From contig JAYVTU010000017.1 of NCBI GenBank assembly GCA_043788485.1, positions 1 through 36,697 on the forward strand: a stretch of DNA of 36,697 bases, given 5' to 3'. Of the stretch, positions 1 through 36,697 are shown one piece after another (position 1 is the stretch's first letter; each line of letters opens with the position of its first letter). This stretch comes from Planctomycetota bacterium (GTDB taxonomy: Bacteria > Planctomycetota > Phycisphaerae > Phycisphaerales > Zrk34). Made by a program: the position numbers and the translations under genes. The notes under the pieces are model-generated. The model had not been told where the DNA came from. It did not search any database and was given only the letters and a program-made list of their open reading frames with translations.

Positions 1-65
1 GGACTCGCCGACCTCTCCCGCGGGGGGAGAGGTGGGAGCGCGCACGGATGTGGCAAAGCGGACGT

Positions 66-91
66 CCGGGGGGTTTCCCGGATGGTTTTTT
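66..91 (+). terminator. Possible rho-independent terminator (CCGGG-GGGTTT-CCCGG followed by ATGG and T6) for a plus-strand gene ending upstream of the window
   Basis: A 5-bp GC stem, a 6-nt loop and a T-run are seen directly. The stem is short and sits 4 nt from the T-tract. Confidence 0.3.
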
Positions 92-258
92 GCAAGTGAT
101 GGGATTCGAGGGCTTAAGGCGCGGAATCGGGGGGTTGGGGGAGGGGTGGAATATGTCCGAACGACGGGATTGTGCGCGCCCCGGATGGGGAGAGCCCGCG
201 GGCAGCGGAGGAACCGCAGCCCGGGGCTTTAAAGAGTATGGGGAGAGGAGTGGAGGGA

Positions 259-1818
259 TCAGCGGAAGGCGGATTCGGCGACGTCGATGGCTTTGGCGAG
301 GGCGGAGGCTTTGGAGACGGTTTCCTGGTATTCGGTGGCGGGGACGGAATCGGCGACGATGCCGGCGCCGGCTTGGAGGTGGTACTTCCAGACGGGGGCG
401 CCGCCGAAGGAGGCGGTGGGGGACTGCTCGACGGGTGTGACGACCATGGTGCGGAGGGCGATGGCCATGTCCATGTTGCCGGCGAAGTCGGCGTAGCCGA
501 CGGCTCCGGCGTAGGGGCCGCGGCGGGTGGGCTCGAGCTCGTCGATGATCTGCATGGCACGGACCTTGGGGGCGCCGGAGACGGTGCCGACGGGCAGTGC
601 GGCGCGGAGGGCGTCCCAGCAGGTGAGGCCGGGGCGGAGCTTGCCGGTGACGGTGGAGCTGATGTGCATGACGTGGCTGTACCGCTCGACGTGCATGACG
701 GCTGGGAGGGCGATGGAGCCGGGCTGTGCGACGCGGCCGACGTCGTTGCGGCCGAGGTCGACGAGCATGATGTGCTCGGAGCGCTCCTTGGGGTCGGCGA
801 GGAGTTCGGCTTCGAGTGCGGCGTCCTGCTCGGGAGTCGAGCCGCGGCGGCGCGTGCCGGCGAGCGGGCGGTTGGTCACGGTGCCGTGGTCGACCTTGCA
901 GAGGATCTCGGGACTCGAGCCGACGAGGATGCAGCCATCGGCCTGGAGGTAGAACATGTAGGGCGAGGGATTGACGATGCGGAGTGCGCGGTAGACATCG
1001 AATGGATCTGCGGCGCTGGTGCGCTCGAAGCGTTGAGAGAGGACAACCTGGAAGATGTCGCCGGAGCCGATGTACTTCTTGGATGCGGCGACCATCGCCT
1101 CGTACTGCGCGGCGGTCATGTTGGAGTGGGTCAGCGTGCGGATGGGGCTGGCGAGATCGACATCGCCGCTGCGCATGGAGAGCGGCTCGTGTTCGAGACG
1201 CTTGACCAGTGCGTCGAGCTGGGCGCAGCCGGCGTGATAGGCGACTTCCACGTTGTCGTGCTCGTCGATGAGCACGTGGTTGATGGCGAGGATGGTCTTG
1301 CGGACGTGGTCGAATGCGACGACCTCGCGGTAGAGGCCGAACTGCATGTCGGGCAGGTGGCGATCGTCACGCGGCGGGTTGGTGAGCTTCTCGCCTTCGG
1401 AGTAGCGGATGGTGTCGTAACCGGCGAAGCCGACCCAGCCACCGGTGAAGTCGGGCAGGCCCGAGCCGTCGAGCGGTGCGAGGTTCCATGCGGCGGTGAG
1501 CTTGTGCATCTCGGACATGGGATCGGCGCAGGTGTATTCGACAGTCTGCTTGCCGAGTGTGCGGCGGACCTTGGTGCCGTAGGCGAGGATCTGGCCGATG
1601 GGCTGTGCGCCCATGAAGGAGTAGCGGGCCTGTCGTTCGCCACCGACGACGGACTCGAGGAGGAAGCTGGGGGCCTGGCGGACATCGGGGCGGACGAGGC
1701 GGCGGTAGGCGACGACGGGTGTCATCTGGTCGGCGACGATCTGGCGGTAAACGGGCACGAGATTGCCGCGGTGCGCGAGGCGTTTGAACTCTTCGAGATT
1801 GGGGCGGTAGTGGACCAT
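259..1818 (-). CDS. trpE: Anthranilate synthase component I
   Basis: The 519-aa ORF carries the chorismate-binding-enzyme hallmarks LLESVVGGERxARYSF, PYMFY and GSSPE, and the TrpE-like C-terminal catalytic core (GAVGYxxFxGxMDxAIALRT). Confidence 0.9.
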   Translation of the reverse strand: MVHYRPNLEEFKRLAHRGNLVPVYRQIVADQMTPVVAYRRLVRPDVRQAPSFLLESVVGGERQARYSFMGAQPIGQILAYGTKVRRTLGKQTVEYTCADPMSEMHKLTAAWNLAPLDGSGLPDFTGGWVGFAGYDTIRYSEGEKLTNPPRDDRHLPDMQFGLYREVVAFDHVRKTILAINHVLIDEHDNVEVAYHAGCAQLDALVKRLEHEPLSMRSGDVDLASPIRTLTHSNMTAAQYEAMVAASKKYIGSGDIFQVVLSQRFERTSAADPFDVYRALRIVNPSPYMFYLQADGCILVGSSPEILCKVDHGTVTNRPLAGTRRRGSTPEQDAALEAELLADPKERSEHIMLVDLGRNDVGRVAQPGSIALPAVMHVERYSHVMHISSTVTGKLRPGLTCWDALRAALPVGTVSGAPKVRAMQIIDELEPTRRGPYAGAVGYADFAGNMDMAIALRTMVVTPVEQSPTASFGGAPVWKYHLQAGAGIVADSVPATEYQETVSKASALAKAIDVAESAFR

Positions 1819-1922
1819 TGGAATGTGGGAGTTTACACGTTGTGATGGAATTATTCACGGCGGCGGAGCGGCGGCGGCGTGACCCTTTGCGACGGCGCGG
1901 TGTTCGTGATAAACCATCATTC

Positions 1923-2726
1923 ATGCGCATCATCCGTTTCGTCAACGAGAATAACCAGATCGTCTTCGGCCACGAACATCCGGGCGGCGGCGTCACGGTG
2001 CTGGACGGCGATCCGGTGATGGGTGTGAAGGAGACGGGTCGGCCCGGGCTGGTGACGAAGCTGCTGGCGCCGGTCGAGCCGCGCGTGATCCTGTGCATCG
2101 GCCTCAACTACCGCAAGCACGCCGAGGAGACAGGAGCGGCGATCCCGTCGCAGCCGGTGCTCTTCGCCAAGAACCCGGCATCGGTCCAGCACCCTGGTGA
2201 TGCGGTGATCATCCCGCGCTGCTGCAAGGATCCCGCGCAGGTTGATTATGAGGTCGAGCTTGCGGTCGTGATCGGCAAGGCGGCGCGGGATGTGAAGCGT
2301 GAGGATGCGCTCAGGCACGTCGCCGGTTACACGATCGGCAACGATGTCTCCGCGCGGCACTGGCAGAAGGCGCTGGGCGGTTCGCAGTGGGTGCGCGGCA
2401 AATCCTTCGACACCTTCTGCCCGCTCGGCCCCACACTCATCACGCCCGAAGACCTGCCCGACCCGCAGACGCTCCGCCTGACAACCCGCGTCAACGGCGA
2501 GCTCCGCCAAGATTCCAGCACCGCGGACATGATCTTCAGCGTCGCGCAGCTCATCGAGTTCCTCTCCGACGGCATGACACTGCTGCCCGGCACCGTGATC
2601 ATGACCGGCACGCCGAGTGGCGTCGGTCTGGGCATGAAGCCGCCGCGGTTCCTCAAGGCCGGCGACAAGCTGGAGCTGAGCATTGATCGCATCGGGACGT
2701 TGAGCAATCCCATCGCGTCGGAATGA
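1923..2726 (+). CDS. Fumarylacetoacetate hydrolase (FAH) family protein (2-keto-4-pentenoate hydratase / 2-hydroxyhepta-2,4-diene-1,7-dioate isomerase-like)
   Basis: The ORF contains typical FAH-fold motifs (ILCIGLNYRKHAEE, DYEVELAVVIGK, GTPSGVG). I start it at ATG 1923 (MRIIRFVNEN) rather than the 1818 alternative start, which would overlap the divergent trpE start. Confidence 0.8.
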   Translation: MRIIRFVNENNQIVFGHEHPGGGVTVLDGDPVMGVKETGRPGLVTKLLAPVEPRVILCIGLNYRKHAEETGAAIPSQPVLFAKNPASVQHPGDAVIIPRCCKDPAQVDYEVELAVVIGKAARDVKREDALRHVAGYTIGNDVSARHWQKALGGSQWVRGKSFDTFCPLGPTLITPEDLPDPQTLRLTTRVNGELRQDSSTADMIFSVAQLIEFLSDGMTLLPGTVIMTGTPSGVGLGMKPPRFLKAGDKLELSIDRIGTLSNPIASE

Positions 2727-2834
2727 CGGCCGAACCGCCCCGTGGTATATTCCGTCGCCCGCGACCCATTGCCTGGCACGGATGCCGAAGCAAATGTTGC
2801 GGATTATTCGCCTCGGAATCCGATAACAGTCGTG

Positions 2835-3869
2835 ATGTTTCCGACCTTCAGCAAATTCGGTGATGCCCTTGACCGAGCCGACCTCGGCGGGTGGCTCATG
2901 CTCCTGCTCGGCTTCATCATCATTGCCGCGACTGTTTTCGCGCCGCCCTTCATCGACAACCTCAAGCTCCAGGCCCAGAACGATGTCCTGCGGCGTCAGG
3001 CCGACATCCTGCAGCTCCGTCACCAGAACTATCTGGCGTTCAACCGGGCCGTCGAACGTGGCGAGCCGGTGCTGATCCAGCGCATCGCCTGGCAGCAGCT
3101 CCACCTCAAGCCCGTCGGCACCGAGCCACTCGAGCGGCCCGATCCCCGCAACGTCTCCAAGTCCATCGACGCCTGGATGGACCCGCCGATCTCCGGCATC
3201 CCGCTGACAGCGGTCACGACGCCCGACACCCGCCTCGTCCGCCTGCTCACCGGCAAGACGCGGCCGTGGGTCCTCGCGTTCGGCGGGTGGCTGCTGCTCA
3301 TGGGCGCGATCGTTCGGCCAAGCCTCAAGGATGAGGATTTCGACCTCTCCGATACGGACTCCGATGACGCGGGCACGGTCGATGCCACGTTCGCCGCCGA
3401 CGCGGTTGAACCCGTGACCGAATCCGCCGCCACGCTCGCCAACCAGTCGCAGCAGACCTTCAGCCCAGCGCTGCTGCACGTCATGCAGATCGTCGATGCC
3501 CTCGTGCAGCACAAGTCGCAGGCTCACGCGCCGACCGAATCGCCAACGGCCGCAACCCCCGTGATCGTTGAAGCTCTGGCGACTCCCGCGTCCGCACCCG
3601 CTCCGATGCTATTGGCCGATGTCGCTCCTGCCAGTCCCACGCCCACCGCCGCCACCGAACCGATGAGCGATCCCGTCGCCGTGATGCAGATGGATCATCT
3701 CGTCGAGATCGAAGCGCCGAAAGCGCCGATGGAGCCCAGCGCGGTAACAGAATCGGCCGCCGAACCTGCCGCCGAGTTCAACCGCCAGACCGTGACACCG
3801 ATCGAATCCGGGCCGCCCGCGATCTCCGTCTCGCACGACCCGATCCCCGACTCGCTGTTCCCCGTTTAG
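2835..3869 (+). CDS. Hypothetical membrane protein (one N-terminal TM, proline/alanine-rich acidic C-terminal region)
   Basis: ORF 2742..3869 trimmed to ATG 2835 (MFPTFSKF). It has the hydrophobic segment LMLLLGFIIIAATVFAPPF and a low-complexity tail. I recognise no family. Confidence 0.5.
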   Translation: MFPTFSKFGDALDRADLGGWLMLLLGFIIIAATVFAPPFIDNLKLQAQNDVLRRQADILQLRHQNYLAFNRAVERGEPVLIQRIAWQQLHLKPVGTEPLERPDPRNVSKSIDAWMDPPISGIPLTAVTTPDTRLVRLLTGKTRPWVLAFGGWLLLMGAIVRPSLKDEDFDLSDTDSDDAGTVDATFAADAVEPVTESAATLANQSQQTFSPALLHVMQIVDALVQHKSQAHAPTESPTAATPVIVEALATPASAPAPMLLADVAPASPTPTAATEPMSDPVAVMQMDHLVEIEAPKAPMEPSAVTESAAEPAAEFNRQTVTPIESGPPAISVSHDPIPDSLFPV

Positions 3870-3911
3870 TCGCCAGTGGCGGAGCCTTTTGGCCTTGTTA
3901 GACTTTCACCC

Positions 3912-5081
3912 ATGGCCGAACCCTTAGTTCAAGATGTTCGCGAGGCCCGACTGCGTCTGGCCCTGGTCCCCGGGCTCGGCCCGATCCTCACACAACGCCT
4001 GCAATCTAAATTTGGCACAGCTATCGCCGTCTGCGGCGCGACCGCCACGCAGATCGCTGAAGTCGAGGGCATCGGCCGCAAGAAAGCCGATCTGATCCGC
4101 CGCGCCATCGATGAAGCCGATGTCACGCGTGAGATCGACTTGATCGATCAGCACGGCGTCACGCTGCTGGCCATCGAGGATGCGAATTACCCCGCGCTCC
4201 TCCGCCAGATCTACGATCCGCCATCGCTCCTCTACGTCCGCGGTTCCATCGAGAAGTGCGACAGCCTCGGCCTGGCCATCGTCGGCTCCCGCGCGTGCAC
4301 GCTCTACGGCCGTGAGCAGGCCGACCGTCTCGCCGGTCTCTGCTCACAGGCGGGCCTGACGATCATCAGCGGCGGTGCGCGTGGCATTGATTCCGCGGCG
4401 CACCGTGCGACGCTGCGCGTCAAAGGCCGCACCATCGCAGTCGTCGGCTGCGGCCTGGCCGAGTGTTACCCGCCGGAGAACCGCGAACTATTCGACGCCA
4501 TCGCCGCGGGCGGCGCGATGGTCAGCGAACTGCCGATGACCGCGCCACCGCTGGCCGAGAATTTCCCGGCGCGCAACCGCATCATCTCCGGCCTGTCGCT
4601 CGGGGTCCTCGTCGTCGAGGCCTCGCTCCGCTCCGGCGCCCTGATCACCGCACGCCTCGCCGCCGAGGAGCATCACCGCGAGGTGATGGCTCTGCCCGGC
4701 CGCGTCGATTCACCCGCCTCTGCCGGTTGTCACAAGATCCTCCGCGAGGGGTGGGCGACGCTCGTGACGAATCCCGCCGACATCCTCGACTGCCTCGGCG
4801 AAGCGGGCCAGACGCTCAAGGGCGCCGTCGAATCCGCCGCAAAATCCGCCACCGATTCCCCACCGTCCCAGCAACAGGCCACGCTCCCCTTCACCAGCCC
4901 CAACCTCACCGGTCCCGCGAAAATCATCCTCGACGCCATCACGCTCGATCCCATCTCCCTCGACACACTCTGCGAAACCACTGGCCTGCCGATCCACACG
5001 CTCGGCGCTCACCTCACGCAACTCCAGATCAGCGGCCTCGTCGACCGTCTCCCCGCCAACCACGTCAAACGCCGCCGCTGA
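3912..5081 (+). CDS. dprA: DNA-processing protein DprA (Smf)
   Basis: Rossmann-like DprA core motifs are present (LAIVGSRxCTxYG, ISGGARGIDxAAHRA, ENFPARNRIISGLSLGVLVVEA). A GTG at 3876 is a possible alternative start; the ATG at 3912 is chosen here. Confidence 0.85.
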   Translation: MAEPLVQDVREARLRLALVPGLGPILTQRLQSKFGTAIAVCGATATQIAEVEGIGRKKADLIRRAIDEADVTREIDLIDQHGVTLLAIEDANYPALLRQIYDPPSLLYVRGSIEKCDSLGLAIVGSRACTLYGREQADRLAGLCSQAGLTIISGGARGIDSAAHRATLRVKGRTIAVVGCGLAECYPPENRELFDAIAAGGAMVSELPMTAPPLAENFPARNRIISGLSLGVLVVEASLRSGALITARLAAEEHHREVMALPGRVDSPASAGCHKILREGWATLVTNPADILDCLGEAGQTLKGAVESAAKSATDSPPSQQQATLPFTSPNLTGPAKIILDAITLDPISLDTLCETTGLPIHTLGAHLTQLQISGLVDRLPANHVKRRR

Positions 5082-5166
5082 TCCCGTTCCGCGCGGATAT
5101 ATTTGAATGCCGGCCGTCCGCGATCGTCTGATTCGTGTGCCACTCTTCACGTCGAAAGGAATCACC

Positions 5167-6420
5167 ATGAAGCGATCCACCCGACTCAAAGCCTCCCTCG
5201 CCGCGTTGGCCTGCATCGCCGCGTTCGCGTCGGTTTCACCGGCCATGTTCATGCGGCCTGATACGGTGCCCGTCGATCGCGTGGTGAAGAACGCCGAGGC
5301 TTACGTGAAGGAGCACGCCGACGATGCAAGCGGGCACTACGTTCTCGGCCGCGCGCATGCGCTGGCCTTTATCCGAAAATCCGAAGTCGTCGCGGTCTAC
5401 ATGCACCAGCAGAAGCCAGGCGGCCTGCCCGCTCTGGTCGACGACATCTTCCAGCCCGGCGCCGCCAACAATCCCGTGCCGACCGAAGCGCAGCTTGTCG
5501 ATCATCTCCAATCGGGTGTTGAGAGCCTGCAAAAAGCCGTGCAAATGCAGCCCAAGGATGCGCGGTATCACCTGACGCTCGGCTTTCTGGTGGAGTCCGG
5601 CACGGCGATGGCGGACAAGGTCAACGTTCTGCCCCAAGCCGATCCTTCCGCCAAGGCGACGGAGAAAAAGGACATCCCCAAGCTCAGCGACTACTGGCAC
5701 GAACAGGCGATCGCGGCGTACTGGGATGCCTACACCCTTGCGATCGACAAGGACTTGAAGGTTCCGCATCGCCCACTCTTCGGTCTCCGCGAGTTGGTCA
5801 GTCACGAAGCCGGGAACGCCTACCTCAAGCTCGTCAAAGCTCGCGGCGTCAAGGACGATGAGAAGCCACACGTCGCAGCCATCGAGGAGAGCCTCAAGAA
5901 ATTCGCCGCACTGCCCCCTGGTCCTGTCACGCCCATCGTCTTCGCCCTCGACCGCTCCGCGCCGCTCGATGAGCTGCTCGCGCCGGACGTCACGGTGAGC
6001 TTCGATCTCGATGGCACTGGCCGGCCGCAGCGCTGGCCCTGGGTCCAGCCCGGCACGGCGATCCTCGTCTACGATCCGCAGCACACCGGCAAGATCACCT
6101 CCGGCCGCCAGCTCTTCGGCTCCGCCACGTTCTGGCTCCTGCCGCCCGACGGTTACCGCGCGATGGATATGCTCGACGACAACCGCGACGGCATGCTCTC
6201 CGGCGATGAACTCAAGGGCCTCGCCCTCTGGTTCGACCGAAACTCCAACGGCATCTCCGACCCCGGCGAGGTCATCGCCATCGAGAAATCGCCGGTCGAA
6301 TCCGTTTCTACGCAGTCCCTTTCACAGACCGGCGAATCACCTTCAAACCCGCTGGGACTGCACCTCAAAGACGGTCGCGCGCTGCCGACATACGACTGGG
6401 TGGCGCACCCCGTGAAATGA
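5167..6420 (+). CDS. Secreted hypothetical protein with a C-terminal EF-hand-like calcium-binding loop (DDNRDGMLSGDELKGL)
   Basis: A signal peptide is seen (MKRSTRLKASLAALACIAAFASVSPA). The start is ATG 5167 within ORF 5107..6420. I recognise no family; the DxDxDG motif is seen directly. Confidence 0.55.
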   Translation: MKRSTRLKASLAALACIAAFASVSPAMFMRPDTVPVDRVVKNAEAYVKEHADDASGHYVLGRAHALAFIRKSEVVAVYMHQQKPGGLPALVDDIFQPGAANNPVPTEAQLVDHLQSGVESLQKAVQMQPKDARYHLTLGFLVESGTAMADKVNVLPQADPSAKATEKKDIPKLSDYWHEQAIAAYWDAYTLAIDKDLKVPHRPLFGLRELVSHEAGNAYLKLVKARGVKDDEKPHVAAIEESLKKFAALPPGPVTPIVFALDRSAPLDELLAPDVTVSFDLDGTGRPQRWPWVQPGTAILVYDPQHTGKITSGRQLFGSATFWLLPPDGYRAMDMLDDNRDGMLSGDELKGLALWFDRNSNGISDPGEVIAIEKSPVESVSTQSLSQTGESPSNPLGLHLKDGRALPTYDWVAHPVK

Positions 6421-6533
6421 TTCACGCCAGCGGAGCCGTTCGCACCGCCACCATGCTTGCCTGACAACTCGCCCGTCACTACCATCGCGTGCTCATCGAG
6501 GCCGGGGCGGTCTCGTCACGTGAAGGAATAGCC

Positions 6534-7844
<1,311 letters not shown>

Positions 7845-7873
7845 TCGCTGCCGCAAAACTTATTTTCACTCAG

Positions 7874-7909
7874 CAGCCGGGCGCAATTCGCGACCCGGCT
7901 GTTTTTTTA
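7874..7909 (+). terminator. Rho-independent terminator downstream of xylA
   Basis: The hairpin CAGCCGGG-cgcaattcgcga-CCCGGCTG is followed by TTTTTTT. Confidence 0.65.
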
Positions 7910-8010
7910 TATTGGTGACAAATCAAAAACAAATTGATTCTGTATGCCATGTCAATGCCGCGTATTTGCGGGTTCGCCTGCCGAACCACGATTGTTAGAC
8001 TGTTTGGCCT

Positions 8011-10791
8011 ATGAGCCAGAAAAATCTTCATCGCGTTTGCCAAATCGCACTCGGCATCCTCCTCCTGCTTTCCGCGGCCATCGTCCCGGTGGGCTGCGCG
8101 AACAGCGGATCAATGCTCGCCCCTGCAACGAAGGCGTCGGCCACCGCCGACCCCGTCGCCAAGGCCGCCGAATCCCTCTACGGCGGCATCTGCACCGAGG
8201 TCCTTCCCAACGGCCTGATCATCCACCTCAAACCCATCCCCGGCGCGACGACCGTCTCGACCATGGTCGCCTACCGCGTTGGCTCTTCCGATGAGAACAA
8301 CGACTGCACCGGCCTCTCGCACTACCTCGAACACCTCATGTTTAAGGGCACCGAGAAGATCATGCCCGGCGACATCGACCACATGACGCTCCGCAACGGC
8401 GGCGCGAACAACGCCTACACCGATTACGACGAGACCGTTTACCACTTCGATTTCGCCGCCGACCGCTGGGACGGGGCGCTGGTCGTCGAGGCCGACCGGA
8501 TGCGCAACATCCGCATCGATGAGAAGCACGAGTTCGAGCACGAGAAGGGTGCGGTCATCGAGGAGCTGCGCCGCGATGAGGATGAGCCGTGGGATCTGGA
8601 GAACAAGGCGATCGCGCCGATGCTCTTCGCCGACGGCCCGTACGGCCACCCCGTCATCGGTCAGGCGGAGCACGTCCGCGCCGCCACCGCGCCGGTCATC
8701 AAGGCGCACTACGACCTCTGGTACCACCCCAACAACGCCATCCTCGTGATCGCCGGCGGATTCGATCCCGATGCGGCGATGGCGCGCGTCAAGGAACTGT
8801 TCGGCCCGATCCCCCGTGCCGATCTCCCGCAACGCAAGGTCCCCGCGGCACTGAATCGCACGAAGCCCGTCCGCACCGAGATCCCGTCGAAGTTTTCCAT
8901 GGCGCGGATGGTGATGGGCTTCAACACCGTCGCGGTCGGCGACCCCGATGATCTGGTGCTCGATGTGATCGGCACGATCCTCGTGGGCGACAAGACGGGC
9001 CGGCTCTACACGCGGCTCGTCGAGAAAGAGCAATTGGCCAACGAGGTCGGCGCCAACAACAGTGCCGGCCGCTACCCTGGCTGGTTTGACGTCAGCATCG
9101 AGGTGCTGCCCGGCAAATCACGTGAAAAAGCCGAGTATATCGCACTCGAAGAGCTCAAGAAGTTGGCCGATGCCCCGGTCGATGCTGCGGAACTTGCTCG
9201 CGCTCAGCGTTCAATCATCGCCGCCCAGATCTTCTCGCAGGAATCGGTGCACGACCTGGCCAACGCGATCACGCACACCGCGGTCATCAAGGATCTCAGC
9301 TACCTCAAAGAATATCTCCCCCGCATCGCCGCCGTGACACCCGCGCAGATCCAGGCCGCTGCTAAAAAATATTTCGACGCCGAGAAACGCGCCGTCGTGT
9401 GGTCTGTGCCGCCGGCCAACGGCGGGGCGGGCGCCGGTGTCGGCGCGACGTCGCATGCTCCCCATGCCGCCGCACGTCAATCCAAGGATGCGTCGGCCGT
9501 CATCGCCGGTCCGTCGATCGCCGCCGCCAAGCGCACCGTTCTTCCCAACGGCCTGACGATCCTCATGCTCGAAGATCACCGCCTGCCCATCATTGCGGCG
9601 TCGGCGGAGGTCAAGCGGCTTCAGATGTATGAGCCCGCGGATCAGGCGGGTGTTGCCGAGTTGACCGGCCGGATGCTCAGCGAGGGCACCGATAAGCACA
9701 GCGGGCCGGAGATCGCGCAGATGATCCAGTCCGTCGGCGGCAGTCTCGCCATGGGCGCCGGCGGCGGATCGGTGCAGGTGCTCGCACCGGATCGGCGGCT
9801 CGGGCTTTCGCTGATGCTCGAATGCCTGACGAGCCCCGCGTTTCCCGCCGACGAATTTGCCCGTGCCAAGGAGCAGCAGCTCTCGGACATCGAAGATTCG
9901 CTTCACGAGCCCGACGCCCGCGCCAAGCAGGAGTACGCCGCGGCGATCTACGGCTCGCATCCGCTGGGCCGGCCGGCGATGGGTTACACAAAGACCGTCA
10001 AGCCGCTGACACCCGATGCCGCGCGTCAGTTCCACCGCCGCTTCTTCGTCCCCGGCAACACCGTGATCGCCGTCGTCGGCGACTTCGACTCGTCGCAGCT
10101 CGCCGAGGAGATCGCGGGTCTCACGAAGGATTGGAAGGCCGGCGAAGTGCCGAAGCTTGTGCTGCCCGAAGTGGCGATGCCCAAGGCACCCACGGAGAAG
10201 ATCGTTTCCATGGCCGATGCGGCGCAACTCCACTTCTTACTGGGCCACCCCGGAATCCGCCGCGACAATCCCGACTATTTCAAACTGCTCGTGATGGACT
10301 ACGTGCTGGGCACCGGTCCGGGCTTCACGGACCGTCTCTCATCCCGCCTGCGCGACCGCGAGGGGCTGGCGTATACGGTCACGGGCAGCATCACGGGCTC
10401 GGCTGGGCTCGAGCCCGGCACATTCACCTGCTACGTCGGCACGGAGGCGAAAAATTTCGCGCGCGTCCGCAAGGAGTTCATCGAGGAGATCGCGCGAATC
10501 CGTGACACCGCGCCGACCGATGCGGAGGTCGCCGATGCCAAGGCGTATCTCATCGGCAGCCAGCCGTTCAAGCTCGCGACCAACTCAGCGGTCTCGGGCA
10601 TGCTGCTTTCGGTCGAACGGTTCGGCCTGGGCTTCGACAGCCTGGAAAAATTCCGCAAGTCGGTCGCTGCGGTCACACCCGCCGATGTGCAGGCCGTCGC
10701 CAAGAAACATCTGGACCCCGAGCACATGGTGCTCGTCGCGGCGGGGCCCATCGACAAGAAGGGCAAACCGCTGGCCGGCAAGAAGCATTAA
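8011..10791 (+). CDS. Secreted or lipoprotein M16-family zinc metallopeptidase, insulinase/pitrilysin-like, with two tandem M16 units
   Basis: The 926-aa protein has a signal peptide with a lipobox-like VGC. An inverted zinc-binding motif HYLEHLMFKGT (HxxEH) and downstream Glu (EELRRDEDEP) sit in the first half. A second, inactive-type M16 repeat fills the C-terminal half. Confidence 0.85.
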   Translation: MSQKNLHRVCQIALGILLLLSAAIVPVGCANSGSMLAPATKASATADPVAKAAESLYGGICTEVLPNGLIIHLKPIPGATTVSTMVAYRVGSSDENNDCTGLSHYLEHLMFKGTEKIMPGDIDHMTLRNGGANNAYTDYDETVYHFDFAADRWDGALVVEADRMRNIRIDEKHEFEHEKGAVIEELRRDEDEPWDLENKAIAPMLFADGPYGHPVIGQAEHVRAATAPVIKAHYDLWYHPNNAILVIAGGFDPDAAMARVKELFGPIPRADLPQRKVPAALNRTKPVRTEIPSKFSMARMVMGFNTVAVGDPDDLVLDVIGTILVGDKTGRLYTRLVEKEQLANEVGANNSAGRYPGWFDVSIEVLPGKSREKAEYIALEELKKLADAPVDAAELARAQRSIIAAQIFSQESVHDLANAITHTAVIKDLSYLKEYLPRIAAVTPAQIQAAAKKYFDAEKRAVVWSVPPANGGAGAGVGATSHAPHAAARQSKDASAVIAGPSIAAAKRTVLPNGLTILMLEDHRLPIIAASAEVKRLQMYEPADQAGVAELTGRMLSEGTDKHSGPEIAQMIQSVGGSLAMGAGGGSVQVLAPDRRLGLSLMLECLTSPAFPADEFARAKEQQLSDIEDSLHEPDARAKQEYAAAIYGSHPLGRPAMGYTKTVKPLTPDAARQFHRRFFVPGNTVIAVVGDFDSSQLAEEIAGLTKDWKAGEVPKLVLPEVAMPKAPTEKIVSMADAAQLHFLLGHPGIRRDNPDYFKLLVMDYVLGTGPGFTDRLSSRLRDREGLAYTVTGSITGSAGLEPGTFTCYVGTEAKNFARVRKEFIEEIARIRDTAPTDAEVADAKAYLIGSQPFKLATNSAVSGMLLSVERFGLGFDSLEKFRKSVAAVTPADVQAVAKKHLDPEHMVLVAAGPIDKKGKPLAGKKH

Positions 10792-10886
10792 TGCCGTTTT
10801 TGGCACGTTACGCTTGCGTAGGATAGAATTATTGGGCTCGGTTTCAGACCACAAACGCACGCAAGCCTCTAACCGCGAGCCCTCGA

Positions 10887-12029
10887 TTGGACCGCATCAA
10901 GATCGCCATTGTGGGAGTTGGAAACTGTGCCAGTTCGCTGGTGCAGGGAATCCACTATTACCGCGGCAAACGCGAGGCCGACGCCACGGGCCTGATGCAC
11001 TGGGACATCGGCGGCTACACGCCCGGTGATGTCGATGTCGTCGCGGCGTTCGACATCGATCAGCGCAAAGTCGGGCGTGATGTCAGCGAGGCGATCTTCG
11101 CACTGCCCAACTGCACCGCCGTGTTCTGCAAGTCGGTCCCCGCGGCGGGAGTCATCGTCCGCATGGGTCCGGTGCTCGACGGCGTCGCCGAGCACATGAG
11201 CGATTATGCGGCGAATCGCACATTCATCGTCGCCGACGCCACACCGCTCAATCAGGCCCAGGTCGTCAAAACGCTCCGCGACTCCGGCGCGCAGATGGTG
11301 ATCAACTACCTACCCGTCGGCTCCGAGCAGGCGACACGTTTCTACGCCGAGTGCGCACTCGAGGCGGGTATCGGGTTCATCAACTGCATCCCGGTGTTCA
11401 TCGCCAGCGACGCCGGTTGGGCCGCGCGCTTCCGCAAGGCGGGCCTGCCCATCATCGGCGACGACATCAAGGCACAGGTCGGCGCCACCATCACGCACCG
11501 CACGCTCATCGATCTCTTCCGCAAGCGCGGGGCAGTGCTCGACCGCACGTACCAGCTCAACACCGGCGGCAACACCGATTTCCTGAACATGCTCAACGCG
11601 TCGCGGCTGGAGTCCAAGAAGATTTCCAAGACCGAAGCGGCGCAATCCGTCGCAGGTGAACGCCTCGACGACGAGAACATCCACATCGGCCCCAGCGACT
11701 ACGTCGCGTGGCAGAACGACAACAAGGTCTGCTTCATCCGCATGGAAGGACGGCTCTTCGGTGACGTGCCGATGAACGTCGAGGTGCGGCTGAGCGTCGA
11801 GGATTCGCCCAACTCCGCGGGCGTGGCGATCGACGCGATCCGCTGCTGCAAGCTCGCGCTGGAGCGCGGCGTGGCCGGCCCGCTCGAAGCCCCGGCTGCG
11901 TATTTCTGCAAACACCCGCCACGCCAGTGCAGCGACGACGAGGCGCACAAGCTCGTCGAGCAGTTCATCGCCGATGGCGGCGAAAACGGCGCGGAACAGT
12001 CCGCGGTGAAGGCTGACCGCGCGGTGTGA
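10887..12029 (+). CDS. ino1: myo-Inositol-1-phosphate synthase (inositol-3-phosphate synthase), bacterial/archaeal type
   Basis: The N-terminal NAD-binding motif KIAIVGVGNCASSLVQG and the conserved core (NYLPVGSE, GDDxKxQxGAT) are present. Apparent TTG start at 10887; there is no upstream in-frame ATG. Confidence 0.85.
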   Translation: MDRIKIAIVGVGNCASSLVQGIHYYRGKREADATGLMHWDIGGYTPGDVDVVAAFDIDQRKVGRDVSEAIFALPNCTAVFCKSVPAAGVIVRMGPVLDGVAEHMSDYAANRTFIVADATPLNQAQVVKTLRDSGAQMVINYLPVGSEQATRFYAECALEAGIGFINCIPVFIASDAGWAARFRKAGLPIIGDDIKAQVGATITHRTLIDLFRKRGAVLDRTYQLNTGGNTDFLNMLNASRLESKKISKTEAAQSVAGERLDDENIHIGPSDYVAWQNDNKVCFIRMEGRLFGDVPMNVEVRLSVEDSPNSAGVAIDAIRCCKLALERGVAGPLEAPAAYFCKHPPRQCSDDEAHKLVEQFIADGGENGAEQSAVKADRAV

Positions 12030-12127
12030 ATCGGTGAGTGTTCGACGTCTTTACTTCGGCGTGCATGCATTCACATGGCGGCCTTGGCGGCCACGCCATT
12101 TGGCACCCAAACCAAAAACGCGTTCCG

Positions 12128-12490
12128 TCATTTTTCGCGGTATTCGCAGGCGGAATTGCAAGTCTCGTGCACGCGGATGCACGAGAGCAGCGGCAGGACG
12201 GGTTTGAGCTTTTCCCAGACCCATCGTGCGAGCATCTCGGCGGTGGGGTTGGCCAGGCCGGGGATCTCGTTGAGGAGGTAATGGTCGAGCTGCTGGCGGA
12301 CGGGCTCGACGGCGCGGCTGATGTCGCCATAGTCGACGAGGTAGCCTTTTTCCGGTGCGACCTCACCGGAGACGACGACGTCAACGACGAAGGAGTGGCC
12401 ATGCATGCGTCGGCACTTGTGGCCCTCGGGGAAGGTGGGGAGCCAGTGTGCGGCTTCGAAGCGGAATGATTTGGTGAGGTCAACGTGCAT
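12128..12490 (-). CDS. queD: 6-carboxy-5,6,7,8-tetrahydropterin synthase (6-pyruvoyl-tetrahydropterin synthase family)
   Basis: The 120-aa ORF has the PTPS/QueD zinc motif (FEAAHWLP...GHKCxRxHGHSF) and a catalytic Cys. Confidence 0.88.
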   Translation of the reverse strand: MHVDLTKSFRFEAAHWLPTFPEGHKCRRMHGHSFVVDVVVSGEVAPEKGYLVDYGDISRAVEPVRQQLDHYLLNEIPGLANPTAEMLARWVWEKLKPVLPLLSCIRVHETCNSACEYREK

Positions 12491-12618
12491 GGGGGGATTC
12501 GGAGTTTCAAGTTTCAGAGTTTCAAGTGGGAAGTTAAAGGCAAGTCGAGGCGGGCATTTTACGCGATTTGTGGTGCGGTGTTTTCAACTTGAAACTTGAA
12601 ACACTGAAAATGGAAACT
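12491..12618. repeat. Long imperfect hairpin between queE and queD; arms are tandem GTTTCAAG / CTTGAAAC repeats capped by G6 / C6
   Basis: GGGGGGATTCGGAGTTTCAAGTTTCAGAGTTTCAAG ... CTTGAAACTTGAAACACTGAAAATGGAAACTTCAAACCCCCC, seen directly. Confidence 0.7.
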
Positions 12619-13314
12619 TCAAACCCCCCTCGTCTGCGGGTCCCAGATGAGCTTGTGGAGCTGGGTCTGGATGCGGACGGGGAGGTTGTCGCGGAGGGTC
12701 CACTCGGCGAGGTCGCGGAGGCTCAGGCCGGTGGAGCCGGCCAGTTCCTTTCCGGGCGGGGTTTCGTGGACGGCGCTCAAGAGGATGGCGGCGACGCGGC
12801 GGTCGAGGTTGTGCTCGGCGATCACGGATTTGGCCCAGTCGTAATCCTCGGCGCTGGTGAGAACGATTTTCACTTCATCGTGCGGCGTGAGGTGGGCGAT
12901 GTTGGCCCAGAGGTTTTTTCCCGTTTCGCCGCTGCCGGGTGTTTTGAGGTCCATGATGCGGATGACGCGGGGATCGCAGAGGGAGATGTCGCAGGCGCCG
13001 GAGGTTTCGATGAGGACGGTGTAGCCGAGGTCGGCGAGGCGCGACATGAGCGGGTGGACGTTTGCCTGGAGGAGCGGCTCACCGCCGGTGATCTCGACGA
13101 GTCGGCAGGGGCCGGCGAGGCGGTGGACTTCGGCGATGATTTCATCGAGGCTTTTTTTGGAACCCTCGTGGAAGGCGTATTCGGTGTCGCAGTAGCCGCA
13201 GCGGAGGTGGCAGCCTGTGAGGCGTACGAAGACACAGGGGAGCCCGGCCCGGGTGGATTCGCCCTGGATGGAGAAGAAGATTTCATTGATCTTGAGGGAA
13301 GGGGTGCTGCTCAT
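12619..13314 (-). CDS. queE: 7-carboxy-7-deazaguanine synthase (radical SAM)
   Basis: A QueE-type cluster motif CxxxCxxC variant (LTGCHLRCGYCDTEYAF), the IFFSIQGES start and the ITGGEPL motif are present. Confidence 0.88.
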   Translation of the reverse strand: MSSTPSLKINEIFFSIQGESTRAGLPCVFVRLTGCHLRCGYCDTEYAFHEGSKKSLDEIIAEVHRLAGPCRLVEITGGEPLLQANVHPLMSRLADLGYTVLIETSGACDISLCDPRVIRIMDLKTPGSGETGKNLWANIAHLTPHDEVKIVLTSAEDYDWAKSVIAEHNLDRRVAAILLSAVHETPPGKELAGSTGLSLRDLAEWTLRDNLPVRIQTQLHKLIWDPQTRGV

Positions 13315-13323
13315 GGCGTGAAA

Positions 13324-13674
13324 TTATTTTTCATCGGAGCCGGTGGCGGGCTTGGCGGTGTCGGCGGTGGATTTGTCCGCATCGGTTGTGGATTTTTGGG
13401 CGTCCGTGTCGGATGACCGTCGTGGAGACGGGTTACTTCCCGGCAGGAAGGATGTTCGGGAATCGGGGGACTCGGTTTCGGGGCCATCCGAGGTGGCGGT
13501 GGATTCATCACTGTTGAATTCCGGCATTTCGTCCGGGGCTTCGAAGAAGACGATGAGCGCGATGGACGCCACGGCGACGCCGCCCAGTGTCAGTCCCAGC
13601 AACCAGAGTTCGCGCCGCCTTCCGGTCGTTCGTCGATAGGTTCGCCTGCCCACGTTGCCCCCAGTCTTGAACAA
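13324..13674 (-). CDS. Small hypothetical membrane-anchored protein embedded in the que cluster (Arg-rich N-terminus, one TM, Ser/Thr/Asp-rich tail)
   Basis: The ORF is packed between queC (16-nt gap) and queE (9-nt gap) on the same strand. It is low-complexity, so coding status is uncertain. Confidence 0.45.
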   Translation of the reverse strand: MFKTGGNVGRRTYRRTTGRRRELWLLGLTLGGVAVASIALIVFFEAPDEMPEFNSDESTATSDGPETESPDSRTSFLPGSNPSPRRSSDTDAQKSTTDADKSTADTAKPATGSDEK

Positions 13675-13689
13675 CGTTGGAGTCGAAAG

Positions 13690-14391
13690 TCAATCCCGCC
13701 ACAACGGATCGGACATTCCCAACTGAGCAAACGCTCTCTGCCTCAGCAGGCACGCATCGCAATGGCGGCAGGGGCCGCCGTCCGGTAGAGGATCGTAGCA
13801 TGAATGTGTCAAACTGTAATCCACGCCTAACGCGATTCCACGTTGGATTATTTCAATCTTAGGCAGGTCGATGAGGGGGGTGTGGATGGTGAGCCTGATA
13901 TGGCCCTGGACGGCGGCCTTGGTGGCGAGGTTCGCCAGTTGCTCAAAAGCAGCGATGAATTGCGGGCGGCAATCGGGGTAGCCGGAGTAATCGACAGCGT
14001 TGACACCGATGAAGAGGTCAGCGGAACCGATGACCTCGGCGAAGCCCAAGGCGTAGGCAAGGAAGATCGTGTTGCGGGCGGGGACGTAGGTCACGGGGAT
14101 GCCGCCGGCCTCGGACATCTGCGAATCGCTGCGGTCCTTGGGGACGGCGATCTGGTCGGTCAGCGCGGAGTGCTGAAAAGCCGCGGGATCGAGCTTGATG
14201 CGGCGGTGCTCGACGGCTCCGAGCGATTTGGCGACGGCGTCGGCGGCGTTGAGTTCGGCGTGGTGACGCTGACCGTAGTCGAAAGAGAGGGCGTGGCAGG
14301 CGAAGCCCTGCTGGATGGCGATGGCGAGCGTGGTGGCGCTGTCGAGGCCTCCGGAGAGGAGGATGACAGCGGGGGGCTTCTGAGGTTTCAT
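13690..14391 (-). CDS. queC: 7-cyano-7-deazaguanine synthase
   Basis: The PP-loop motif [12 protein letters not shown] and the C-terminal zinc Cys cluster (CYDPxPDGxPCxHCDAC) are present. Confidence 0.9.
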
Positions 14392-14470
14392 CGGATTAGT
14401 TTAACGGATGTGCGGAGGGGTTTGCGCACGGAAAAAAGAAGATCGCGAAGCCGCAAGCGGCAAGACAAAT

Positions 14471-15925
14471 TTACTCGCCGAGGGCGTTGAGGCGGTCGCG
14501 CAGTTCCTTGACCTTGGCTTCGACGGAGGCGGCGTCGGCGGAGACGACGCCCAGCGACGCGTTGGCGAGGATCAGATTCTGGATCGCGGCGCGTTCGACG
14601 GCCTTGTCCTTGGTCTTGGCGGCGGTGGCGATCTTGTCGAGCCGCGTGATGGCTTTGCCGAGGATCGCGACGGCCTGTTCCTTGGCGTCGGCGGACTGCT
14701 TGGCGGCGTCGGTGGAGGCGGTGGTGATCGCGGGGGCTTGTGCGGGCAGAGCGGCGGTGACCGACTCGCCGATGTTCTTGAGGTGCTCGGCGTAGCCGGC
14801 CTGGATGAGCATGAGCTGACGGTAGAGGAAGCCCTGCTCGGCGAGCGCGGCGCCGGCGGTGAGGTCGGCGAGCACCTTGCCATCTTCGGGCGCGGATCGC
14901 ATGGCCTCGTCGGCGCTCTTGACGGCGGCGTCGTATTCCGCGGAAGCCTTCTTGCAGAGTTCGGCGATGTCGGCCTGTGTCTTGGTGTATTTGTCGAGGG
15001 TGGCGACGAAGCCCATGATCACGTTGCCGCTGGAGTCCTTGGTGCCGTTGATCAGCTTGTCGAGCGTGGCCTTGGATTCGTCGGCGTCGGTCTTGAGCTG
15101 GGTGATGCGTGCGTTGATGGCGGTGAGGGCGTCCTGCGTGGCCTTGAGCTGGACATTGGTGCCGTCGAGGCGGGCCTGTTCGACCTGCTGCTGCGACTGG
15201 GCGACGCTCAGGTTGGCCTGGGCGACGTCGGCCTTGGAATTGAACTGATCGGCGGCGCGGGTCGATTCGCCGACTTTGACGTAGAGGTCGTATTGGGCCT
15301 GACCCTTGGCGGCGAAGGCCTTGCGGGAGAAGTCATCAGCCTCGGCGGATTTGGCCTTCTGCGAGGCGGTGAGCTGTGTGATCTGACCTTGGAGTTCTTT
15401 GATCGTCACGCCGGCCTGCGCGGCGGAAGCGGTGAACTCCTGGGCCTTCGACTGCAACTGTTTTTCGGAGTCCTGAAGTTCAGTGAGCTGCTTGGTGAAA
15501 TCGACCTTCGCGGATTCGACACCGGCGGAGGCGGTCAAACGGATGCGCGAGCCGAGTGTGATGAGGTCGGTGGCGGCGCCGCCCTGCGACGTCCATGCAC
15601 GCTCGGCATTGCTGGAGAGCATGCGGGCCTGAGAGCTGTGGCCCTCAGCGATGAGTAGGCTGGCGGCGATCTGATTGGCGGCACGGCCGGATTTGCTGAG
15701 CGTCGTCACGTTCGCGGCGGCTTTCTGAAGCTGCTGCTGACGGTATTCGTTGATGGGTTCGGAGGTGCTGACGCGCTTGATCTCGCGCGTGTCGCTCTGG
15801 ACGCGGCCTAGATAGCCAGCGGTTTCCTCGAGCTTCTTGTCGGCCTCGGCCTGGTCGCGGCTGGCCTGCTCGGGGTTGCAGGAGGCGAGGGCGAGCAACG
15901 GGATGATGAGGAATCGGCGGGTCAC
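14471..15925 (-). CDS. Lipoprotein, predicted long coiled-coil (Ala/Gln/Lys-rich), hypothetical
   Basis: A signal peptide with lipobox LLALASC is followed by about 460 aa of heptad-like low-complexity sequence. No enzymatic motif is seen. Confidence 0.55.
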   Translation of the reverse strand: MTRRFLIIPLLALASCNPEQASRDQAEADKKLEETAGYLGRVQSDTREIKRVSTSEPINEYRQQQLQKAAANVTTLSKSGRAANQIAASLLIAEGHSSQARMLSSNAERAWTSQGGAATDLITLGSRIRLTASAGVESAKVDFTKQLTELQDSEKQLQSKAQEFTASAAQAGVTIKELQGQITQLTASQKAKSAEADDFSRKAFAAKGQAQYDLYVKVGESTRAADQFNSKADVAQANLSVAQSQQQVEQARLDGTNVQLKATQDALTAINARITQLKTDADESKATLDKLINGTKDSSGNVIMGFVATLDKYTKTQADIAELCKKASAEYDAAVKSADEAMRSAPEDGKVLADLTAGAALAEQGFLYRQLMLIQAGYAEHLKNIGESVTAALPAQAPAITTASTDAAKQSADAKEQAVAILGKAITRLDKIATAAKTKDKAVERAAIQNLILANASLGVVSADAASVEAKVKELRDRLNALGE

Positions 15926-16019
15926 TTGGAAGCTCCGCGTAGTAAACGTCGTATGGGACGAGGCCTTGCGGGTGCAAGTATATCAAGGGGCGGCGTTAGC
16001 CGCGATGTCTAGATCAGGA

Positions 16020-17399
16020 TCAGGGCGCGGGCGGTGTGGGAGCCGGCGGGGTTGCGGGAGGTGCGGGCGGTGCCGGGGTTTCGGGTGTGCCGGGGGCGGG
16101 CGGGGAGACGGGTGCATTCGGATCGGCGGGGGGTGTTGGTGCTGCGGGAGTGCCGGGGGCACCGGGGGCAGCTGGCGCCGCGCCGGGAACGGGCTTAACG
16201 GGTGGCGGGGCGGGCATCTTGTATTCGATGGGGTAGTCGTCGGGGTGTTTATAGAGCGATTTGATCCAATCCAGGATGTCGAGGTAACGCTTGTCCTCGC
16301 GATTGGAGAAGAAAGGTTTCCAGCCGCGTACATCGGGGTGGGGCGTGGTGGCATCCTTGCGGGGCAGGCCATATTGCACGAGTGCGGAGCTCTCGGGCTG
16401 GCCGGGGACGAGGAAGGGGACGCCGTTGCCCTTGGCGCGGCCGGCGAGGATCAGGTTGGTGTACGCGACCTGATCGACGGTGGCGCGCTGCGTGAACACG
16501 AAGAAGCCGGGCGTCTTGCCCTCACCGTGGCAGGCGCCGCAGTAGCGCACGAGGTACGTGGCGTTGACGCGCGTCTTGAAATTCTTGAGGTTCGCCGGCT
16601 CCTCGCGGACCTGCACCTTCTTGTAGAAGTCGCGGGCCTGGAGCTTGAAGAGGATCTTGAGCTGGTCGGCTCCGTCCATGGATAGAAGTTTGCGTTCGCC
16701 ATTGGTGCCGATGTAGTCGGCGAGGATCGGGTCCTGGCGGTACTTCTTGAGTACAGCTTCGATCACATCCTTGGTCACGTTGATGACCGGCGGCGGCTGT
16801 GAATCAATGTCCACCTCATAAACGCGGATGAGGTTCATCTCCTCGGGTGTGAGCAGACGCGGCGTCTTGCCGTCGCTCACGGGCGGCTTGTCGGTCGTCT
16901 CGGGTTTGTCGGTTGGCGGCTTGGGAGTGGTGGGTGTGGGCGTCGTCGGCGTGGTGGTCTTGGTCAACGACTTGATGCGGTCCTGCACGACGCTGCGCAG
17001 CAGGCTCGCCTGCTGATGATCGGGATGTGCCGTGAGAATGGAATCGAGCTCCGCGAGCGAGAGCTTGTACGACTCGGGCGTCTTCTGATCGTAGAGCCAG
17101 CGGGCGAGTTCAAAGTGGCCGTTGAGATCGTCATCCGCGAGCAGGTCGCGCTTCTCCTGATACTGCTCCTGGAGATTGAGCTTGTAGTGGACGCCGTCGT
17201 CCTTGATCTCGGTGCGGGGGATGGTGGCGTCGATGCCCTTGATGCGGACGGTGATGGCGGCGCTGGTCTCGGTGACGAGCTCGCCGGCGATCTGCCGACC
17301 GTCCTTGAGCGCCAGCTCGACCTCGCGCGCCGAAGCGGCGGTGGCGATGACCAAAACTAAGGCGGCCGCGCATCGGCCGATCCGCTGGGTCAAAAGCAT
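16020..17399 (-). CDS. Secreted protein with a single CXXCH (cytochrome c-like, Planctomycete-cytochrome-type) motif, a Thr/Pro linker and a Pro-rich C-terminal tail
   Basis: Start is ATG 17399 (MLLTQRIGRCAAALVLVIATAASA signal peptide). The motif RYCGACHGEGK is seen directly. The tail consists of PAPxxP repeats. Confidence 0.6.
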   Translation of the reverse strand: MLLTQRIGRCAAALVLVIATAASAREVELALKDGRQIAGELVTETSAAITVRIKGIDATIPRTEIKDDGVHYKLNLQEQYQEKRDLLADDDLNGHFELARWLYDQKTPESYKLSLAELDSILTAHPDHQQASLLRSVVQDRIKSLTKTTTPTTPTPTTPKPPTDKPETTDKPPVSDGKTPRLLTPEEMNLIRVYEVDIDSQPPPVINVTKDVIEAVLKKYRQDPILADYIGTNGERKLLSMDGADQLKILFKLQARDFYKKVQVREEPANLKNFKTRVNATYLVRYCGACHGEGKTPGFFVFTQRATVDQVAYTNLILAGRAKGNGVPFLVPGQPESSALVQYGLPRKDATTPHPDVRGWKPFFSNREDKRYLDILDWIKSLYKHPDDYPIEYKMPAPPPVKPVPGAAPAAPGAPGTPAAPTPPADPNAPVSPPAPGTPETPAPPAPPATPPAPTPPAP

Positions 17400-17574
17400 G
17401 GGCAGCTCCTTGATGTGATGCCTCGTCAGGTCCGCTTCACTATAATCGCCTCCGCGCCACGGGCAAGCCTCGCTGCCCGTGACGGTTGCAATCCTCTCCA
17501 CTTTAGACGCTCGCATCCCCTCCCCGGTTCACGTCCCCGGCCGCAATACCCCAACCCCCGCCTACGATGTGGCC

Positions 17575-17799
17575 ATGAAACGCCGCAAGCCCACACGCCA
17601 GAATGCCAGCGACAATGAGTCCGCCTACACCTGCCCCACCTGTGGCCAGAGCATCGTGATCCCGCTGGACATCTCCGCCGGCGATCAGCAGCAGTACATC
17701 GAGGACTGCCCCGTATGCTGCAACCCGAACGTGATCCACGTCGAATTCTTCGGGGGTGACGAGCCGCCGCGCATCTCGGCGGAGGCGGAATCGGTGTGA
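17575..17799 (+). CDS. Small cysteine-rich CPxCG-type zinc-finger protein
   Basis: The motifs CPTCGQ and CPVCCNP resemble the CPXCG-related zinc-finger family. ATG 17575 is preferred over the 17479 extension. Confidence 0.55.
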   Translation: MKRRKPTRQNASDNESAYTCPTCGQSIVIPLDISAGDQQQYIEDCPVCCNPNVIHVEFFGGDEPPRISAEAESV

Positions 17800-17821
17800 G
17801 CGTCACACGCGTCGCGCCGGC

Positions 17822-19903
17822 TCATTTCCAATCCGGCTCGACCTCGTGGAAGTGCGTGTGAATCCCGCGGCGGATCAGGAAGGCGAGGCGGCGGGGCTTG
17901 TCCACGCGCGCCTGGGCGAGGATCGCCTTGAGGTCCAGCGCCGACGCGGTGGGCTTCCCATCGACGCTGAGAATCGTGTCGTCGGGGTGGAGCCCGCCGA
18001 GCGCAGCCCAGCCGGCGGGTTCGACGCGCTCGATGAGCACGCCCCTCATGTCCTCGGGCAGCTTCAGGCGGACGCGGTCTTGGAACGTCATGTCGCGGGC
18101 GGCGAATTCGAAGTCGGTGTTATCAACGGCCTTGAGCTTCTCACCGGCACGCGGCGGGGCATCGAGCAGGATTGCGATCTCCATCGGCTTGCCGTCACGC
18201 AGCAGCTTGAGCTTCGCCTCCGTGCCCAGGTCGTACTTGCGCACCATCGTCGCGAAGACTTCCGAATCCTCGGGCTGCGACGCCTCGATCGGAATCCCAT
18301 CCATCGCGGTGAGAATATCGCCGACGTGCAGGCCTGCCTTCTCACCGGCGTAGCCCTGATGAACTTCCGTGATGCGCACGCCCTTGATCTCACCGAGTTT
18401 CAGCGCCTCAGCCACGTCCGTGGTGACGACCTGCGTCGTCAGCCCCGACCAGGGCTTCTTGGCCACCGCCGGCTTGTCCTTCGGCTCATCGCGGCCGATC
18501 TTGATGACCGTCAGCAGCTCCTCCGTCCGGCGATCGAAGCGGACGAGCACCGGGGTCCGCGTCGTCTTGCCCGTGGTGATCGCCTCGGTGATTTTGCGGA
18601 GCGATTCGGGATCGTCGGTCGGCTTGCCATCGACGGCGACGATGATGTCGCCTCCGTTGAGGGCGAGCTTCGCGTCGGCCATCGCGCCGCCGTTGCGCAC
18701 GGAATCGATGTACACGCCGCGCGTGTCGGGGCGGTGATTTTCCAGGGCCATGTCGCGTGTCATCGGGCGGACGGTGATGCCCCAGTCCTTGAGTTCGCTT
18801 GGCTCGCCGATCTCGCGCTGGCGGGCGACGGTGGTGATCTGCGTGGTGCAGCTTTTCCCGTTGCGCTCGTAGGCGACATCCACGGTGGAACCGATCGGCG
18901 TCGACAGCACGAGCTGATTGAAGAGCGGCCATTGCTCGGCGATGGCGACATTGATGGGGCTGCCGCGGAAATTGGTGACGAGATCCCCGGCGGTCAGACC
19001 CGCCTTCGCCGCGGGGGAATTGGGCACGACGCCGGCGACGAGCACTCCGGCCGTGCGCGAATCGCTCTTGAGCCGGGGCTGCGTCTCGAGTCCGATCCAG
19101 CTGCGGCTCACATGACCGGTGCGGATGATCTCGTCGGCGACCATGCGCGCCAGGTTCGAGGGGATCGCGCCCGAGAGATTGCCCAGGCCCATCTCGTTGA
19201 CGCCGACGATCTGGCCCTGGAGATTGACCAGCGGGCCGCCGGAGTTGCCGTGGTAGATCGCCGCGTCGTGCGCGATCCAACGGACGATCGAGCCGACGTT
19301 CTCGCCGTCGAGCATGAAGTCGCCGGCGAAGCTCTGGGGCATGATGAGCTGGGTGTTGGAGACGATCCCGCGCGTCACCGACTGGCTGACGGCGACGGGA
19401 CTGCCCATGGCCAGCACGGTGTCGCCGACGTCGAGCTTGTCGGAGTCGCCCCACTGCGCGACGGGCAGCGGGATCGTCTTGTCGCGGCGCTGGTCGAGCT
19501 TGAGCTTGAGCACCGCGATGTCGGCCAGCGGATCGGAGCCGACGAGCGTCGCCTCGATCTCCTCGCGGTCCGGCAGCGAGCAGACGATGCGCGTCGCGTC
19601 ACCGGCGACGTGATGGTTGGTCACGACGTGACCGTCCTTCGATATGATCGCGCCGGATCCTGCGGCCTGCATCCGCCGCATGCGTCCGCCTTCGGGCTCC
19701 TGGATCACCACGTAGATCCGCACGAGCGCGGGAAAAACCTTTTCCATCGCCGTGGCCACCTCGATGCGGCTCTTGGATTCCACGCCGTCGGCGTGACCGC
19801 CCACGGTCACCTCCGCGGTGCAGCCGGTGATCGCGACAACGAGACACAGGGCCGTGAGAAACGCAGCGCAACGGGGACGGCGGGCGGTGATAGGCTTGAT
19901 CAT
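17822..19903 (-). CDS. HtrA/DegP-family periplasmic serine protease with four C-terminal PDZ domains
   Basis: Trypsin-like catalytic motifs (TNHHV, DIAVLK, GNSGGPL) are followed by four GLxxGD-type PDZ units. The N-terminus is lipoprotein-like (VAITGC). Start is ATG 19903. Confidence 0.85.
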   Translation of the reverse strand: MIKPITARRPRCAAFLTALCLVVAITGCTAEVTVGGHADGVESKSRIEVATAMEKVFPALVRIYVVIQEPEGGRMRRMQAAGSGAIISKDGHVVTNHHVAGDATRIVCSLPDREEIEATLVGSDPLADIAVLKLKLDQRRDKTIPLPVAQWGDSDKLDVGDTVLAMGSPVAVSQSVTRGIVSNTQLIMPQSFAGDFMLDGENVGSIVRWIAHDAAIYHGNSGGPLVNLQGQIVGVNEMGLGNLSGAIPSNLARMVADEIIRTGHVSRSWIGLETQPRLKSDSRTAGVLVAGVVPNSPAAKAGLTAGDLVTNFRGSPINVAIAEQWPLFNQLVLSTPIGSTVDVAYERNGKSCTTQITTVARQREIGEPSELKDWGITVRPMTRDMALENHRPDTRGVYIDSVRNGGAMADAKLALNGGDIIVAVDGKPTDDPESLRKITEAITTGKTTRTPVLVRFDRRTEELLTVIKIGRDEPKDKPAVAKKPWSGLTTQVVTTDVAEALKLGEIKGVRITEVHQGYAGEKAGLHVGDILTAMDGIPIEASQPEDSEVFATMVRKYDLGTEAKLKLLRDGKPMEIAILLDAPPRAGEKLKAVDNTDFEFAARDMTFQDRVRLKLPEDMRGVLIERVEPAGWAALGGLHPDDTILSVDGKPTASALDLKAILAQARVDKPRRLAFLIRRGIHTHFHEVEPDWK

Positions 19904-20373
19904 GGAAGTTCCGTATGAAGAGTTGGGCCTGCAATCTGGAGGGGGCACAGTTTACCCGCCCCCCGGTCCGAACGCGCGTGACCGTCGGGCCGCGCCAGTC
20001 GCTTACACGCTCACGCTCCCCCAGGGTGTCACATCATCATCACGGCGCGCACAGCCGTAACCACCCCGCGGTTCTCGCGCAAGACTTCCAGAAGAAAACT
20101 CGACCGCGATCCCACCGCGACTTACGACGAACCGGTTTCGACCCGCGGCGTTCCCGTGCGCAAAAACGTGTCGCCGGTACCCAGTGCGAGGGTGCCTTTT
20201 CAGTACCTGTTTCACAACCTCCGTGCGCGCAGACGCCAAGGCTCCGGGTCGGGTGTCCCAGTAACTCGCAACGGTGTGTCAATTGTGTCGGCCTCCCCAC
20301 GAGCCAGCCAATAAATCTTTCGCACGATGCGTTGGACGTTGCGGGTCCGTTCTCTTTGAGCGAAATTCAAAAT

Positions 20374-23300
20374 ATGAAACACCTCGTCATGCTCACACTT
20401 CTGCTGTTCATCGCTTCGTCATTTGCAGGCGCGGCGGACTTCAAGGCGATGCTCACGGCGGAGAGCGCGGCGACGGAGGCGGCGGTTGCGGGGCCGGCGG
20501 AGCGGCTCAAGCATGAACTGGAGCCGCGCGAGACGGCGATTTGGAAGCAGCTCACCGGACGCTTCGGGCGGGACCCGGCGGTCTCCGTGCTCGAGCGGGC
20601 TGTCAAAGACGCATCGGCGGACATCAAGAAACTCGACCCGGCGAAGATGCAGACCCGCGAGCAGTTCGATGCGTACGACGGCCTGATCGAGAAGCGAGCG
20701 GCCGCGACACGGATGCTCGAACACGCCGTGGCGTTGCAGCGGGCCGCGGCACGGAAAAACGCGGCGATGGCCGACGACGGGAAAAAACTGCTCGCCGAGC
20801 TCGCTGACGTCGAGACGAAGATCGACACGGCTCGCAAGGAAATCGAGATCGACAATGCCCGCGCGCTCGCCGCCAAGACGCGGCTGAAGAATTACACGAC
20901 GGCCGCCGAGAAGCCGCCCGAAAAAGCGGCGCTGCTCACGCTCCGTCCGCCGGGCGATGCGGCGGAGCGGGCGAAGCGTTTTGCGGCACGCAACTCGGCG
21001 GAAAGCCTCGCGGCGCTGTCGCGCGAATTCTTCTCACGCATCGATCTCGCCACGCCCGGCATGGAAAAAGCCGCGGCGCTGTTCAAGGCCGGCAAACACG
21101 CCGAAGCGCTCGACGCCTGGCGCGACTTCTTCTTCGCCCGGCTCCGCGAGCCGCAGAAATATGGCTTGCCTGCGAACTGGGGCGGTGACCTCGACACGGC
21201 CAGCCTGCTCCGTGAGCCGGACAAACAACTGCTCGACGACGCGATGCAAGGCCTCTTCGCCACGCCGCGCATCAAAGCGCAGGTCGGCACGCCAGGATCG
21301 ATCAACTGGGCGGACGTCGGCGCCGACCCGAACATCGACCCGCTCAAAAATCCCTACCTCGACTTCTACACCACGCGCGGCCAGGGCGGGTTCGTCCACG
21401 TCCTCGGCCCGCACCTCGTCCTGCTCGACGGCTACGCCGCGACCGGCGAAAAACGCTACCTTGACCGCTGGGCCGAGGTGCTCGACGACTGGGCGATGAA
21501 CGCGCCGGACGACATGGAGCATTGCCCGCTGAACATCCGGCAGTACCCGGTGCTCTGCTCGTTCACACCCGTCGCGCTGGCCAGCACGCTGACCGATGCG
21601 CTCGCGGCCCAGCCTGAATTTGCGACCGCGATGCCTTCGCCGACGCTGGCGCGCATCATGCTCACGACGATGGAGGAGTACCCCGCATCGTTCGTGCGGC
21701 TGGCGCGGCGGGGCATCTACAACTGGCGCTGCATCGCGATGACCGGTGCGGTCCTCACCGCCCAGGCCTACCCCGAATTCGACGCGGCGCGCTGGCAGCT
21801 CGGCGAGGCGAAGCGGCTGATGGAATTGAACTGGACGCACAAGATTCTCCGCGACGGCTCGAACCTGGAGCAGGGCAACTGGGGCCACGAGCCAAATGAT
21901 CAGGTGCATCTCGGACGGGCGTTTCGGCTTTTGCAGGCGCATCCGCCGGCGTGGCTGGATGAGGCGTGGATCAGCGAGTGGCAGGACAACGTGAAAGTCA
22001 ATGCCCGTTACTACCTGCACACGCTGAAACCTGATGGATACACGTACAAGTTCAGCCGGGTGACCACGGCGGACAAGTTCGTCATGCGCGGTCGCTTCGA
22101 CGATCCCGCGATGCCGATCCAGACGAATCTGCTGCTGGGCGAAGACGAAGCCCGGCGGAGACTCGAATGGGTTTACGGTGACGATGCCGTCGAGGCGCCG
22201 CGCATCAATTCGGAGTTCCTGCCCTATTACGGCGCGGCGATCCTGCGGAGCGGTTGGGAGCCCGATGCTTCGTTCCTCTATTTCCAGAGCAGCCCGAACA
22301 AGGACTGCAACGGCCGCGAGGACGCCAACGGTTTCTCGCTCTTTGCGCACGGCCACGAGATGCTCCTCGCGCCGCCTCTGGCGGTCGATGACCGCACGCA
22401 GAACATCCACTACGGCCTGGTCCCGCACCCCGGCGGCAAGACGATCTGGCTCAGCTACGACGACCGCGGCAAGCCCGTCGAGTCGCGGTTTCATACGTCG
22501 GCGAAATTCGATTTTACCGAGGGCAAGTATGAGGGCGTTTATCAGTGCCACGGCCCGAAGGCGGAAGCCGACGAGTTCGGCGAGTACGGTTATGCGAAGA
22601 TCGGCGACAAGCTGCGGGCGAAGGACAATAAACCGATCCGCGATGTTCTCCACGCGCGGCACATTCTCAGCTTGCGCGGTGAGGATGTGGTGATCGTCAC
22701 TGATCGCTTTCGGAGCGCTGATACGCGGAAGTTTTCACAGAATTACACGCTTTTCAATCCAGTTCCGCGCGAGGGGTGGAAGCGTCGTGTGGAATTGGCC
22801 AATGAGGAACATCGCCCGCCGCTGGTGATCGACACCACGGCGAAGATGTTGCGCACGGACAACGAGTCGCTGCCCGGTATTTCGGTGCGACACTTCGGCA
22901 CGATCGAGCCGACCTACACGGTGACCGACAACGCATTCGGTAAGACGGACGCGGCGGAGAGTTCGGACGAGGCGCTGGCGGCGCTTGGCAGCTCAAAGCT
23001 CAAGAAGTGGACAATGGGTCTGCCGCTGCCGTTCAGTCAAAAGGTGCGTGTGGATTGGAATGCACGCGGGCCGCAGGTATTGGTCACAGCGATCACGACG
23101 CGGCCAGGTGCGATCGGCGGCAAAGCGTTTGAGGGTGATCTGCGTGATGTTGAGGCCATCAACGCTGAGGGCGTGACGGGTTTTCGGGCGGTGACGCGGC
23201 AGGGGACGAAGATTGAATATTTTGTGGCGAATGTTCCTCGCTGCCATCTGGGCTCGGGCCCGTTTGACGTATTTGGCGAGGCGCTGCTGGTGGCGACCCG

Positions 23301-24273
23301 ACCGGACGGCGTGAGCGGTATTGTTCTGGGTGGTGTGTTGTATGGGCGAGACGGCAAGGGCATTGCTGGTGGGGATTTTGAGTTCTCGATCCCCGCAGGT
23401 GGAGGTGTGGTGATCACGAAGTTTTATTGCCCGATCGAGCCCGTCGAGATATCGCCGGAGGCGACGGTGTTCACGGAGTCGCAGCGTGTCGAGCTGAAGT
23501 GTGCGACGGACGGCGTGGAGATTCGTTATACGCTTGACGGCAGCGACCCGACGCCGCGGTCGATGCTTTACAAGGAGCCCTTCACGCTGACGGCGACGAC
23601 GCGCGTCAAGGCGCGTGCGTTTCGCACCGGCGTGACGGAGATGCCGTGGGCGGCGGACGGGACGCACGCGACGGCGATGAGCTGGGCGACGTTTGAGAAG
23701 CAAGCGATTCTGCCGGCGGTGGCGGTGACCGAAGCGAAGCCTGGGCTGCATTGGCTTTATGTGGAGGGACGTTGGGCGGAGCTTTTCAGGGATGCATGGC
23801 GGATGCCGGCGCTCAAAAGCGGCGAGTCGAAGGAATTGATTGACGTCTCGATGCGCGATACAGACGGTGCGTTTGCGGTGACATCCGTGGGGATGCTGAA
23901 TGTGCCTGCGGATGGCGTTTACACTTTCTACGCGCCGCACGAGTGGCAGTATCCCGATGGCGAGAGCGGGTATGACCTGTGTTTGAACGTGCAGGGCCAC
24001 GAGTGGCAACCGGCGACGCGGCGGCATGGGCAGGGCATGTGGTCGATCGCGCTGGCCAAGGGCGCGCATCCGTTCAGTGTGACCTTCACCGACTTCCGCC
24101 CGAAGAAGTTGAAGGGCGAGTTGTGGGATGATTTTCCGAACCCGGAGATTATGTGGAAGGGCGTGACGCCGACGCTGGAGGTGAGCGGGCCGGGCTTGGA
24201 GAAGGGGCCGGTGCCGGCGGAGTGGTTGAGTCACGCGGCGTCGAAGCTCGGGATCATCGGGATCGGGAAATGA
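20374..24273 (+). CDS. Large secreted multidomain protein: N-terminal coiled coil, heparinase II/III or alginate-lyase-like (alpha/alpha toroid plus beta-sandwich) core, chitobiase/hexosaminidase-C-like and PA14-like C-terminal domains
   Basis: About 1299 aa from ATG 20374 (MKHLVMLTLLLFIASSFAGA signal peptide). The 19915 extension in the track is non-coding read-through. Family assignment is by motif resemblance only (GVEIRYTLDGSDPT; GVYTFYAPHEW). Confidence 0.65.
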   Translation: MKHLVMLTLLLFIASSFAGAADFKAMLTAESAATEAAVAGPAERLKHELEPRETAIWKQLTGRFGRDPAVSVLERAVKDASADIKKLDPAKMQTREQFDAYDGLIEKRAAATRMLEHAVALQRAAARKNAAMADDGKKLLAELADVETKIDTARKEIEIDNARALAAKTRLKNYTTAAEKPPEKAALLTLRPPGDAAERAKRFAARNSAESLAALSREFFSRIDLATPGMEKAAALFKAGKHAEALDAWRDFFFARLREPQKYGLPANWGGDLDTASLLREPDKQLLDDAMQGLFATPRIKAQVGTPGSINWADVGADPNIDPLKNPYLDFYTTRGQGGFVHVLGPHLVLLDGYAATGEKRYLDRWAEVLDDWAMNAPDDMEHCPLNIRQYPVLCSFTPVALASTLTDALAAQPEFATAMPSPTLARIMLTTMEEYPASFVRLARRGIYNWRCIAMTGAVLTAQAYPEFDAARWQLGEAKRLMELNWTHKILRDGSNLEQGNWGHEPNDQVHLGRAFRLLQAHPPAWLDEAWISEWQDNVKVNARYYLHTLKPDGYTYKFSRVTTADKFVMRGRFDDPAMPIQTNLLLGEDEARRRLEWVYGDDAVEAPRINSEFLPYYGAAILRSGWEPDASFLYFQSSPNKDCNGREDANGFSLFAHGHEMLLAPPLAVDDRTQNIHYGLVPHPGGKTIWLSYDDRGKPVESRFHTSAKFDFTEGKYEGVYQCHGPKAEADEFGEYGYAKIGDKLRAKDNKPIRDVLHARHILSLRGEDVVIVTDRFRSADTRKFSQNYTLFNPVPREGWKRRVELANEEHRPPLVIDTTAKMLRTDNESLPGISVRHFGTIEPTYTVTDNAFGKTDAAESSDEALAALGSSKLKKWTMGLPLPFSQKVRVDWNARGPQVLVTAITTRPGAIGGKAFEGDLRDVEAINAEGVTGFRAVTRQGTKIEYFVANVPRCHLGSGPFDVFGEALLVATRPDGVSGIVLGGVLYGRDGKGIAGGDFEFSIPAGGGVVITKFYCPIEPVEISPEATVFTESQRVELKCATDGVEIRYTLDGSDPTPRSMLYKEPFTLTATTRVKARAFRTGVTEMPWAADGTHATAMSWATFEKQAILPAVAVTEAKPGLHWLYVEGRWAELFRDAWRMPALKSGESKELIDVSMRDTDGAFAVTSVGMLNVPADGVYTFYAPHEWQYPDGESGYDLCLNVQGHEWQPATRRHGQGMWSIALAKGAHPFSVTFTDFRPKKLKGELWDDFPNPEIMWKGVTPTLEVSGPGLEKGPVPAEWLSHAASKLGIIGIGK

Positions 24274-24285
24274 TTGTTGGGTGGT

Positions 24286-24378
24286 TGGGGCAAAGGCTTT
24301 GCGTGCCCCAGTTTTTGGCGCGATCCAATGTGTGTCCAAGACACTGGGGCACGGCGACCTTTGCCCCAGCCACCCGGA
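24286..24378. repeat. Near-perfect long inverted repeat (about 34-bp arms) just after the stop of the large gene
   Basis: TTGGGTGGTTGGGGCAAAGGCTTTGCGTGCCCCAGT ... ACTGGGGCACGGCGACCTTTGCCCCAGCCACCCGG; no U-tract follows. Confidence 0.7.
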
Positions 24379-24756
24379 TGTTGCCTCGAAACTATCCACC
24401 GAGTATCCCATGTTGGCAGTGTGGGTTGCAGCGATCCGTTAAACCCCCATTGCTATCGTGACCCCCCGTGTGATAATGGTTCTCGTGTAGCCGAGTCCCG
24501 TCCGCGATGGACGGGAGCGGGGGACCCAAACGGGCATTGAAACTGCCGCGAAATGTGCGGTTGAACCAATGCCCACGGGGCTTAGGACCGCGATGAGCGG
24601 TCCGGGGCGACCTTTCAAGCCCTAGCCCGTCAGCTAACCCCGTAGGCAGGGCCCGACTCAGTTGTCGGCGCCCACTGAAAGGGCACCACCCGTCCTTGAA
24701 AAAGACGAGGAGCCCGAGCCACTTTTGGGGCGACGTTCGCCCAAAGGAGCGGGGTT

Positions 24757-26988
24757 ATGTTCTGCGCTATGTTTGGTTCTGCGTTGAGTCCCGGATTGTT
24801 CGACCTGTCACTGTGGGATCTGGCGGCCAAGCTCAACTGGTTTGAGTGGCTGCTGGTGCTGACGGCGGTGGCGCTGTTCGTCGCTTGGTTGACGACGCGC
24901 TACATCCCCAACAACTCCGTCGGCGTCGTCGAGAAGCTATGGTCGGCCTCGGGCTCGGTCCCCGCGGGCGGCATCATCGCGCTGCGCGGCGAAGCGGGAT
25001 TCCAGGCGGACCTGCTGCGCGGCGGCGTCCACCCGGGCCTGTGGCGGTGGCAGTACCGCATCCACAAGGTGAGGCTCGTCACCATCCCGCAGGGCAAGAT
25101 CGGCTACGTCTATGCACGCGACGGCGAACCGCTTCCGCCCAGCCAGACGCTCGGGCGCGTTGTCGAGTGCAACAACTATCAGGACGCCGATGCGTTCCTG
25201 GTGCCGAGTGCGAGCAAACGGGGTGACGCCACAGCACCGACGCGCGGCCAGCGTGGCCGGCAGCGGGCGATCCTGCGCGAGGGTGTCTACGCCATCAACC
25301 CGGCGCTCTTCGTGGTCATCAGCGAGTCGGCGGTTTATTCGCTGCCTCACCTGCAGGACCGCCAGGAGCTCGAGACCGCGCGGCGCTGGCAGCAGGAGCT
25401 CGCGCAGACCGGCGGGTTCAGCCCGCTTGTCATCGGCGGCGCACGCCTCGAAGACCTCGCGGAGAAAACCACCGCCACATCCACCGATACGATCGGCATC
25501 GTGACCGTACAGGACGGCCCGCCCCTGGGCCCCGGCGAGATCATCGCGCCGGCGGTCGGTGTCGATCCGGGATTGCCGGGGTTCCACAACAACTACCAGG
25601 ACCCCGAAGCGTTTCTCGCGGCCGGCGGTCGTCGCGGCCGGCAGTACGTCCCGCTGACCGATGGCACGTACTTCCTCAATCACTGGTTCGTCAGCGTCGA
25701 GGTCGTCGCGAAGACGGTCGTGCCGATCGGATACGTCGGCGTGGTCGTCAGCTACGTCGGCAAGGCGGGGCGCGACGTGTCGGGTGACGCGTTCCGCCAC
25801 GGCGAGCGCGTGGAGCAGGGCGAGCGCGGCGTGTGGGAGAAGCCGCTCGGTCCCGGCAAATATCCCTTCAACACCTACGCCGGAAACATCATTCATGTGC
25901 CGACGACGAACTTCGTCCTGCACTGGATTACCGGCAAAACGGAGAGCCACAAGTATGACGAGAGCCTCAAGTCGATCGACCTGGTGACGAAGGACGCGTA
26001 CGAGCCGATGCTGCCGCTCTCGGTGGTCGTGCACATCGACTACCAGCGGGCGCCGAGTGTGATCCAGCGGTTCGGTGATGTGAAAAAGCTGATCACGCAG
26101 ACGCTGGACCCGATGCTCAGCGCGTACTTCCGCGACATCGCGCATCGCAAGACGATGCTGGAGCTGCTGCACGACCGCGATGTGATTCAGACCGAGGCCC
26201 GCGAGGAGCTCCGCCGCAAGTTCCGCGAGTTTGACATCGAATGCGTGGACGTCTTGATCGGCAAGCCCGACACGGACGAGACGCACGGTGTCAAGAGCGG
26301 CGCGGGCAAGATCGAGACGCTGCTGGAGCAGCTGCGTCTTCGTCAGCTGAGCTTCGAGCAGCTCGAGACGTACGAGCGGCAGCGGGCAGCAGCCGACAAG
26401 CTGCGTGCGCTCAACGAAGCGCAGGCGCAGGCGAACATGCAGACGCAGCTGACGAACGCGCGTGTGCAGGCGCAGATCGCCGAGTCGATGGGCGAGGCGG
26501 ACCTGCAGCGAGCGAGGAAACAGGCGGAGCAGACGGTCGTCGTCGCCGAAGCCGAACTGGCTCGCTCGCGGCGCCAGGCGGAGCAGACGGTCGTGCTCGC
26601 CGAGGCGGACAGCCGGAGCCGGAATCTCGCCGGCAAAGGCGAGGGCGAGCGGATCATGCAGGTCGGCACATCGGAAGCGGCGGTGCTGGTCCGCAAGATC
26701 CAGGCGCTGGGCGACCCGCGGTTGTACGCGGTTTCGCAGGTGGCTGAGAGTTTGAGCCACTCCGTGCAGCCGCTGGTGCCGCAGCGTTTGTTTGTCAGCG
26801 GCGGCGGAGCGGGCAGCGAGGACGGCCAGGGCCGGACGAGCCTCGGCATGCTGGGCGTGCTGATCGATCTGCTCGTGGCGGAAAAGACGGGCATGAAGCC
26901 CGGCGGCGGCGAAAGCGGTGGGGCGGCAGACGCTTCACTGATCACTGCAACGGCCGCAACGCCTGCGCAGTCGCCGGCCAAAGCGTGA
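24757..26988 (+). CDS. Flotillin-like SPFH/Band-7 family protein
   Basis: N-terminal TM, SPFH core (VVVHIDYQRAPSVIQRFGD), flotillin-type EA/AEQ-rich coiled coil, and a Gly-rich tail. Good RBS (AAAGGAG) 7 nt upstream of the ATG. Confidence 0.85.
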   Translation: MFCAMFGSALSPGLFDLSLWDLAAKLNWFEWLLVLTAVALFVAWLTTRYIPNNSVGVVEKLWSASGSVPAGGIIALRGEAGFQADLLRGGVHPGLWRWQYRIHKVRLVTIPQGKIGYVYARDGEPLPPSQTLGRVVECNNYQDADAFLVPSASKRGDATAPTRGQRGRQRAILREGVYAINPALFVVISESAVYSLPHLQDRQELETARRWQQELAQTGGFSPLVIGGARLEDLAEKTTATSTDTIGIVTVQDGPPLGPGEIIAPAVGVDPGLPGFHNNYQDPEAFLAAGGRRGRQYVPLTDGTYFLNHWFVSVEVVAKTVVPIGYVGVVVSYVGKAGRDVSGDAFRHGERVEQGERGVWEKPLGPGKYPFNTYAGNIIHVPTTNFVLHWITGKTESHKYDESLKSIDLVTKDAYEPMLPLSVVVHIDYQRAPSVIQRFGDVKKLITQTLDPMLSAYFRDIAHRKTMLELLHDRDVIQTEAREELRRKFREFDIECVDVLIGKPDTDETHGVKSGAGKIETLLEQLRLRQLSFEQLETYERQRAAADKLRALNEAQAQANMQTQLTNARVQAQIAESMGEADLQRARKQAEQTVVVAEAELARSRRQAEQTVVLAEADSRSRNLAGKGEGERIMQVGTSEAAVLVRKIQALGDPRLYAVSQVAESLSHSVQPLVPQRLFVSGGGAGSEDGQGRTSLGMLGVLIDLLVAEKTGMKPGGGESGGAADASLITATAATPAQSPAKA

Positions 26989-27106
26989 CGTCTCACTCGT
27001 TTTGAAGTTCATCGTCCCCGGCGGGCCATCACCCGCCGGGGATTTTTTTTCGTCACGCACACGGATCGATTTCCGCCGGGGGAACCGTAGGTTCCTCTGG
27101 CGGGAG

Positions 27107-27517
27107 TCAATCGCGGTCGGTGAGCGCCGTGGACGATGCGGTGGACACGTTTGCGGGGTCGGTGGAGTTGCTCGGCTCGGTGTGTGTCACCTTCAAGCCG
27201 ATGATGCCGACGATGACCATGGCGAGGCAGATGAGGCGTGGCAGGTCGCGGGATTCGTTGAAGAGCCAGATGCCGATGACGGCAGCGCCGGCGGCTCCCA
27301 GGCCGGTCCAGACGGCGTAGGCGGTGCCGATGGGCAGGCCGAATTTCGGGCTGACGGCGAGGGTGAGCAGGGCGAAGCTGATGCACATGATGATCATCAT
27401 GGCGACGAGCCACCACGGCTTGCTGAGGCCCTGGCTCTGCTTCATGCACAGAGGCCAGCCGACTTCCAGAAGCCCGGCGACCACCACCAGAAGCCAGCCC
27501 GTCGTGTTGCTGTTCAT
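27107..27517 (-). CDS. sugE: SMR-family small multidrug/guanidinium exporter (SugE/Gdx-like)
   Basis: Four-TM SMR signature (GWLLVVVAGLLEVGW ... AYAVWTGLGAAG) with a roughly 30-aa hydrophilic C-terminal extension. Confidence 0.85.
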   Translation of the reverse strand: MNSNTTGWLLVVVAGLLEVGWPLCMKQSQGLSKPWWLVAMMIIMCISFALLTLAVSPKFGLPIGTAYAVWTGLGAAGAAVIGIWLFNESRDLPRLICLAMVIVGIIGLKVTHTEPSNSTDPANVSTASSTALTDRD

Positions 27518-27558
27518 CGCGGAACCCTTTTGATCGAAGTTGGCGGGAGTATAAGGAA

Positions 27559-27658
27559 GTTAATGGGTTAATGGGTTAATGGGTTGATGGGTTGATCTGG
27601 GGTTGCGCACGTGCCGTTCTTCCACGTTAACCCATTAACCCGTTAACTCATTAACCGG
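27559..27658. repeat. Palindrome built of tandem GTTAATGG / CCATTAAC octamers in the divergent promoter/5'UTR region between sugE and the 27731 gene
   Basis: GTTAATGG x3 and GTTGATGG x2, about 30 nt of spacer, then GTTAACCCATTAACCCGTTAACTCATTAACCGG. Confidence 0.7.
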
Positions 27659-27730
27659 ATTCTCGTACCCGGTTCTGGCGTGGGTCCGCTAACGTGTTAG
27701 AATGGCTGCCAGTTTCAGGAAACGATCGGT

Positions 27731-28177
27731 ATGAACGAACAGAACGACGAAGCGAGCGACGCGTTGCAGGACCTCGGGGGCGAAGCCGTCGGCGAAGCGC
27801 CCAGTGCCGAGCAATTGGCCCAGGAGATTGCTGAGGATGTCGAGCAGGTTGAGGCCGAGCGTGATCCGGAGATGCCGGTTCACGCCGCGTACCGCAAGGC
27901 CCCGATCCGCAGCAGCAATCCGGTGAGCGTCAAGGGTCGCAAACGCCTGATCAACGCGATCTTCGGGCTGGGCTTCCTGCTCATGATCCCGGGGATCTGG
28001 GCGACGGCGATCCTCATGGGTGTCAACGTGCCCGGTTCCCACAAGGACAACGCCGACGGCATGGCCAAGATGATGCTCATTTCCTGGCCCCTTGCCATTT
28101 TATTGTTCATCTTCGCGGGGTGGCTCTTCAAGGATCTTAAACGGATGCAGGCCGCCGCGAAGCGTGCACGCCAGTAG
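27731..28177 (+). CDS. Hypothetical two-TM membrane protein with an acidic N-terminus
   Basis: The ORF has two hydrophobic helices (IFGLGFLLMIPGIWATAILMG; MMLISWPLAILLFIFAGWLF). A possible -10 TAGAAT lies about 25 nt upstream. Confidence 0.5.
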   Translation: MNEQNDEASDALQDLGGEAVGEAPSAEQLAQEIAEDVEQVEAERDPEMPVHAAYRKAPIRSSNPVSVKGRKRLINAIFGLGFLLMIPGIWATAILMGVNVPGSHKDNADGMAKMMLISWPLAILLFIFAGWLFKDLKRMQAAAKRARQ

Positions 28178-28286
28178 CGTTCCCCGTCGGGCCCCTCGTT
28201 AAAGGGCACCGACTTTGCTAATCAACCACAACGGTGGCCGGAAGGATCCGGCCCATATGCCCCATTTTTGAAAGACGGAGTCTCAC

Positions 28287-28601
28287 ATGTCCAGCAAGAA
28301 GCCCTCACGCAAGCCCACCCACTCCTCCAAGCCCAAGCGCTCGCCCGCCCCGGTCGCCGCCGCCAAGCCCCGCGCTGTCCGCAAGCCCGCCGCTGCCAAG
28401 AGCGTGACCGCCATCGCGACGACGACCAAGCCCGCGAAGTCTGTCCAAGCCTCGGCCCTGGTTCCCGTGATCACCGTGACCCACGAACAGATCGCCAGCC
28501 GTGCGTACGAAATCTGGGTCGCCAAGGGTTACCCCAGCGATCAGGACGCCCAGAACTGGGTCGAAGCCGAGCAGCAGCTGCAGGCCGAAATCGCGGGCTG
28601 A
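28287..28601 (+). CDS. DUF2934-family protein with a Lys/Pro/Ala-rich histone-H1-like N-terminus
   Basis: The C-terminal motif EQIASRAYEIWVAKGYPSDQDAQNWVEAEQQL matches the DUF2934 pattern. The N-terminal 50 aa are KP/AK-rich. Confidence 0.65.
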   Translation: MSSKKPSRKPTHSSKPKRSPAPVAAAKPRAVRKPAAAKSVTAIATTTKPAKSVQASALVPVITVTHEQIASRAYEIWVAKGYPSDQDAQNWVEAEQQLQAEIAG

Positions 28602-28609
28602 AAAAAATA

Positions 28610-28797
28610 GAGGTCAGAGGTCAGTGATCAGAGGTCAGCGGGATTGACCATCGCTGTCGCATGGACATGTTTTTCGTGCTCGTGCTCGTGCTCGTAAATC
28701 GTAATCGAATCTCCGGGAGGGGATCGATTACGAGAAACGATTATGAGCACGAGCACGATGGAAATTTGCTTTGGCTGCGCCTGACTTCTGACCTCTG
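28610..28797. repeat. Nested palindromic element: outer GAGGTCA repeats / CTGACCTC, inner CGTGCT-repeat / CGATTAC hairpin (copy 1)
   Basis: GAGGTCAGAGGTCAGTGATCAGAGGTCAG ... CGTGCTCGTGCTCGTGCTCGTAAATCGTAATCGAATC ... GATCGATTACGAGAAACGATTATGAGCACGAGCACGA ... CTGACTTCTGACCTCTGG. Confidence 0.75.
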
Positions 28798-28798
28798 G

Positions 28799-29095
28799 CT
28801 ACTTATGCCCCACGGGTCCGCCGCCCTGGAGGTATTTGTTGCGCACCGCCTGCTCGAGGTTCACGCCGTTGATGTTCGCCAGCGTGCAGAGCCATGCGAG
28901 TACGTCGGCGAATTCCTCTTCGGTATTCTTGCGGTCGTCACCGTGCAGCGCGGTGGCGAGTTCGCCGACCTCCTCGACAAACCACATGAACGTCGCCGGA
29001 GTGCCGCGCGCCGAATCGCTGGCGTAGTAGCGCTCGCGGATGTGCTGCTGGAATGATTCGAGTGTGAGGTTGTCGTTGGTCATTGGTGTTCCCAT
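28799..29095 (-). CDS. Small MazG-like nucleoside triphosphate pyrophosphohydrolase (YpjD-like single-domain)
   Basis: The EExGEL-type motif FVEEVGELATA and EEEFADVLAWLCTLAN are present. Start is ATG 29095. The longer GTG 29212 version would translate the upstream palindrome. Confidence 0.75.
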   Translation of the reverse strand: MGTPMTNDNLTLESFQQHIRERYYASDSARGTPATFMWFVEEVGELATALHGDDRKNTEEEFADVLAWLCTLANINGVNLEQAVRNKYLQGGGPVGHK

Positions 29096-29096
29096 T

Positions 29097-29166
29097 CTTT
29101 TCGTGCTCGTGCTCGTAATCGTAATCGAAAAATGGGACTCGATTACGATTACGAGCACGAGCACCG
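29097..29166. repeat. Second copy of the CGTGCT/CGATTAC palindromic element, immediately 5' of the mazG-like start codon
   Basis: TTCGTGCTCGTGCTCGTAATCGTAATCGAAAAATGGGACTCGATTACGATTACGAGCACGAGCAC. The arms are near-identical to copy 1. Confidence 0.75.
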
Positions 29167-29239
29167 CTCGAAGACTCGCTGAGCACGTGGGGAGGGAATC
29201 GTGCACGTGCACGTGTCACGTGCACGGCCGCGAACTATC

Positions 29240-31018
29240 ATGTCCGCCATGCAATCAGCGGTACAACCAAAATCCATCACGCAGTGGCGCACGCAGATCG
29301 CTCTGCTCCTCGCCTGGTTCCTCATGCTCGGTCTGAGTTTCCCTCGCCCCGGCCTCTGGCCTCTCGCGCATCTCGCCCTCGTCCCGCTCACGCTGCTCGC
29401 AATCTTCGGCCGCCCGCTGCGCCGCATCCGCTGGCTCACGTTCGCCTTCGGCACGCTCTGGTGGCTCTGGATGATCTACTGGATGATCCCCGTCACGTTC
29501 CTCGGCTACCTCGGCCTCTCCGCCATCGAAGGCTCGTTCGTCGTGATGTTCGTCGCCATCATCCAACTGCTCGTTGGCGATCGCTTCATCACCACGCCCT
29601 CCGGCTCCGCTCCGGTGTTAGCCGCAGGCGGAAGCCGGCGGGTCCGCTTCCCCATCCCCTTCATCCTCCTCATCCCCACGATCTGGGTCGCCCTCGAATA
29701 CATCCCCGGCGCCATCATCGTCGACGGCTTCCCCTGGTTCCTCATCGCCCACAGCCAGCCCACATGGTTCATCCAGATCGCCGACACCGTCGGCCCCTAC
29801 GGCGTCTCGTTCCTCGTCGCGATGACCAGCGGGATGATCATCGATGTCTGCGAATTTCCCGTGCTGCGACGCGATTCGCAAAAGCGCATCGATTTAACGT
29901 GGCGATCTGTGTCATGCGTCGGCATCTGGCTTTTGGCGATGGCCTGTGTGATCGGTGCAGCGATTCTCGAATTTAATACCGCATGGGAGCGACAAAGCAT
30001 CCGCATCGCCGTCATCCAGCCCAACGTCCCGCAGTCCAACAAAGATCACCCCGCGCCCGGGCAGGACCGCAAAGATTTCGATGAGATGCTCGCGCTCAGC
30101 GAAAAAGCTCTCGCCGAAAAACCCGACCTCATCGTCTGGCCCGAGACCATGGTGCCCCAGGCGCTCAACAACGAAAGCCTCCAGCATTACCCGCGACTGA
30201 CCCGCGCCGCCGAGTACCTCTACTATCACGATGCCCTCGAGAAATTCGCGGCGGTCCACACCGTCAACCTCATGGTCGGCGCCCACGCCTTCACCAACTG
30301 GCGCGAAGACAAAACGCGCGGCTACGTCTTCAAGGTGTTCAACTCCGCATTCCTCTTCAAACCCGATGGCCTCGATCAACGCTACTTCAGCAAGATCCAC
30401 CGCGTCCCGTTCGGCGAGTACATGCCCGGTGTCGAATCCATGCCGTGGGCCAAAGAACTGCTGCTCAAGCTCACGCCGTATGAATCGGACTACACGCTCC
30501 AGCCCGGCACGGAGTACGTTCGATTCGAGATCAATAAGCAACCGCAGGCGAGCGGCTCACCTCAATCTTTCCGCATCGCGACGCCCATCTGTTTCGAGGA
30601 CGTCATCAGCGACGTGCCACGCCAGATGGTCTACGGTTTCGATGGCAAGAAGCGAGTCGATGTGCTTGTCAACATCTCCAACGACGGCTGGTTCCACGGC
30701 ACGTGGCAGGGTCCTCAGCACGAGGCGATCGCGCGGTTCCGCTGCATCGAAAACCGCGTGCCGATGGCGAGATCCGTCAACACCGGCATCAGTTCGTTCA
30801 TCGACTCCGGCGGCAACGTGCTCGAACGCGTCGTCACCGACGGGCGTACACAGGAGGTCGCCGGTTTCGCCGTCGCCGATGTGTGGATCGACAACCGCGT
30901 GACGATCTACAGCCGGATCGGCGACGCCCCGGCGGTCGCGTGCCTCGTGGCGACGATCGGCTTGATCGCCGCGGCGATCGGACGCAAACTCTACCGCAGA
31001 CGCGGAGGCAAACCGTGA
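29240..31018 (+). CDS. lnt: Apolipoprotein N-acyltransferase
   Basis: An N-terminal polytopic membrane domain is followed by a CN-hydrolase domain with the catalytic triad context (IVWPE ... FKPDG...K ... ICFEDV). Start at ATG 29240 or 29249. Confidence 0.85.
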   Translation: MSAMQSAVQPKSITQWRTQIALLLAWFLMLGLSFPRPGLWPLAHLALVPLTLLAIFGRPLRRIRWLTFAFGTLWWLWMIYWMIPVTFLGYLGLSAIEGSFVVMFVAIIQLLVGDRFITTPSGSAPVLAAGGSRRVRFPIPFILLIPTIWVALEYIPGAIIVDGFPWFLIAHSQPTWFIQIADTVGPYGVSFLVAMTSGMIIDVCEFPVLRRDSQKRIDLTWRSVSCVGIWLLAMACVIGAAILEFNTAWERQSIRIAVIQPNVPQSNKDHPAPGQDRKDFDEMLALSEKALAEKPDLIVWPETMVPQALNNESLQHYPRLTRAAEYLYYHDALEKFAAVHTVNLMVGAHAFTNWREDKTRGYVFKVFNSAFLFKPDGLDQRYFSKIHRVPFGEYMPGVESMPWAKELLLKLTPYESDYTLQPGTEYVRFEINKQPQASGSPQSFRIATPICFEDVISDVPRQMVYGFDGKKRVDVLVNISNDGWFHGTWQGPQHEAIARFRCIENRVPMARSVNTGISSFIDSGGNVLERVVTDGRTQEVAGFAVADVWIDNRVTIYSRIGDAPAVACLVATIGLIAAAIGRKLYRRRGGKP

Positions 31019-31036
31019 GTGAGATTCGCAATAATT

Positions 31037-31133
31037 CGGTTCGGGTGCCACTGGTCGGCGTCCTCGCAGACCAGTGTGTCTTGGGCGACAGACACTGGTC
31101 TGCGGAGGAACCGCCGACCAGTGGCACCCGCTG
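31037..31133. repeat. Near-perfect hairpin with about 42-bp arms and a 6-nt loop between lnt and the HEAT-repeat gene
   Basis: CGGTTCGGGTGCCACTGGTCGGCGTCCTCGCAGACCAGTGTGTC ttgggc GACAGACACTGGTCTGCGGAGGAACCGCCGACCAGTGGCACCCGCTG. Confidence 0.75.
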
Positions 31134-31167
31134 TAAGCCCGTCTTACTCGCCACCGTCATCGCTGCG

Positions 31168-32163
31168 ATGCTCCTGGCACCGGTGTTATCGTACGCCGCC
31201 GAGGAAGAAGCCCCGACCCCGCCGAACATCAAGGTTCCCGCGGCTCCGGTCGCGCCGGCGGACACCGTGCAGCGGGCCGTCGCGGTGCTTGTCGATGCGT
31301 CCGTCGGTGACATCGCATCGCTGCGATGCAACGCGGTCGAGGCGATGGAAATGCTGCCGCACCGGGCGCTGCCGGTGATGCAGAAGGCGCTGGGCGATCC
31401 GAATCCGGCGGTGCGTTTCGCGGCCGTGGTGACCAGCGCGAAGCTGAAGATGAAGGAACTCTCGCCGTCGATCCAGCCGCTGATCAAGGATGAGAATCCT
31501 TCGGTGCGGGCGGCGGCGATCGCCGCGCTTTTCGCGCTGGGTCAGAAGGTGGACCTCACGCCGCTGGGCGATCTGCTGCGTGCGCCCGATCCGGGTTTGC
31601 GCTCGAATGTCGCGATGCTGCTGGGGATGCTCGGCGACGCCAGCGCGGTGCCGATGCTCAAGAGCGCCGCGGAGGTTCCGATGCCGCGCGCCAGCGCCGC
31701 GCAGATCGCCGTGACGCGCATCCAGATCGCCGAGGCGATCGCGAAGCTCGGCGATGACAAGTCGCCGCAGCGCGGAGCCGAGCTCGATGCGCTGCGTGCG
31801 GGGATTTACAACAGCATGGGCGAGGTGCGCATTCTCGCGGTCAATGCGGTCGGCGAGGTGCATGATCAGGGTTGCGAGGGGAGTTTGGCGCGGCTGCTGA
31901 CCGAGGGGCCGCTGGAACTGCAGCTCGCGGCCGCCGCTTCGCTGCGCCGCCTCGGCAACGCCAAGGGCCTGCCCATCGCGATCCAGTACAGCGCCCACGA
32001 CGACCCGGTGATCCGGGCCCAAGCGGCTTGGGCCCTGGGCTGGTTCAACGGCAACCTCAGCTACAACCACCTCGCCCGGCTGCTGAATGATCCGGAGCCC
32101 CACGTGCGCGTCGCCGCCGCCGCCTCGATCGTCCGCCGCACGCGGAATCAGGACGGGAAGTAA
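31168..32163 (+). CDS. HEAT-repeat (PBS-lyase-like) protein, probably secreted or periplasmic
   Basis: Repeated DPNPAVRFAA / DENPSVRAAA / DPGLRSNVA / DDPVIRAQAAWALG / DPEPHVRVAAA units are seen. ATG 31168 is preferred because the upstream in-frame region is occupied by the hairpin; the start is uncertain. Confidence 0.6.
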   Translation: MLLAPVLSYAAEEEAPTPPNIKVPAAPVAPADTVQRAVAVLVDASVGDIASLRCNAVEAMEMLPHRALPVMQKALGDPNPAVRFAAVVTSAKLKMKELSPSIQPLIKDENPSVRAAAIAALFALGQKVDLTPLGDLLRAPDPGLRSNVAMLLGMLGDASAVPMLKSAAEVPMPRASAAQIAVTRIQIAEAIAKLGDDKSPQRGAELDALRAGIYNSMGEVRILAVNAVGEVHDQGCEGSLARLLTEGPLELQLAAAASLRRLGNAKGLPIAIQYSAHDDPVIRAQAAWALGWFNGNLSYNHLARLLNDPEPHVRVAAAASIVRRTRNQDGK

Positions 32164-32358
32164 CCACAGAGGCACAGAGGCACAGAGACACAGAGGAAGG
32201 CACAAGCATTGAGATGGTGAAACACCAAGGCACCAAGGGCACCAAGGAATGCAAAAATGAAGGGAAAATGGCGTTGAATTCAAAATCTTTCCGCCTTCCT
32301 GCGTGACCTCGCTGCCTTGTTATCAAAATATCCCTGCCTTCCTCTGTGTCTCTGTGGT
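32164..32358. repeat. Tandem CACAGAGG repeats with an inverted CCTCTGTG partner, plus an internal CACCAAGG x3 tandem repeat
   Basis: CCACAGAGGCACAGAGGCACAGAGACACAGAGGAAGGCA ... CACCAAGGCACCAAGGGCACCAAGG ... TGCCTTCCTCTGTGTCTCTGTGG. Confidence 0.7.
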
Positions 32359-32504
32359 GAGATATTCCGTTTTCCCGTTTTGAACTGGTTGACAAAGTTC
32401 GGCCCCCGGGTTACTTATCAATCATCCGATAACGGGATTTCATCCCTTCGGATTCACCGAATCGCAGACCCGCAGGTCCCCAACCGGACTCTCTGGAGGC
32501 GCCC

Positions 32505-33353
32505 TTGAGCATCTTTACCAAGATCTTCATCGTGCTGGTTATGGTCCTGTCCGTGCTTCTGGCCGCGTTGTCTACGGTTTACGTCGCCAACGTCGACAGC
32601 TACAAGACCAAGTACAACGACGAGAAGCATCGCCGCGAGGTGTCCGATGCCAACGCCGCCGTCCGCGAGGGCGACCTGGCCGACAAGCTCAACGCCATCC
32701 AATCGAAGCTCGACAGCGCCGAGGGCGAGGTCTCCCGCGCCAAGTCGATCGTCAACACCAAGGACCGTGACCTCGAAAGCGTCAAGGGCGAGCTCATCGC
32801 CGCCCAGACCGCCAACGCCGACGTCCGCGGCCAGCTCGCCCGCCTCTCCTCCGCACTGGACCAGTCGCAGAAGATCCTCGGCCTGACCGAAGCCGAAGTG
32901 AAGCAGCGCCGCGAAGAGATGCTCAAGCTCCAGTTCCGCAACGTCGAGCTCAACGACAAGGTCCAGGAACTCTCGACGCAGGGTGAGACGCTCATCCGCC
33001 AGGTCCGTCTGCTCAAGGAGCAGGTCGCCGACCTCGAGAATCAGAACCAGGAACTGGTCAAGAGCGGCGGCGGCAAGAAGGGCACCGTCGATGTCGTCAC
33101 CCCGGCCCCCGGCGTCACGATCCACGGCACCGTCACCGATGTCCAGAAGATCGGCGACGCGACCTTCGTCGCACTCAACGTCGGCACCAACGACGGCGTC
33201 CGCGAGGGCATGAAGTTCCTCATCCACCAGGGTGACAAGTACCTCGGCGACGTCACGATCCAGAAGACCGACCTGAATACCGCCGCCGGCCGCGTCGTCC
33301 TCTCCAAGGGCGAAATCACCGCCGGCGCCGAAGCGATGACCGGCGGGTTCTGA
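32505..33353 (+). CDS. Hypothetical membrane-anchored coiled-coil protein with a C-terminal beta-rich domain
   Basis: Apparent TTG start, N-terminal TM (IFIVLVMVLSVLLAALSTVYV), then a coiled coil of about 170 aa. Family unknown. Confidence 0.55.
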   Translation: MSIFTKIFIVLVMVLSVLLAALSTVYVANVDSYKTKYNDEKHRREVSDANAAVREGDLADKLNAIQSKLDSAEGEVSRAKSIVNTKDRDLESVKGELIAAQTANADVRGQLARLSSALDQSQKILGLTEAEVKQRREEMLKLQFRNVELNDKVQELSTQGETLIRQVRLLKEQVADLENQNQELVKSGGGKKGTVDVVTPAPGVTIHGTVTDVQKIGDATFVALNVGTNDGVREGMKFLIHQGDKYLGDVTIQKTDLNTAAGRVVLSKGEITAGAEAMTGGF

Positions 33354-33386
33354 TCCCAGTTTCCCTCAAGGTGCAGGAGAGTCGCG

Positions 33387-33608
33387 ATGGCTGACACCGA
33401 ATTTGCCGCAACGCCCCGGATCAAGGCCAAGGCCTCCAACAACGTCTACACCGCGCTGCTGGCGATCGCGTTCCTGGCCCTGACGGGGGCGACCGTCGTC
33501 GTGTGGAAGACCAACGTCGAGCTGACCAAGGGGCTCCAGCCGCAGGGCGCGCTGCCGAACCCCTTCTTCCACGCCACCCCCGAGCAGATCGAAAAAGCTC
33601 CCTCCTGA
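33387..33608 (+). CDS. Small (73 aa) single-TM hypothetical protein
   Basis: RBS GGAGAG 6 nt upstream. A TM helix (ALLAIAFLALTGATVVVW) is present. A canonical terminator follows immediately. Confidence 0.45.
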   Translation: MADTEFAATPRIKAKASNNVYTALLAIAFLALTGATVVVWKTNVELTKGLQPQGALPNPFFHATPEQIEKAPS

Positions 33609-33640
33609 GCAGCGGCATCTCTCACTCTCGACCTCCACAA

Positions 33641-33667
33641 CCCCGAGCATCCCTCGGGGTTTTTTTG
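33641..33667 (+). terminator. Rho-independent terminator
   Basis: CCCCGAG-catcc-CTCGGGG followed by TTTTTTT. Confidence 0.75.
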
Positions 33668-33672
33668 TGTCA

Positions 33673-33843
33673 AAAAACTTTGGGGCAATGACGAATGACG
33701 AAATTCGAATGACGAATCAAATTCCAATGATCAAATTCCAATGGGGAAAGGCAACCGAAGGCTCCGTTTCGTCATTGGAATTTGGAATTTGATCATTGAT
33801 TCGTCATTCGAATTTCGTCATTCGTCATTACCCCAAAGCTTTG
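33673..33843. repeat. Very long AT-rich palindrome (about 70-bp arms) built from GAATGAC and AATTCCAATG tandem units, upstream of mreB
   Basis: CTTTGGGGCAATGACGAATGACGAAATTCGAATGACGAATCAAATTCCAATGATCAAATTCCAATGGGG ... CATTGGAATTTGGAATTTGATCATTGATTCGTCATTCGAATTTCGTCATTCGTCATTACCCCAAAG. Confidence 0.8.
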
Positions 33844-33997
33844 CGTCACGGCCGCATCACGTTATCATCTGCCGTGGTTTGCGTGACGCGATCACGGGGT
33901 GATCCGCAGCCGACAGACCCATTGAAATTTCCGCCGTGCGCCGGCTCCCCGCCATGGCGCCGTCGAAAGGTGGCCGCCGTTGAATCTGCTGGACAAC

Positions 33998-35035
33998 ATG
34001 CTTTCCTGGTTCAGTGTCGATATGGGCATCGACCTGGGCACGTGCAATTCGCTGGTCTGCGTGCGCGGCGAGGGCATCGTGCTCAACGAGCCCTCGGTCG
34101 TTGCTGTCTACAAGAACACCAATAAGGTTTATCTCGACGGCAACGCCGTCGGTTTCGTCGCCAAGGAAATGCTCGGCAAGACGCCCGGCTCGATCACCGC
34201 GATCCGCCCGCTCAAGGACGGCGTGATCAGCGACTTCGCCATCACCGAGGCGATGCTCAGCTACTTCATCCGCAAGGTGCAGGGCCGCCGCAGCTTCATC
34301 GGGCCGCGCGTGGTCATCGCCGTTCCGTCGGGGATCACGGCGGTCGAGAAGCGGGCCGTGTTTGAATCGGCGGAACGTGCCGGAGCCCGTAAGGTGTTCC
34401 TCGTCGAGGAGCCGATGGCCGCGGCGCTGGGAGCCGGGCTGCCGGTGGCTGAGGCGACGGCGAGCATGATCGTGGACATCGGCGGCGGCACGACCGAGGT
34501 CGCCATCCTCTCGCTGGCCGACATCGCTGAGTGCACGAGCATCCGCGTCGCCGGCGACGATTTCGACGAGGCGATCATCTCGCACATGAAGAAGACGTAC
34601 AACCTGATGATCGGCGAGCAGACCGCGGAGCGCATCAAGCTGGAGATCGGATCCGCGGCGCCGCTGGCCGAGGAGAAGACGATGGAGGTGCGCGGCCGCG
34701 ACATGATCAGCGGGCTTCCGCGAAAGACCGTCGTCACGTCTGAGGAGATCCGCGAGGCGCTGCAGGAGCCGCTCTCTGGCATCATCAACGCCGTGACGCG
34801 CACGCTGGAGCGCGCCGAGCCCGAACTCGCCGCCGACCTCGTGGACAACGGCATCACCCTCGCCGGCGGCGGGGCGCTGCTCCGCAACATCTGCGTCGTG
34901 CTGCAGAACGCGACGGGCCTCGAGGTCCGCATCGCCGACGATCCGCTGACCTGCGTCGCCCGCGGGACCAGCATCTACCTCGAAAGTTTCGAGACGCTCA
35001 AGAACACGCTCGAGAGCGATTACAGCCAGGTCTAA
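33998..35035 (+). CDS. mreB: Rod shape-determining actin homologue MreB
   Basis: The motifs GIDLGTxNS, DIGGGTTEVAI and LAGGGALL are present. ATG 33998 is preferred over the TTG 33980 of the track. Confidence 0.92.
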   Translation: MLSWFSVDMGIDLGTCNSLVCVRGEGIVLNEPSVVAVYKNTNKVYLDGNAVGFVAKEMLGKTPGSITAIRPLKDGVISDFAITEAMLSYFIRKVQGRRSFIGPRVVIAVPSGITAVEKRAVFESAERAGARKVFLVEEPMAAALGAGLPVAEATASMIVDIGGGTTEVAILSLADIAECTSIRVAGDDFDEAIISHMKKTYNLMIGEQTAERIKLEIGSAAPLAEEKTMEVRGRDMISGLPRKTVVTSEEIREALQEPLSGIINAVTRTLERAEPELAADLVDNGITLAGGGALLRNICVVLQNATGLEVRIADDPLTCVARGTSIYLESFETLKNTLESDYSQV

Positions 35036-35040
35036 AACAA

Positions 35041-35115
35041 GGGTTCAGGGTTCGGGGTTCAGGGTTCAGGACTCGGCACTCCGAACCTGAATCCTGAACC
35101 CCGAACCCTGAACCC
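35041..35115. repeat. Hairpin of tandem GGGTTCA / TGAACCC heptamers between mreB and mreC
   Basis: GGGTTCAGGGTTCGGGGTTCAGGGTTCAGGACTCGGCACTCCGAACCTGAATCCTGAACCCCGAACCCTGAACCC. Confidence 0.8.
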
Positions 35116-35116
35116 T

Positions 35117-36025
35117 TTGATGTCTTCCTCCGCCATCAAATCACGTCGCTGGATCATGCCCGCCGTTGTCGCGGGGGCGCTGGTGCTTTCGATGCTGCCG
35201 GCGCGGTGGTGCGGTTATGCGCAGCCGCTGGCGGGGTTGGTGTCGCTGACGACGCGACCGCTCACCGGGCCGTTGCGCGTCCTCTCGGCACGCGTGATCC
35301 CGCAGCCTCCGGCTCCGGCGCTCGGAGCGGCACGCGACCTGAGCGAAAAACTGCGCGAGCAGGACACGATGCTTCTGGCGCTGCAGCGCCGCGTGCATGA
35401 ACTGGAACTAATCAACGCGGAACTGCAGGGCCTCAAGCGCCGGCTCGGTGAGTCGTACGTGTATCGCCGCGCCAATGTCATCGCGCGCGGCGCCGATGCC
35501 GCGGCGGGGTCGCTGCAATTGGATCTCGGAACACGTGAAGGAATCCGCCCCGGGCTCGCCGCCGTCGAGGGAGCGAGCCTGATCGGCCGTGTCATCCAGG
35601 TCGGCCCCGCGGGGAGCACGCTGCTGCCGGTCACCGCCCCGACCGCCGGATACATCGGCGTGATCTTCGCCCCGGCGATCCTTCCGCCGGAGGGATTGAC
35701 GGCGCAGCGGAACCGGGCGTGGCTGCTCAAGGCGGGACCGAATGAGCGGCTCATCTGCGAGGACGTCGATCGGCAGGCGTTGATCCAGGTCGGCGATTAC
35801 GCGCGGCTGCGCGATGAAGAGGGCAACGGAAGCTGGCCCGCCGCGGCACAGGGGATGATCGTCGGCGTGGTGACGGCGGTGACCGACAACGAGAAATCGC
35901 CGCTGCGCCAGCGCATCGAGGTGCGCCCGCTGATCTCGCCGCGGGCCATTGATGCCGTGACGATCATCGTCCCGCGGGACAACCCCTCGGATCACGCCGG
36001 TGGCGGCGGGGGAGGCGCGCCGTGA
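35117..36025 (+). CDS. mreC: Rod shape-determining protein MreC
   Basis: The position after mreB, an N-terminal TM, a short coiled coil (LALQRRVHELELINAELQGLKRRL) and a beta-rich periplasmic domain all fit MreC. Confidence 0.75.
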   Translation: MMSSSAIKSRRWIMPAVVAGALVLSMLPARWCGYAQPLAGLVSLTTRPLTGPLRVLSARVIPQPPAPALGAARDLSEKLREQDTMLLALQRRVHELELINAELQGLKRRLGESYVYRRANVIARGADAAAGSLQLDLGTREGIRPGLAAVEGASLIGRVIQVGPAGSTLLPVTAPTAGYIGVIFAPAILPPEGLTAQRNRAWLLKAGPNERLICEDVDRQALIQVGDYARLRDEEGNGSWPAAAQGMIVGVVTAVTDNEKSPLRQRIEVRPLISPRAIDAVTIIVPRDNPSDHAGGGGGGAP

Positions 36026-36600
36026 AAGGATCGCTCCTCGCCATCGCAGCGTACCTGCTGCTCGTTGCACAGCTCGGTCTGGCGCCGCTGGGCGCTTCAA
36101 CGCATTACGGCACGGTCGAGCCGATGTTCATGCTGCTCATCGTGGTGTGGATCGGCTTGTGGGCGCCGGCGAATCTCGTGGCACCGGCGAGCGCGGCGGC
36201 GGGGCTGCTGATGGATCTGGCGACACCGTGGCCCGTGCAACTGGCGAGCGGCATCGAAGCGCCGACGATCGTCGGCCCGTACGTGCTGGGCTACATCGCG
36301 GCCGGATATCTGTTGCTGCAGATGCGCCCCATGCTCTTCCGCGATCACCCGCTAACGATCGGCACGATGGTGCTCATCGGCGGGGCGGCGGCGAGCCTCG
36401 TGGTCGTTGGGCTGATGACGGTGCGGAGCTGGTACGAGCCCGTGATCGGTTGGTCGGCGGGAAATGAACTGATGCGCCGATTGCTCGGGCTGGGCGTCAC
36501 GGTCGTGATCGCCGTCGCGCTGGCGGTGCCGCTGCGCGGATGGTTGAGGAAGTTGAGCGTGCCGGTGTCGGGCGGCCCGCACTGGAAGGGCCGTCGGTAA
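36022..36600 (+). CDS. mreD: Rod shape-determining protein MreD
   Basis: Polytopic small membrane protein whose GTG start overlaps the mreC stop (GTGA). Its position completes an mreBCD operon. Confidence 0.7.
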   Translation: MKGSLLAIAAYLLLVAQLGLAPLGASTHYGTVEPMFMLLIVVWIGLWAPANLVAPASAAAGLLMDLATPWPVQLASGIEAPTIVGPYVLGYIAAGYLLLQMRPMLFRDHPLTIGTMVLIGGAAASLVVVGLMTVRSWYEPVIGWSAGNELMRRLLGLGVTVVIAVALAVPLRGWLRKLSVPVSGGPHWKGRR

Positions 36601-36697
36601 TTATTTTTTCTGGGTAGCTGCTTGACTCAAGTTGCCCCATTCGTAGTGTAGTGACGATGAAAGCCACGCCGGAGAACCCTTACCCTCGTAGATTCGA

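Follow-up and report, generated by a model that had tools for sequence, protein, structure and literature searches.

The long hairpins of the 36.7-kb contig analyzed here, which belongs to a Phycisphaeraceae MAG and is called the window in its entirety, fall into several families. We give about an even chance to the reading that these families represent one kind of dispersed, non-coding, REP/MITE-like palindromic repeat of the class Phycisphaerae (Planctomycetota), whose transcripts would form stem-loops at 3' ends or processing sites.

Long inverted repeats in the window

We searched the window, whose MreB neighbours are Phycisphaerae, with an ungapped inverted-repeat finder and detected 9 long inverted repeats between 12.4 and 35.2 kb, all of which (9/9) were called intergenic. 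Dinucleotide-shuffled versions of the window contained 0.05 such repeats on average and 1 at most (40 shuffles), which bears out the view that the hairpins exceed the expectation from composition. The RNA-fold z-scores of the hairpins ranged from -7.1 to -13.1, compared with -1.8 to +0.6 for the remaining gaps, canonical-terminator gaps excepted. Most of the arms are 6-8-nt tandem arrays, and at least 7 unrelated repeat units occur within 23 kb, most of them without GGG runs. All hairpins listed in a preliminary description of this DNA were recovered with coordinates that were exact or a few bases off, whereas its statement that nearly every intergenic gap contains one held for 27.5-35.2 kb (8/9 gaps) and not for 13-24 kb. 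The elements, with arrays located by TRF, are as follows.

12491-12629: G6/C6-clamped hairpin built of (GTTTCAR)n arms, filling the queE-queD junction (z = -7.1); inverted repeat 12492-12538/12583-12629 (47 nt, 79% complementary); arrays AGTTTCA x3.4 (12503-12527) and AACTTGA x5.4 (12586-12624)
24279-24375: near-perfect long hairpin GGGTGG...CCACCC without tandem units (z = -8.9)
27559-27656: (GTTAATGG)n/(TTAACCCA)n hairpin in the divergent gap between an SMR gene (minus strand) and the ORF at 27731 (plus strand) (z = -8.6); arrays GTTAATGG x4.4 (27559-27593) and TTAACCCA x3.8 (27627-27656)
28609-28798: outer (GAGGTCA)n hairpin, 4 versus 2 units, in the convergent gap between a DUF2934 gene and a MazG-like gene; array AGAGGTC x4.3 (28609-28638)
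28674-28758: inner nested hairpin (TCGTGC)n(TCGTAA)n, of the family of 29101-29164 (z = -12.5); array TCGTGC x3.7 (28674-28695)
29101-29164: perfect 26-bp hairpin (TCGTGC)2(TCGTAA)2 in the gap from which the MazG-like gene (minus strand) and lnt (plus strand) diverge (z = -13.0); inverted repeat 29103-29128/29139-29164 (26 nt, 100% complementary); array TCGTGC/TCGTAA (29101-29127)
31037-31133: near-perfect hairpin CGGGTGCCACTGG... without tandem units, at the junction of lnt and a HEAT-repeat gene (z = -10.3); inverted repeat 31042-31060/31112-31130 (19 nt, 100% complementary)
32164-32358: CCACAGAGG(CACAGAGR)n ... CCTCTGTGTCTCTGTGG element with an inner (CACCAAGG)3 array and unequal arms; array CACAGAGG x4.0 (32165-32196)
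33667-33849: GAATGAC-family hairpin with 90-nt arms and a GGGG/CCCC clamp (z = -12.5); inverted repeat 33667-33756/33760-33849 (90 nt, 80% complementary); arrays AATGACG x4.4 (33687-33717) and ATTCGTC x4.4 (33799-33829)
35039-35117: (GGGTTCA)n hairpin filling the mreB-mreC gap from 3 nt past the stop codon to the mreC start (z = -13.1); inverted repeat 35039-35070/35086-35117 (32 nt, 97% complementary); arrays AGGGTTC x4.4 (35040-35070) and CCTGAAC x4.4 (35086-35116)

The stem base of the first hairpin contains the stop codon of queE (12619-12621, minus strand), and the queD ATG (12488-12490) adjoins its opposite end. The hairpin at 24279-24375 starts 5 nt past the stop codon of a gene for a 1452-aa heparinase-like protein, with a c-di-AMP riboswitch about 100 nt downstream, and the first base of the 32164-32358 element directly follows the stop codon of the HEAT-repeat gene. 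The element at 33667-33849 is preceded at 6 nt by a canonical terminator and followed at about 130 nt by mreB. The loop of the outer hairpin at 28609-28798 contains the inner one at 28674-28758; the MazG-like gene is flanked on both sides by TCGTGC/TCGTAA copies. Positions 31039-31131 form a 93-nt in-frame insertion directly past GTGA, where the stop codon of lnt and the start codon of the HEAT-repeat gene overlap, a junction with zero gap in relatives. The hairpin at 31037-31133 is probably not intergenic but lies within the HEAT-repeat ORF, at its 5' end. No relatives of this element were detected, the 18-mer matches being coding, without a partner arm and compatible with chance.

Common architecture

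The elements follow one plan, namely a G-rich quasi-tandem array at the 5' side, mostly of 7-nt units, a variable loop, and a C-rich complement at the 3' side. They span 64-195 nt with arms of 19-90 nt, often carry a G/C clamp at the base and sometimes a second palindrome within the loop. Of 22 periodic hairpins, 17 had a period of 7 nt, as did 10 of 11 in a replicate; 6- and 8-nt units are also present in the window. Intergenic tandem-repeat periods likewise peaked at 7 (89/174 arrays), and many of these arrays were solitary. The G-rich arm came first in 21 cases against 0, and in an independent sample in 10 against 0; partner arms were found downstream rather than upstream at 56:3, and the pooled G-rich-first polarity was 77:3. 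No terminal motif is shared among the window elements; the complementary strand of each GAATGAC unit contains CGTC, but only as repeat sequence. We also counted arm covariation beyond the family consensus, and observed 154 compensated positions, where shuffles gave 130.5 on average and 153 at most. Together with the G/C clamps, this covariation indicates that the hairpin itself is maintained.

Recurrence of the families across Phycisphaerae

It had been proposed that each locus has a different repeat unit. We found instead that the CCACAGAGG...CCTCTGTGG, (GGGTTCA)n, (GTTTCAR)n, TCGTGC/TCGTAA and GAATGAC arms recur elsewhere. The clearest case is the irregular 24-mer GAATGACGAAAKTCGAATGACGAA of the 33673-33843 hairpin, which reads GAATGAC, GAAATTC, GAATGAC and GAA in succession and is matched exactly more than 120 times in metagenome contigs, with a recognisable partner arm in 56/120. 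This irregular arm, carried among others by L049 and L060, spans three orders and occupies non-orthologous sites in Tepidisphaerales and Sedimentisphaerales, and an element of the family lies on a 52%-GC contig from Sedimentisphaerales-like Phycisphaerae. The CACAGAGG, GGGTTCA, GTTTCAR and TCGTGC/TCGTAA types likewise recurred in other contigs: in L082 the GTTTCAR unit builds a hairpin at another locus, and the TCGTGC/TCGTAA junction has an exact 25-mer match in L278 and a 13-mer match in L157. In a viral collection, counted without a composition-matched control pattern, CCACAGAGG...CCTCTGTGG-ended elements were found at 45 loci (27/45 with a downstream partner), (GGGTTCA)3 at 71 loci and (GAGGTCA)4-like arrays at 26 loci. 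Families can also be multicopy within one genome, with two TCGTGC/TCGTAA copies in the window (36.7 kb of the genome), two copies in L083 and two in L106. Occurrence is patchy, since 80 mreB loci yielded 47 long inverted repeats, 16 of them with periodic arms. Conservation across orders at non-orthologous sites indicates that the families have been copied between loci and did not grow from scratch at each; the number of units per arm then drifts by slippage.

Genomic position, gain and loss

We examined the placement of the elements relative to genes, which in relatives were called heuristically on the basis of GC3; 52 of 60 elements lay outside these calls. The median distance to the adjacent stop codon was 12 nt, compared with 62 nt to the adjacent start codon (P = 0.002), and in many co-directional gaps the element leaves just 2-20 nt to each gene. 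The mreB-mreC gap contained 10 hairpins where 2.0 were expected (P = 5e-5), with units that differ between genomes. Gain and loss of elements are rapid at junctions where synteny is otherwise kept, as comparison of relatives demonstrates: the mreB-mreC gap is 81 nt in the window and 11 nt in L082, and the lnt and HEAT-repeat genes, separated by the hairpin in the window, share 4 nt in both L082 and L083.

Alternatively, the elements could be purely selfish or neutral palindromes of the REP/MITE kind without host function, the stop-proximal, operon-junction and loop sites being insertion targets or the sole tolerated sites. We regard this as possible but rather doubtful. It accords with the patchy distribution, with conservation across orders at non-orthologous sites, with palindromes nested within loops and with the one in-frame insertion in the HEAT-repeat ORF. 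The spread of GAATGAC elements among gap types did not differ from the baseline, two window hairpins (27559 and 29101) lie in divergent gaps, which have no gene 3' end, and another stands behind a canonical terminator. Fold stability was equal in sense and antisense (35 versus 34), and thus carries no strand-specific signature of RNA selection. However, no target-site duplication was seen at 102/116 elements, 2-nt matches being near the chance rate, and neither a linked transposase nor a parent insertion sequence was seen in the loci examined. The five-fold enrichment at mreB-mreC, achieved by many different families, suggests more than tolerance, and the clamps and covariation likewise argue for a maintained hairpin. 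Apart from these elements, L082 carries an IS1595-type DDE gene at a distance of about 2 kb from a palindrome of another family (GTTAGCCG..., with copies at 4645 and 16985).

Origin of the repeat-built arms

The preliminary description rightly denied that the elements are copies of one MITE, and suggested a local mechanism that extends both arms symmetrically. In its fuller form, slippage would expand a short unit and template switching (quasipalindrome correction) would copy the array to the opposite arm, so that architecture is common and ancestry is not. Heptamer arrays, many of them solitary, are indeed the dominant intergenic tandem repeat of the class, and unit counts are usually similar in both arms. 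Copy number differs between L014 and L016, which are 94% identical, as well as among family members. The hairpin pair flanking the MazG-like gene has units that are common within each genome and different between genomes, which points to short-range copying. Symmetry, however, failed: arms are often unequal (4 versus 2 units both in the 32164 element and in the outer 28610 element), so that slippage modulates the elements but does not account for them. Moreover, there are the more than 120 exact GAATGACGAAAKTCGAATGACGAA matches in unrelated contigs of three orders and the conserved CCACAGAGG...CCTCTGTGG ends in other contigs, and common interruptions such as GAAATTC are not explicable by convergence. 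These data suggest common descent of family copies at different loci. A local origin is distinctly improbable on this evidence.

Still less credible is a reading as protein-binding arrays, in which a cold-shock/OB-fold protein (one 7-nt unit each), a nucleoid-associated protein or a termination/antitermination factor would bind and the hairpin would be a regulated alternative state, because one sequence-specific protein could not read dozens of unrelated units and no candidate gene is linked to the elements, even though the strict 7-nt period, the strict polarity with a C-poor 5' arm, the cross-order conservation and the binding of heptamer units by CspB cited in PMC4679880 agree with it.

Comparison with known repeats

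The elements had been thought to belong to no described family. This stands insofar as no hairpin matched Rfam at the gathering score (sub-threshold matches were to generic microRNA-precursor models, and the c-di-AMP riboswitch was the sole window match that passed) and a search by sequence string and keyword found no description of these hairpins in the papers covered. It does not extend to related elements, since the closest precedent is the intergenic GGGAATC heptamer arrays of Xanthomonas, which occur as inverted pairs (70-75 per genome), are always 'convergent' (G-rich first) and can form stem-loops (Rehm et al. 2015, PLoS One, PMC4692102). The length of those arrays varies among close relatives, but a single array usually stays single and an inverted pair usually stays paired (PMC4692102). 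The present elements share the intergenic 7-nt tandem arrays and the convergent polarity. In Xanthomonas, however, each genome has one G-quadruplex-capable unit family (GGGNATC), whereas the present families, conserved across orders of another phylum, use numerous unrelated units that mostly lack G-quadruplex capability; the stop-codon proximity and the mreB-mreC hot spot are not reported for the Xanthomonas arrays.

Tandem heptamers of several units at gene boundaries in intergenic regions are also known as cyanobacterial STRR and as TAACTGA repeats (Beggiatoaceae, Cyanobacteria, Bacteroidetes; PMC4679880). Similarly to the present elements, their taxon distribution suggests transfer by no known mechanism (PMC4679880). 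TAACTGA repeats are essentially direct arrays, with 1 inverted set among 170 in BOGUAY (PMC4679880), and the TAACTGA/STRR arrays lie mostly just upstream of start codons, whereas the present elements are inverted pairs just past stop codons.

REP, BIME and REPIN sequences resemble the elements in being extragenic imperfect palindromes that are multicopy, have several families per genome, lie mostly at gene 3' ends and lack target-site duplications. In E. coli, REPs stabilise the upstream mRNA and modulate expression within operons. REPs, however, are 20-40 bp long, GTAG/CGTC-tagged, usually confined to one species and without tandem arrays in their arms, in contrast to the 60-190 bp, the 7-nt periodic arms and the G-first polarity seen here. 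Pfam scans found no RAYT (Y1 HUH transposase) gene in the window. Hairpin MITEs (Neisseria Correia/NEMIS, ERIC, RUP) are likewise non-coding, intergenic and co-transcribed, with a length of 100-200 bp and long inverted termini, and Correia hairpins are RNase III substrates. Because MITEs have target-site duplications, a parent insertion sequence and non-tandem termini, and the present inverted termini lack the duplication, we rejected this assignment. Rickettsia palindromic elements, which are in-frame palindromes in protein-coding genes, resemble only the 31039-31131 insertion, although they form one conserved Rickettsia family. Integron attC arrays consist of promoterless accessory-gene cassettes, every one of which is terminated by an attC that has R''/L''/L'/R' boxes; these were rejected because the elements are flanked by housekeeping genes (queDE, lnt, mreBCD) that are conserved and syntenic in relatives, and because no GTTRRRY core was found at element ends.

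Terminators and the proposed role in RNA

Like intrinsic terminators, including the U-tract-poor, long-stem types of Actinobacteria, the elements are stable, symmetric and possibly bidirectional stem-loops directly 3' of genes. They differ in having stems of 25-50 bp instead of 5-15 bp and in lying partly in divergent gaps, and we rejected this class because a U-tract directly after the stem is mostly absent: a T-tract followed 11/113 elements on the plus strand and 8/113 on the minus strand, leaving about 85% without one. The earlier distinction from hairpin-plus-U terminators thus held; the two conventional terminators cited for it (7874-7909 and 33641-33667) are present along with a third (27013-27050), and all three passed the T-tract test and have a C-rich 5' arm, the polarity opposite to that of the elements.

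For the elements as dispersed palindromic repeats, the previously suggested role at gene 3' ends appears plausible in view of their distance from stop codons and their enrichment after mreB. A median of about 12 nt past the stop codon implies that they would be transcribed within the 3' region of the upstream gene, although the element at 33667-33849, behind its canonical terminator, may hardly be transcribed from upstream. The transcript would fold into a 25-50-bp stem without a U-tract, which would act as a barrier to 3' exonucleases, as an RNase III-type processing site or as a leaky terminator. Such a stem might allow the amounts of the upstream and downstream cistrons to diverge, for example those of mreB and mreC; in Anabaena, a monocistronic mreB transcript exists separately from, and alongside, the operon transcript (PMC7593598). 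The stem would also bring the stop codon of the upstream gene close to the start codon of the downstream one, so that translational coupling may survive the insertion, and this could explain why the elements are tolerated in tight operon junctions.

Long inverted repeats in the intergenic regions of the window

We searched the window for ungapped inverted repeats (arm ≥18 nt, loop ≤150 nt) and found nine, all of them intergenic and confined to 12.4–35.2 kb. In 40 dinucleotide-preserving shuffles, the mean number of such repeats was 0.05 and the maximum was 1; the hairpins are accordingly commoner than in shuffled sequence. The arms identified by the repeat finder are inverted repeats of 19–90 nt with 79–100% complementarity. 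The tandem arrays listed in the preliminary description were all recovered by TRF, each followed some tens of bases further on by an array of its reverse complement, and the RNA-fold z-scores of the hairpins ranged from –7.1 to –13.1, compared with –1.8 to +0.6 for the remaining gaps, terminator-bearing gaps excepted. These results confirmed the presence of the hairpins in the window. An energy-based local-folding scan (ViennaRNA, RNALfold-type) was uninformative because coding DNA at 64% GC yields many strong local folds, and inverted-repeat criteria were therefore used. The claim that nearly every gap carries a hairpin held at 27.5–35.2 kb (8/9 gaps) and was overstated for 13–24 kb.

Ordinary hairpin-plus-U terminators, which had been described at 7874–7909 and 33641–33667, were found at both sites, and a third was detected at 27013–27050. 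A second hairpin (27071–27105) lies beside the latter. In the canonical terminators, the 5΄ arm is C-rich and the 3΄ arm G-rich, the reverse of the polarity of the repeat-armed hairpins, in which the 5΄ arm holds more G than C (G-first polarity).

The window is an entire contig of 36,697 nt, and MreB placed it in Phycisphaeraceae, Planctomycetota (best match, 86% identical). The gene map was constructed from GC3 analysis and Pfam.

Gene map of the window
First 12 kb: trpE, dprA, M16 peptidase and ino1
Minus strand: queD-queE-queC
HtrA-like protease; 1452-aa heparinase-like protein
24479–24663, plus strand: c-di-AMP riboswitch (ydaO/yuaA-type, RF00379), 55.3 bits versus a gathering score of 38
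24757–26988: SPFH/Band-7 domain gene (743 aa), downstream of the riboswitch
SMR gene (minus strand); DUF2934 gene; MazG-like gene (28799–29092, minus strand); lnt
HEAT-repeat gene, coiled-coil gene and mreB-mreC-mreD

The hairpins starting at 12491, 24279, 31037, 32164, 33667 and 35039 occupy co-directional gaps; the one at 28609 lies between convergent genes, and those at 27559 and 29101 lie between divergent genes. Two operon junctions are filled exactly: between queE and queD, the stem base includes the queE stop codon, and the last paired base is directly followed by the queD ATG, and between mreB and mreC, the stem extends from 3 nt past the mreB stop codon to the mreC start. The hairpin at 28674–28758 is nested in the loop of an outer hairpin (28609–28798), and similar nesting was observed in one comparison locus (L062) and in several loops of the GAATGAC family described below.

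Two further features were noted. The SPFH/Band-7 gene is an unusual downstream partner for this riboswitch class. Directly upstream of lnt lies a (CGTGCA)n array (29200–29226), itself palindromic with CACGTG cores; since its sequence and position are conserved in the nearest relative (L082, 9925–9957), it is better viewed as a putative operator or promoter than as a hairpin element.

Sequence families dispersed among loci

The repeat units had been regarded as specific to each locus, which was not borne out by comparison with other genomes. The arm of the element at 33667–33849 is irregular (GAATGAC GAAATTC GAATGAC GAAT CAA...), and the same irregular arm forms hairpins in the mreB-mreC gap of a Tepidisphaeraceae MAG (L049) and in a Tepidisphaerales MAG (L060). 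Moreover, an exact 24-mer of this arm had at least 120 matching stretches in JGI metagenome contigs with GC contents of 49–67%; among the 120 matches listed, 56 had a recognisable partner arm within 330 nt, and the median element length was 132 nt. One of these contigs (L140, 52% GC) encodes a protein whose named homologues come from Phycisphaerae and Sedimentisphaerales. The occurrences in L049, L060 and L140 indicate that members of the GAATGAC family occupy non-orthologous sites in at least three orders. Other families of the window were found in a viral-contig collection, as follows.

Matches to window families in the viral-contig collection
(CACAGAGG)3: 45 loci (a raw count, to be read as cautiously as the next two), with the CCACAGAGG...CCTCTGTGG ends of the window element
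(GGGTTCA)3: 71 loci (raw count with no composition-matched control, to be read cautiously)
(GTTTCAR)3: 80 loci analysed (likewise a raw count with no such control, to be read cautiously)
GAGGTCA arrays: 26 loci
Exact 25-mer of the TCGTGC/TCGTAA array junction: 1 locus

This caution about composition does not extend to the irregular 24-mer or 25-mer matches, nor to the common element ends. Several families are multicopy inside one contig.

For the hairpins lacking tandem repeats, a 'GGGTGCCAC' family was considered and rejected, as its 18-mer matches (L436 and L437) were coding, had no partner arm and were consistent with chance; a resemblance to loci L005 and L012 is noted as a lead only.

Composite intergenic modules, in which a core of approximately 40 nt (ATACCCGGNCCTTCGCTNCGCTCAGNACCNGCGTTGGG) is flanked by different heptamer arrays, were observed in contigs L014 (5100–5480 and 12500–12640) and L016 (5260–5500 and 18900–19150), with direct and inverted copies 7–14 kb apart. 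The TTCGCTGCGCTCAG core was also found in or beside the GAATGAC elements of L108, L150 and L205 (within the loop in L150). The relatives also contain other REP-like palindrome families, which consist of a fixed 5΄ tag (CATTTAGCC..., TCAGAGCC..., GTTAGCCGTYGCCGTCCCCGGCGACGCGC... or GTAGCACGGGTTTTCAACCCGTGC) followed by a GC-rich palindrome.

Sites of REP-like families in relatives
L052 7879, 10951 and 15443, with L007 12701
L050 12427 and 16177, with L052 2668
L082 4645 and 16985
L046 3036, L056 2510 and L142

Architecture across Phycisphaerae and a hot spot between mreB and mreC

In 80 mreB-centred loci from other Phycisphaerae (1.2 Mb), we detected 47 long inverted repeats, 16 of which had periodic arms. 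Their distribution was patchy; most genomes had no long inverted repeats and a few had several. The periods of intergenic tandem repeats, computed for all loci gathered to that stage, peaked sharply at 7 (89 of 174 arrays). Single-linkage clustering of the 7-mers at one mismatch chained nearly everything and was uninformative. In 10 loci, a long hairpin lay no more than 100 nt from the mreB stop codon, compared with a prediction of 2.0 under a uniform distribution of hairpins across intergenic DNA (Poisson, P = 5e-5), and the units at this hot spot varied by genome (TTTTGAT, ATTTTAG, AGAAGCA, CGCAGATGAA, GAATGAC, AGTTGTC and others). At the same position downstream of mreB, locus L079 (4837–5037) has a different solution, namely a tandem array of units of approximately 50 nt, each with its own short hairpin (CACCGATGTCGGCTCTGCGACATCGGTG).

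Hairpins gained or lost where gene order is conserved

A first scan of the genome collection for Lnt gave no match. Since identity to the closest Lnt homologues was only 55%, orthologous hairpins were not alignable, and their presence, position and unit type were compared; locus L001 is the same organism as the window and is identical. The nearest fetchable relatives, L082 and L083 (Lnt 55% and 48% identical, respectively), both keep the order DUF2934, MazG, lnt, HEAT, coiled-coil and mreBCD. Each has a 4-nt overlap (ATGA) between lnt and the HEAT gene. The window has a GTGA overlap at 31015–31018, followed by a 93-nt in-frame hairpin before the signal peptide. The retained overlap and the lack of a gap in the relatives indicate that the hairpin at 31037–31133 is an insertion, which is predicted from the reading frame to add approximately 31 residues ahead of the HEAT protein signal peptide, unless the downstream ATG at 31168 is the start.

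The mreB-mreC gap is 11 nt in L082, 98 nt with an (AGTGYGG)n hairpin in L083 and 81 nt in the window. The convergent DUF2934/MazG gap of L082 contains a (GTTTCAR)n hairpin, whose unit is that of the queE-queD hairpin of the window. Both in the window and in L083, the MazG-like gene (9603–9884, minus strand, in L083) has a hairpin on either side, and the two hairpins belong to one family, which differs by genome: TCGTGC/TCGTAA in the window and the GTGAAGTGGCGA type in L083. Such sharing of units across the gene within each genome points to short-range copying or conversion.

Rules shared by the elements

All informative hairpins with periodic arms were G-first (21:0, G196:C62), as were those of an independent 476-kb sample (10:0). 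Among the viral-collection matches, the reverse-complement partner was downstream in 56 and upstream in 3, and the pooled polarity was 77:3. Since the polarity of a palindrome is identical on both strands, transcription direction is not its explanation. Target-site duplications were absent in 102 of 116 elements, with 2-nt matches near the chance rate, and a U-tract was present at only about one in ten elements per strand. In the GAATGAC family, the median distance was 12 nt to the adjacent stop codon versus 62 nt to the adjacent start codon (P = 0.002), the latter being conservative because the ORF caller takes the longest ORF; its gap types resembled the baseline (25 co-directional, 6 convergent and 2 divergent). 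Co-variation between arms was slightly above the family consensus (154 compensated positions versus a shuffle mean of 130.5 and maximum of 153). As a sign of RNA selection, strand asymmetry was sought and none was found (sense versus antisense fold stability, 35 versus 34).

Comparison with known systems

The hairpins matched no Rfam family, and canonical terminators, integron attC sites and Rfam families were rejected on defining features. STRR and TAACTGA heptamers are direct arrays upstream of start codons, unlike the window elements. MITEs are similar in size and inverted termini but have target-site duplications, whereas REP/REPIN sequences share the niche and the missing target-site duplication but are much shorter and tagged. 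The closest description is that of the GGGAATC heptamer arrays of Xanthomonas, which form 70–75 'convergent' pairs per genome, are stem-loop-capable and vary in length between species (PMC4692102). Both systems share the G-first polarity and a predominance of 7-nt units, which points to a general rule of inverted-array formation or selection in bacteria; in contrast to Xanthomonas, the present elements have no single unit type, and the G-quadruplex rationale does not fit them. The element class is akin to dispersed intergenic palindromes and inverted tandem-repeat arrays already known. In the literature searched, we found no account of these elements in planctomycetes, and queries with sequence strings gave primers only.

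Origin and possible function

Taken together, these results show that the elements are families of dispersed palindromes, with arms of quasi-tandem, mostly 7-nt arrays, that spread from locus to locus by copying and vary through slippage. Local symmetric growth, proposed in the preliminary description, is not their origin, although slippage does contribute to variation, as the array copy numbers differ between L014 and L016, which are 94% identical.

Most elements start a few bases past a stop codon and leave no space for another terminator, from which we infer that they are transcribed with the upstream gene. The transcripts would then fold into stems of 25–50 bp. Stems of this kind, known from REP elements and from substrates of RNase III, stop 3΄ exonucleases, are cut by RNase III and can reduce read-through, and those of the window elements would act in such ways. 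Hairpins have occupied the mreB-mreC junction repeatedly and independently, which is consistent with a role in uncoupling the amounts of the mreB and mreC cistrons. In Anabaena, a separate mreB transcript exists besides the operon transcript (PMC7593598); the mention of STRR in the Anabaena mre paper is a reference-list entry only and no precedent for the mreB-mreC hairpin. In tight junctions, the stem may juxtapose the stop codon and the next start codon, which would preserve termination-reinitiation coupling, and large inserts would thus be tolerated there.

The rival explanation that the elements are purely selfish stays alive beside this transcript-level role, because fold stability is symmetrical between strands, two window elements lie in divergent gaps, one lies behind a canonical terminator and one is an in-frame insert in the HEAT-repeat ORF. 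A further reading, which we consider tentative and on balance doubtful, is that these tandem-repeat-armed palindromes, which are obligatorily G-first, lack target-site duplications, favour post-stop sites and hairpin loops, and belong to families intact across Phycisphaerae orders, represent a previously unrecognised propagating element that depends on dedicated, conserved trans-acting machinery and provides a lineage-specific alternative to canonical terminators for operon punctuation. Candidate machinery might include a hairpin-specific single-strand DNA transposase or recombinase, fold-back copying on G-rich nascent strands, or a factor reading 7-nt registers.

The elements break assemblies and mislead ORF callers; artefacts in the window include a seeming extension of the HEAT-repeat protein by 40 N-terminal residues and a spurious ORF at 33446–33727. 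Members of the Phycisphaerae abound in soil, peat and sediment, and their control of gene expression is poorly understood. Should the elements prove to lie at transcript ends or at sites of processing, they would provide a sequence-readable map of operon punctuation for uncultured members, as well as a naturally occurring collection of highly stable, orthogonal stem-loops, and would explain why the products of adjacent genes, for instance MreB and MreC, differ in amount.

Follow-up and report, generated by a model that had tools for sequence, protein, structure and literature searches.

In a 36,697-nt contig from a Planctomycetota bacterium (JAYVTU010000017.1), analyzed here at its full length and referred to as the window, about 480 nt separate the stop codon (24273) of a gene for a 1452-aa heparinase-II/III-like protein from the start codon (24757) of a gene for an SPFH/Band-7 membrane protein. 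We asked what this hairpin-rich gap contains. A sequence-only reading had proposed that it holds a structured RNA and no plausible gene. The ORF list gives only short, overlapping mechanical ORFs between the two codons, and a sequence check found all of the stem-loops quoted in that reading at their positions. We interpret the region as a promoter followed by the 5′ leader of a monocistronic mRNA that encodes an SPFH/Band-7 (YqiK/flotillin-like) protein, with a c-di-AMP-class aptamer as the first element of the leader, and we assign this interpretation a probability of roughly 0.88. The structured-RNA proposal was right, but under-specified.

The whole window was scanned against Rfam 15 at gathering thresholds, and a 651-nt region was also searched at E ≤ 1. 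The sole hit in the 36.7-kb window was RF00379, the c-di-AMP riboswitch (ydaO/yuaA), at 24479–24663 on the plus strand. With a score of 55.3 bits (gathering score 38; E = 2.4e-10), the match covered model positions 1–134 of 134. RNase P, tmRNA, SRP, and cobalamin RNAs had been set aside by eye in the earlier reading; they likewise gave no Rfam match in the window, nor at E ≤ 1 in the 651-nt region. The leader from 24479 to 24775 folds at −143.4 kcal/mol, compared with a shuffle mean of −117.6 (z = −4.75), and 0 of 200 dinucleotide shuffles folded as well. Both of the checks suggested for the structured RNA, a cmscan search of Rfam and a covariation analysis of orthologous leaders, came out positive, the former as the full-length RF00379 match above the gathering score and the latter as abundant compensatory changes in 53 orthologous leaders. 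As the RNA is a cis-acting leader (a riboswitch), a transcript distinct from the mRNA leader is not expected. The RNA class is long known and structurally solved, and any pipeline that runs Rfam would label this RNA. What is not standard is the host phylum, an inserted hairpin (H8), a conserved hairpin beyond the aptamer (H9), the expression platform, and the target gene.

Using our own numbering, we named the aptamer helices P1 to P7 from 5′ to 3′. The Rfam alignment and RNAalifold gave the same helices on the plus strand: P1 (24490–92/24645–47), P2 (24496–24516), P3 (24517–22/24638–43), P5 (24578–81/24625–28), P6 (24585–24603), and P7 (24604–24623). P1 encloses P2 and P3, P3 encloses P4 and P5, and P5 encloses P6 and P7. 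P4 (24532–24574, plus strand), taken from the cmscan alignment and the minimum free energy (MFE) fold, is a long variable hairpin, GGGCATTG...CAATGCCC, whose inner stem is CTGCCGC/GTGCGG. It is mostly an insertion of ~41 nt relative to the Rfam model, and its length differs among orthologues in our first alignment. Several of the stem-loops quoted earlier could be assigned to this architecture: CCCGTCC-GCGAT-GGACGGG (24497–24515) lies within P2, GGACCGC-GATGA-GCGGTCC (24585–24603) is P6, and ACCCCGTAGG forms the 3′ strand of P3 and P1. A further one, GGGCGA-CGT-TCGCCC (24728–24742), is the core of H10, a hairpin that covers the Shine-Dalgarno sequence. In the residue-level Rfam alignment, the core blocks of the class are intact (GCCGA; CGGGGGA.CC; GGGG; CCCGUCAGCUAACC.CG.AGGC), and many core positions are invariant in the first alignment (n = 15 sequences). 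While these main conserved blocks stay intact, the junctions J5/6, J6/7, and J7/5 depart from the Rfam consensus: J5/6 reads CUUAG here and UGAAU in Rfam, with one A invariant across the family, and J7/5 reads UAG here and GAA in Rfam.

A genome scan for homologues of the SPFH gene yielded 80 loci, nearly all of them from planctomycete MAGs. Among the first 20 loci, 14 have an Rfam hit to the riboswitch upstream of the gene and in the same orientation, and we built our own covariance model from those hits. This model detected the aptamer in 52 of the 80 loci as well as in the window, always upstream of the SPFH homologue and on its strand. Thirty-four of the 36 model-positive loci that were also run through Rfam exceeded its gathering score, and Rfam scores were 41–66 bits in 35 leaders. 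RNAalifold, run unguided on a plain MAFFT alignment, recovered P1, P2, P3, P5, P6, and P7, with compensatory changes in 16 of 33 predicted pairs. In the 53-sequence model alignment, which was fitted to the model and is thus biased toward structure, 97.5% of cells were in standard pairs, with double changes in 19 of 32 pairs and 214 compensatory cells (P4, which is not alignable, was left unscored). None of 500 column shuffles attained any of five covariation measures, and when the 3′ partners were slid by 1–3 columns as a control, 34–49% of cells paired. The unguided RNAalifold result argues that the covariation signal is real despite the model-fitted alignment.

The remaining 28 loci gave no hit with our own model even at E ≤ 10, and Rfam found none in the 20 of them tested; 3 of the 28 end short upstream of the gene. 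Clustering of the proteins placed 20 aptamer-less loci in one clade, with Tepidisphaeraceae and Singulisphaera-type labels, whereas in the other clades the aptamer is present in nearly every case. This clade-wise presence indicates that the association of aptamer and gene is old and lineage-structured, not sporadic.

Comparison of the leaders revealed three conserved elements outside the Rfam match, 3′ of its boundary: H8, a pseudoknot strand, and H9. H8 (24649–24673, plus strand) is a lineage-specific hairpin, supported by covariation, inserted after the P1 3′ strand and ahead of the pseudoknot strand. Its sequence varies and its pairing is always kept, with compensatory double changes in 7 of 7 pairs across 52 sequences. 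The 3′ strand of the pseudoknot, CTGAAAGG (24675–24682, plus strand), is complementary to the P7 loop CCTTTCA (24611–24617); in the RNA, UGAAAGG (24676–82) pairs with CCUUUCA, and 93.9% of cells are paired over 52 leaders. Across the family, the tail UUGAAAG and the P7 loop CUUUCAA are both nearly invariant, and for this reason the covariation support for the pseudoknot is modest. There are a few co-changes: in leaders L011 and L032, for example, loop CUUUCGC goes with tail GUGAAAG, and in L074 loop CCUUUCC goes with tail GGAAA.GG. In the crystallised ydaO RNA, the P7 loop CUCCUUC is complementary to the 3′ tail GAAGGAG (PMC5393176), and on the strength of this same loop-tail complementarity we identify the tail strand as the class pseudoknot, displaced here by H8. 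It marks the true 3′ end of the aptamer, at ~24682. The Rfam 3′ boundary is ~19 nt short here and the H8 insert is ~25 nt long; in practical terms, Rfam boundaries drop a real pseudoknot strand in this lineage.

H9 (24681–24715, plus strand) adjoins the pseudoknot strand, with 1–2 G common to both, and forms a single hairpin in nearly all leaders. Its base, GGGC/GCCC, is conserved and its apical stem differs by lineage (CGUC/GACG, GCUCC/GGAGC, GUCC/GGAC, GCCCCG/CGGGGC, or GGCUCCC/GGGAGCC). An automatic, energy-based definition of its limits proved inconsistent, and a stricter single-hairpin search was used. Each of the 20 tested segments formed one hairpin, with z-scores that were all below zero (−0.7 to −4.4), a result that is supportive and not rigorous, the boundaries having been picked by energy. 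MAFFT with RNAalifold returned no consensus for H9, as apical stems of unequal length defeat an alignment by sequence only, and the covariation in H9 is therefore qualitative. Like H8, H9 is an addition specific to this lineage, and we regard it as a candidate for the element that opens the expression platform.

Upstream of the aptamer, a promoter scan identified one sigma-70-type site (24450–24477, plus strand) where 0.2 were expected. It consists of a −35 box TTGCTA (24450–24455), a 16-nt spacer, and GATAAT within the extended −10 element TGTGATAAT (24469–24477), and it ends 2 bases 5′ of the Rfam match. When the 62 nt upstream of P1 were aligned, a TAnAAT box was found 8–12 nt 5′ of P1 in nearly all 53 leaders, many of which also have a TTG −35. 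This conserved −10 at a fixed distance from P1 places the aptamer within a few nucleotides of the mRNA 5′ end, and we infer a transcription start near 24484, a few nucleotides before P1. The conserved 5′ flank GUGUA was also considered as a pairing partner of the H8 loop, and this pairing is unsupported: L019 and L020 differ in the flank and have identical loops. Its conservation more likely reflects a role as the initially transcribed stretch.

Downstream of the SPFH gene lies an intrinsic terminator (27013–27050) made of CCCCGGCGGG-CCATCA-CCCGCCGGGG, with a 10-bp GC stem, followed by T8. The next real gene is convergent and encodes a small multidrug resistance (SMR) protein (27107–27517, minus strand; PF00893, 88 bits). 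A plus-strand ORF at 27002–27571 was examined as a co-transcribed gene and rejected; it is of low complexity and has no homologue in the 80 loci, the real gene there being the minus-strand SMR gene. From these sequence features the SPFH unit is predicted to be monocistronic, with a promoter, a riboswitch, one gene, and a terminator.

The regulated gene (24757–26988, plus strand) encodes a 743-aa protein that matches Pfam PF01145 (SPFH/Band-7; cut-off 23.6) with 53 bits at residues 321–508. Homologues number in the thousands, with identities of ~65–74% for the closest, and those with names are called YqiK (a JGI label) or SPFH domain-containing protein (Gemmataceae); searches of NCBIfam and PDB gave no sequence hit. 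The protein has a long C-terminal helical region with EA-rich repeats, and a structure model of low confidence (pLDDT 49) shows an N-terminal helix (17–46) and a long helix (516–651). Like Bacillus subtilis floT/yuaG and Escherichia coli yqiK products, it combines an SPFH/Band-7 domain with an N-terminal membrane helix and a long C-terminal helical repeat; unlike them, it has an insertion of ~270 residues that separates its membrane helix from its SPFH domain. The label “flotillin” is only partly supported: the SPFH domain, the N-terminal helix, and the extended helical repeat at the C terminus speak for it, and the lack of NCBIfam and PDB sequence hits and the poor structure model speak against it. 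Genes controlled by c-di-AMP riboswitches usually serve K+, osmolyte, or amino-acid transport or cell-wall remodelling (PMC7266159). The SPFH gene falls outside these categories, which describe an association and are no requirement for membership in the class. Full-text searches found no paper that links a c-di-AMP/ydaO riboswitch with a flotillin or SPFH gene, and no report of flotillin genes under riboswitch control, though Band-7 genes may appear in the tables of associated genes first published for the class (Nelson 2013, Block 2010). The two papers retrieved for Planctomycetes and the riboswitch do not, by their titles, suggest a c-di-AMP riboswitch described in that phylum. The aptamer is a member of the c-di-AMP class with a target gene unreported in the searched literature.

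Set against the ydaO/yuaA (kimA) class RF00379 as a whole, the RNA shares the full model match, the nested P1–P7, the P7 loop-tail pseudoknot, the core sequences, and the location at the mRNA 5′ end. It differs in having H8 (~25 nt) before the pseudoknot strand, a long variable P4, and several changed junction bases, and also in its planctomycete host, the lack of a canonical terminator, and its SPFH/flotillin-like target in place of a K+/osmolyte transporter or cell-wall hydrolase.

We then considered how the leader might control the gene. The Shine-Dalgarno sequence AAGGAG (24744–24749) and the ATG at 24757 form the initiation region (24744–24759, plus strand), and orthologues have GGAGG-type sites 7–10 nt before their start codons. 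In predicted folds, the Shine-Dalgarno sequence lies with its first half in the 3′ arm of the hairpin H10, CTTTTGGGGCGA-CGT-TCGCCCAAAGG (24722–24747, plus strand), and the predicted probability that the site is unpaired is 0.12–0.14. The U/C-rich 5′ arm of H10, which contains a U-run, lies directly 3′ of H9. A terminator scan found no canonical terminator in the leader. Thermodynamic models of 52 whole leaders showed no shift in Shine-Dalgarno accessibility (unpaired 0.27 with the aptamer enforced and 0.28 without it, p = 0.44), the site being mostly paired in both modelled states. Folding the platform by itself, from H8 to ATG+20, likewise gave no difference between a blocked and a free pseudoknot strand (start codon 0.507 vs 0.506).

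Riboswitches of the c-di-AMP class bind their ligand selectively, two molecules per RNA. As a member of the class, this RNA would be expected to bind c-di-AMP, and binding would be expected to lock P1, P3, and the pseudoknot. Binding would then lower downstream expression, such that SPFH protein would be made at low c-di-AMP; by analogy with the characterised members of the class, we lean toward this OFF polarity. In the window, the platform most likely acts on translation, a mode of control favoured because the leader has no terminator, the Shine-Dalgarno sequence lies in H10, and the U-rich H10 arm follows H9. The platform may be a relay of hairpins that differs between lineages, with the conserved H9 as its anchor. 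Some lineages may use H9 and a U-run as an attenuator; most are without the U-run. The B. subtilis ydaO/kimA riboswitch is an OFF switch that acts by termination, the Corynebacterium glutamicum nlpC riboswitch is an OFF switch that is apparently translational, with no canonical terminator, and the Streptomyces coelicolor rpfA riboswitch is also an OFF switch and lacks a canonical terminator (PMC9960051). In common with the present leader, those of nlpC and rpfA belong to high-GC hosts, lack a canonical terminator, and carry C/U-rich sequence able to occlude the ribosome-binding site (PMC9960051). In contrast to the SPFH gene, nlpC and rpfA encode cell-wall enzymes, and neither platform shares homology with H9 and H10. 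OFF, translational action in high-GC bacteria without leader terminators (PMC9960051) provides a precedent for the same here.

Two other modes of action bear on this proposal. Attenuation of transcription, with H9 and the following U-rich run serving as an intrinsic terminator as in the B. subtilis ydaO leader, is a doubtful alternative in our judgment. H9 does occupy the place of the B. subtilis terminator, and of 51 distinct leaders, 18 (35%) have a run of at least 4 T at 25–85 nt past the pseudoknot strand, where ~4.8 would be expected from background; in L015 and L033, a GC stem is followed by CUC or ACUC and then by U4–5. Two thirds of the leaders, however, have no such run, and in the window H9 is weak (−12.2 kcal/mol) and stands 7 nt from UUUU, as compared with the contig's own textbook terminator, a 10-bp GC stem and U8. 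The U-run of the window is moreover the 5′ arm of H10, and the terminator scan detected nothing at H9. An ON switch, which we consider unlikely, would operate through the P3 3′ strand AACCCCGU (24636–24643), which in the unfolded state would pair with GCGGGGUU (24749–24756) by the start codon, so that ligand-driven folding frees the initiation region. Exactly this long-range pairing forms in the unconstrained MFE fold of the window leader, and enforcing the aptamer raises the modelled unpaired probability of the start codon there from 0.44 to 0.98, as would fit an ON switch. Over the 52 leaders the start codon is also slightly more open with the aptamer enforced (0.54 vs 0.50, Wilcoxon p = 0.03), but this effect is small and is gone in the platform-only model. 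The GGAGCGGGG repeat that enables the pairing is specific to the window, the CCUC of P3 is complementary to the Shine-Dalgarno sequence in every member of the class, and the c-di-AMP riboswitches described in the literature consulted are OFF switches (PMC9960051).

The remaining alternatives concern what the RNA is. High-GC sequence forms many hairpins, and the gap might accordingly be an ordinary promoter and leader with chance GC-rich hairpins, or it might hold a free-standing small RNA. We find this hardly credible given the Rfam E-value, the compensatory conservation over 52 loci whose proteins are only 65–73% identical, and the fixed position of the element relative to promoter and gene. 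Ligand specificity has changed in other riboswitch classes, and the RNA could be a diverged relative of the c-di-AMP aptamer with a changed ligand. The junction nucleotides off the Rfam consensus, the extra hairpin H8, and the unusual target gene would suit such a change, which we nevertheless judge very improbable: the most conserved core of the class is intact, with its many invariant positions in 15 sequences, and the scores in 35 leaders lie well over the gathering score. At the variable J5/6 position, in addition, some orthologues (L011 and L015, with CGAAG) have an A, as does the crystallised sequence. Crystal structures of the class include those of Thermoanaerobacter aptamers (PDB 4QLM/4QLN).

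We therefore return to a c-di-AMP-class leader that acts on the SPFH gene. Control of an SPFH gene by c-di-AMP through a lineage-specific riboswitch variant, with an extra hairpin before the pseudoknot strand and a multi-hairpin platform, appears quite probable to us. If this is true, membrane organisation would join wall hydrolases and the transport of ions and osmolytes in the c-di-AMP regulon. In other bacteria, c-di-AMP reports potassium, turgor, and envelope status, and should the aptamer bind c-di-AMP, these planctomycetes would couple the amount of a flotillin-like membrane scaffold to that signal. An active c-di-AMP system would also be implied in planctomycetes, a phylum for which we found none described: the literature search returned nothing on planctomycete c-di-AMP cyclases, and the c-di-AMP synthase motif DGA...RHR is absent from the 36.7-kb contig, itself a small share of the genome. 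The 480-nt gap can now be annotated as a regulatory unit of promoter, riboswitch, gene, and terminator. With the additions of H8 and H9 and no recognisable switch mechanism, it offers a useful case for asking how c-di-AMP riboswitches work in high-GC bacteria without leader terminators, a question shared with the actinobacterial examples.

A further hairpin lies at the 5′ end of the gap. The sequence-only reading had taken it (as 24286–24378) together with the downstream gap, but this hairpin is set off from the leader by the conserved promoter. By our delimitation, it spans 97 nt (24279–24375), starts 6 nt past the upstream stop, and is near-perfect (−79.3 kcal/mol, z = −8.8). Because it lies upstream of the promoter at 24450–24477, it is not part of the riboswitch RNA. 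No second copy was found in the window or in the 80 loci. Rfam matches to miRNA precursors were rejected, since they fall far below thresholds and reflect the long perfect hairpin. It is a separate feature that may serve the upstream gene as a terminator or insulator. The contig contains several further long inverted repeats of a similar kind between genes.

About 20 of the SPFH homologues form one clade with no upstream c-di-AMP aptamer, even at relaxed thresholds. This clade comprises 20 of the scanned loci, all in one protein cluster (L024, L027, L031, L034, L038, L041, L043, L044, L046, L051, L053, L056, L061, L063, L066, L067, L069, L070, L071, and L077), and takes in two Singulisphaera isolates alongside MAGs labelled Tepidisphaeraceae. 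Riboswitch control is therefore clade-specific. We also note that matches to the Rfam family Acido-Lenti-1 sRNA, both above the gathering score, lie close to SPFH homologues without the riboswitch in loci L021 (5166-5211, minus strand, 46.4 bits) and L024 (340-391, plus strand, 41.5 bits).

Within the leader itself, the 9-nt direct repeat GGAGCGGGG occurs in two copies, the first (24514-24522) spanning the end of P2 and the 5′ strand of P3, and the second (24746-24754) covering the Shine-Dalgarno sequence and spacer. The 3′ strand of P3 is able to pair with either copy. It is on this repeat that an alternative ON-switch reading rests, in which the P3 3′ strand would pair beside the start codon unless the aptamer is folded, with ligand then freeing the initiation region. 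The repeat is window-specific.

The heparinase-II/III-like gene is followed, starting 6 nt past its stop codon, by a near-perfect 97-nt hairpin (24279-24375; folding energy −79.3 kcal/mol, z = −8.8). As this hairpin is positioned upstream of the riboswitch promoter, it is an element separate from the riboswitch. It is unique: neither the window nor any of the 80 related loci contains another. No U-tract follows it; it is possibly a terminator or insulator. At the other end of the SPFH gene, a bidirectional intrinsic terminator of textbook form (27013-27050; 10-bp GC stem, 6-nt loop, T8) shows that the organism uses canonical terminators. It separates the SPFH gene from one for small multidrug resistance, which lies on the minus strand and runs convergently (27107-27517).

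In the SPFH protein, the N-terminal membrane helix is separated from the SPFH domain by ~270 residues (within 24757-25717, residues 1-320) that had no Pfam match and were strongly conserved in the homologue alignment, with many invariant columns. This stretch looks like an uncharacterised domain. Further downstream in the SPFH gene, a 54-nt tandem duplication (26493-26600, 74% identity) encodes repeated AEQTVV..AEAEL..RSRRQ units in the C-terminal helical region.

Finally, long intergenic inverted repeats were present at 27559-27655, 28674-28758, 29103-29164, 33667-33849, and 35039-35117, with arms made up of short tandem units (GGGTTAAT, GTGCTC/TCGTAA, AATGACGA, and GGGTTCA) and reaching 90 nt in one instance. 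This palindrome-of-repeats architecture is unusual and is seen repeatedly along the contig.

Follow-up and report, generated by a model that had tools for sequence, protein, structure and literature searches.

A small mazG-like gene of a Planctomycetota bacterium is bracketed by two palindromes with nearly the same arms, and this arrangement raises the question of whether the palindromes belong to a mobile repeat family or are structures that control the gene between them. Both possibilities had been put forward in an initial annotation of the 36,697-nucleotide stretch of DNA analysed here (contig JAYVTU010000017.1, hereafter the window). The features of the locus are collected in Table 1.

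Table 1. Genes and sequence elements around mazG (positions in the window).
Feature	Position	Strand	Description
DUF2934 gene	28287..28601	+	convergent with mazG; stop 7 nt ahead of the outer palindrome
A7 run	28602..28608	-	read from the sequence as U7 right after the outer stem in a mazG-sense transcript
Outer palindrome, left arm	28609..28638		four tandem heptamers, AGAGGTC AGAGGTC AGTGATC AGAGGTC
Copy 1	28674..28758		arms 28674-28708 and 28724-28758, 35 nt, 83% complementary; 15-nt loop
Outer palindrome, right arm	28781..28797		CTGACTTCTGACCTCTG; pairs with 28609-28624
mazG-like nucleotide pyrophosphohydrolase gene	28799..29083	-	94 aa; bracketed by copies 1 and 2
Copy 2	29102..29166		arms 29103-29128 and 29139-29164, 26 nt, 100% complementary; 10-nt loop
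Extension module beside copy 2	29165..29186	-	minus strand reads GTGCTC, AGCGAGTCTTCGAGCG, (GTGCTC...)
Self-complementary tract	29200..29226		(CGTGCA)n / CACGTG; between copy 2 and the lnt start
lnt (apolipoprotein N-acyltransferase)	29240..31018	+	divergent from mazG; start predicted

Results

Two hairpins with tandem-hexamer arms

The product of the bracketed gene matched the Pfam MazG family (PF03819, E = 8.9e-10) and had thousands of homologs, the nearest non-self matches being 74-81% identical. Its annotated start at 29083 is common to the orthologs (MTNDNL..., 94 aa, identical to P0001). The probable start of lnt was placed by ACTATCATG, which is conserved in the related loci L002 and L206; the self-complementary tract ahead of it, conserved in L002 and in part in L206, overlaps the sole promoter-like match of the region (29213-29241, plus strand).

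The initial annotation had described a palindrome present in two copies around mazG, with similar arms and different loops, ca. 340 bp apart, and had singled it out as the only duplicated hairpin of the window. All of this was confirmed. Copy 1 consists of (TCGTGC)3 TCGTAA A TCGTAA TCGA, a loop, and TCGA TTACGA GAAACGA TTATGA (GCACGA)2. Copy 2, which sits in the divergent spacer between lnt and mazG, is a perfect stem of 26-27 bp made up of (CGTGCT)2 (CGTAAT)2 CGA, a loop, and TCG (ATTACG)2 (AGCACG)2. Besides the arm units, the copies have in common ca. 9 nt beyond the stem on one side (CATGTTTTT / CATTCTTTT); their loops are unlike, and the gap between them is 343 nt. When the window was scanned with the 27-nt arm, allowing up to 3 mismatches, only the two arms of copy 2 matched, with 0.00 chance matches expected; copy 1, which has an extra A and a third TCGTGC unit, was detected by shorter queries. 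The 14-mer CGTGCTCGTGCTCG, with 0-1 mismatch, was confined to copies 1 and 2. There are thus only two copies in 36.7 kb, and no other hairpin of the window has a second copy. Period-6 arrays were reported by TRF at 28674-28695, 29101-29116, 29113-29127, and 29140-29154, all in spacers. Copy 1 is flanked by ...TTTT and TGGA (outside TCGTGC and GCACGA, respectively), and copy 2 by ...CTTTT and CGCT (outside CGTGCT and GAGCAC); inspection of these flanks revealed neither terminal repeats beyond the arms themselves nor a target duplication at either copy.

Both copies are predicted to fold strongly as RNA (-50.6 to -63.6 kcal/mol for copy 1 and -49.7 to -51.5 kcal/mol for copy 2), with z values of -7.6 to -10.2 against shuffled sequences and none of 200 shuffles matching the native energy. 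Their folding as DNA was significant too, and z values overall ranged from -7.6 to -10.5. A search of the window against Rfam at the gathering score gave a single match, a c-di-AMP riboswitch at 24479-24663, and none at the hairpins, for which permissive thresholds returned just sub-threshold chance matches to miRNA precursor models; a known RNA family was rejected because neither search gave a relevant match.

Copy 2 had been described as abutting the start codon, with the ribosome-binding region of mazG inside its stem. This did not hold: the base of the stem is at 29102 and the annotated ATG at 29083, with 18 unpaired nt between them (GAAAAGAAUGGGAACACC), so that the ribosome-binding region lies outside the stem. 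When the leader was folded, as had been suggested, a 161-nt fold left the 18-nt stretch and the AUG essentially unpaired. An in-frame alternative ATG is present at 29095, 6 nt from the stem.

A terminator-like palindrome around copy 1

Copy 1 follows the mazG stop (28799) at a distance of 40 nt and, as described earlier, is enclosed by an outer palindrome, in which 28609-28624 pair with 28781-28796 (94%). Folding energies of -88 to -104 kcal/mol were obtained for the nested structure (-91.6 kcal/mol for the whole structure). Together with the U7 that would follow it in a mazG-sense transcript, the outer stem resembles a putative intrinsic terminator for mazG. Such a terminator would escape the terminator scan used here, since the scan accepts loops of 3-8 nt only. 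The scan returned no terminator at copy 1 or copy 2, and no T-run is found 3' of either stem on either strand.

The hexamer arms recur in many phyla

In a scan of GTDB species representatives, the exact 20-nt core of the arm was found in at least 119 stretches, spread over more than 10 phyla, against a chance estimate of ca. 2. According to the record labels, these include Planctomycetota, Chthoniobacterales/Opitutus, Victivallales, Acidobacteriota, Sumerlaeota, Hydrogenedentota, Rifleibacteriota, Nitrospiraceae, Gemmatimonadota, Desulfobacterota, and others; one MAG (JAJFUE01) contains at least roughly two dozen matches to the core. A constant TCGT/ACGA recurs every 6 nt, the two variable bases between being GC, AA, TC, or AC, the order of units is conserved, and a T-run is often found ahead of the tract. 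The extra-A variant of copy 1 (TCGTAAATCG) is present in L044 and L099 as well. Among the matches listed, an inverted partner was found on the side of the AT-rich units in 35 of 110 tracts versus 5 of 110 on the opposite side, and two thirds of the tracts had no partner arm; the AT-rich units consistently face the loop, and the polarity is thus conserved. Also among the matches listed, the tracts were mostly intergenic, in convergent (21), co-directional (33), and divergent (11) contexts. A start-codon association, as for TAACTGA repeats, had been suggested by a crude ORF test, but this better count of gene contexts revealed all orientations and no preference.

The extension module beside copy 2 is a longer variant of a family module, GTGCTC-AGCGAAGCG-GTGCTC, that was found in 21 places, some of them in loci of Pirellula, Pirellulaceae, Planctomycetaceae, and Kuenenia and some on contigs with a Bacteroidota or Bacillota label. 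The DNA mini-hairpin consensus GCGNAGC / GCGNNAGC (PMC13037366) is matched by the insert of many copies but not by the window variant; L021 carries GTGAAAC, one apparent compensatory variant. Slippage alone predicts neither that one pair of units should recur across phyla in a fixed order nor that the AGCGAAGCG module should be shared, and both suggest sequence-specific recognition or horizontal spread.

Several other identities were considered and discarded. Phages are no obvious vector, as only 4 matches were found in viral contigs of IMG/VR. A small coding ORF in the DYDYEHEH frame was ruled out, since the insert changes in length by steps that are not multiples of 3 and stop codons interrupt some of the copies. 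TCGTAAT / ATTACGA match Zur half-sites, but a Zur box was dropped, as the half-sites are wrongly spaced and the TCGTGC units do not conform to it. An assembly artefact was rejected because independent assemblies contain hairpins of the same kind, as does the complete genome of isolate ZRK34. Searching the literature for the sequence strings and for the topic brought up no description of these palindromes. The TCGTGC/TCGTAA palindromes form an apparently undescribed non-coding family present in many bacterial phyla.

One sub-lineage is carried by a MITE

A 206-bp element with sharp ends was found in a Planctomycetaceae lineage, namely in L110 and in two contigs that belong to a single MAG, L031 and L039. 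It has 13-bp terminal inverted repeats (GGCTCTGTAGAAA / TTTCTACAGAGCC) and 9-bp target duplications (GGTCACCCG; CTCCCGACC), it occupies at least two insertion sites, and its core is the hexamer hairpin, including the AGCG(A/C)AGCG module that is also found beside copy 2 of the window. Duplications of 9 bp are typical of DDE transposition and not of HUH enzymes. By these features, the sub-lineage in L031, L039, and L110 is a true MITE, clearly mobile. The terminal repeat GGCTCTGTAGAAA is absent from the window.

History of the two sites in relatives

The orthologous loci gave different answers for the two copies. Three relatives lack copy 1, its site being empty in L206, L209/L210, and L211. 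The mazG 3' spacer is 0-20 nt long and empty in L206, L209/L210, and isolate ZRK34; in L002 and L207 it contains hairpins of other units, the one in L002 without a hexamer element inside. The copy 2 site, in contrast, is occupied by related tracts that are degenerate versions of copy 2: TCGATTACGATGACG in L206, a two-armed version in L209/L210, and AATCGG-GAAA-CCGATTACGAGAACGAGAAC in L002, while L207 and isolate ZRK34 carry other units (8-mers and AATGACC heptamers, respectively). An (NNACGA)n tract is retained just upstream of mazG in several relatives. Copy 2 is no recent insertion, because relatives with 77-81% MazG identity carry a related tract there. In 339 kb of unselected related loci, no copies were found outside the mazG-upstream site. 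Over ca. 510 nt, L209 and L210 differ at just two places, both within the tract: an indel of a single 6-nt unit and a unit that has switched from GAGAAC to GATTAC.

Other hairpins with tandem-repeat arms

The window contains ca. nine further hairpins with tandem-repeat arms, built of different units. One of them fills the mreB-mreC spacer, 3 nt from the stop codon and 2 nt from the start codon; in L002 this spacer is 12 nt. In isolate ZRK34, hairpins of other units occupy the same spacers (lnt-mazG and mreB-mreC). A canonical small terminator with T7 is located directly ahead of a big hairpin at 33667. The stems are near-perfect. When ten hairpin regions of the window were tested for G.U asymmetry, no consistent sense-strand bias emerged, and selection at the RNA level was rejected on this result. 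Tandem-repeat hairpins recur in the same spacers of different lineages; this recurrence and the occupancy of the copy 2 site across relatives fit selection for structure no less well than insertion tolerance.

Discussion

Origin of the hairpins and alternative explanations

On balance, we lean towards the view that both hairpins are REP/MITE-like non-coding repeat DNA that evolves by slippage and homogenisation of its arms, with any role as an RNA hairpin at most secondary, and, as part of the same explanation, that the TCGTGC/TCGTAA family is one type in a larger class of intergenic hairpins with short tandem-repeat arms. The form of the family would be a T-run, (TCGTGC)n, (TCGTAA)n, TCGA, a loop, and then the mirror image. 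The number and type of units would shift fast through replication slippage and conversion between neighbouring units, and fast change of units was seen between the near-identical contigs L209 and L210. Intra-strand template switching (quasipalindrome correction), a process acting on DNA, would keep the arms complementary in place of selection on RNA; it is from the pattern of the tracts that we infer both template switching and slippage. A DNA-level origin would agree with the near-perfect stems, the lack of a sense-strand G.U bias, the missing U-tracts of both copies, and the separate T7 terminator ahead of the hairpin at 33667. New copies would arise by ectopic copying or insertion, with insertion-tolerant spacers and the interiors of existing palindromes as favoured targets, and in some genomes the hairpin may be carried inside a classical MITE, as found in L031, L039, and L110. 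Copy 2 would be an old resident of the lnt-mazG spacer, expanded and homogenised in the present lineage, and copy 1 a lineage-specific gain within the terminator-like palindrome 3' of mazG. Any effect on the cell would be secondary and REP-like, with transcribed stems of ca. -50 kcal/mol blocking exonucleases or polymerases. The hairpins would be dispensable, since the corresponding spacers of relatives (mazG 3' and mreB-mreC) are short and hairpin-free, and would exert no mazG-specific control. The earlier proposal of a REP/MITE-like mobile palindrome is thus partly supported, and in a broader sense than was meant: the arm recurs widely, one sub-lineage is a MITE, and the copy 1 site is empty in relatives, but the hallmarks of REP, terminal repeats and target duplications in the window, and a recent insertion of copy 2 were not found.

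The hairpins could instead be functional at the RNA level, copy 1 and the outer palindrome ending and protecting the convergent DUF2934 and mazG transcripts, copy 2 acting as a 5'-UTR or insulator hairpin, and the class as a whole setting differential mRNA stability, as REP do in operons, for example at mreB/mreC. The U7 after the outer stem in the mazG sense and the very stable nested fold agree with this, as does the excess of family tracts in convergent over divergent spacers (21 versus 11 among the matches listed), and the presence of unrelated-unit hairpins in the same spacers of the window and of ZRK34 could mean that structure, and not sequence, is selected. The hexamer copies, however, have no U-tract in either direction, the sense-strand G.U bias is absent, one big hairpin is adjoined by a canonical terminator, two thirds of the family tracts are single-armed (among the matches listed), and in relatives the spacers 3' of mazG (0-20 nt) and between mreB and mreC (12 nt) are free of hairpins. 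We therefore regard such a function as unlikely, though by no means negligible. Control of mazG translation, the other earlier proposal, fared worse. A copy 2 stem that occludes ribosome access or acts as a sensor in the 5' leader would agree with the distances of its base to the annotated and alternative ATGs (18 and 6 nt), at which a bound 30S subunit would abut the stem, with the (NNACGA)n tract retained upstream of mazG in several relatives, and with TAACTGA heptamer repeats, proposed as post-transcriptional sites just upstream of start codons (PMC4679880). Yet the start region is outside the stem and unpaired in the fold, relatives have one arm or different units (the 8-mers of L207 and the AATGACC heptamers of ZRK34), the same element is found on the 3' side of mazG as well, it takes all orientations in the genomes that carry it and shows no preference for start codons, and copy 2 may lie outside the mazG mRNA altogether. 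This makes a leader regulator very unlikely.

Two further explanations concern the origin of the sequence itself. The TCGT-hexamer tracts may be recognition arrays for a conserved ssDNA- or RNA-binding protein or an HUH-type enzyme, with the palindrome and mini-hairpin module as substrate, which would explain the same units across phyla. The constant TCGT/ACGA every 6 nt with two variable bases between, the conserved unit order, and the frequent T-run ahead of the tract speak for such arrays, a period of 6-7 nt would suit single-strand binders and not duplex phasing, and the module often matches GCGNAGC / GCGNNAGC (PMC13037366), including the apparently compensatory GTGAAAC of L021. No candidate protein was identified, however, and a single binder cannot explain the whole class, because its other hairpins are built of unrelated units. 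Nor do the duplications made by the hairpin-bearing MITE, DDE-typical at 9 bp, point to HUH; we consider recognition arrays quite unlikely. Extremely improbable, in our judgement, is a simple local duplication, in which copy 1 was copied from copy 2 ca. 430 nt away and is unrelated to any wider family. The two copies are within 500 nt, the 339 kb of unselected related loci have none outside the mazG-upstream site, and a CAT-N-TTTT flank outside the stem is common to both. But the wider family exists, and its members commonly have a T-run flank. The two copies are also unlike in the number of units, the loop, and the extra A (TCGTAAATCG, also in L044 and L099), and the AGCG...AGCG module is present at copy 2 and missing from copy 1.

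More speculatively, and with low confidence, the TCGTGC/TCGTAA palindromes, perhaps with the whole tandem-repeat-arm class that fills spacers in Planctomycetota and several other phyla, may be a distinct, undescribed repeat element with propagation or recognition machinery of its own, possibly a protein reading TCGT every 6 nt on ssDNA or RNA; the identity of units across phyla would then be owed to this machinery instead of chance or ordinary MITE traffic. The signs cited for this are the fixed unit order, the T-run, and the DNA mini-hairpin module (GCGNAGC).

If the favoured reading of the hairpins as self-renewing repeat DNA holds, they would fill ca. 40% of the spacers of the window, and possibly a comparable share genome-wide, and would tolerate sitting 2-3 nt from stop and start codons. 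This would bear on operon expression in Planctomycetota and allied phyla, on MAG assembly, because contigs tend to break at such repeats, and on annotation, because such tracts, open in five of six frames, give rise to spurious ORFs.

Relation to known repeat systems

REP sequences have stems of 5-13 bp, loops of 2-20 nt, and an unpaired GTAG or CGTC tetranucleotide at one end (PMC3733652, Table 1 for stems and loops). They number tens to thousands of copies per genome. The present hairpins share with REP and BIME (PMC3733652) an extragenic location, a palindromic form, and multiple copies; like them, they are spread over many phyla, PVC bacteria among these, are frequently nested or paired, and are dispensable at individual sites, with effects on mRNA proposed as secondary only. 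Their loops of 10 and 15 nt are within the REP range. In contrast to REP, which are tagged and tied to RAYT transposases, the hairpins have tandem-hexamer stems of 26-35 bp (26-27 bp in copy 2; 35 nt with 83% pairing in copy 1) and no GTAG or CGTC tag in the flanks of either copy, the unit number of the family varies, and two thirds of its tracts are single-armed (among the matches listed). Classical REP identity was rejected on stem size and tag (PMC3733652). A similar combination of tandem repeats and palindromes is known from fungal and algal mitochondria, whose palindromic microsatellite-like and double-hairpin elements (PMC7218506 and works cited there) may be present or absent between close relatives, accompany indels, and are suspected of mobility; these are organellar and unrelated in sequence, and the resemblance is structural only, with no sign of shared ancestry.

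Intrinsic (factor-independent) terminators, which consist of a GC-rich stem and an immediately adjoining U-tract on the transcribed strand, are resembled by the outer AGAGGTC palindrome, with its U7 on the mazG-sense strand, but not by the hexamer hairpins, which have no U-tract on either strand and stems ca. three times the usual length, and which occur between divergent genes as well. MITEs are represented by the 206-bp element, with its 13-bp inverted repeats and 9-bp duplications. In the window, the copy 1 site shows presence or absence among relatives, and the copy 2 site is occupied by related tracts. Unlike MITEs, the window copies have no target duplication and no terminal repeats except their own arms, copy 2 is orthologously old, and even in the 206-bp element the hexamer hairpin is internal cargo and not a transposon end.

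The heptamers of cyanobacterial STRR are intergenic long simple-sequence repeats. So are the TAACTGA repeats (PMC4679880) and the GGGNATC repeats of Xanthomonas and Nostoc (PMC4692102). Such repeats are head-to-tail copies of a 6-9 nt unit in non-coding DNA, as are the period-6 arrays of the window, and unit number in the present family varies between close strains (L209 versus L210). In common with all three, it has 6-8 nt units in 2-6 or more tandem copies, is strongly intergenic and variable in copy number, and shows the same unit in distant phyla with no vector known. These systems are described as direct repeats, however, and the survey of the TAACTGA type contained a single "indirect repeat" among 170 sets (PMC4679880), whereas the present arrays are compound, with two unit types in fixed order, and one third of them (35 of 110 tracts among the matches listed) are mirrored into long perfect hairpins; both window copies are mirrored as well. 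The recurrence of specific 6-8 nt tandem repeats in distant bacterial phyla is a long-standing puzzle, for which the TCGT-hexamer family, including one clearly mobile sub-lineage, would provide a sharply defined and easily searchable test case.

Structure and setting of the two hairpins

Both hairpins that the initial annotation reported around the small mazG gene are present in the window as it described them. Copy 1 occupies the spacer between the convergent DUF2934 and mazG genes, and copy 2 the spacer between the divergent mazG and lnt genes. Tandem-repeat analysis resolved the arm of copy 1 as (TCGTGC)3 TCGTAA-A-TCGTAA TCGA and that of copy 2 as (CGTGCT)2 (CGTAAT)2 CGA, each followed by a loop and the mirror image. 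The copies differ in unit number, loop, an extra A and the presence of an additional module; the extra-A variant (TCGTAAATCG) is also found in two comparison loci, L044 and L099. No direct duplications flank either copy. The 27-nt arm has 0.00 chance matches in shuffles, and no third copy occurs in the 36.7-kb window. Copy 1 is indeed nested in an outer palindrome, whose AGAGGTC heptamers at 28609-28638 pair with 28781-28797 and which, together with a U7 tract, looks like a mazG terminator.

Features of the window discussed in the text
Feature	Position	Strand	Description
DUF2934 gene	28287-28601	+	convergent with mazG
Copy 1	28674-28758		35-nt arms, 83% complementary; 15-nt loop
MazG-family gene	28799-29083	-	94 aa
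Copy 2	29102-29166		perfect stem of 26-27 bp; 10-nt loop
lnt	start placed at 29240 by our analysis		divergent from mazG
Repeat-armed hairpin	12498-12624		unit AGTTTCA
Repeat-armed hairpin	27559-27656		unit GTTAATGG
Repeat-armed hairpin	28609-28797		unit AGAGGTC
Repeat-armed hairpin	29200-29226		unit CGTGCA
Repeat-armed hairpin	32165-32356		unit CACAGAGG
Repeat-armed hairpin	33667-33849		units AATGACG / AAATTCC
Repeat-armed hairpin	35039-35117		unit AGGGTTC
Long intergenic hairpins without repeat arms	24279-24375, 31042-31130

Five of the six reading frames are open across the hexamer tracts. Spurious ORFs at 28938-29225 (-) and 28661-29056 (+), with stretches such as ...DYDYEHEHE... and ...VLVLVLV..., overlap mazG and are a likely source of mis-annotation. 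Just upstream of lnt, the (CGTGCA)n / CACGTG tract is self-complementary and alternates purines and pyrimidines. It is conserved in the related locus L002 (5968-6000) and partly in L206, overlaps the only σ70-like match (29213-29241), and may serve lnt as an operator or promoter element.

History of the mazG locus

Related loci were gathered through MazG homologs. Relatives whose MazG is 77-81% identical already have a tract at the mazG-upstream site: GGAATCGATTACGATGACG in L206; a left arm in degenerate form, a loop of 43 nt and TCGATTACGATTAC...(GAGAAC)n in L209 and L210; and AATCGG-GAAA-CCGATTACGAGAACGAGAAC in L002. The window has a long perfect palindrome there. This occupancy suggests that copy 2 is an old resident, expanded and homogenised in the window lineage. 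The MazG proteins of L209 and L210 are the same, and the two loci match throughout ca. 510 nt except in the tract, where they differ by an indel of one 6-nt unit and by GAGAAC to GATTAC, a switch between canonical unit types. These differences directly show microsatellite-like instability, with unit replacement that appears to be templated.

The spacer 3' of mazG is empty in L209/L210 (0-1 nt), L206 (18 nt) and the ZRK34 isolate (L211; 20 nt); it holds a hairpin of other units in L207 (98 nt), a GTTTCAR-heptamer hairpin in L002 (126 nt), and the outer palindrome with copy 1 in the window (198 nt). Because this spacer is empty or differently filled in relatives, copy 1 was probably gained in the window lineage, as was the palindrome that encloses it. 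Comparison of orthologous loci for empty sites, a check suggested in the initial annotation, gave such sites for copy 1 and an occupied site for copy 2. Among unselected MazG-centred loci totalling 339 kb, hexamer arrays of the TCGT type occurred only at the mazG-upstream site of the window's closest relatives; copy 1 may be a copy of copy 2 or a separate arrival. In L207/L208, a relative with 81% MazG identity, eight tandem 8-mers (CAGTCAAC / CGATCAAC; 225-313) reach the mazG start codon, and another tandem-repeat array extends to the contig end.

Distribution of the hexamer family

An exact-match scan of GTDB species-representative genomes with a 20-nt arm core, GTGCTCGTGCTCGTAA(N)TCGT, identified at least 119 stretches, with about two expected by our own estimate for uniform sequence. 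Among the matches listed, record titles name Planctomycetota (Pirellula, Planctomycetaceae, Kuenenia), Chthoniobacterales, Opitutus, Victivallales, Acidobacteriota, Sumerlaeota, Hydrogenedentota, Rifleibacteriota, Nitrospiraceae, Gemmatimonadota and Desulfobacterota, and a few contigs are labelled Bacteroidota, Fibrobacterota or Bacillota. Misbinning was ruled out as the cause of this spread, since several matches sit on contigs of 0.5-5 Mb.

In the listed matches, the common form is (TCGTGC)n (TCGTAA)n TCGA, often preceded by a T-run. About one-third of these tracts have an inverted partner arm, on the side of the AT-rich units in 35 of 110 and on the other side in 5 of 110, and folding recovered long window-type hairpins in many phyla. 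The listed tracts are chiefly intergenic and occur in all gene orientations (21 convergent, 33 co-directional, 11 divergent); an early hint of siting just upstream of start codons was dropped on this count.

In a sub-family, one arm bears a module at its outer end, GTGCTC-AGCGAAGCG-GTGCTC, which occurs in at least 21 places; the version in copy 2 (29165-29186) is 8 nt longer. In many copies the insert matches the consensus of a very stable DNA mini-hairpin, GCGNAGC / GCGNNAGC (PMC13037366); the window's variant lies outside that consensus. GTGAAAC in the matched locus L021 would be a compensatory change in the mini-stem. In L084, a stretch of ca. 2-3 kb without a convincing gene (800-3000) is dense with tandem ACTAGCA, CCCATCT and TGACACC repeats and contains four copies of a unit of ca. 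156-300 nt, each with the hexamer module.

Mobile members

A 206-bp element with sharp ends was aligned in L031 (approximately 3236-3441) and L039, contigs that belong to the same Planctomycetaceae MAG, and in L110, from another genome. It has 13-bp terminal inverted repeats (GGCTCTGTAGAAA and TTTCTACAGAGCC) and 9-bp flanking duplications (GGTCACCCG in L031, CTCCCGACC in L110, an 8/9 match in L039), and its core is the hexamer hairpin, module included. L039 and L110 share one insertion site, and L031 is a second in the same MAG as L039. These features make the element a classical MITE, inserted at two sites or more.

A different repeated element of ca. 130 nt, with long inverted ends (TTAGAGCGCTTGACGAAAGTTATCGG ... 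CCGGAAAACTTTTGTCAATCACTCTAAAGA), encloses single-armed hexamer tracts in Sumerlaeia and 'bin.378' MAGs (L010, L011, L048, L055, L059, L068, L077, L097, L104 and L113); one MAG has at least roughly two dozen matches. A search of the window revealed the ends of neither element.

Other repeat-armed hairpins

About nine more intergenic hairpins in the window have arms of tandem 6-8-mers with unrelated units; they take up roughly 10 of its ca. 24 spacers (ca. 40%), in all gene orientations. Most of the other long intergenic hairpins are of this type, chiefly with 7-8-mers. The AGGGTTC hairpin, a perfect 32-bp stem, fills the spacer between mreB and mreC, starting 3 nt past the mreB stop and ending 2 nt ahead of the mreC ATG; in syntenic L002 this spacer is 12 nt. 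Isolate ZRK34, whose genome is complete, has an AATGACC hairpin in its lnt-mazG spacer and a CGTTCCG hairpin between mreB and mreC, which excludes a MAG artefact as the source.

Units recur in unrelated loci above chance (AATGACG and AATCCGC in three each). Compound AATGACG/AAATTCG/AAATTCC arms at 33667-33849 closely resemble 2821-2955 of L137, an unrelated metagenomic contig (MazG identity 61%), and the CACAGAGG arms at 32165-32196 closely resemble its positions 516-538, the counterparts lying at different loci. This suggests that several distinct hairpin families are common to different genomes. The non-repeat hairpin at 24279-24375 precedes a c-di-AMP riboswitch (RF00379; 24479-24663 (+); 55.3 bits, gathering score 38) in the 484-nt spacer upstream of a Band 7/SPFH-domain gene (24757-26988).

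Origin of the hairpins

The best-supported reading, which we hold somewhat more probable than its rivals together, is that the hairpins are repeat DNA of the REP/MITE kind made of microsatellite-like arrays. The family spans many phyla with conserved polarity, one of its sub-lineages is mobile, near-identical contigs are hypervariable at the unit level, and sites can be empty in relatives, single copies being dispensable. Arrays would change by slippage and unit conversion, intra-strand template switching would keep the arms complementary, and new copies would insert into tolerant spacers and the interiors of existing palindromes, giving nesting such as that also seen in L086 and L143. The main fact left outside this reading is the recurrence across phyla of exactly TCGTGC and then TCGTAA, together with the AGCGAAGCG module. 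Recognition of the array by a putative single-strand-binding protein or enzyme is a rather improbable alternative.

That the hairpins function as RNA is unlikely, if the least so of the rivals. RNA folds of the two copies reach -50 to -64 kcal/mol (z -7.6 to -10.2 against dinucleotide shuffles), and DNA folds ca. -33 kcal/mol (z ca. -8); the stems of the wider class in the window are near-perfect, with no consistent sense-strand G.U bias. A small canonical-looking terminator (CCCTCGGGG, then T7; 33645-33666) directly precedes the 183-nt hairpin at 33667. The large hairpins are therefore not what the genome ordinarily uses as terminators, and ordinary U-tract terminators coexist with them. Control of mazG translation, the other proposal of the initial annotation, is very unlikely. 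Copy 2 does not abut the start codon: its stem ends at 29102, 18 nt upstream of the annotated ATG (29083) common to orthologs, and in the leader fold these 18 nt and the AUG are unpaired, so that the ribosome-binding region is not in the stem. An alternative in-frame ATG at 29095 lies 6 nt off the stem. Least probable of all is a purely local duplication, given that the arm core recurs across genomes. Under the preferred reading of REP/MITE-kind repeat DNA, transcripts could plausibly be affected in a secondary, REP-like way, and the data can be explained without such effects.

Comparison with known repeats

No description of the hexamer family or the wider class was found in the literature or Rfam; the search had incomplete coverage and does not prove novelty. 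The closest known kinds are REP, MITE, simple-sequence repeats and mitochondrial elements. The palindromic microsatellite-like elements of mitochondria (PMC7218506) are analogues in structure only. REP/BIME sequences (PMC3733652) have a lifestyle in common with the window hairpins, which lack the size and tag of a REP. One relative qualifies as a MITE; the window copies do not. Cyanobacterial STRRs are intergenic long simple-sequence repeats. TAACTGA (PMC4679880) and GGGNATC (PMC4692102) repeats are of the same type. All three share unit size, intergenic bias and cross-phylum spread with the hexamer family, but they are direct repeats, whereas the hexamer family consists of mirrored compound arrays.
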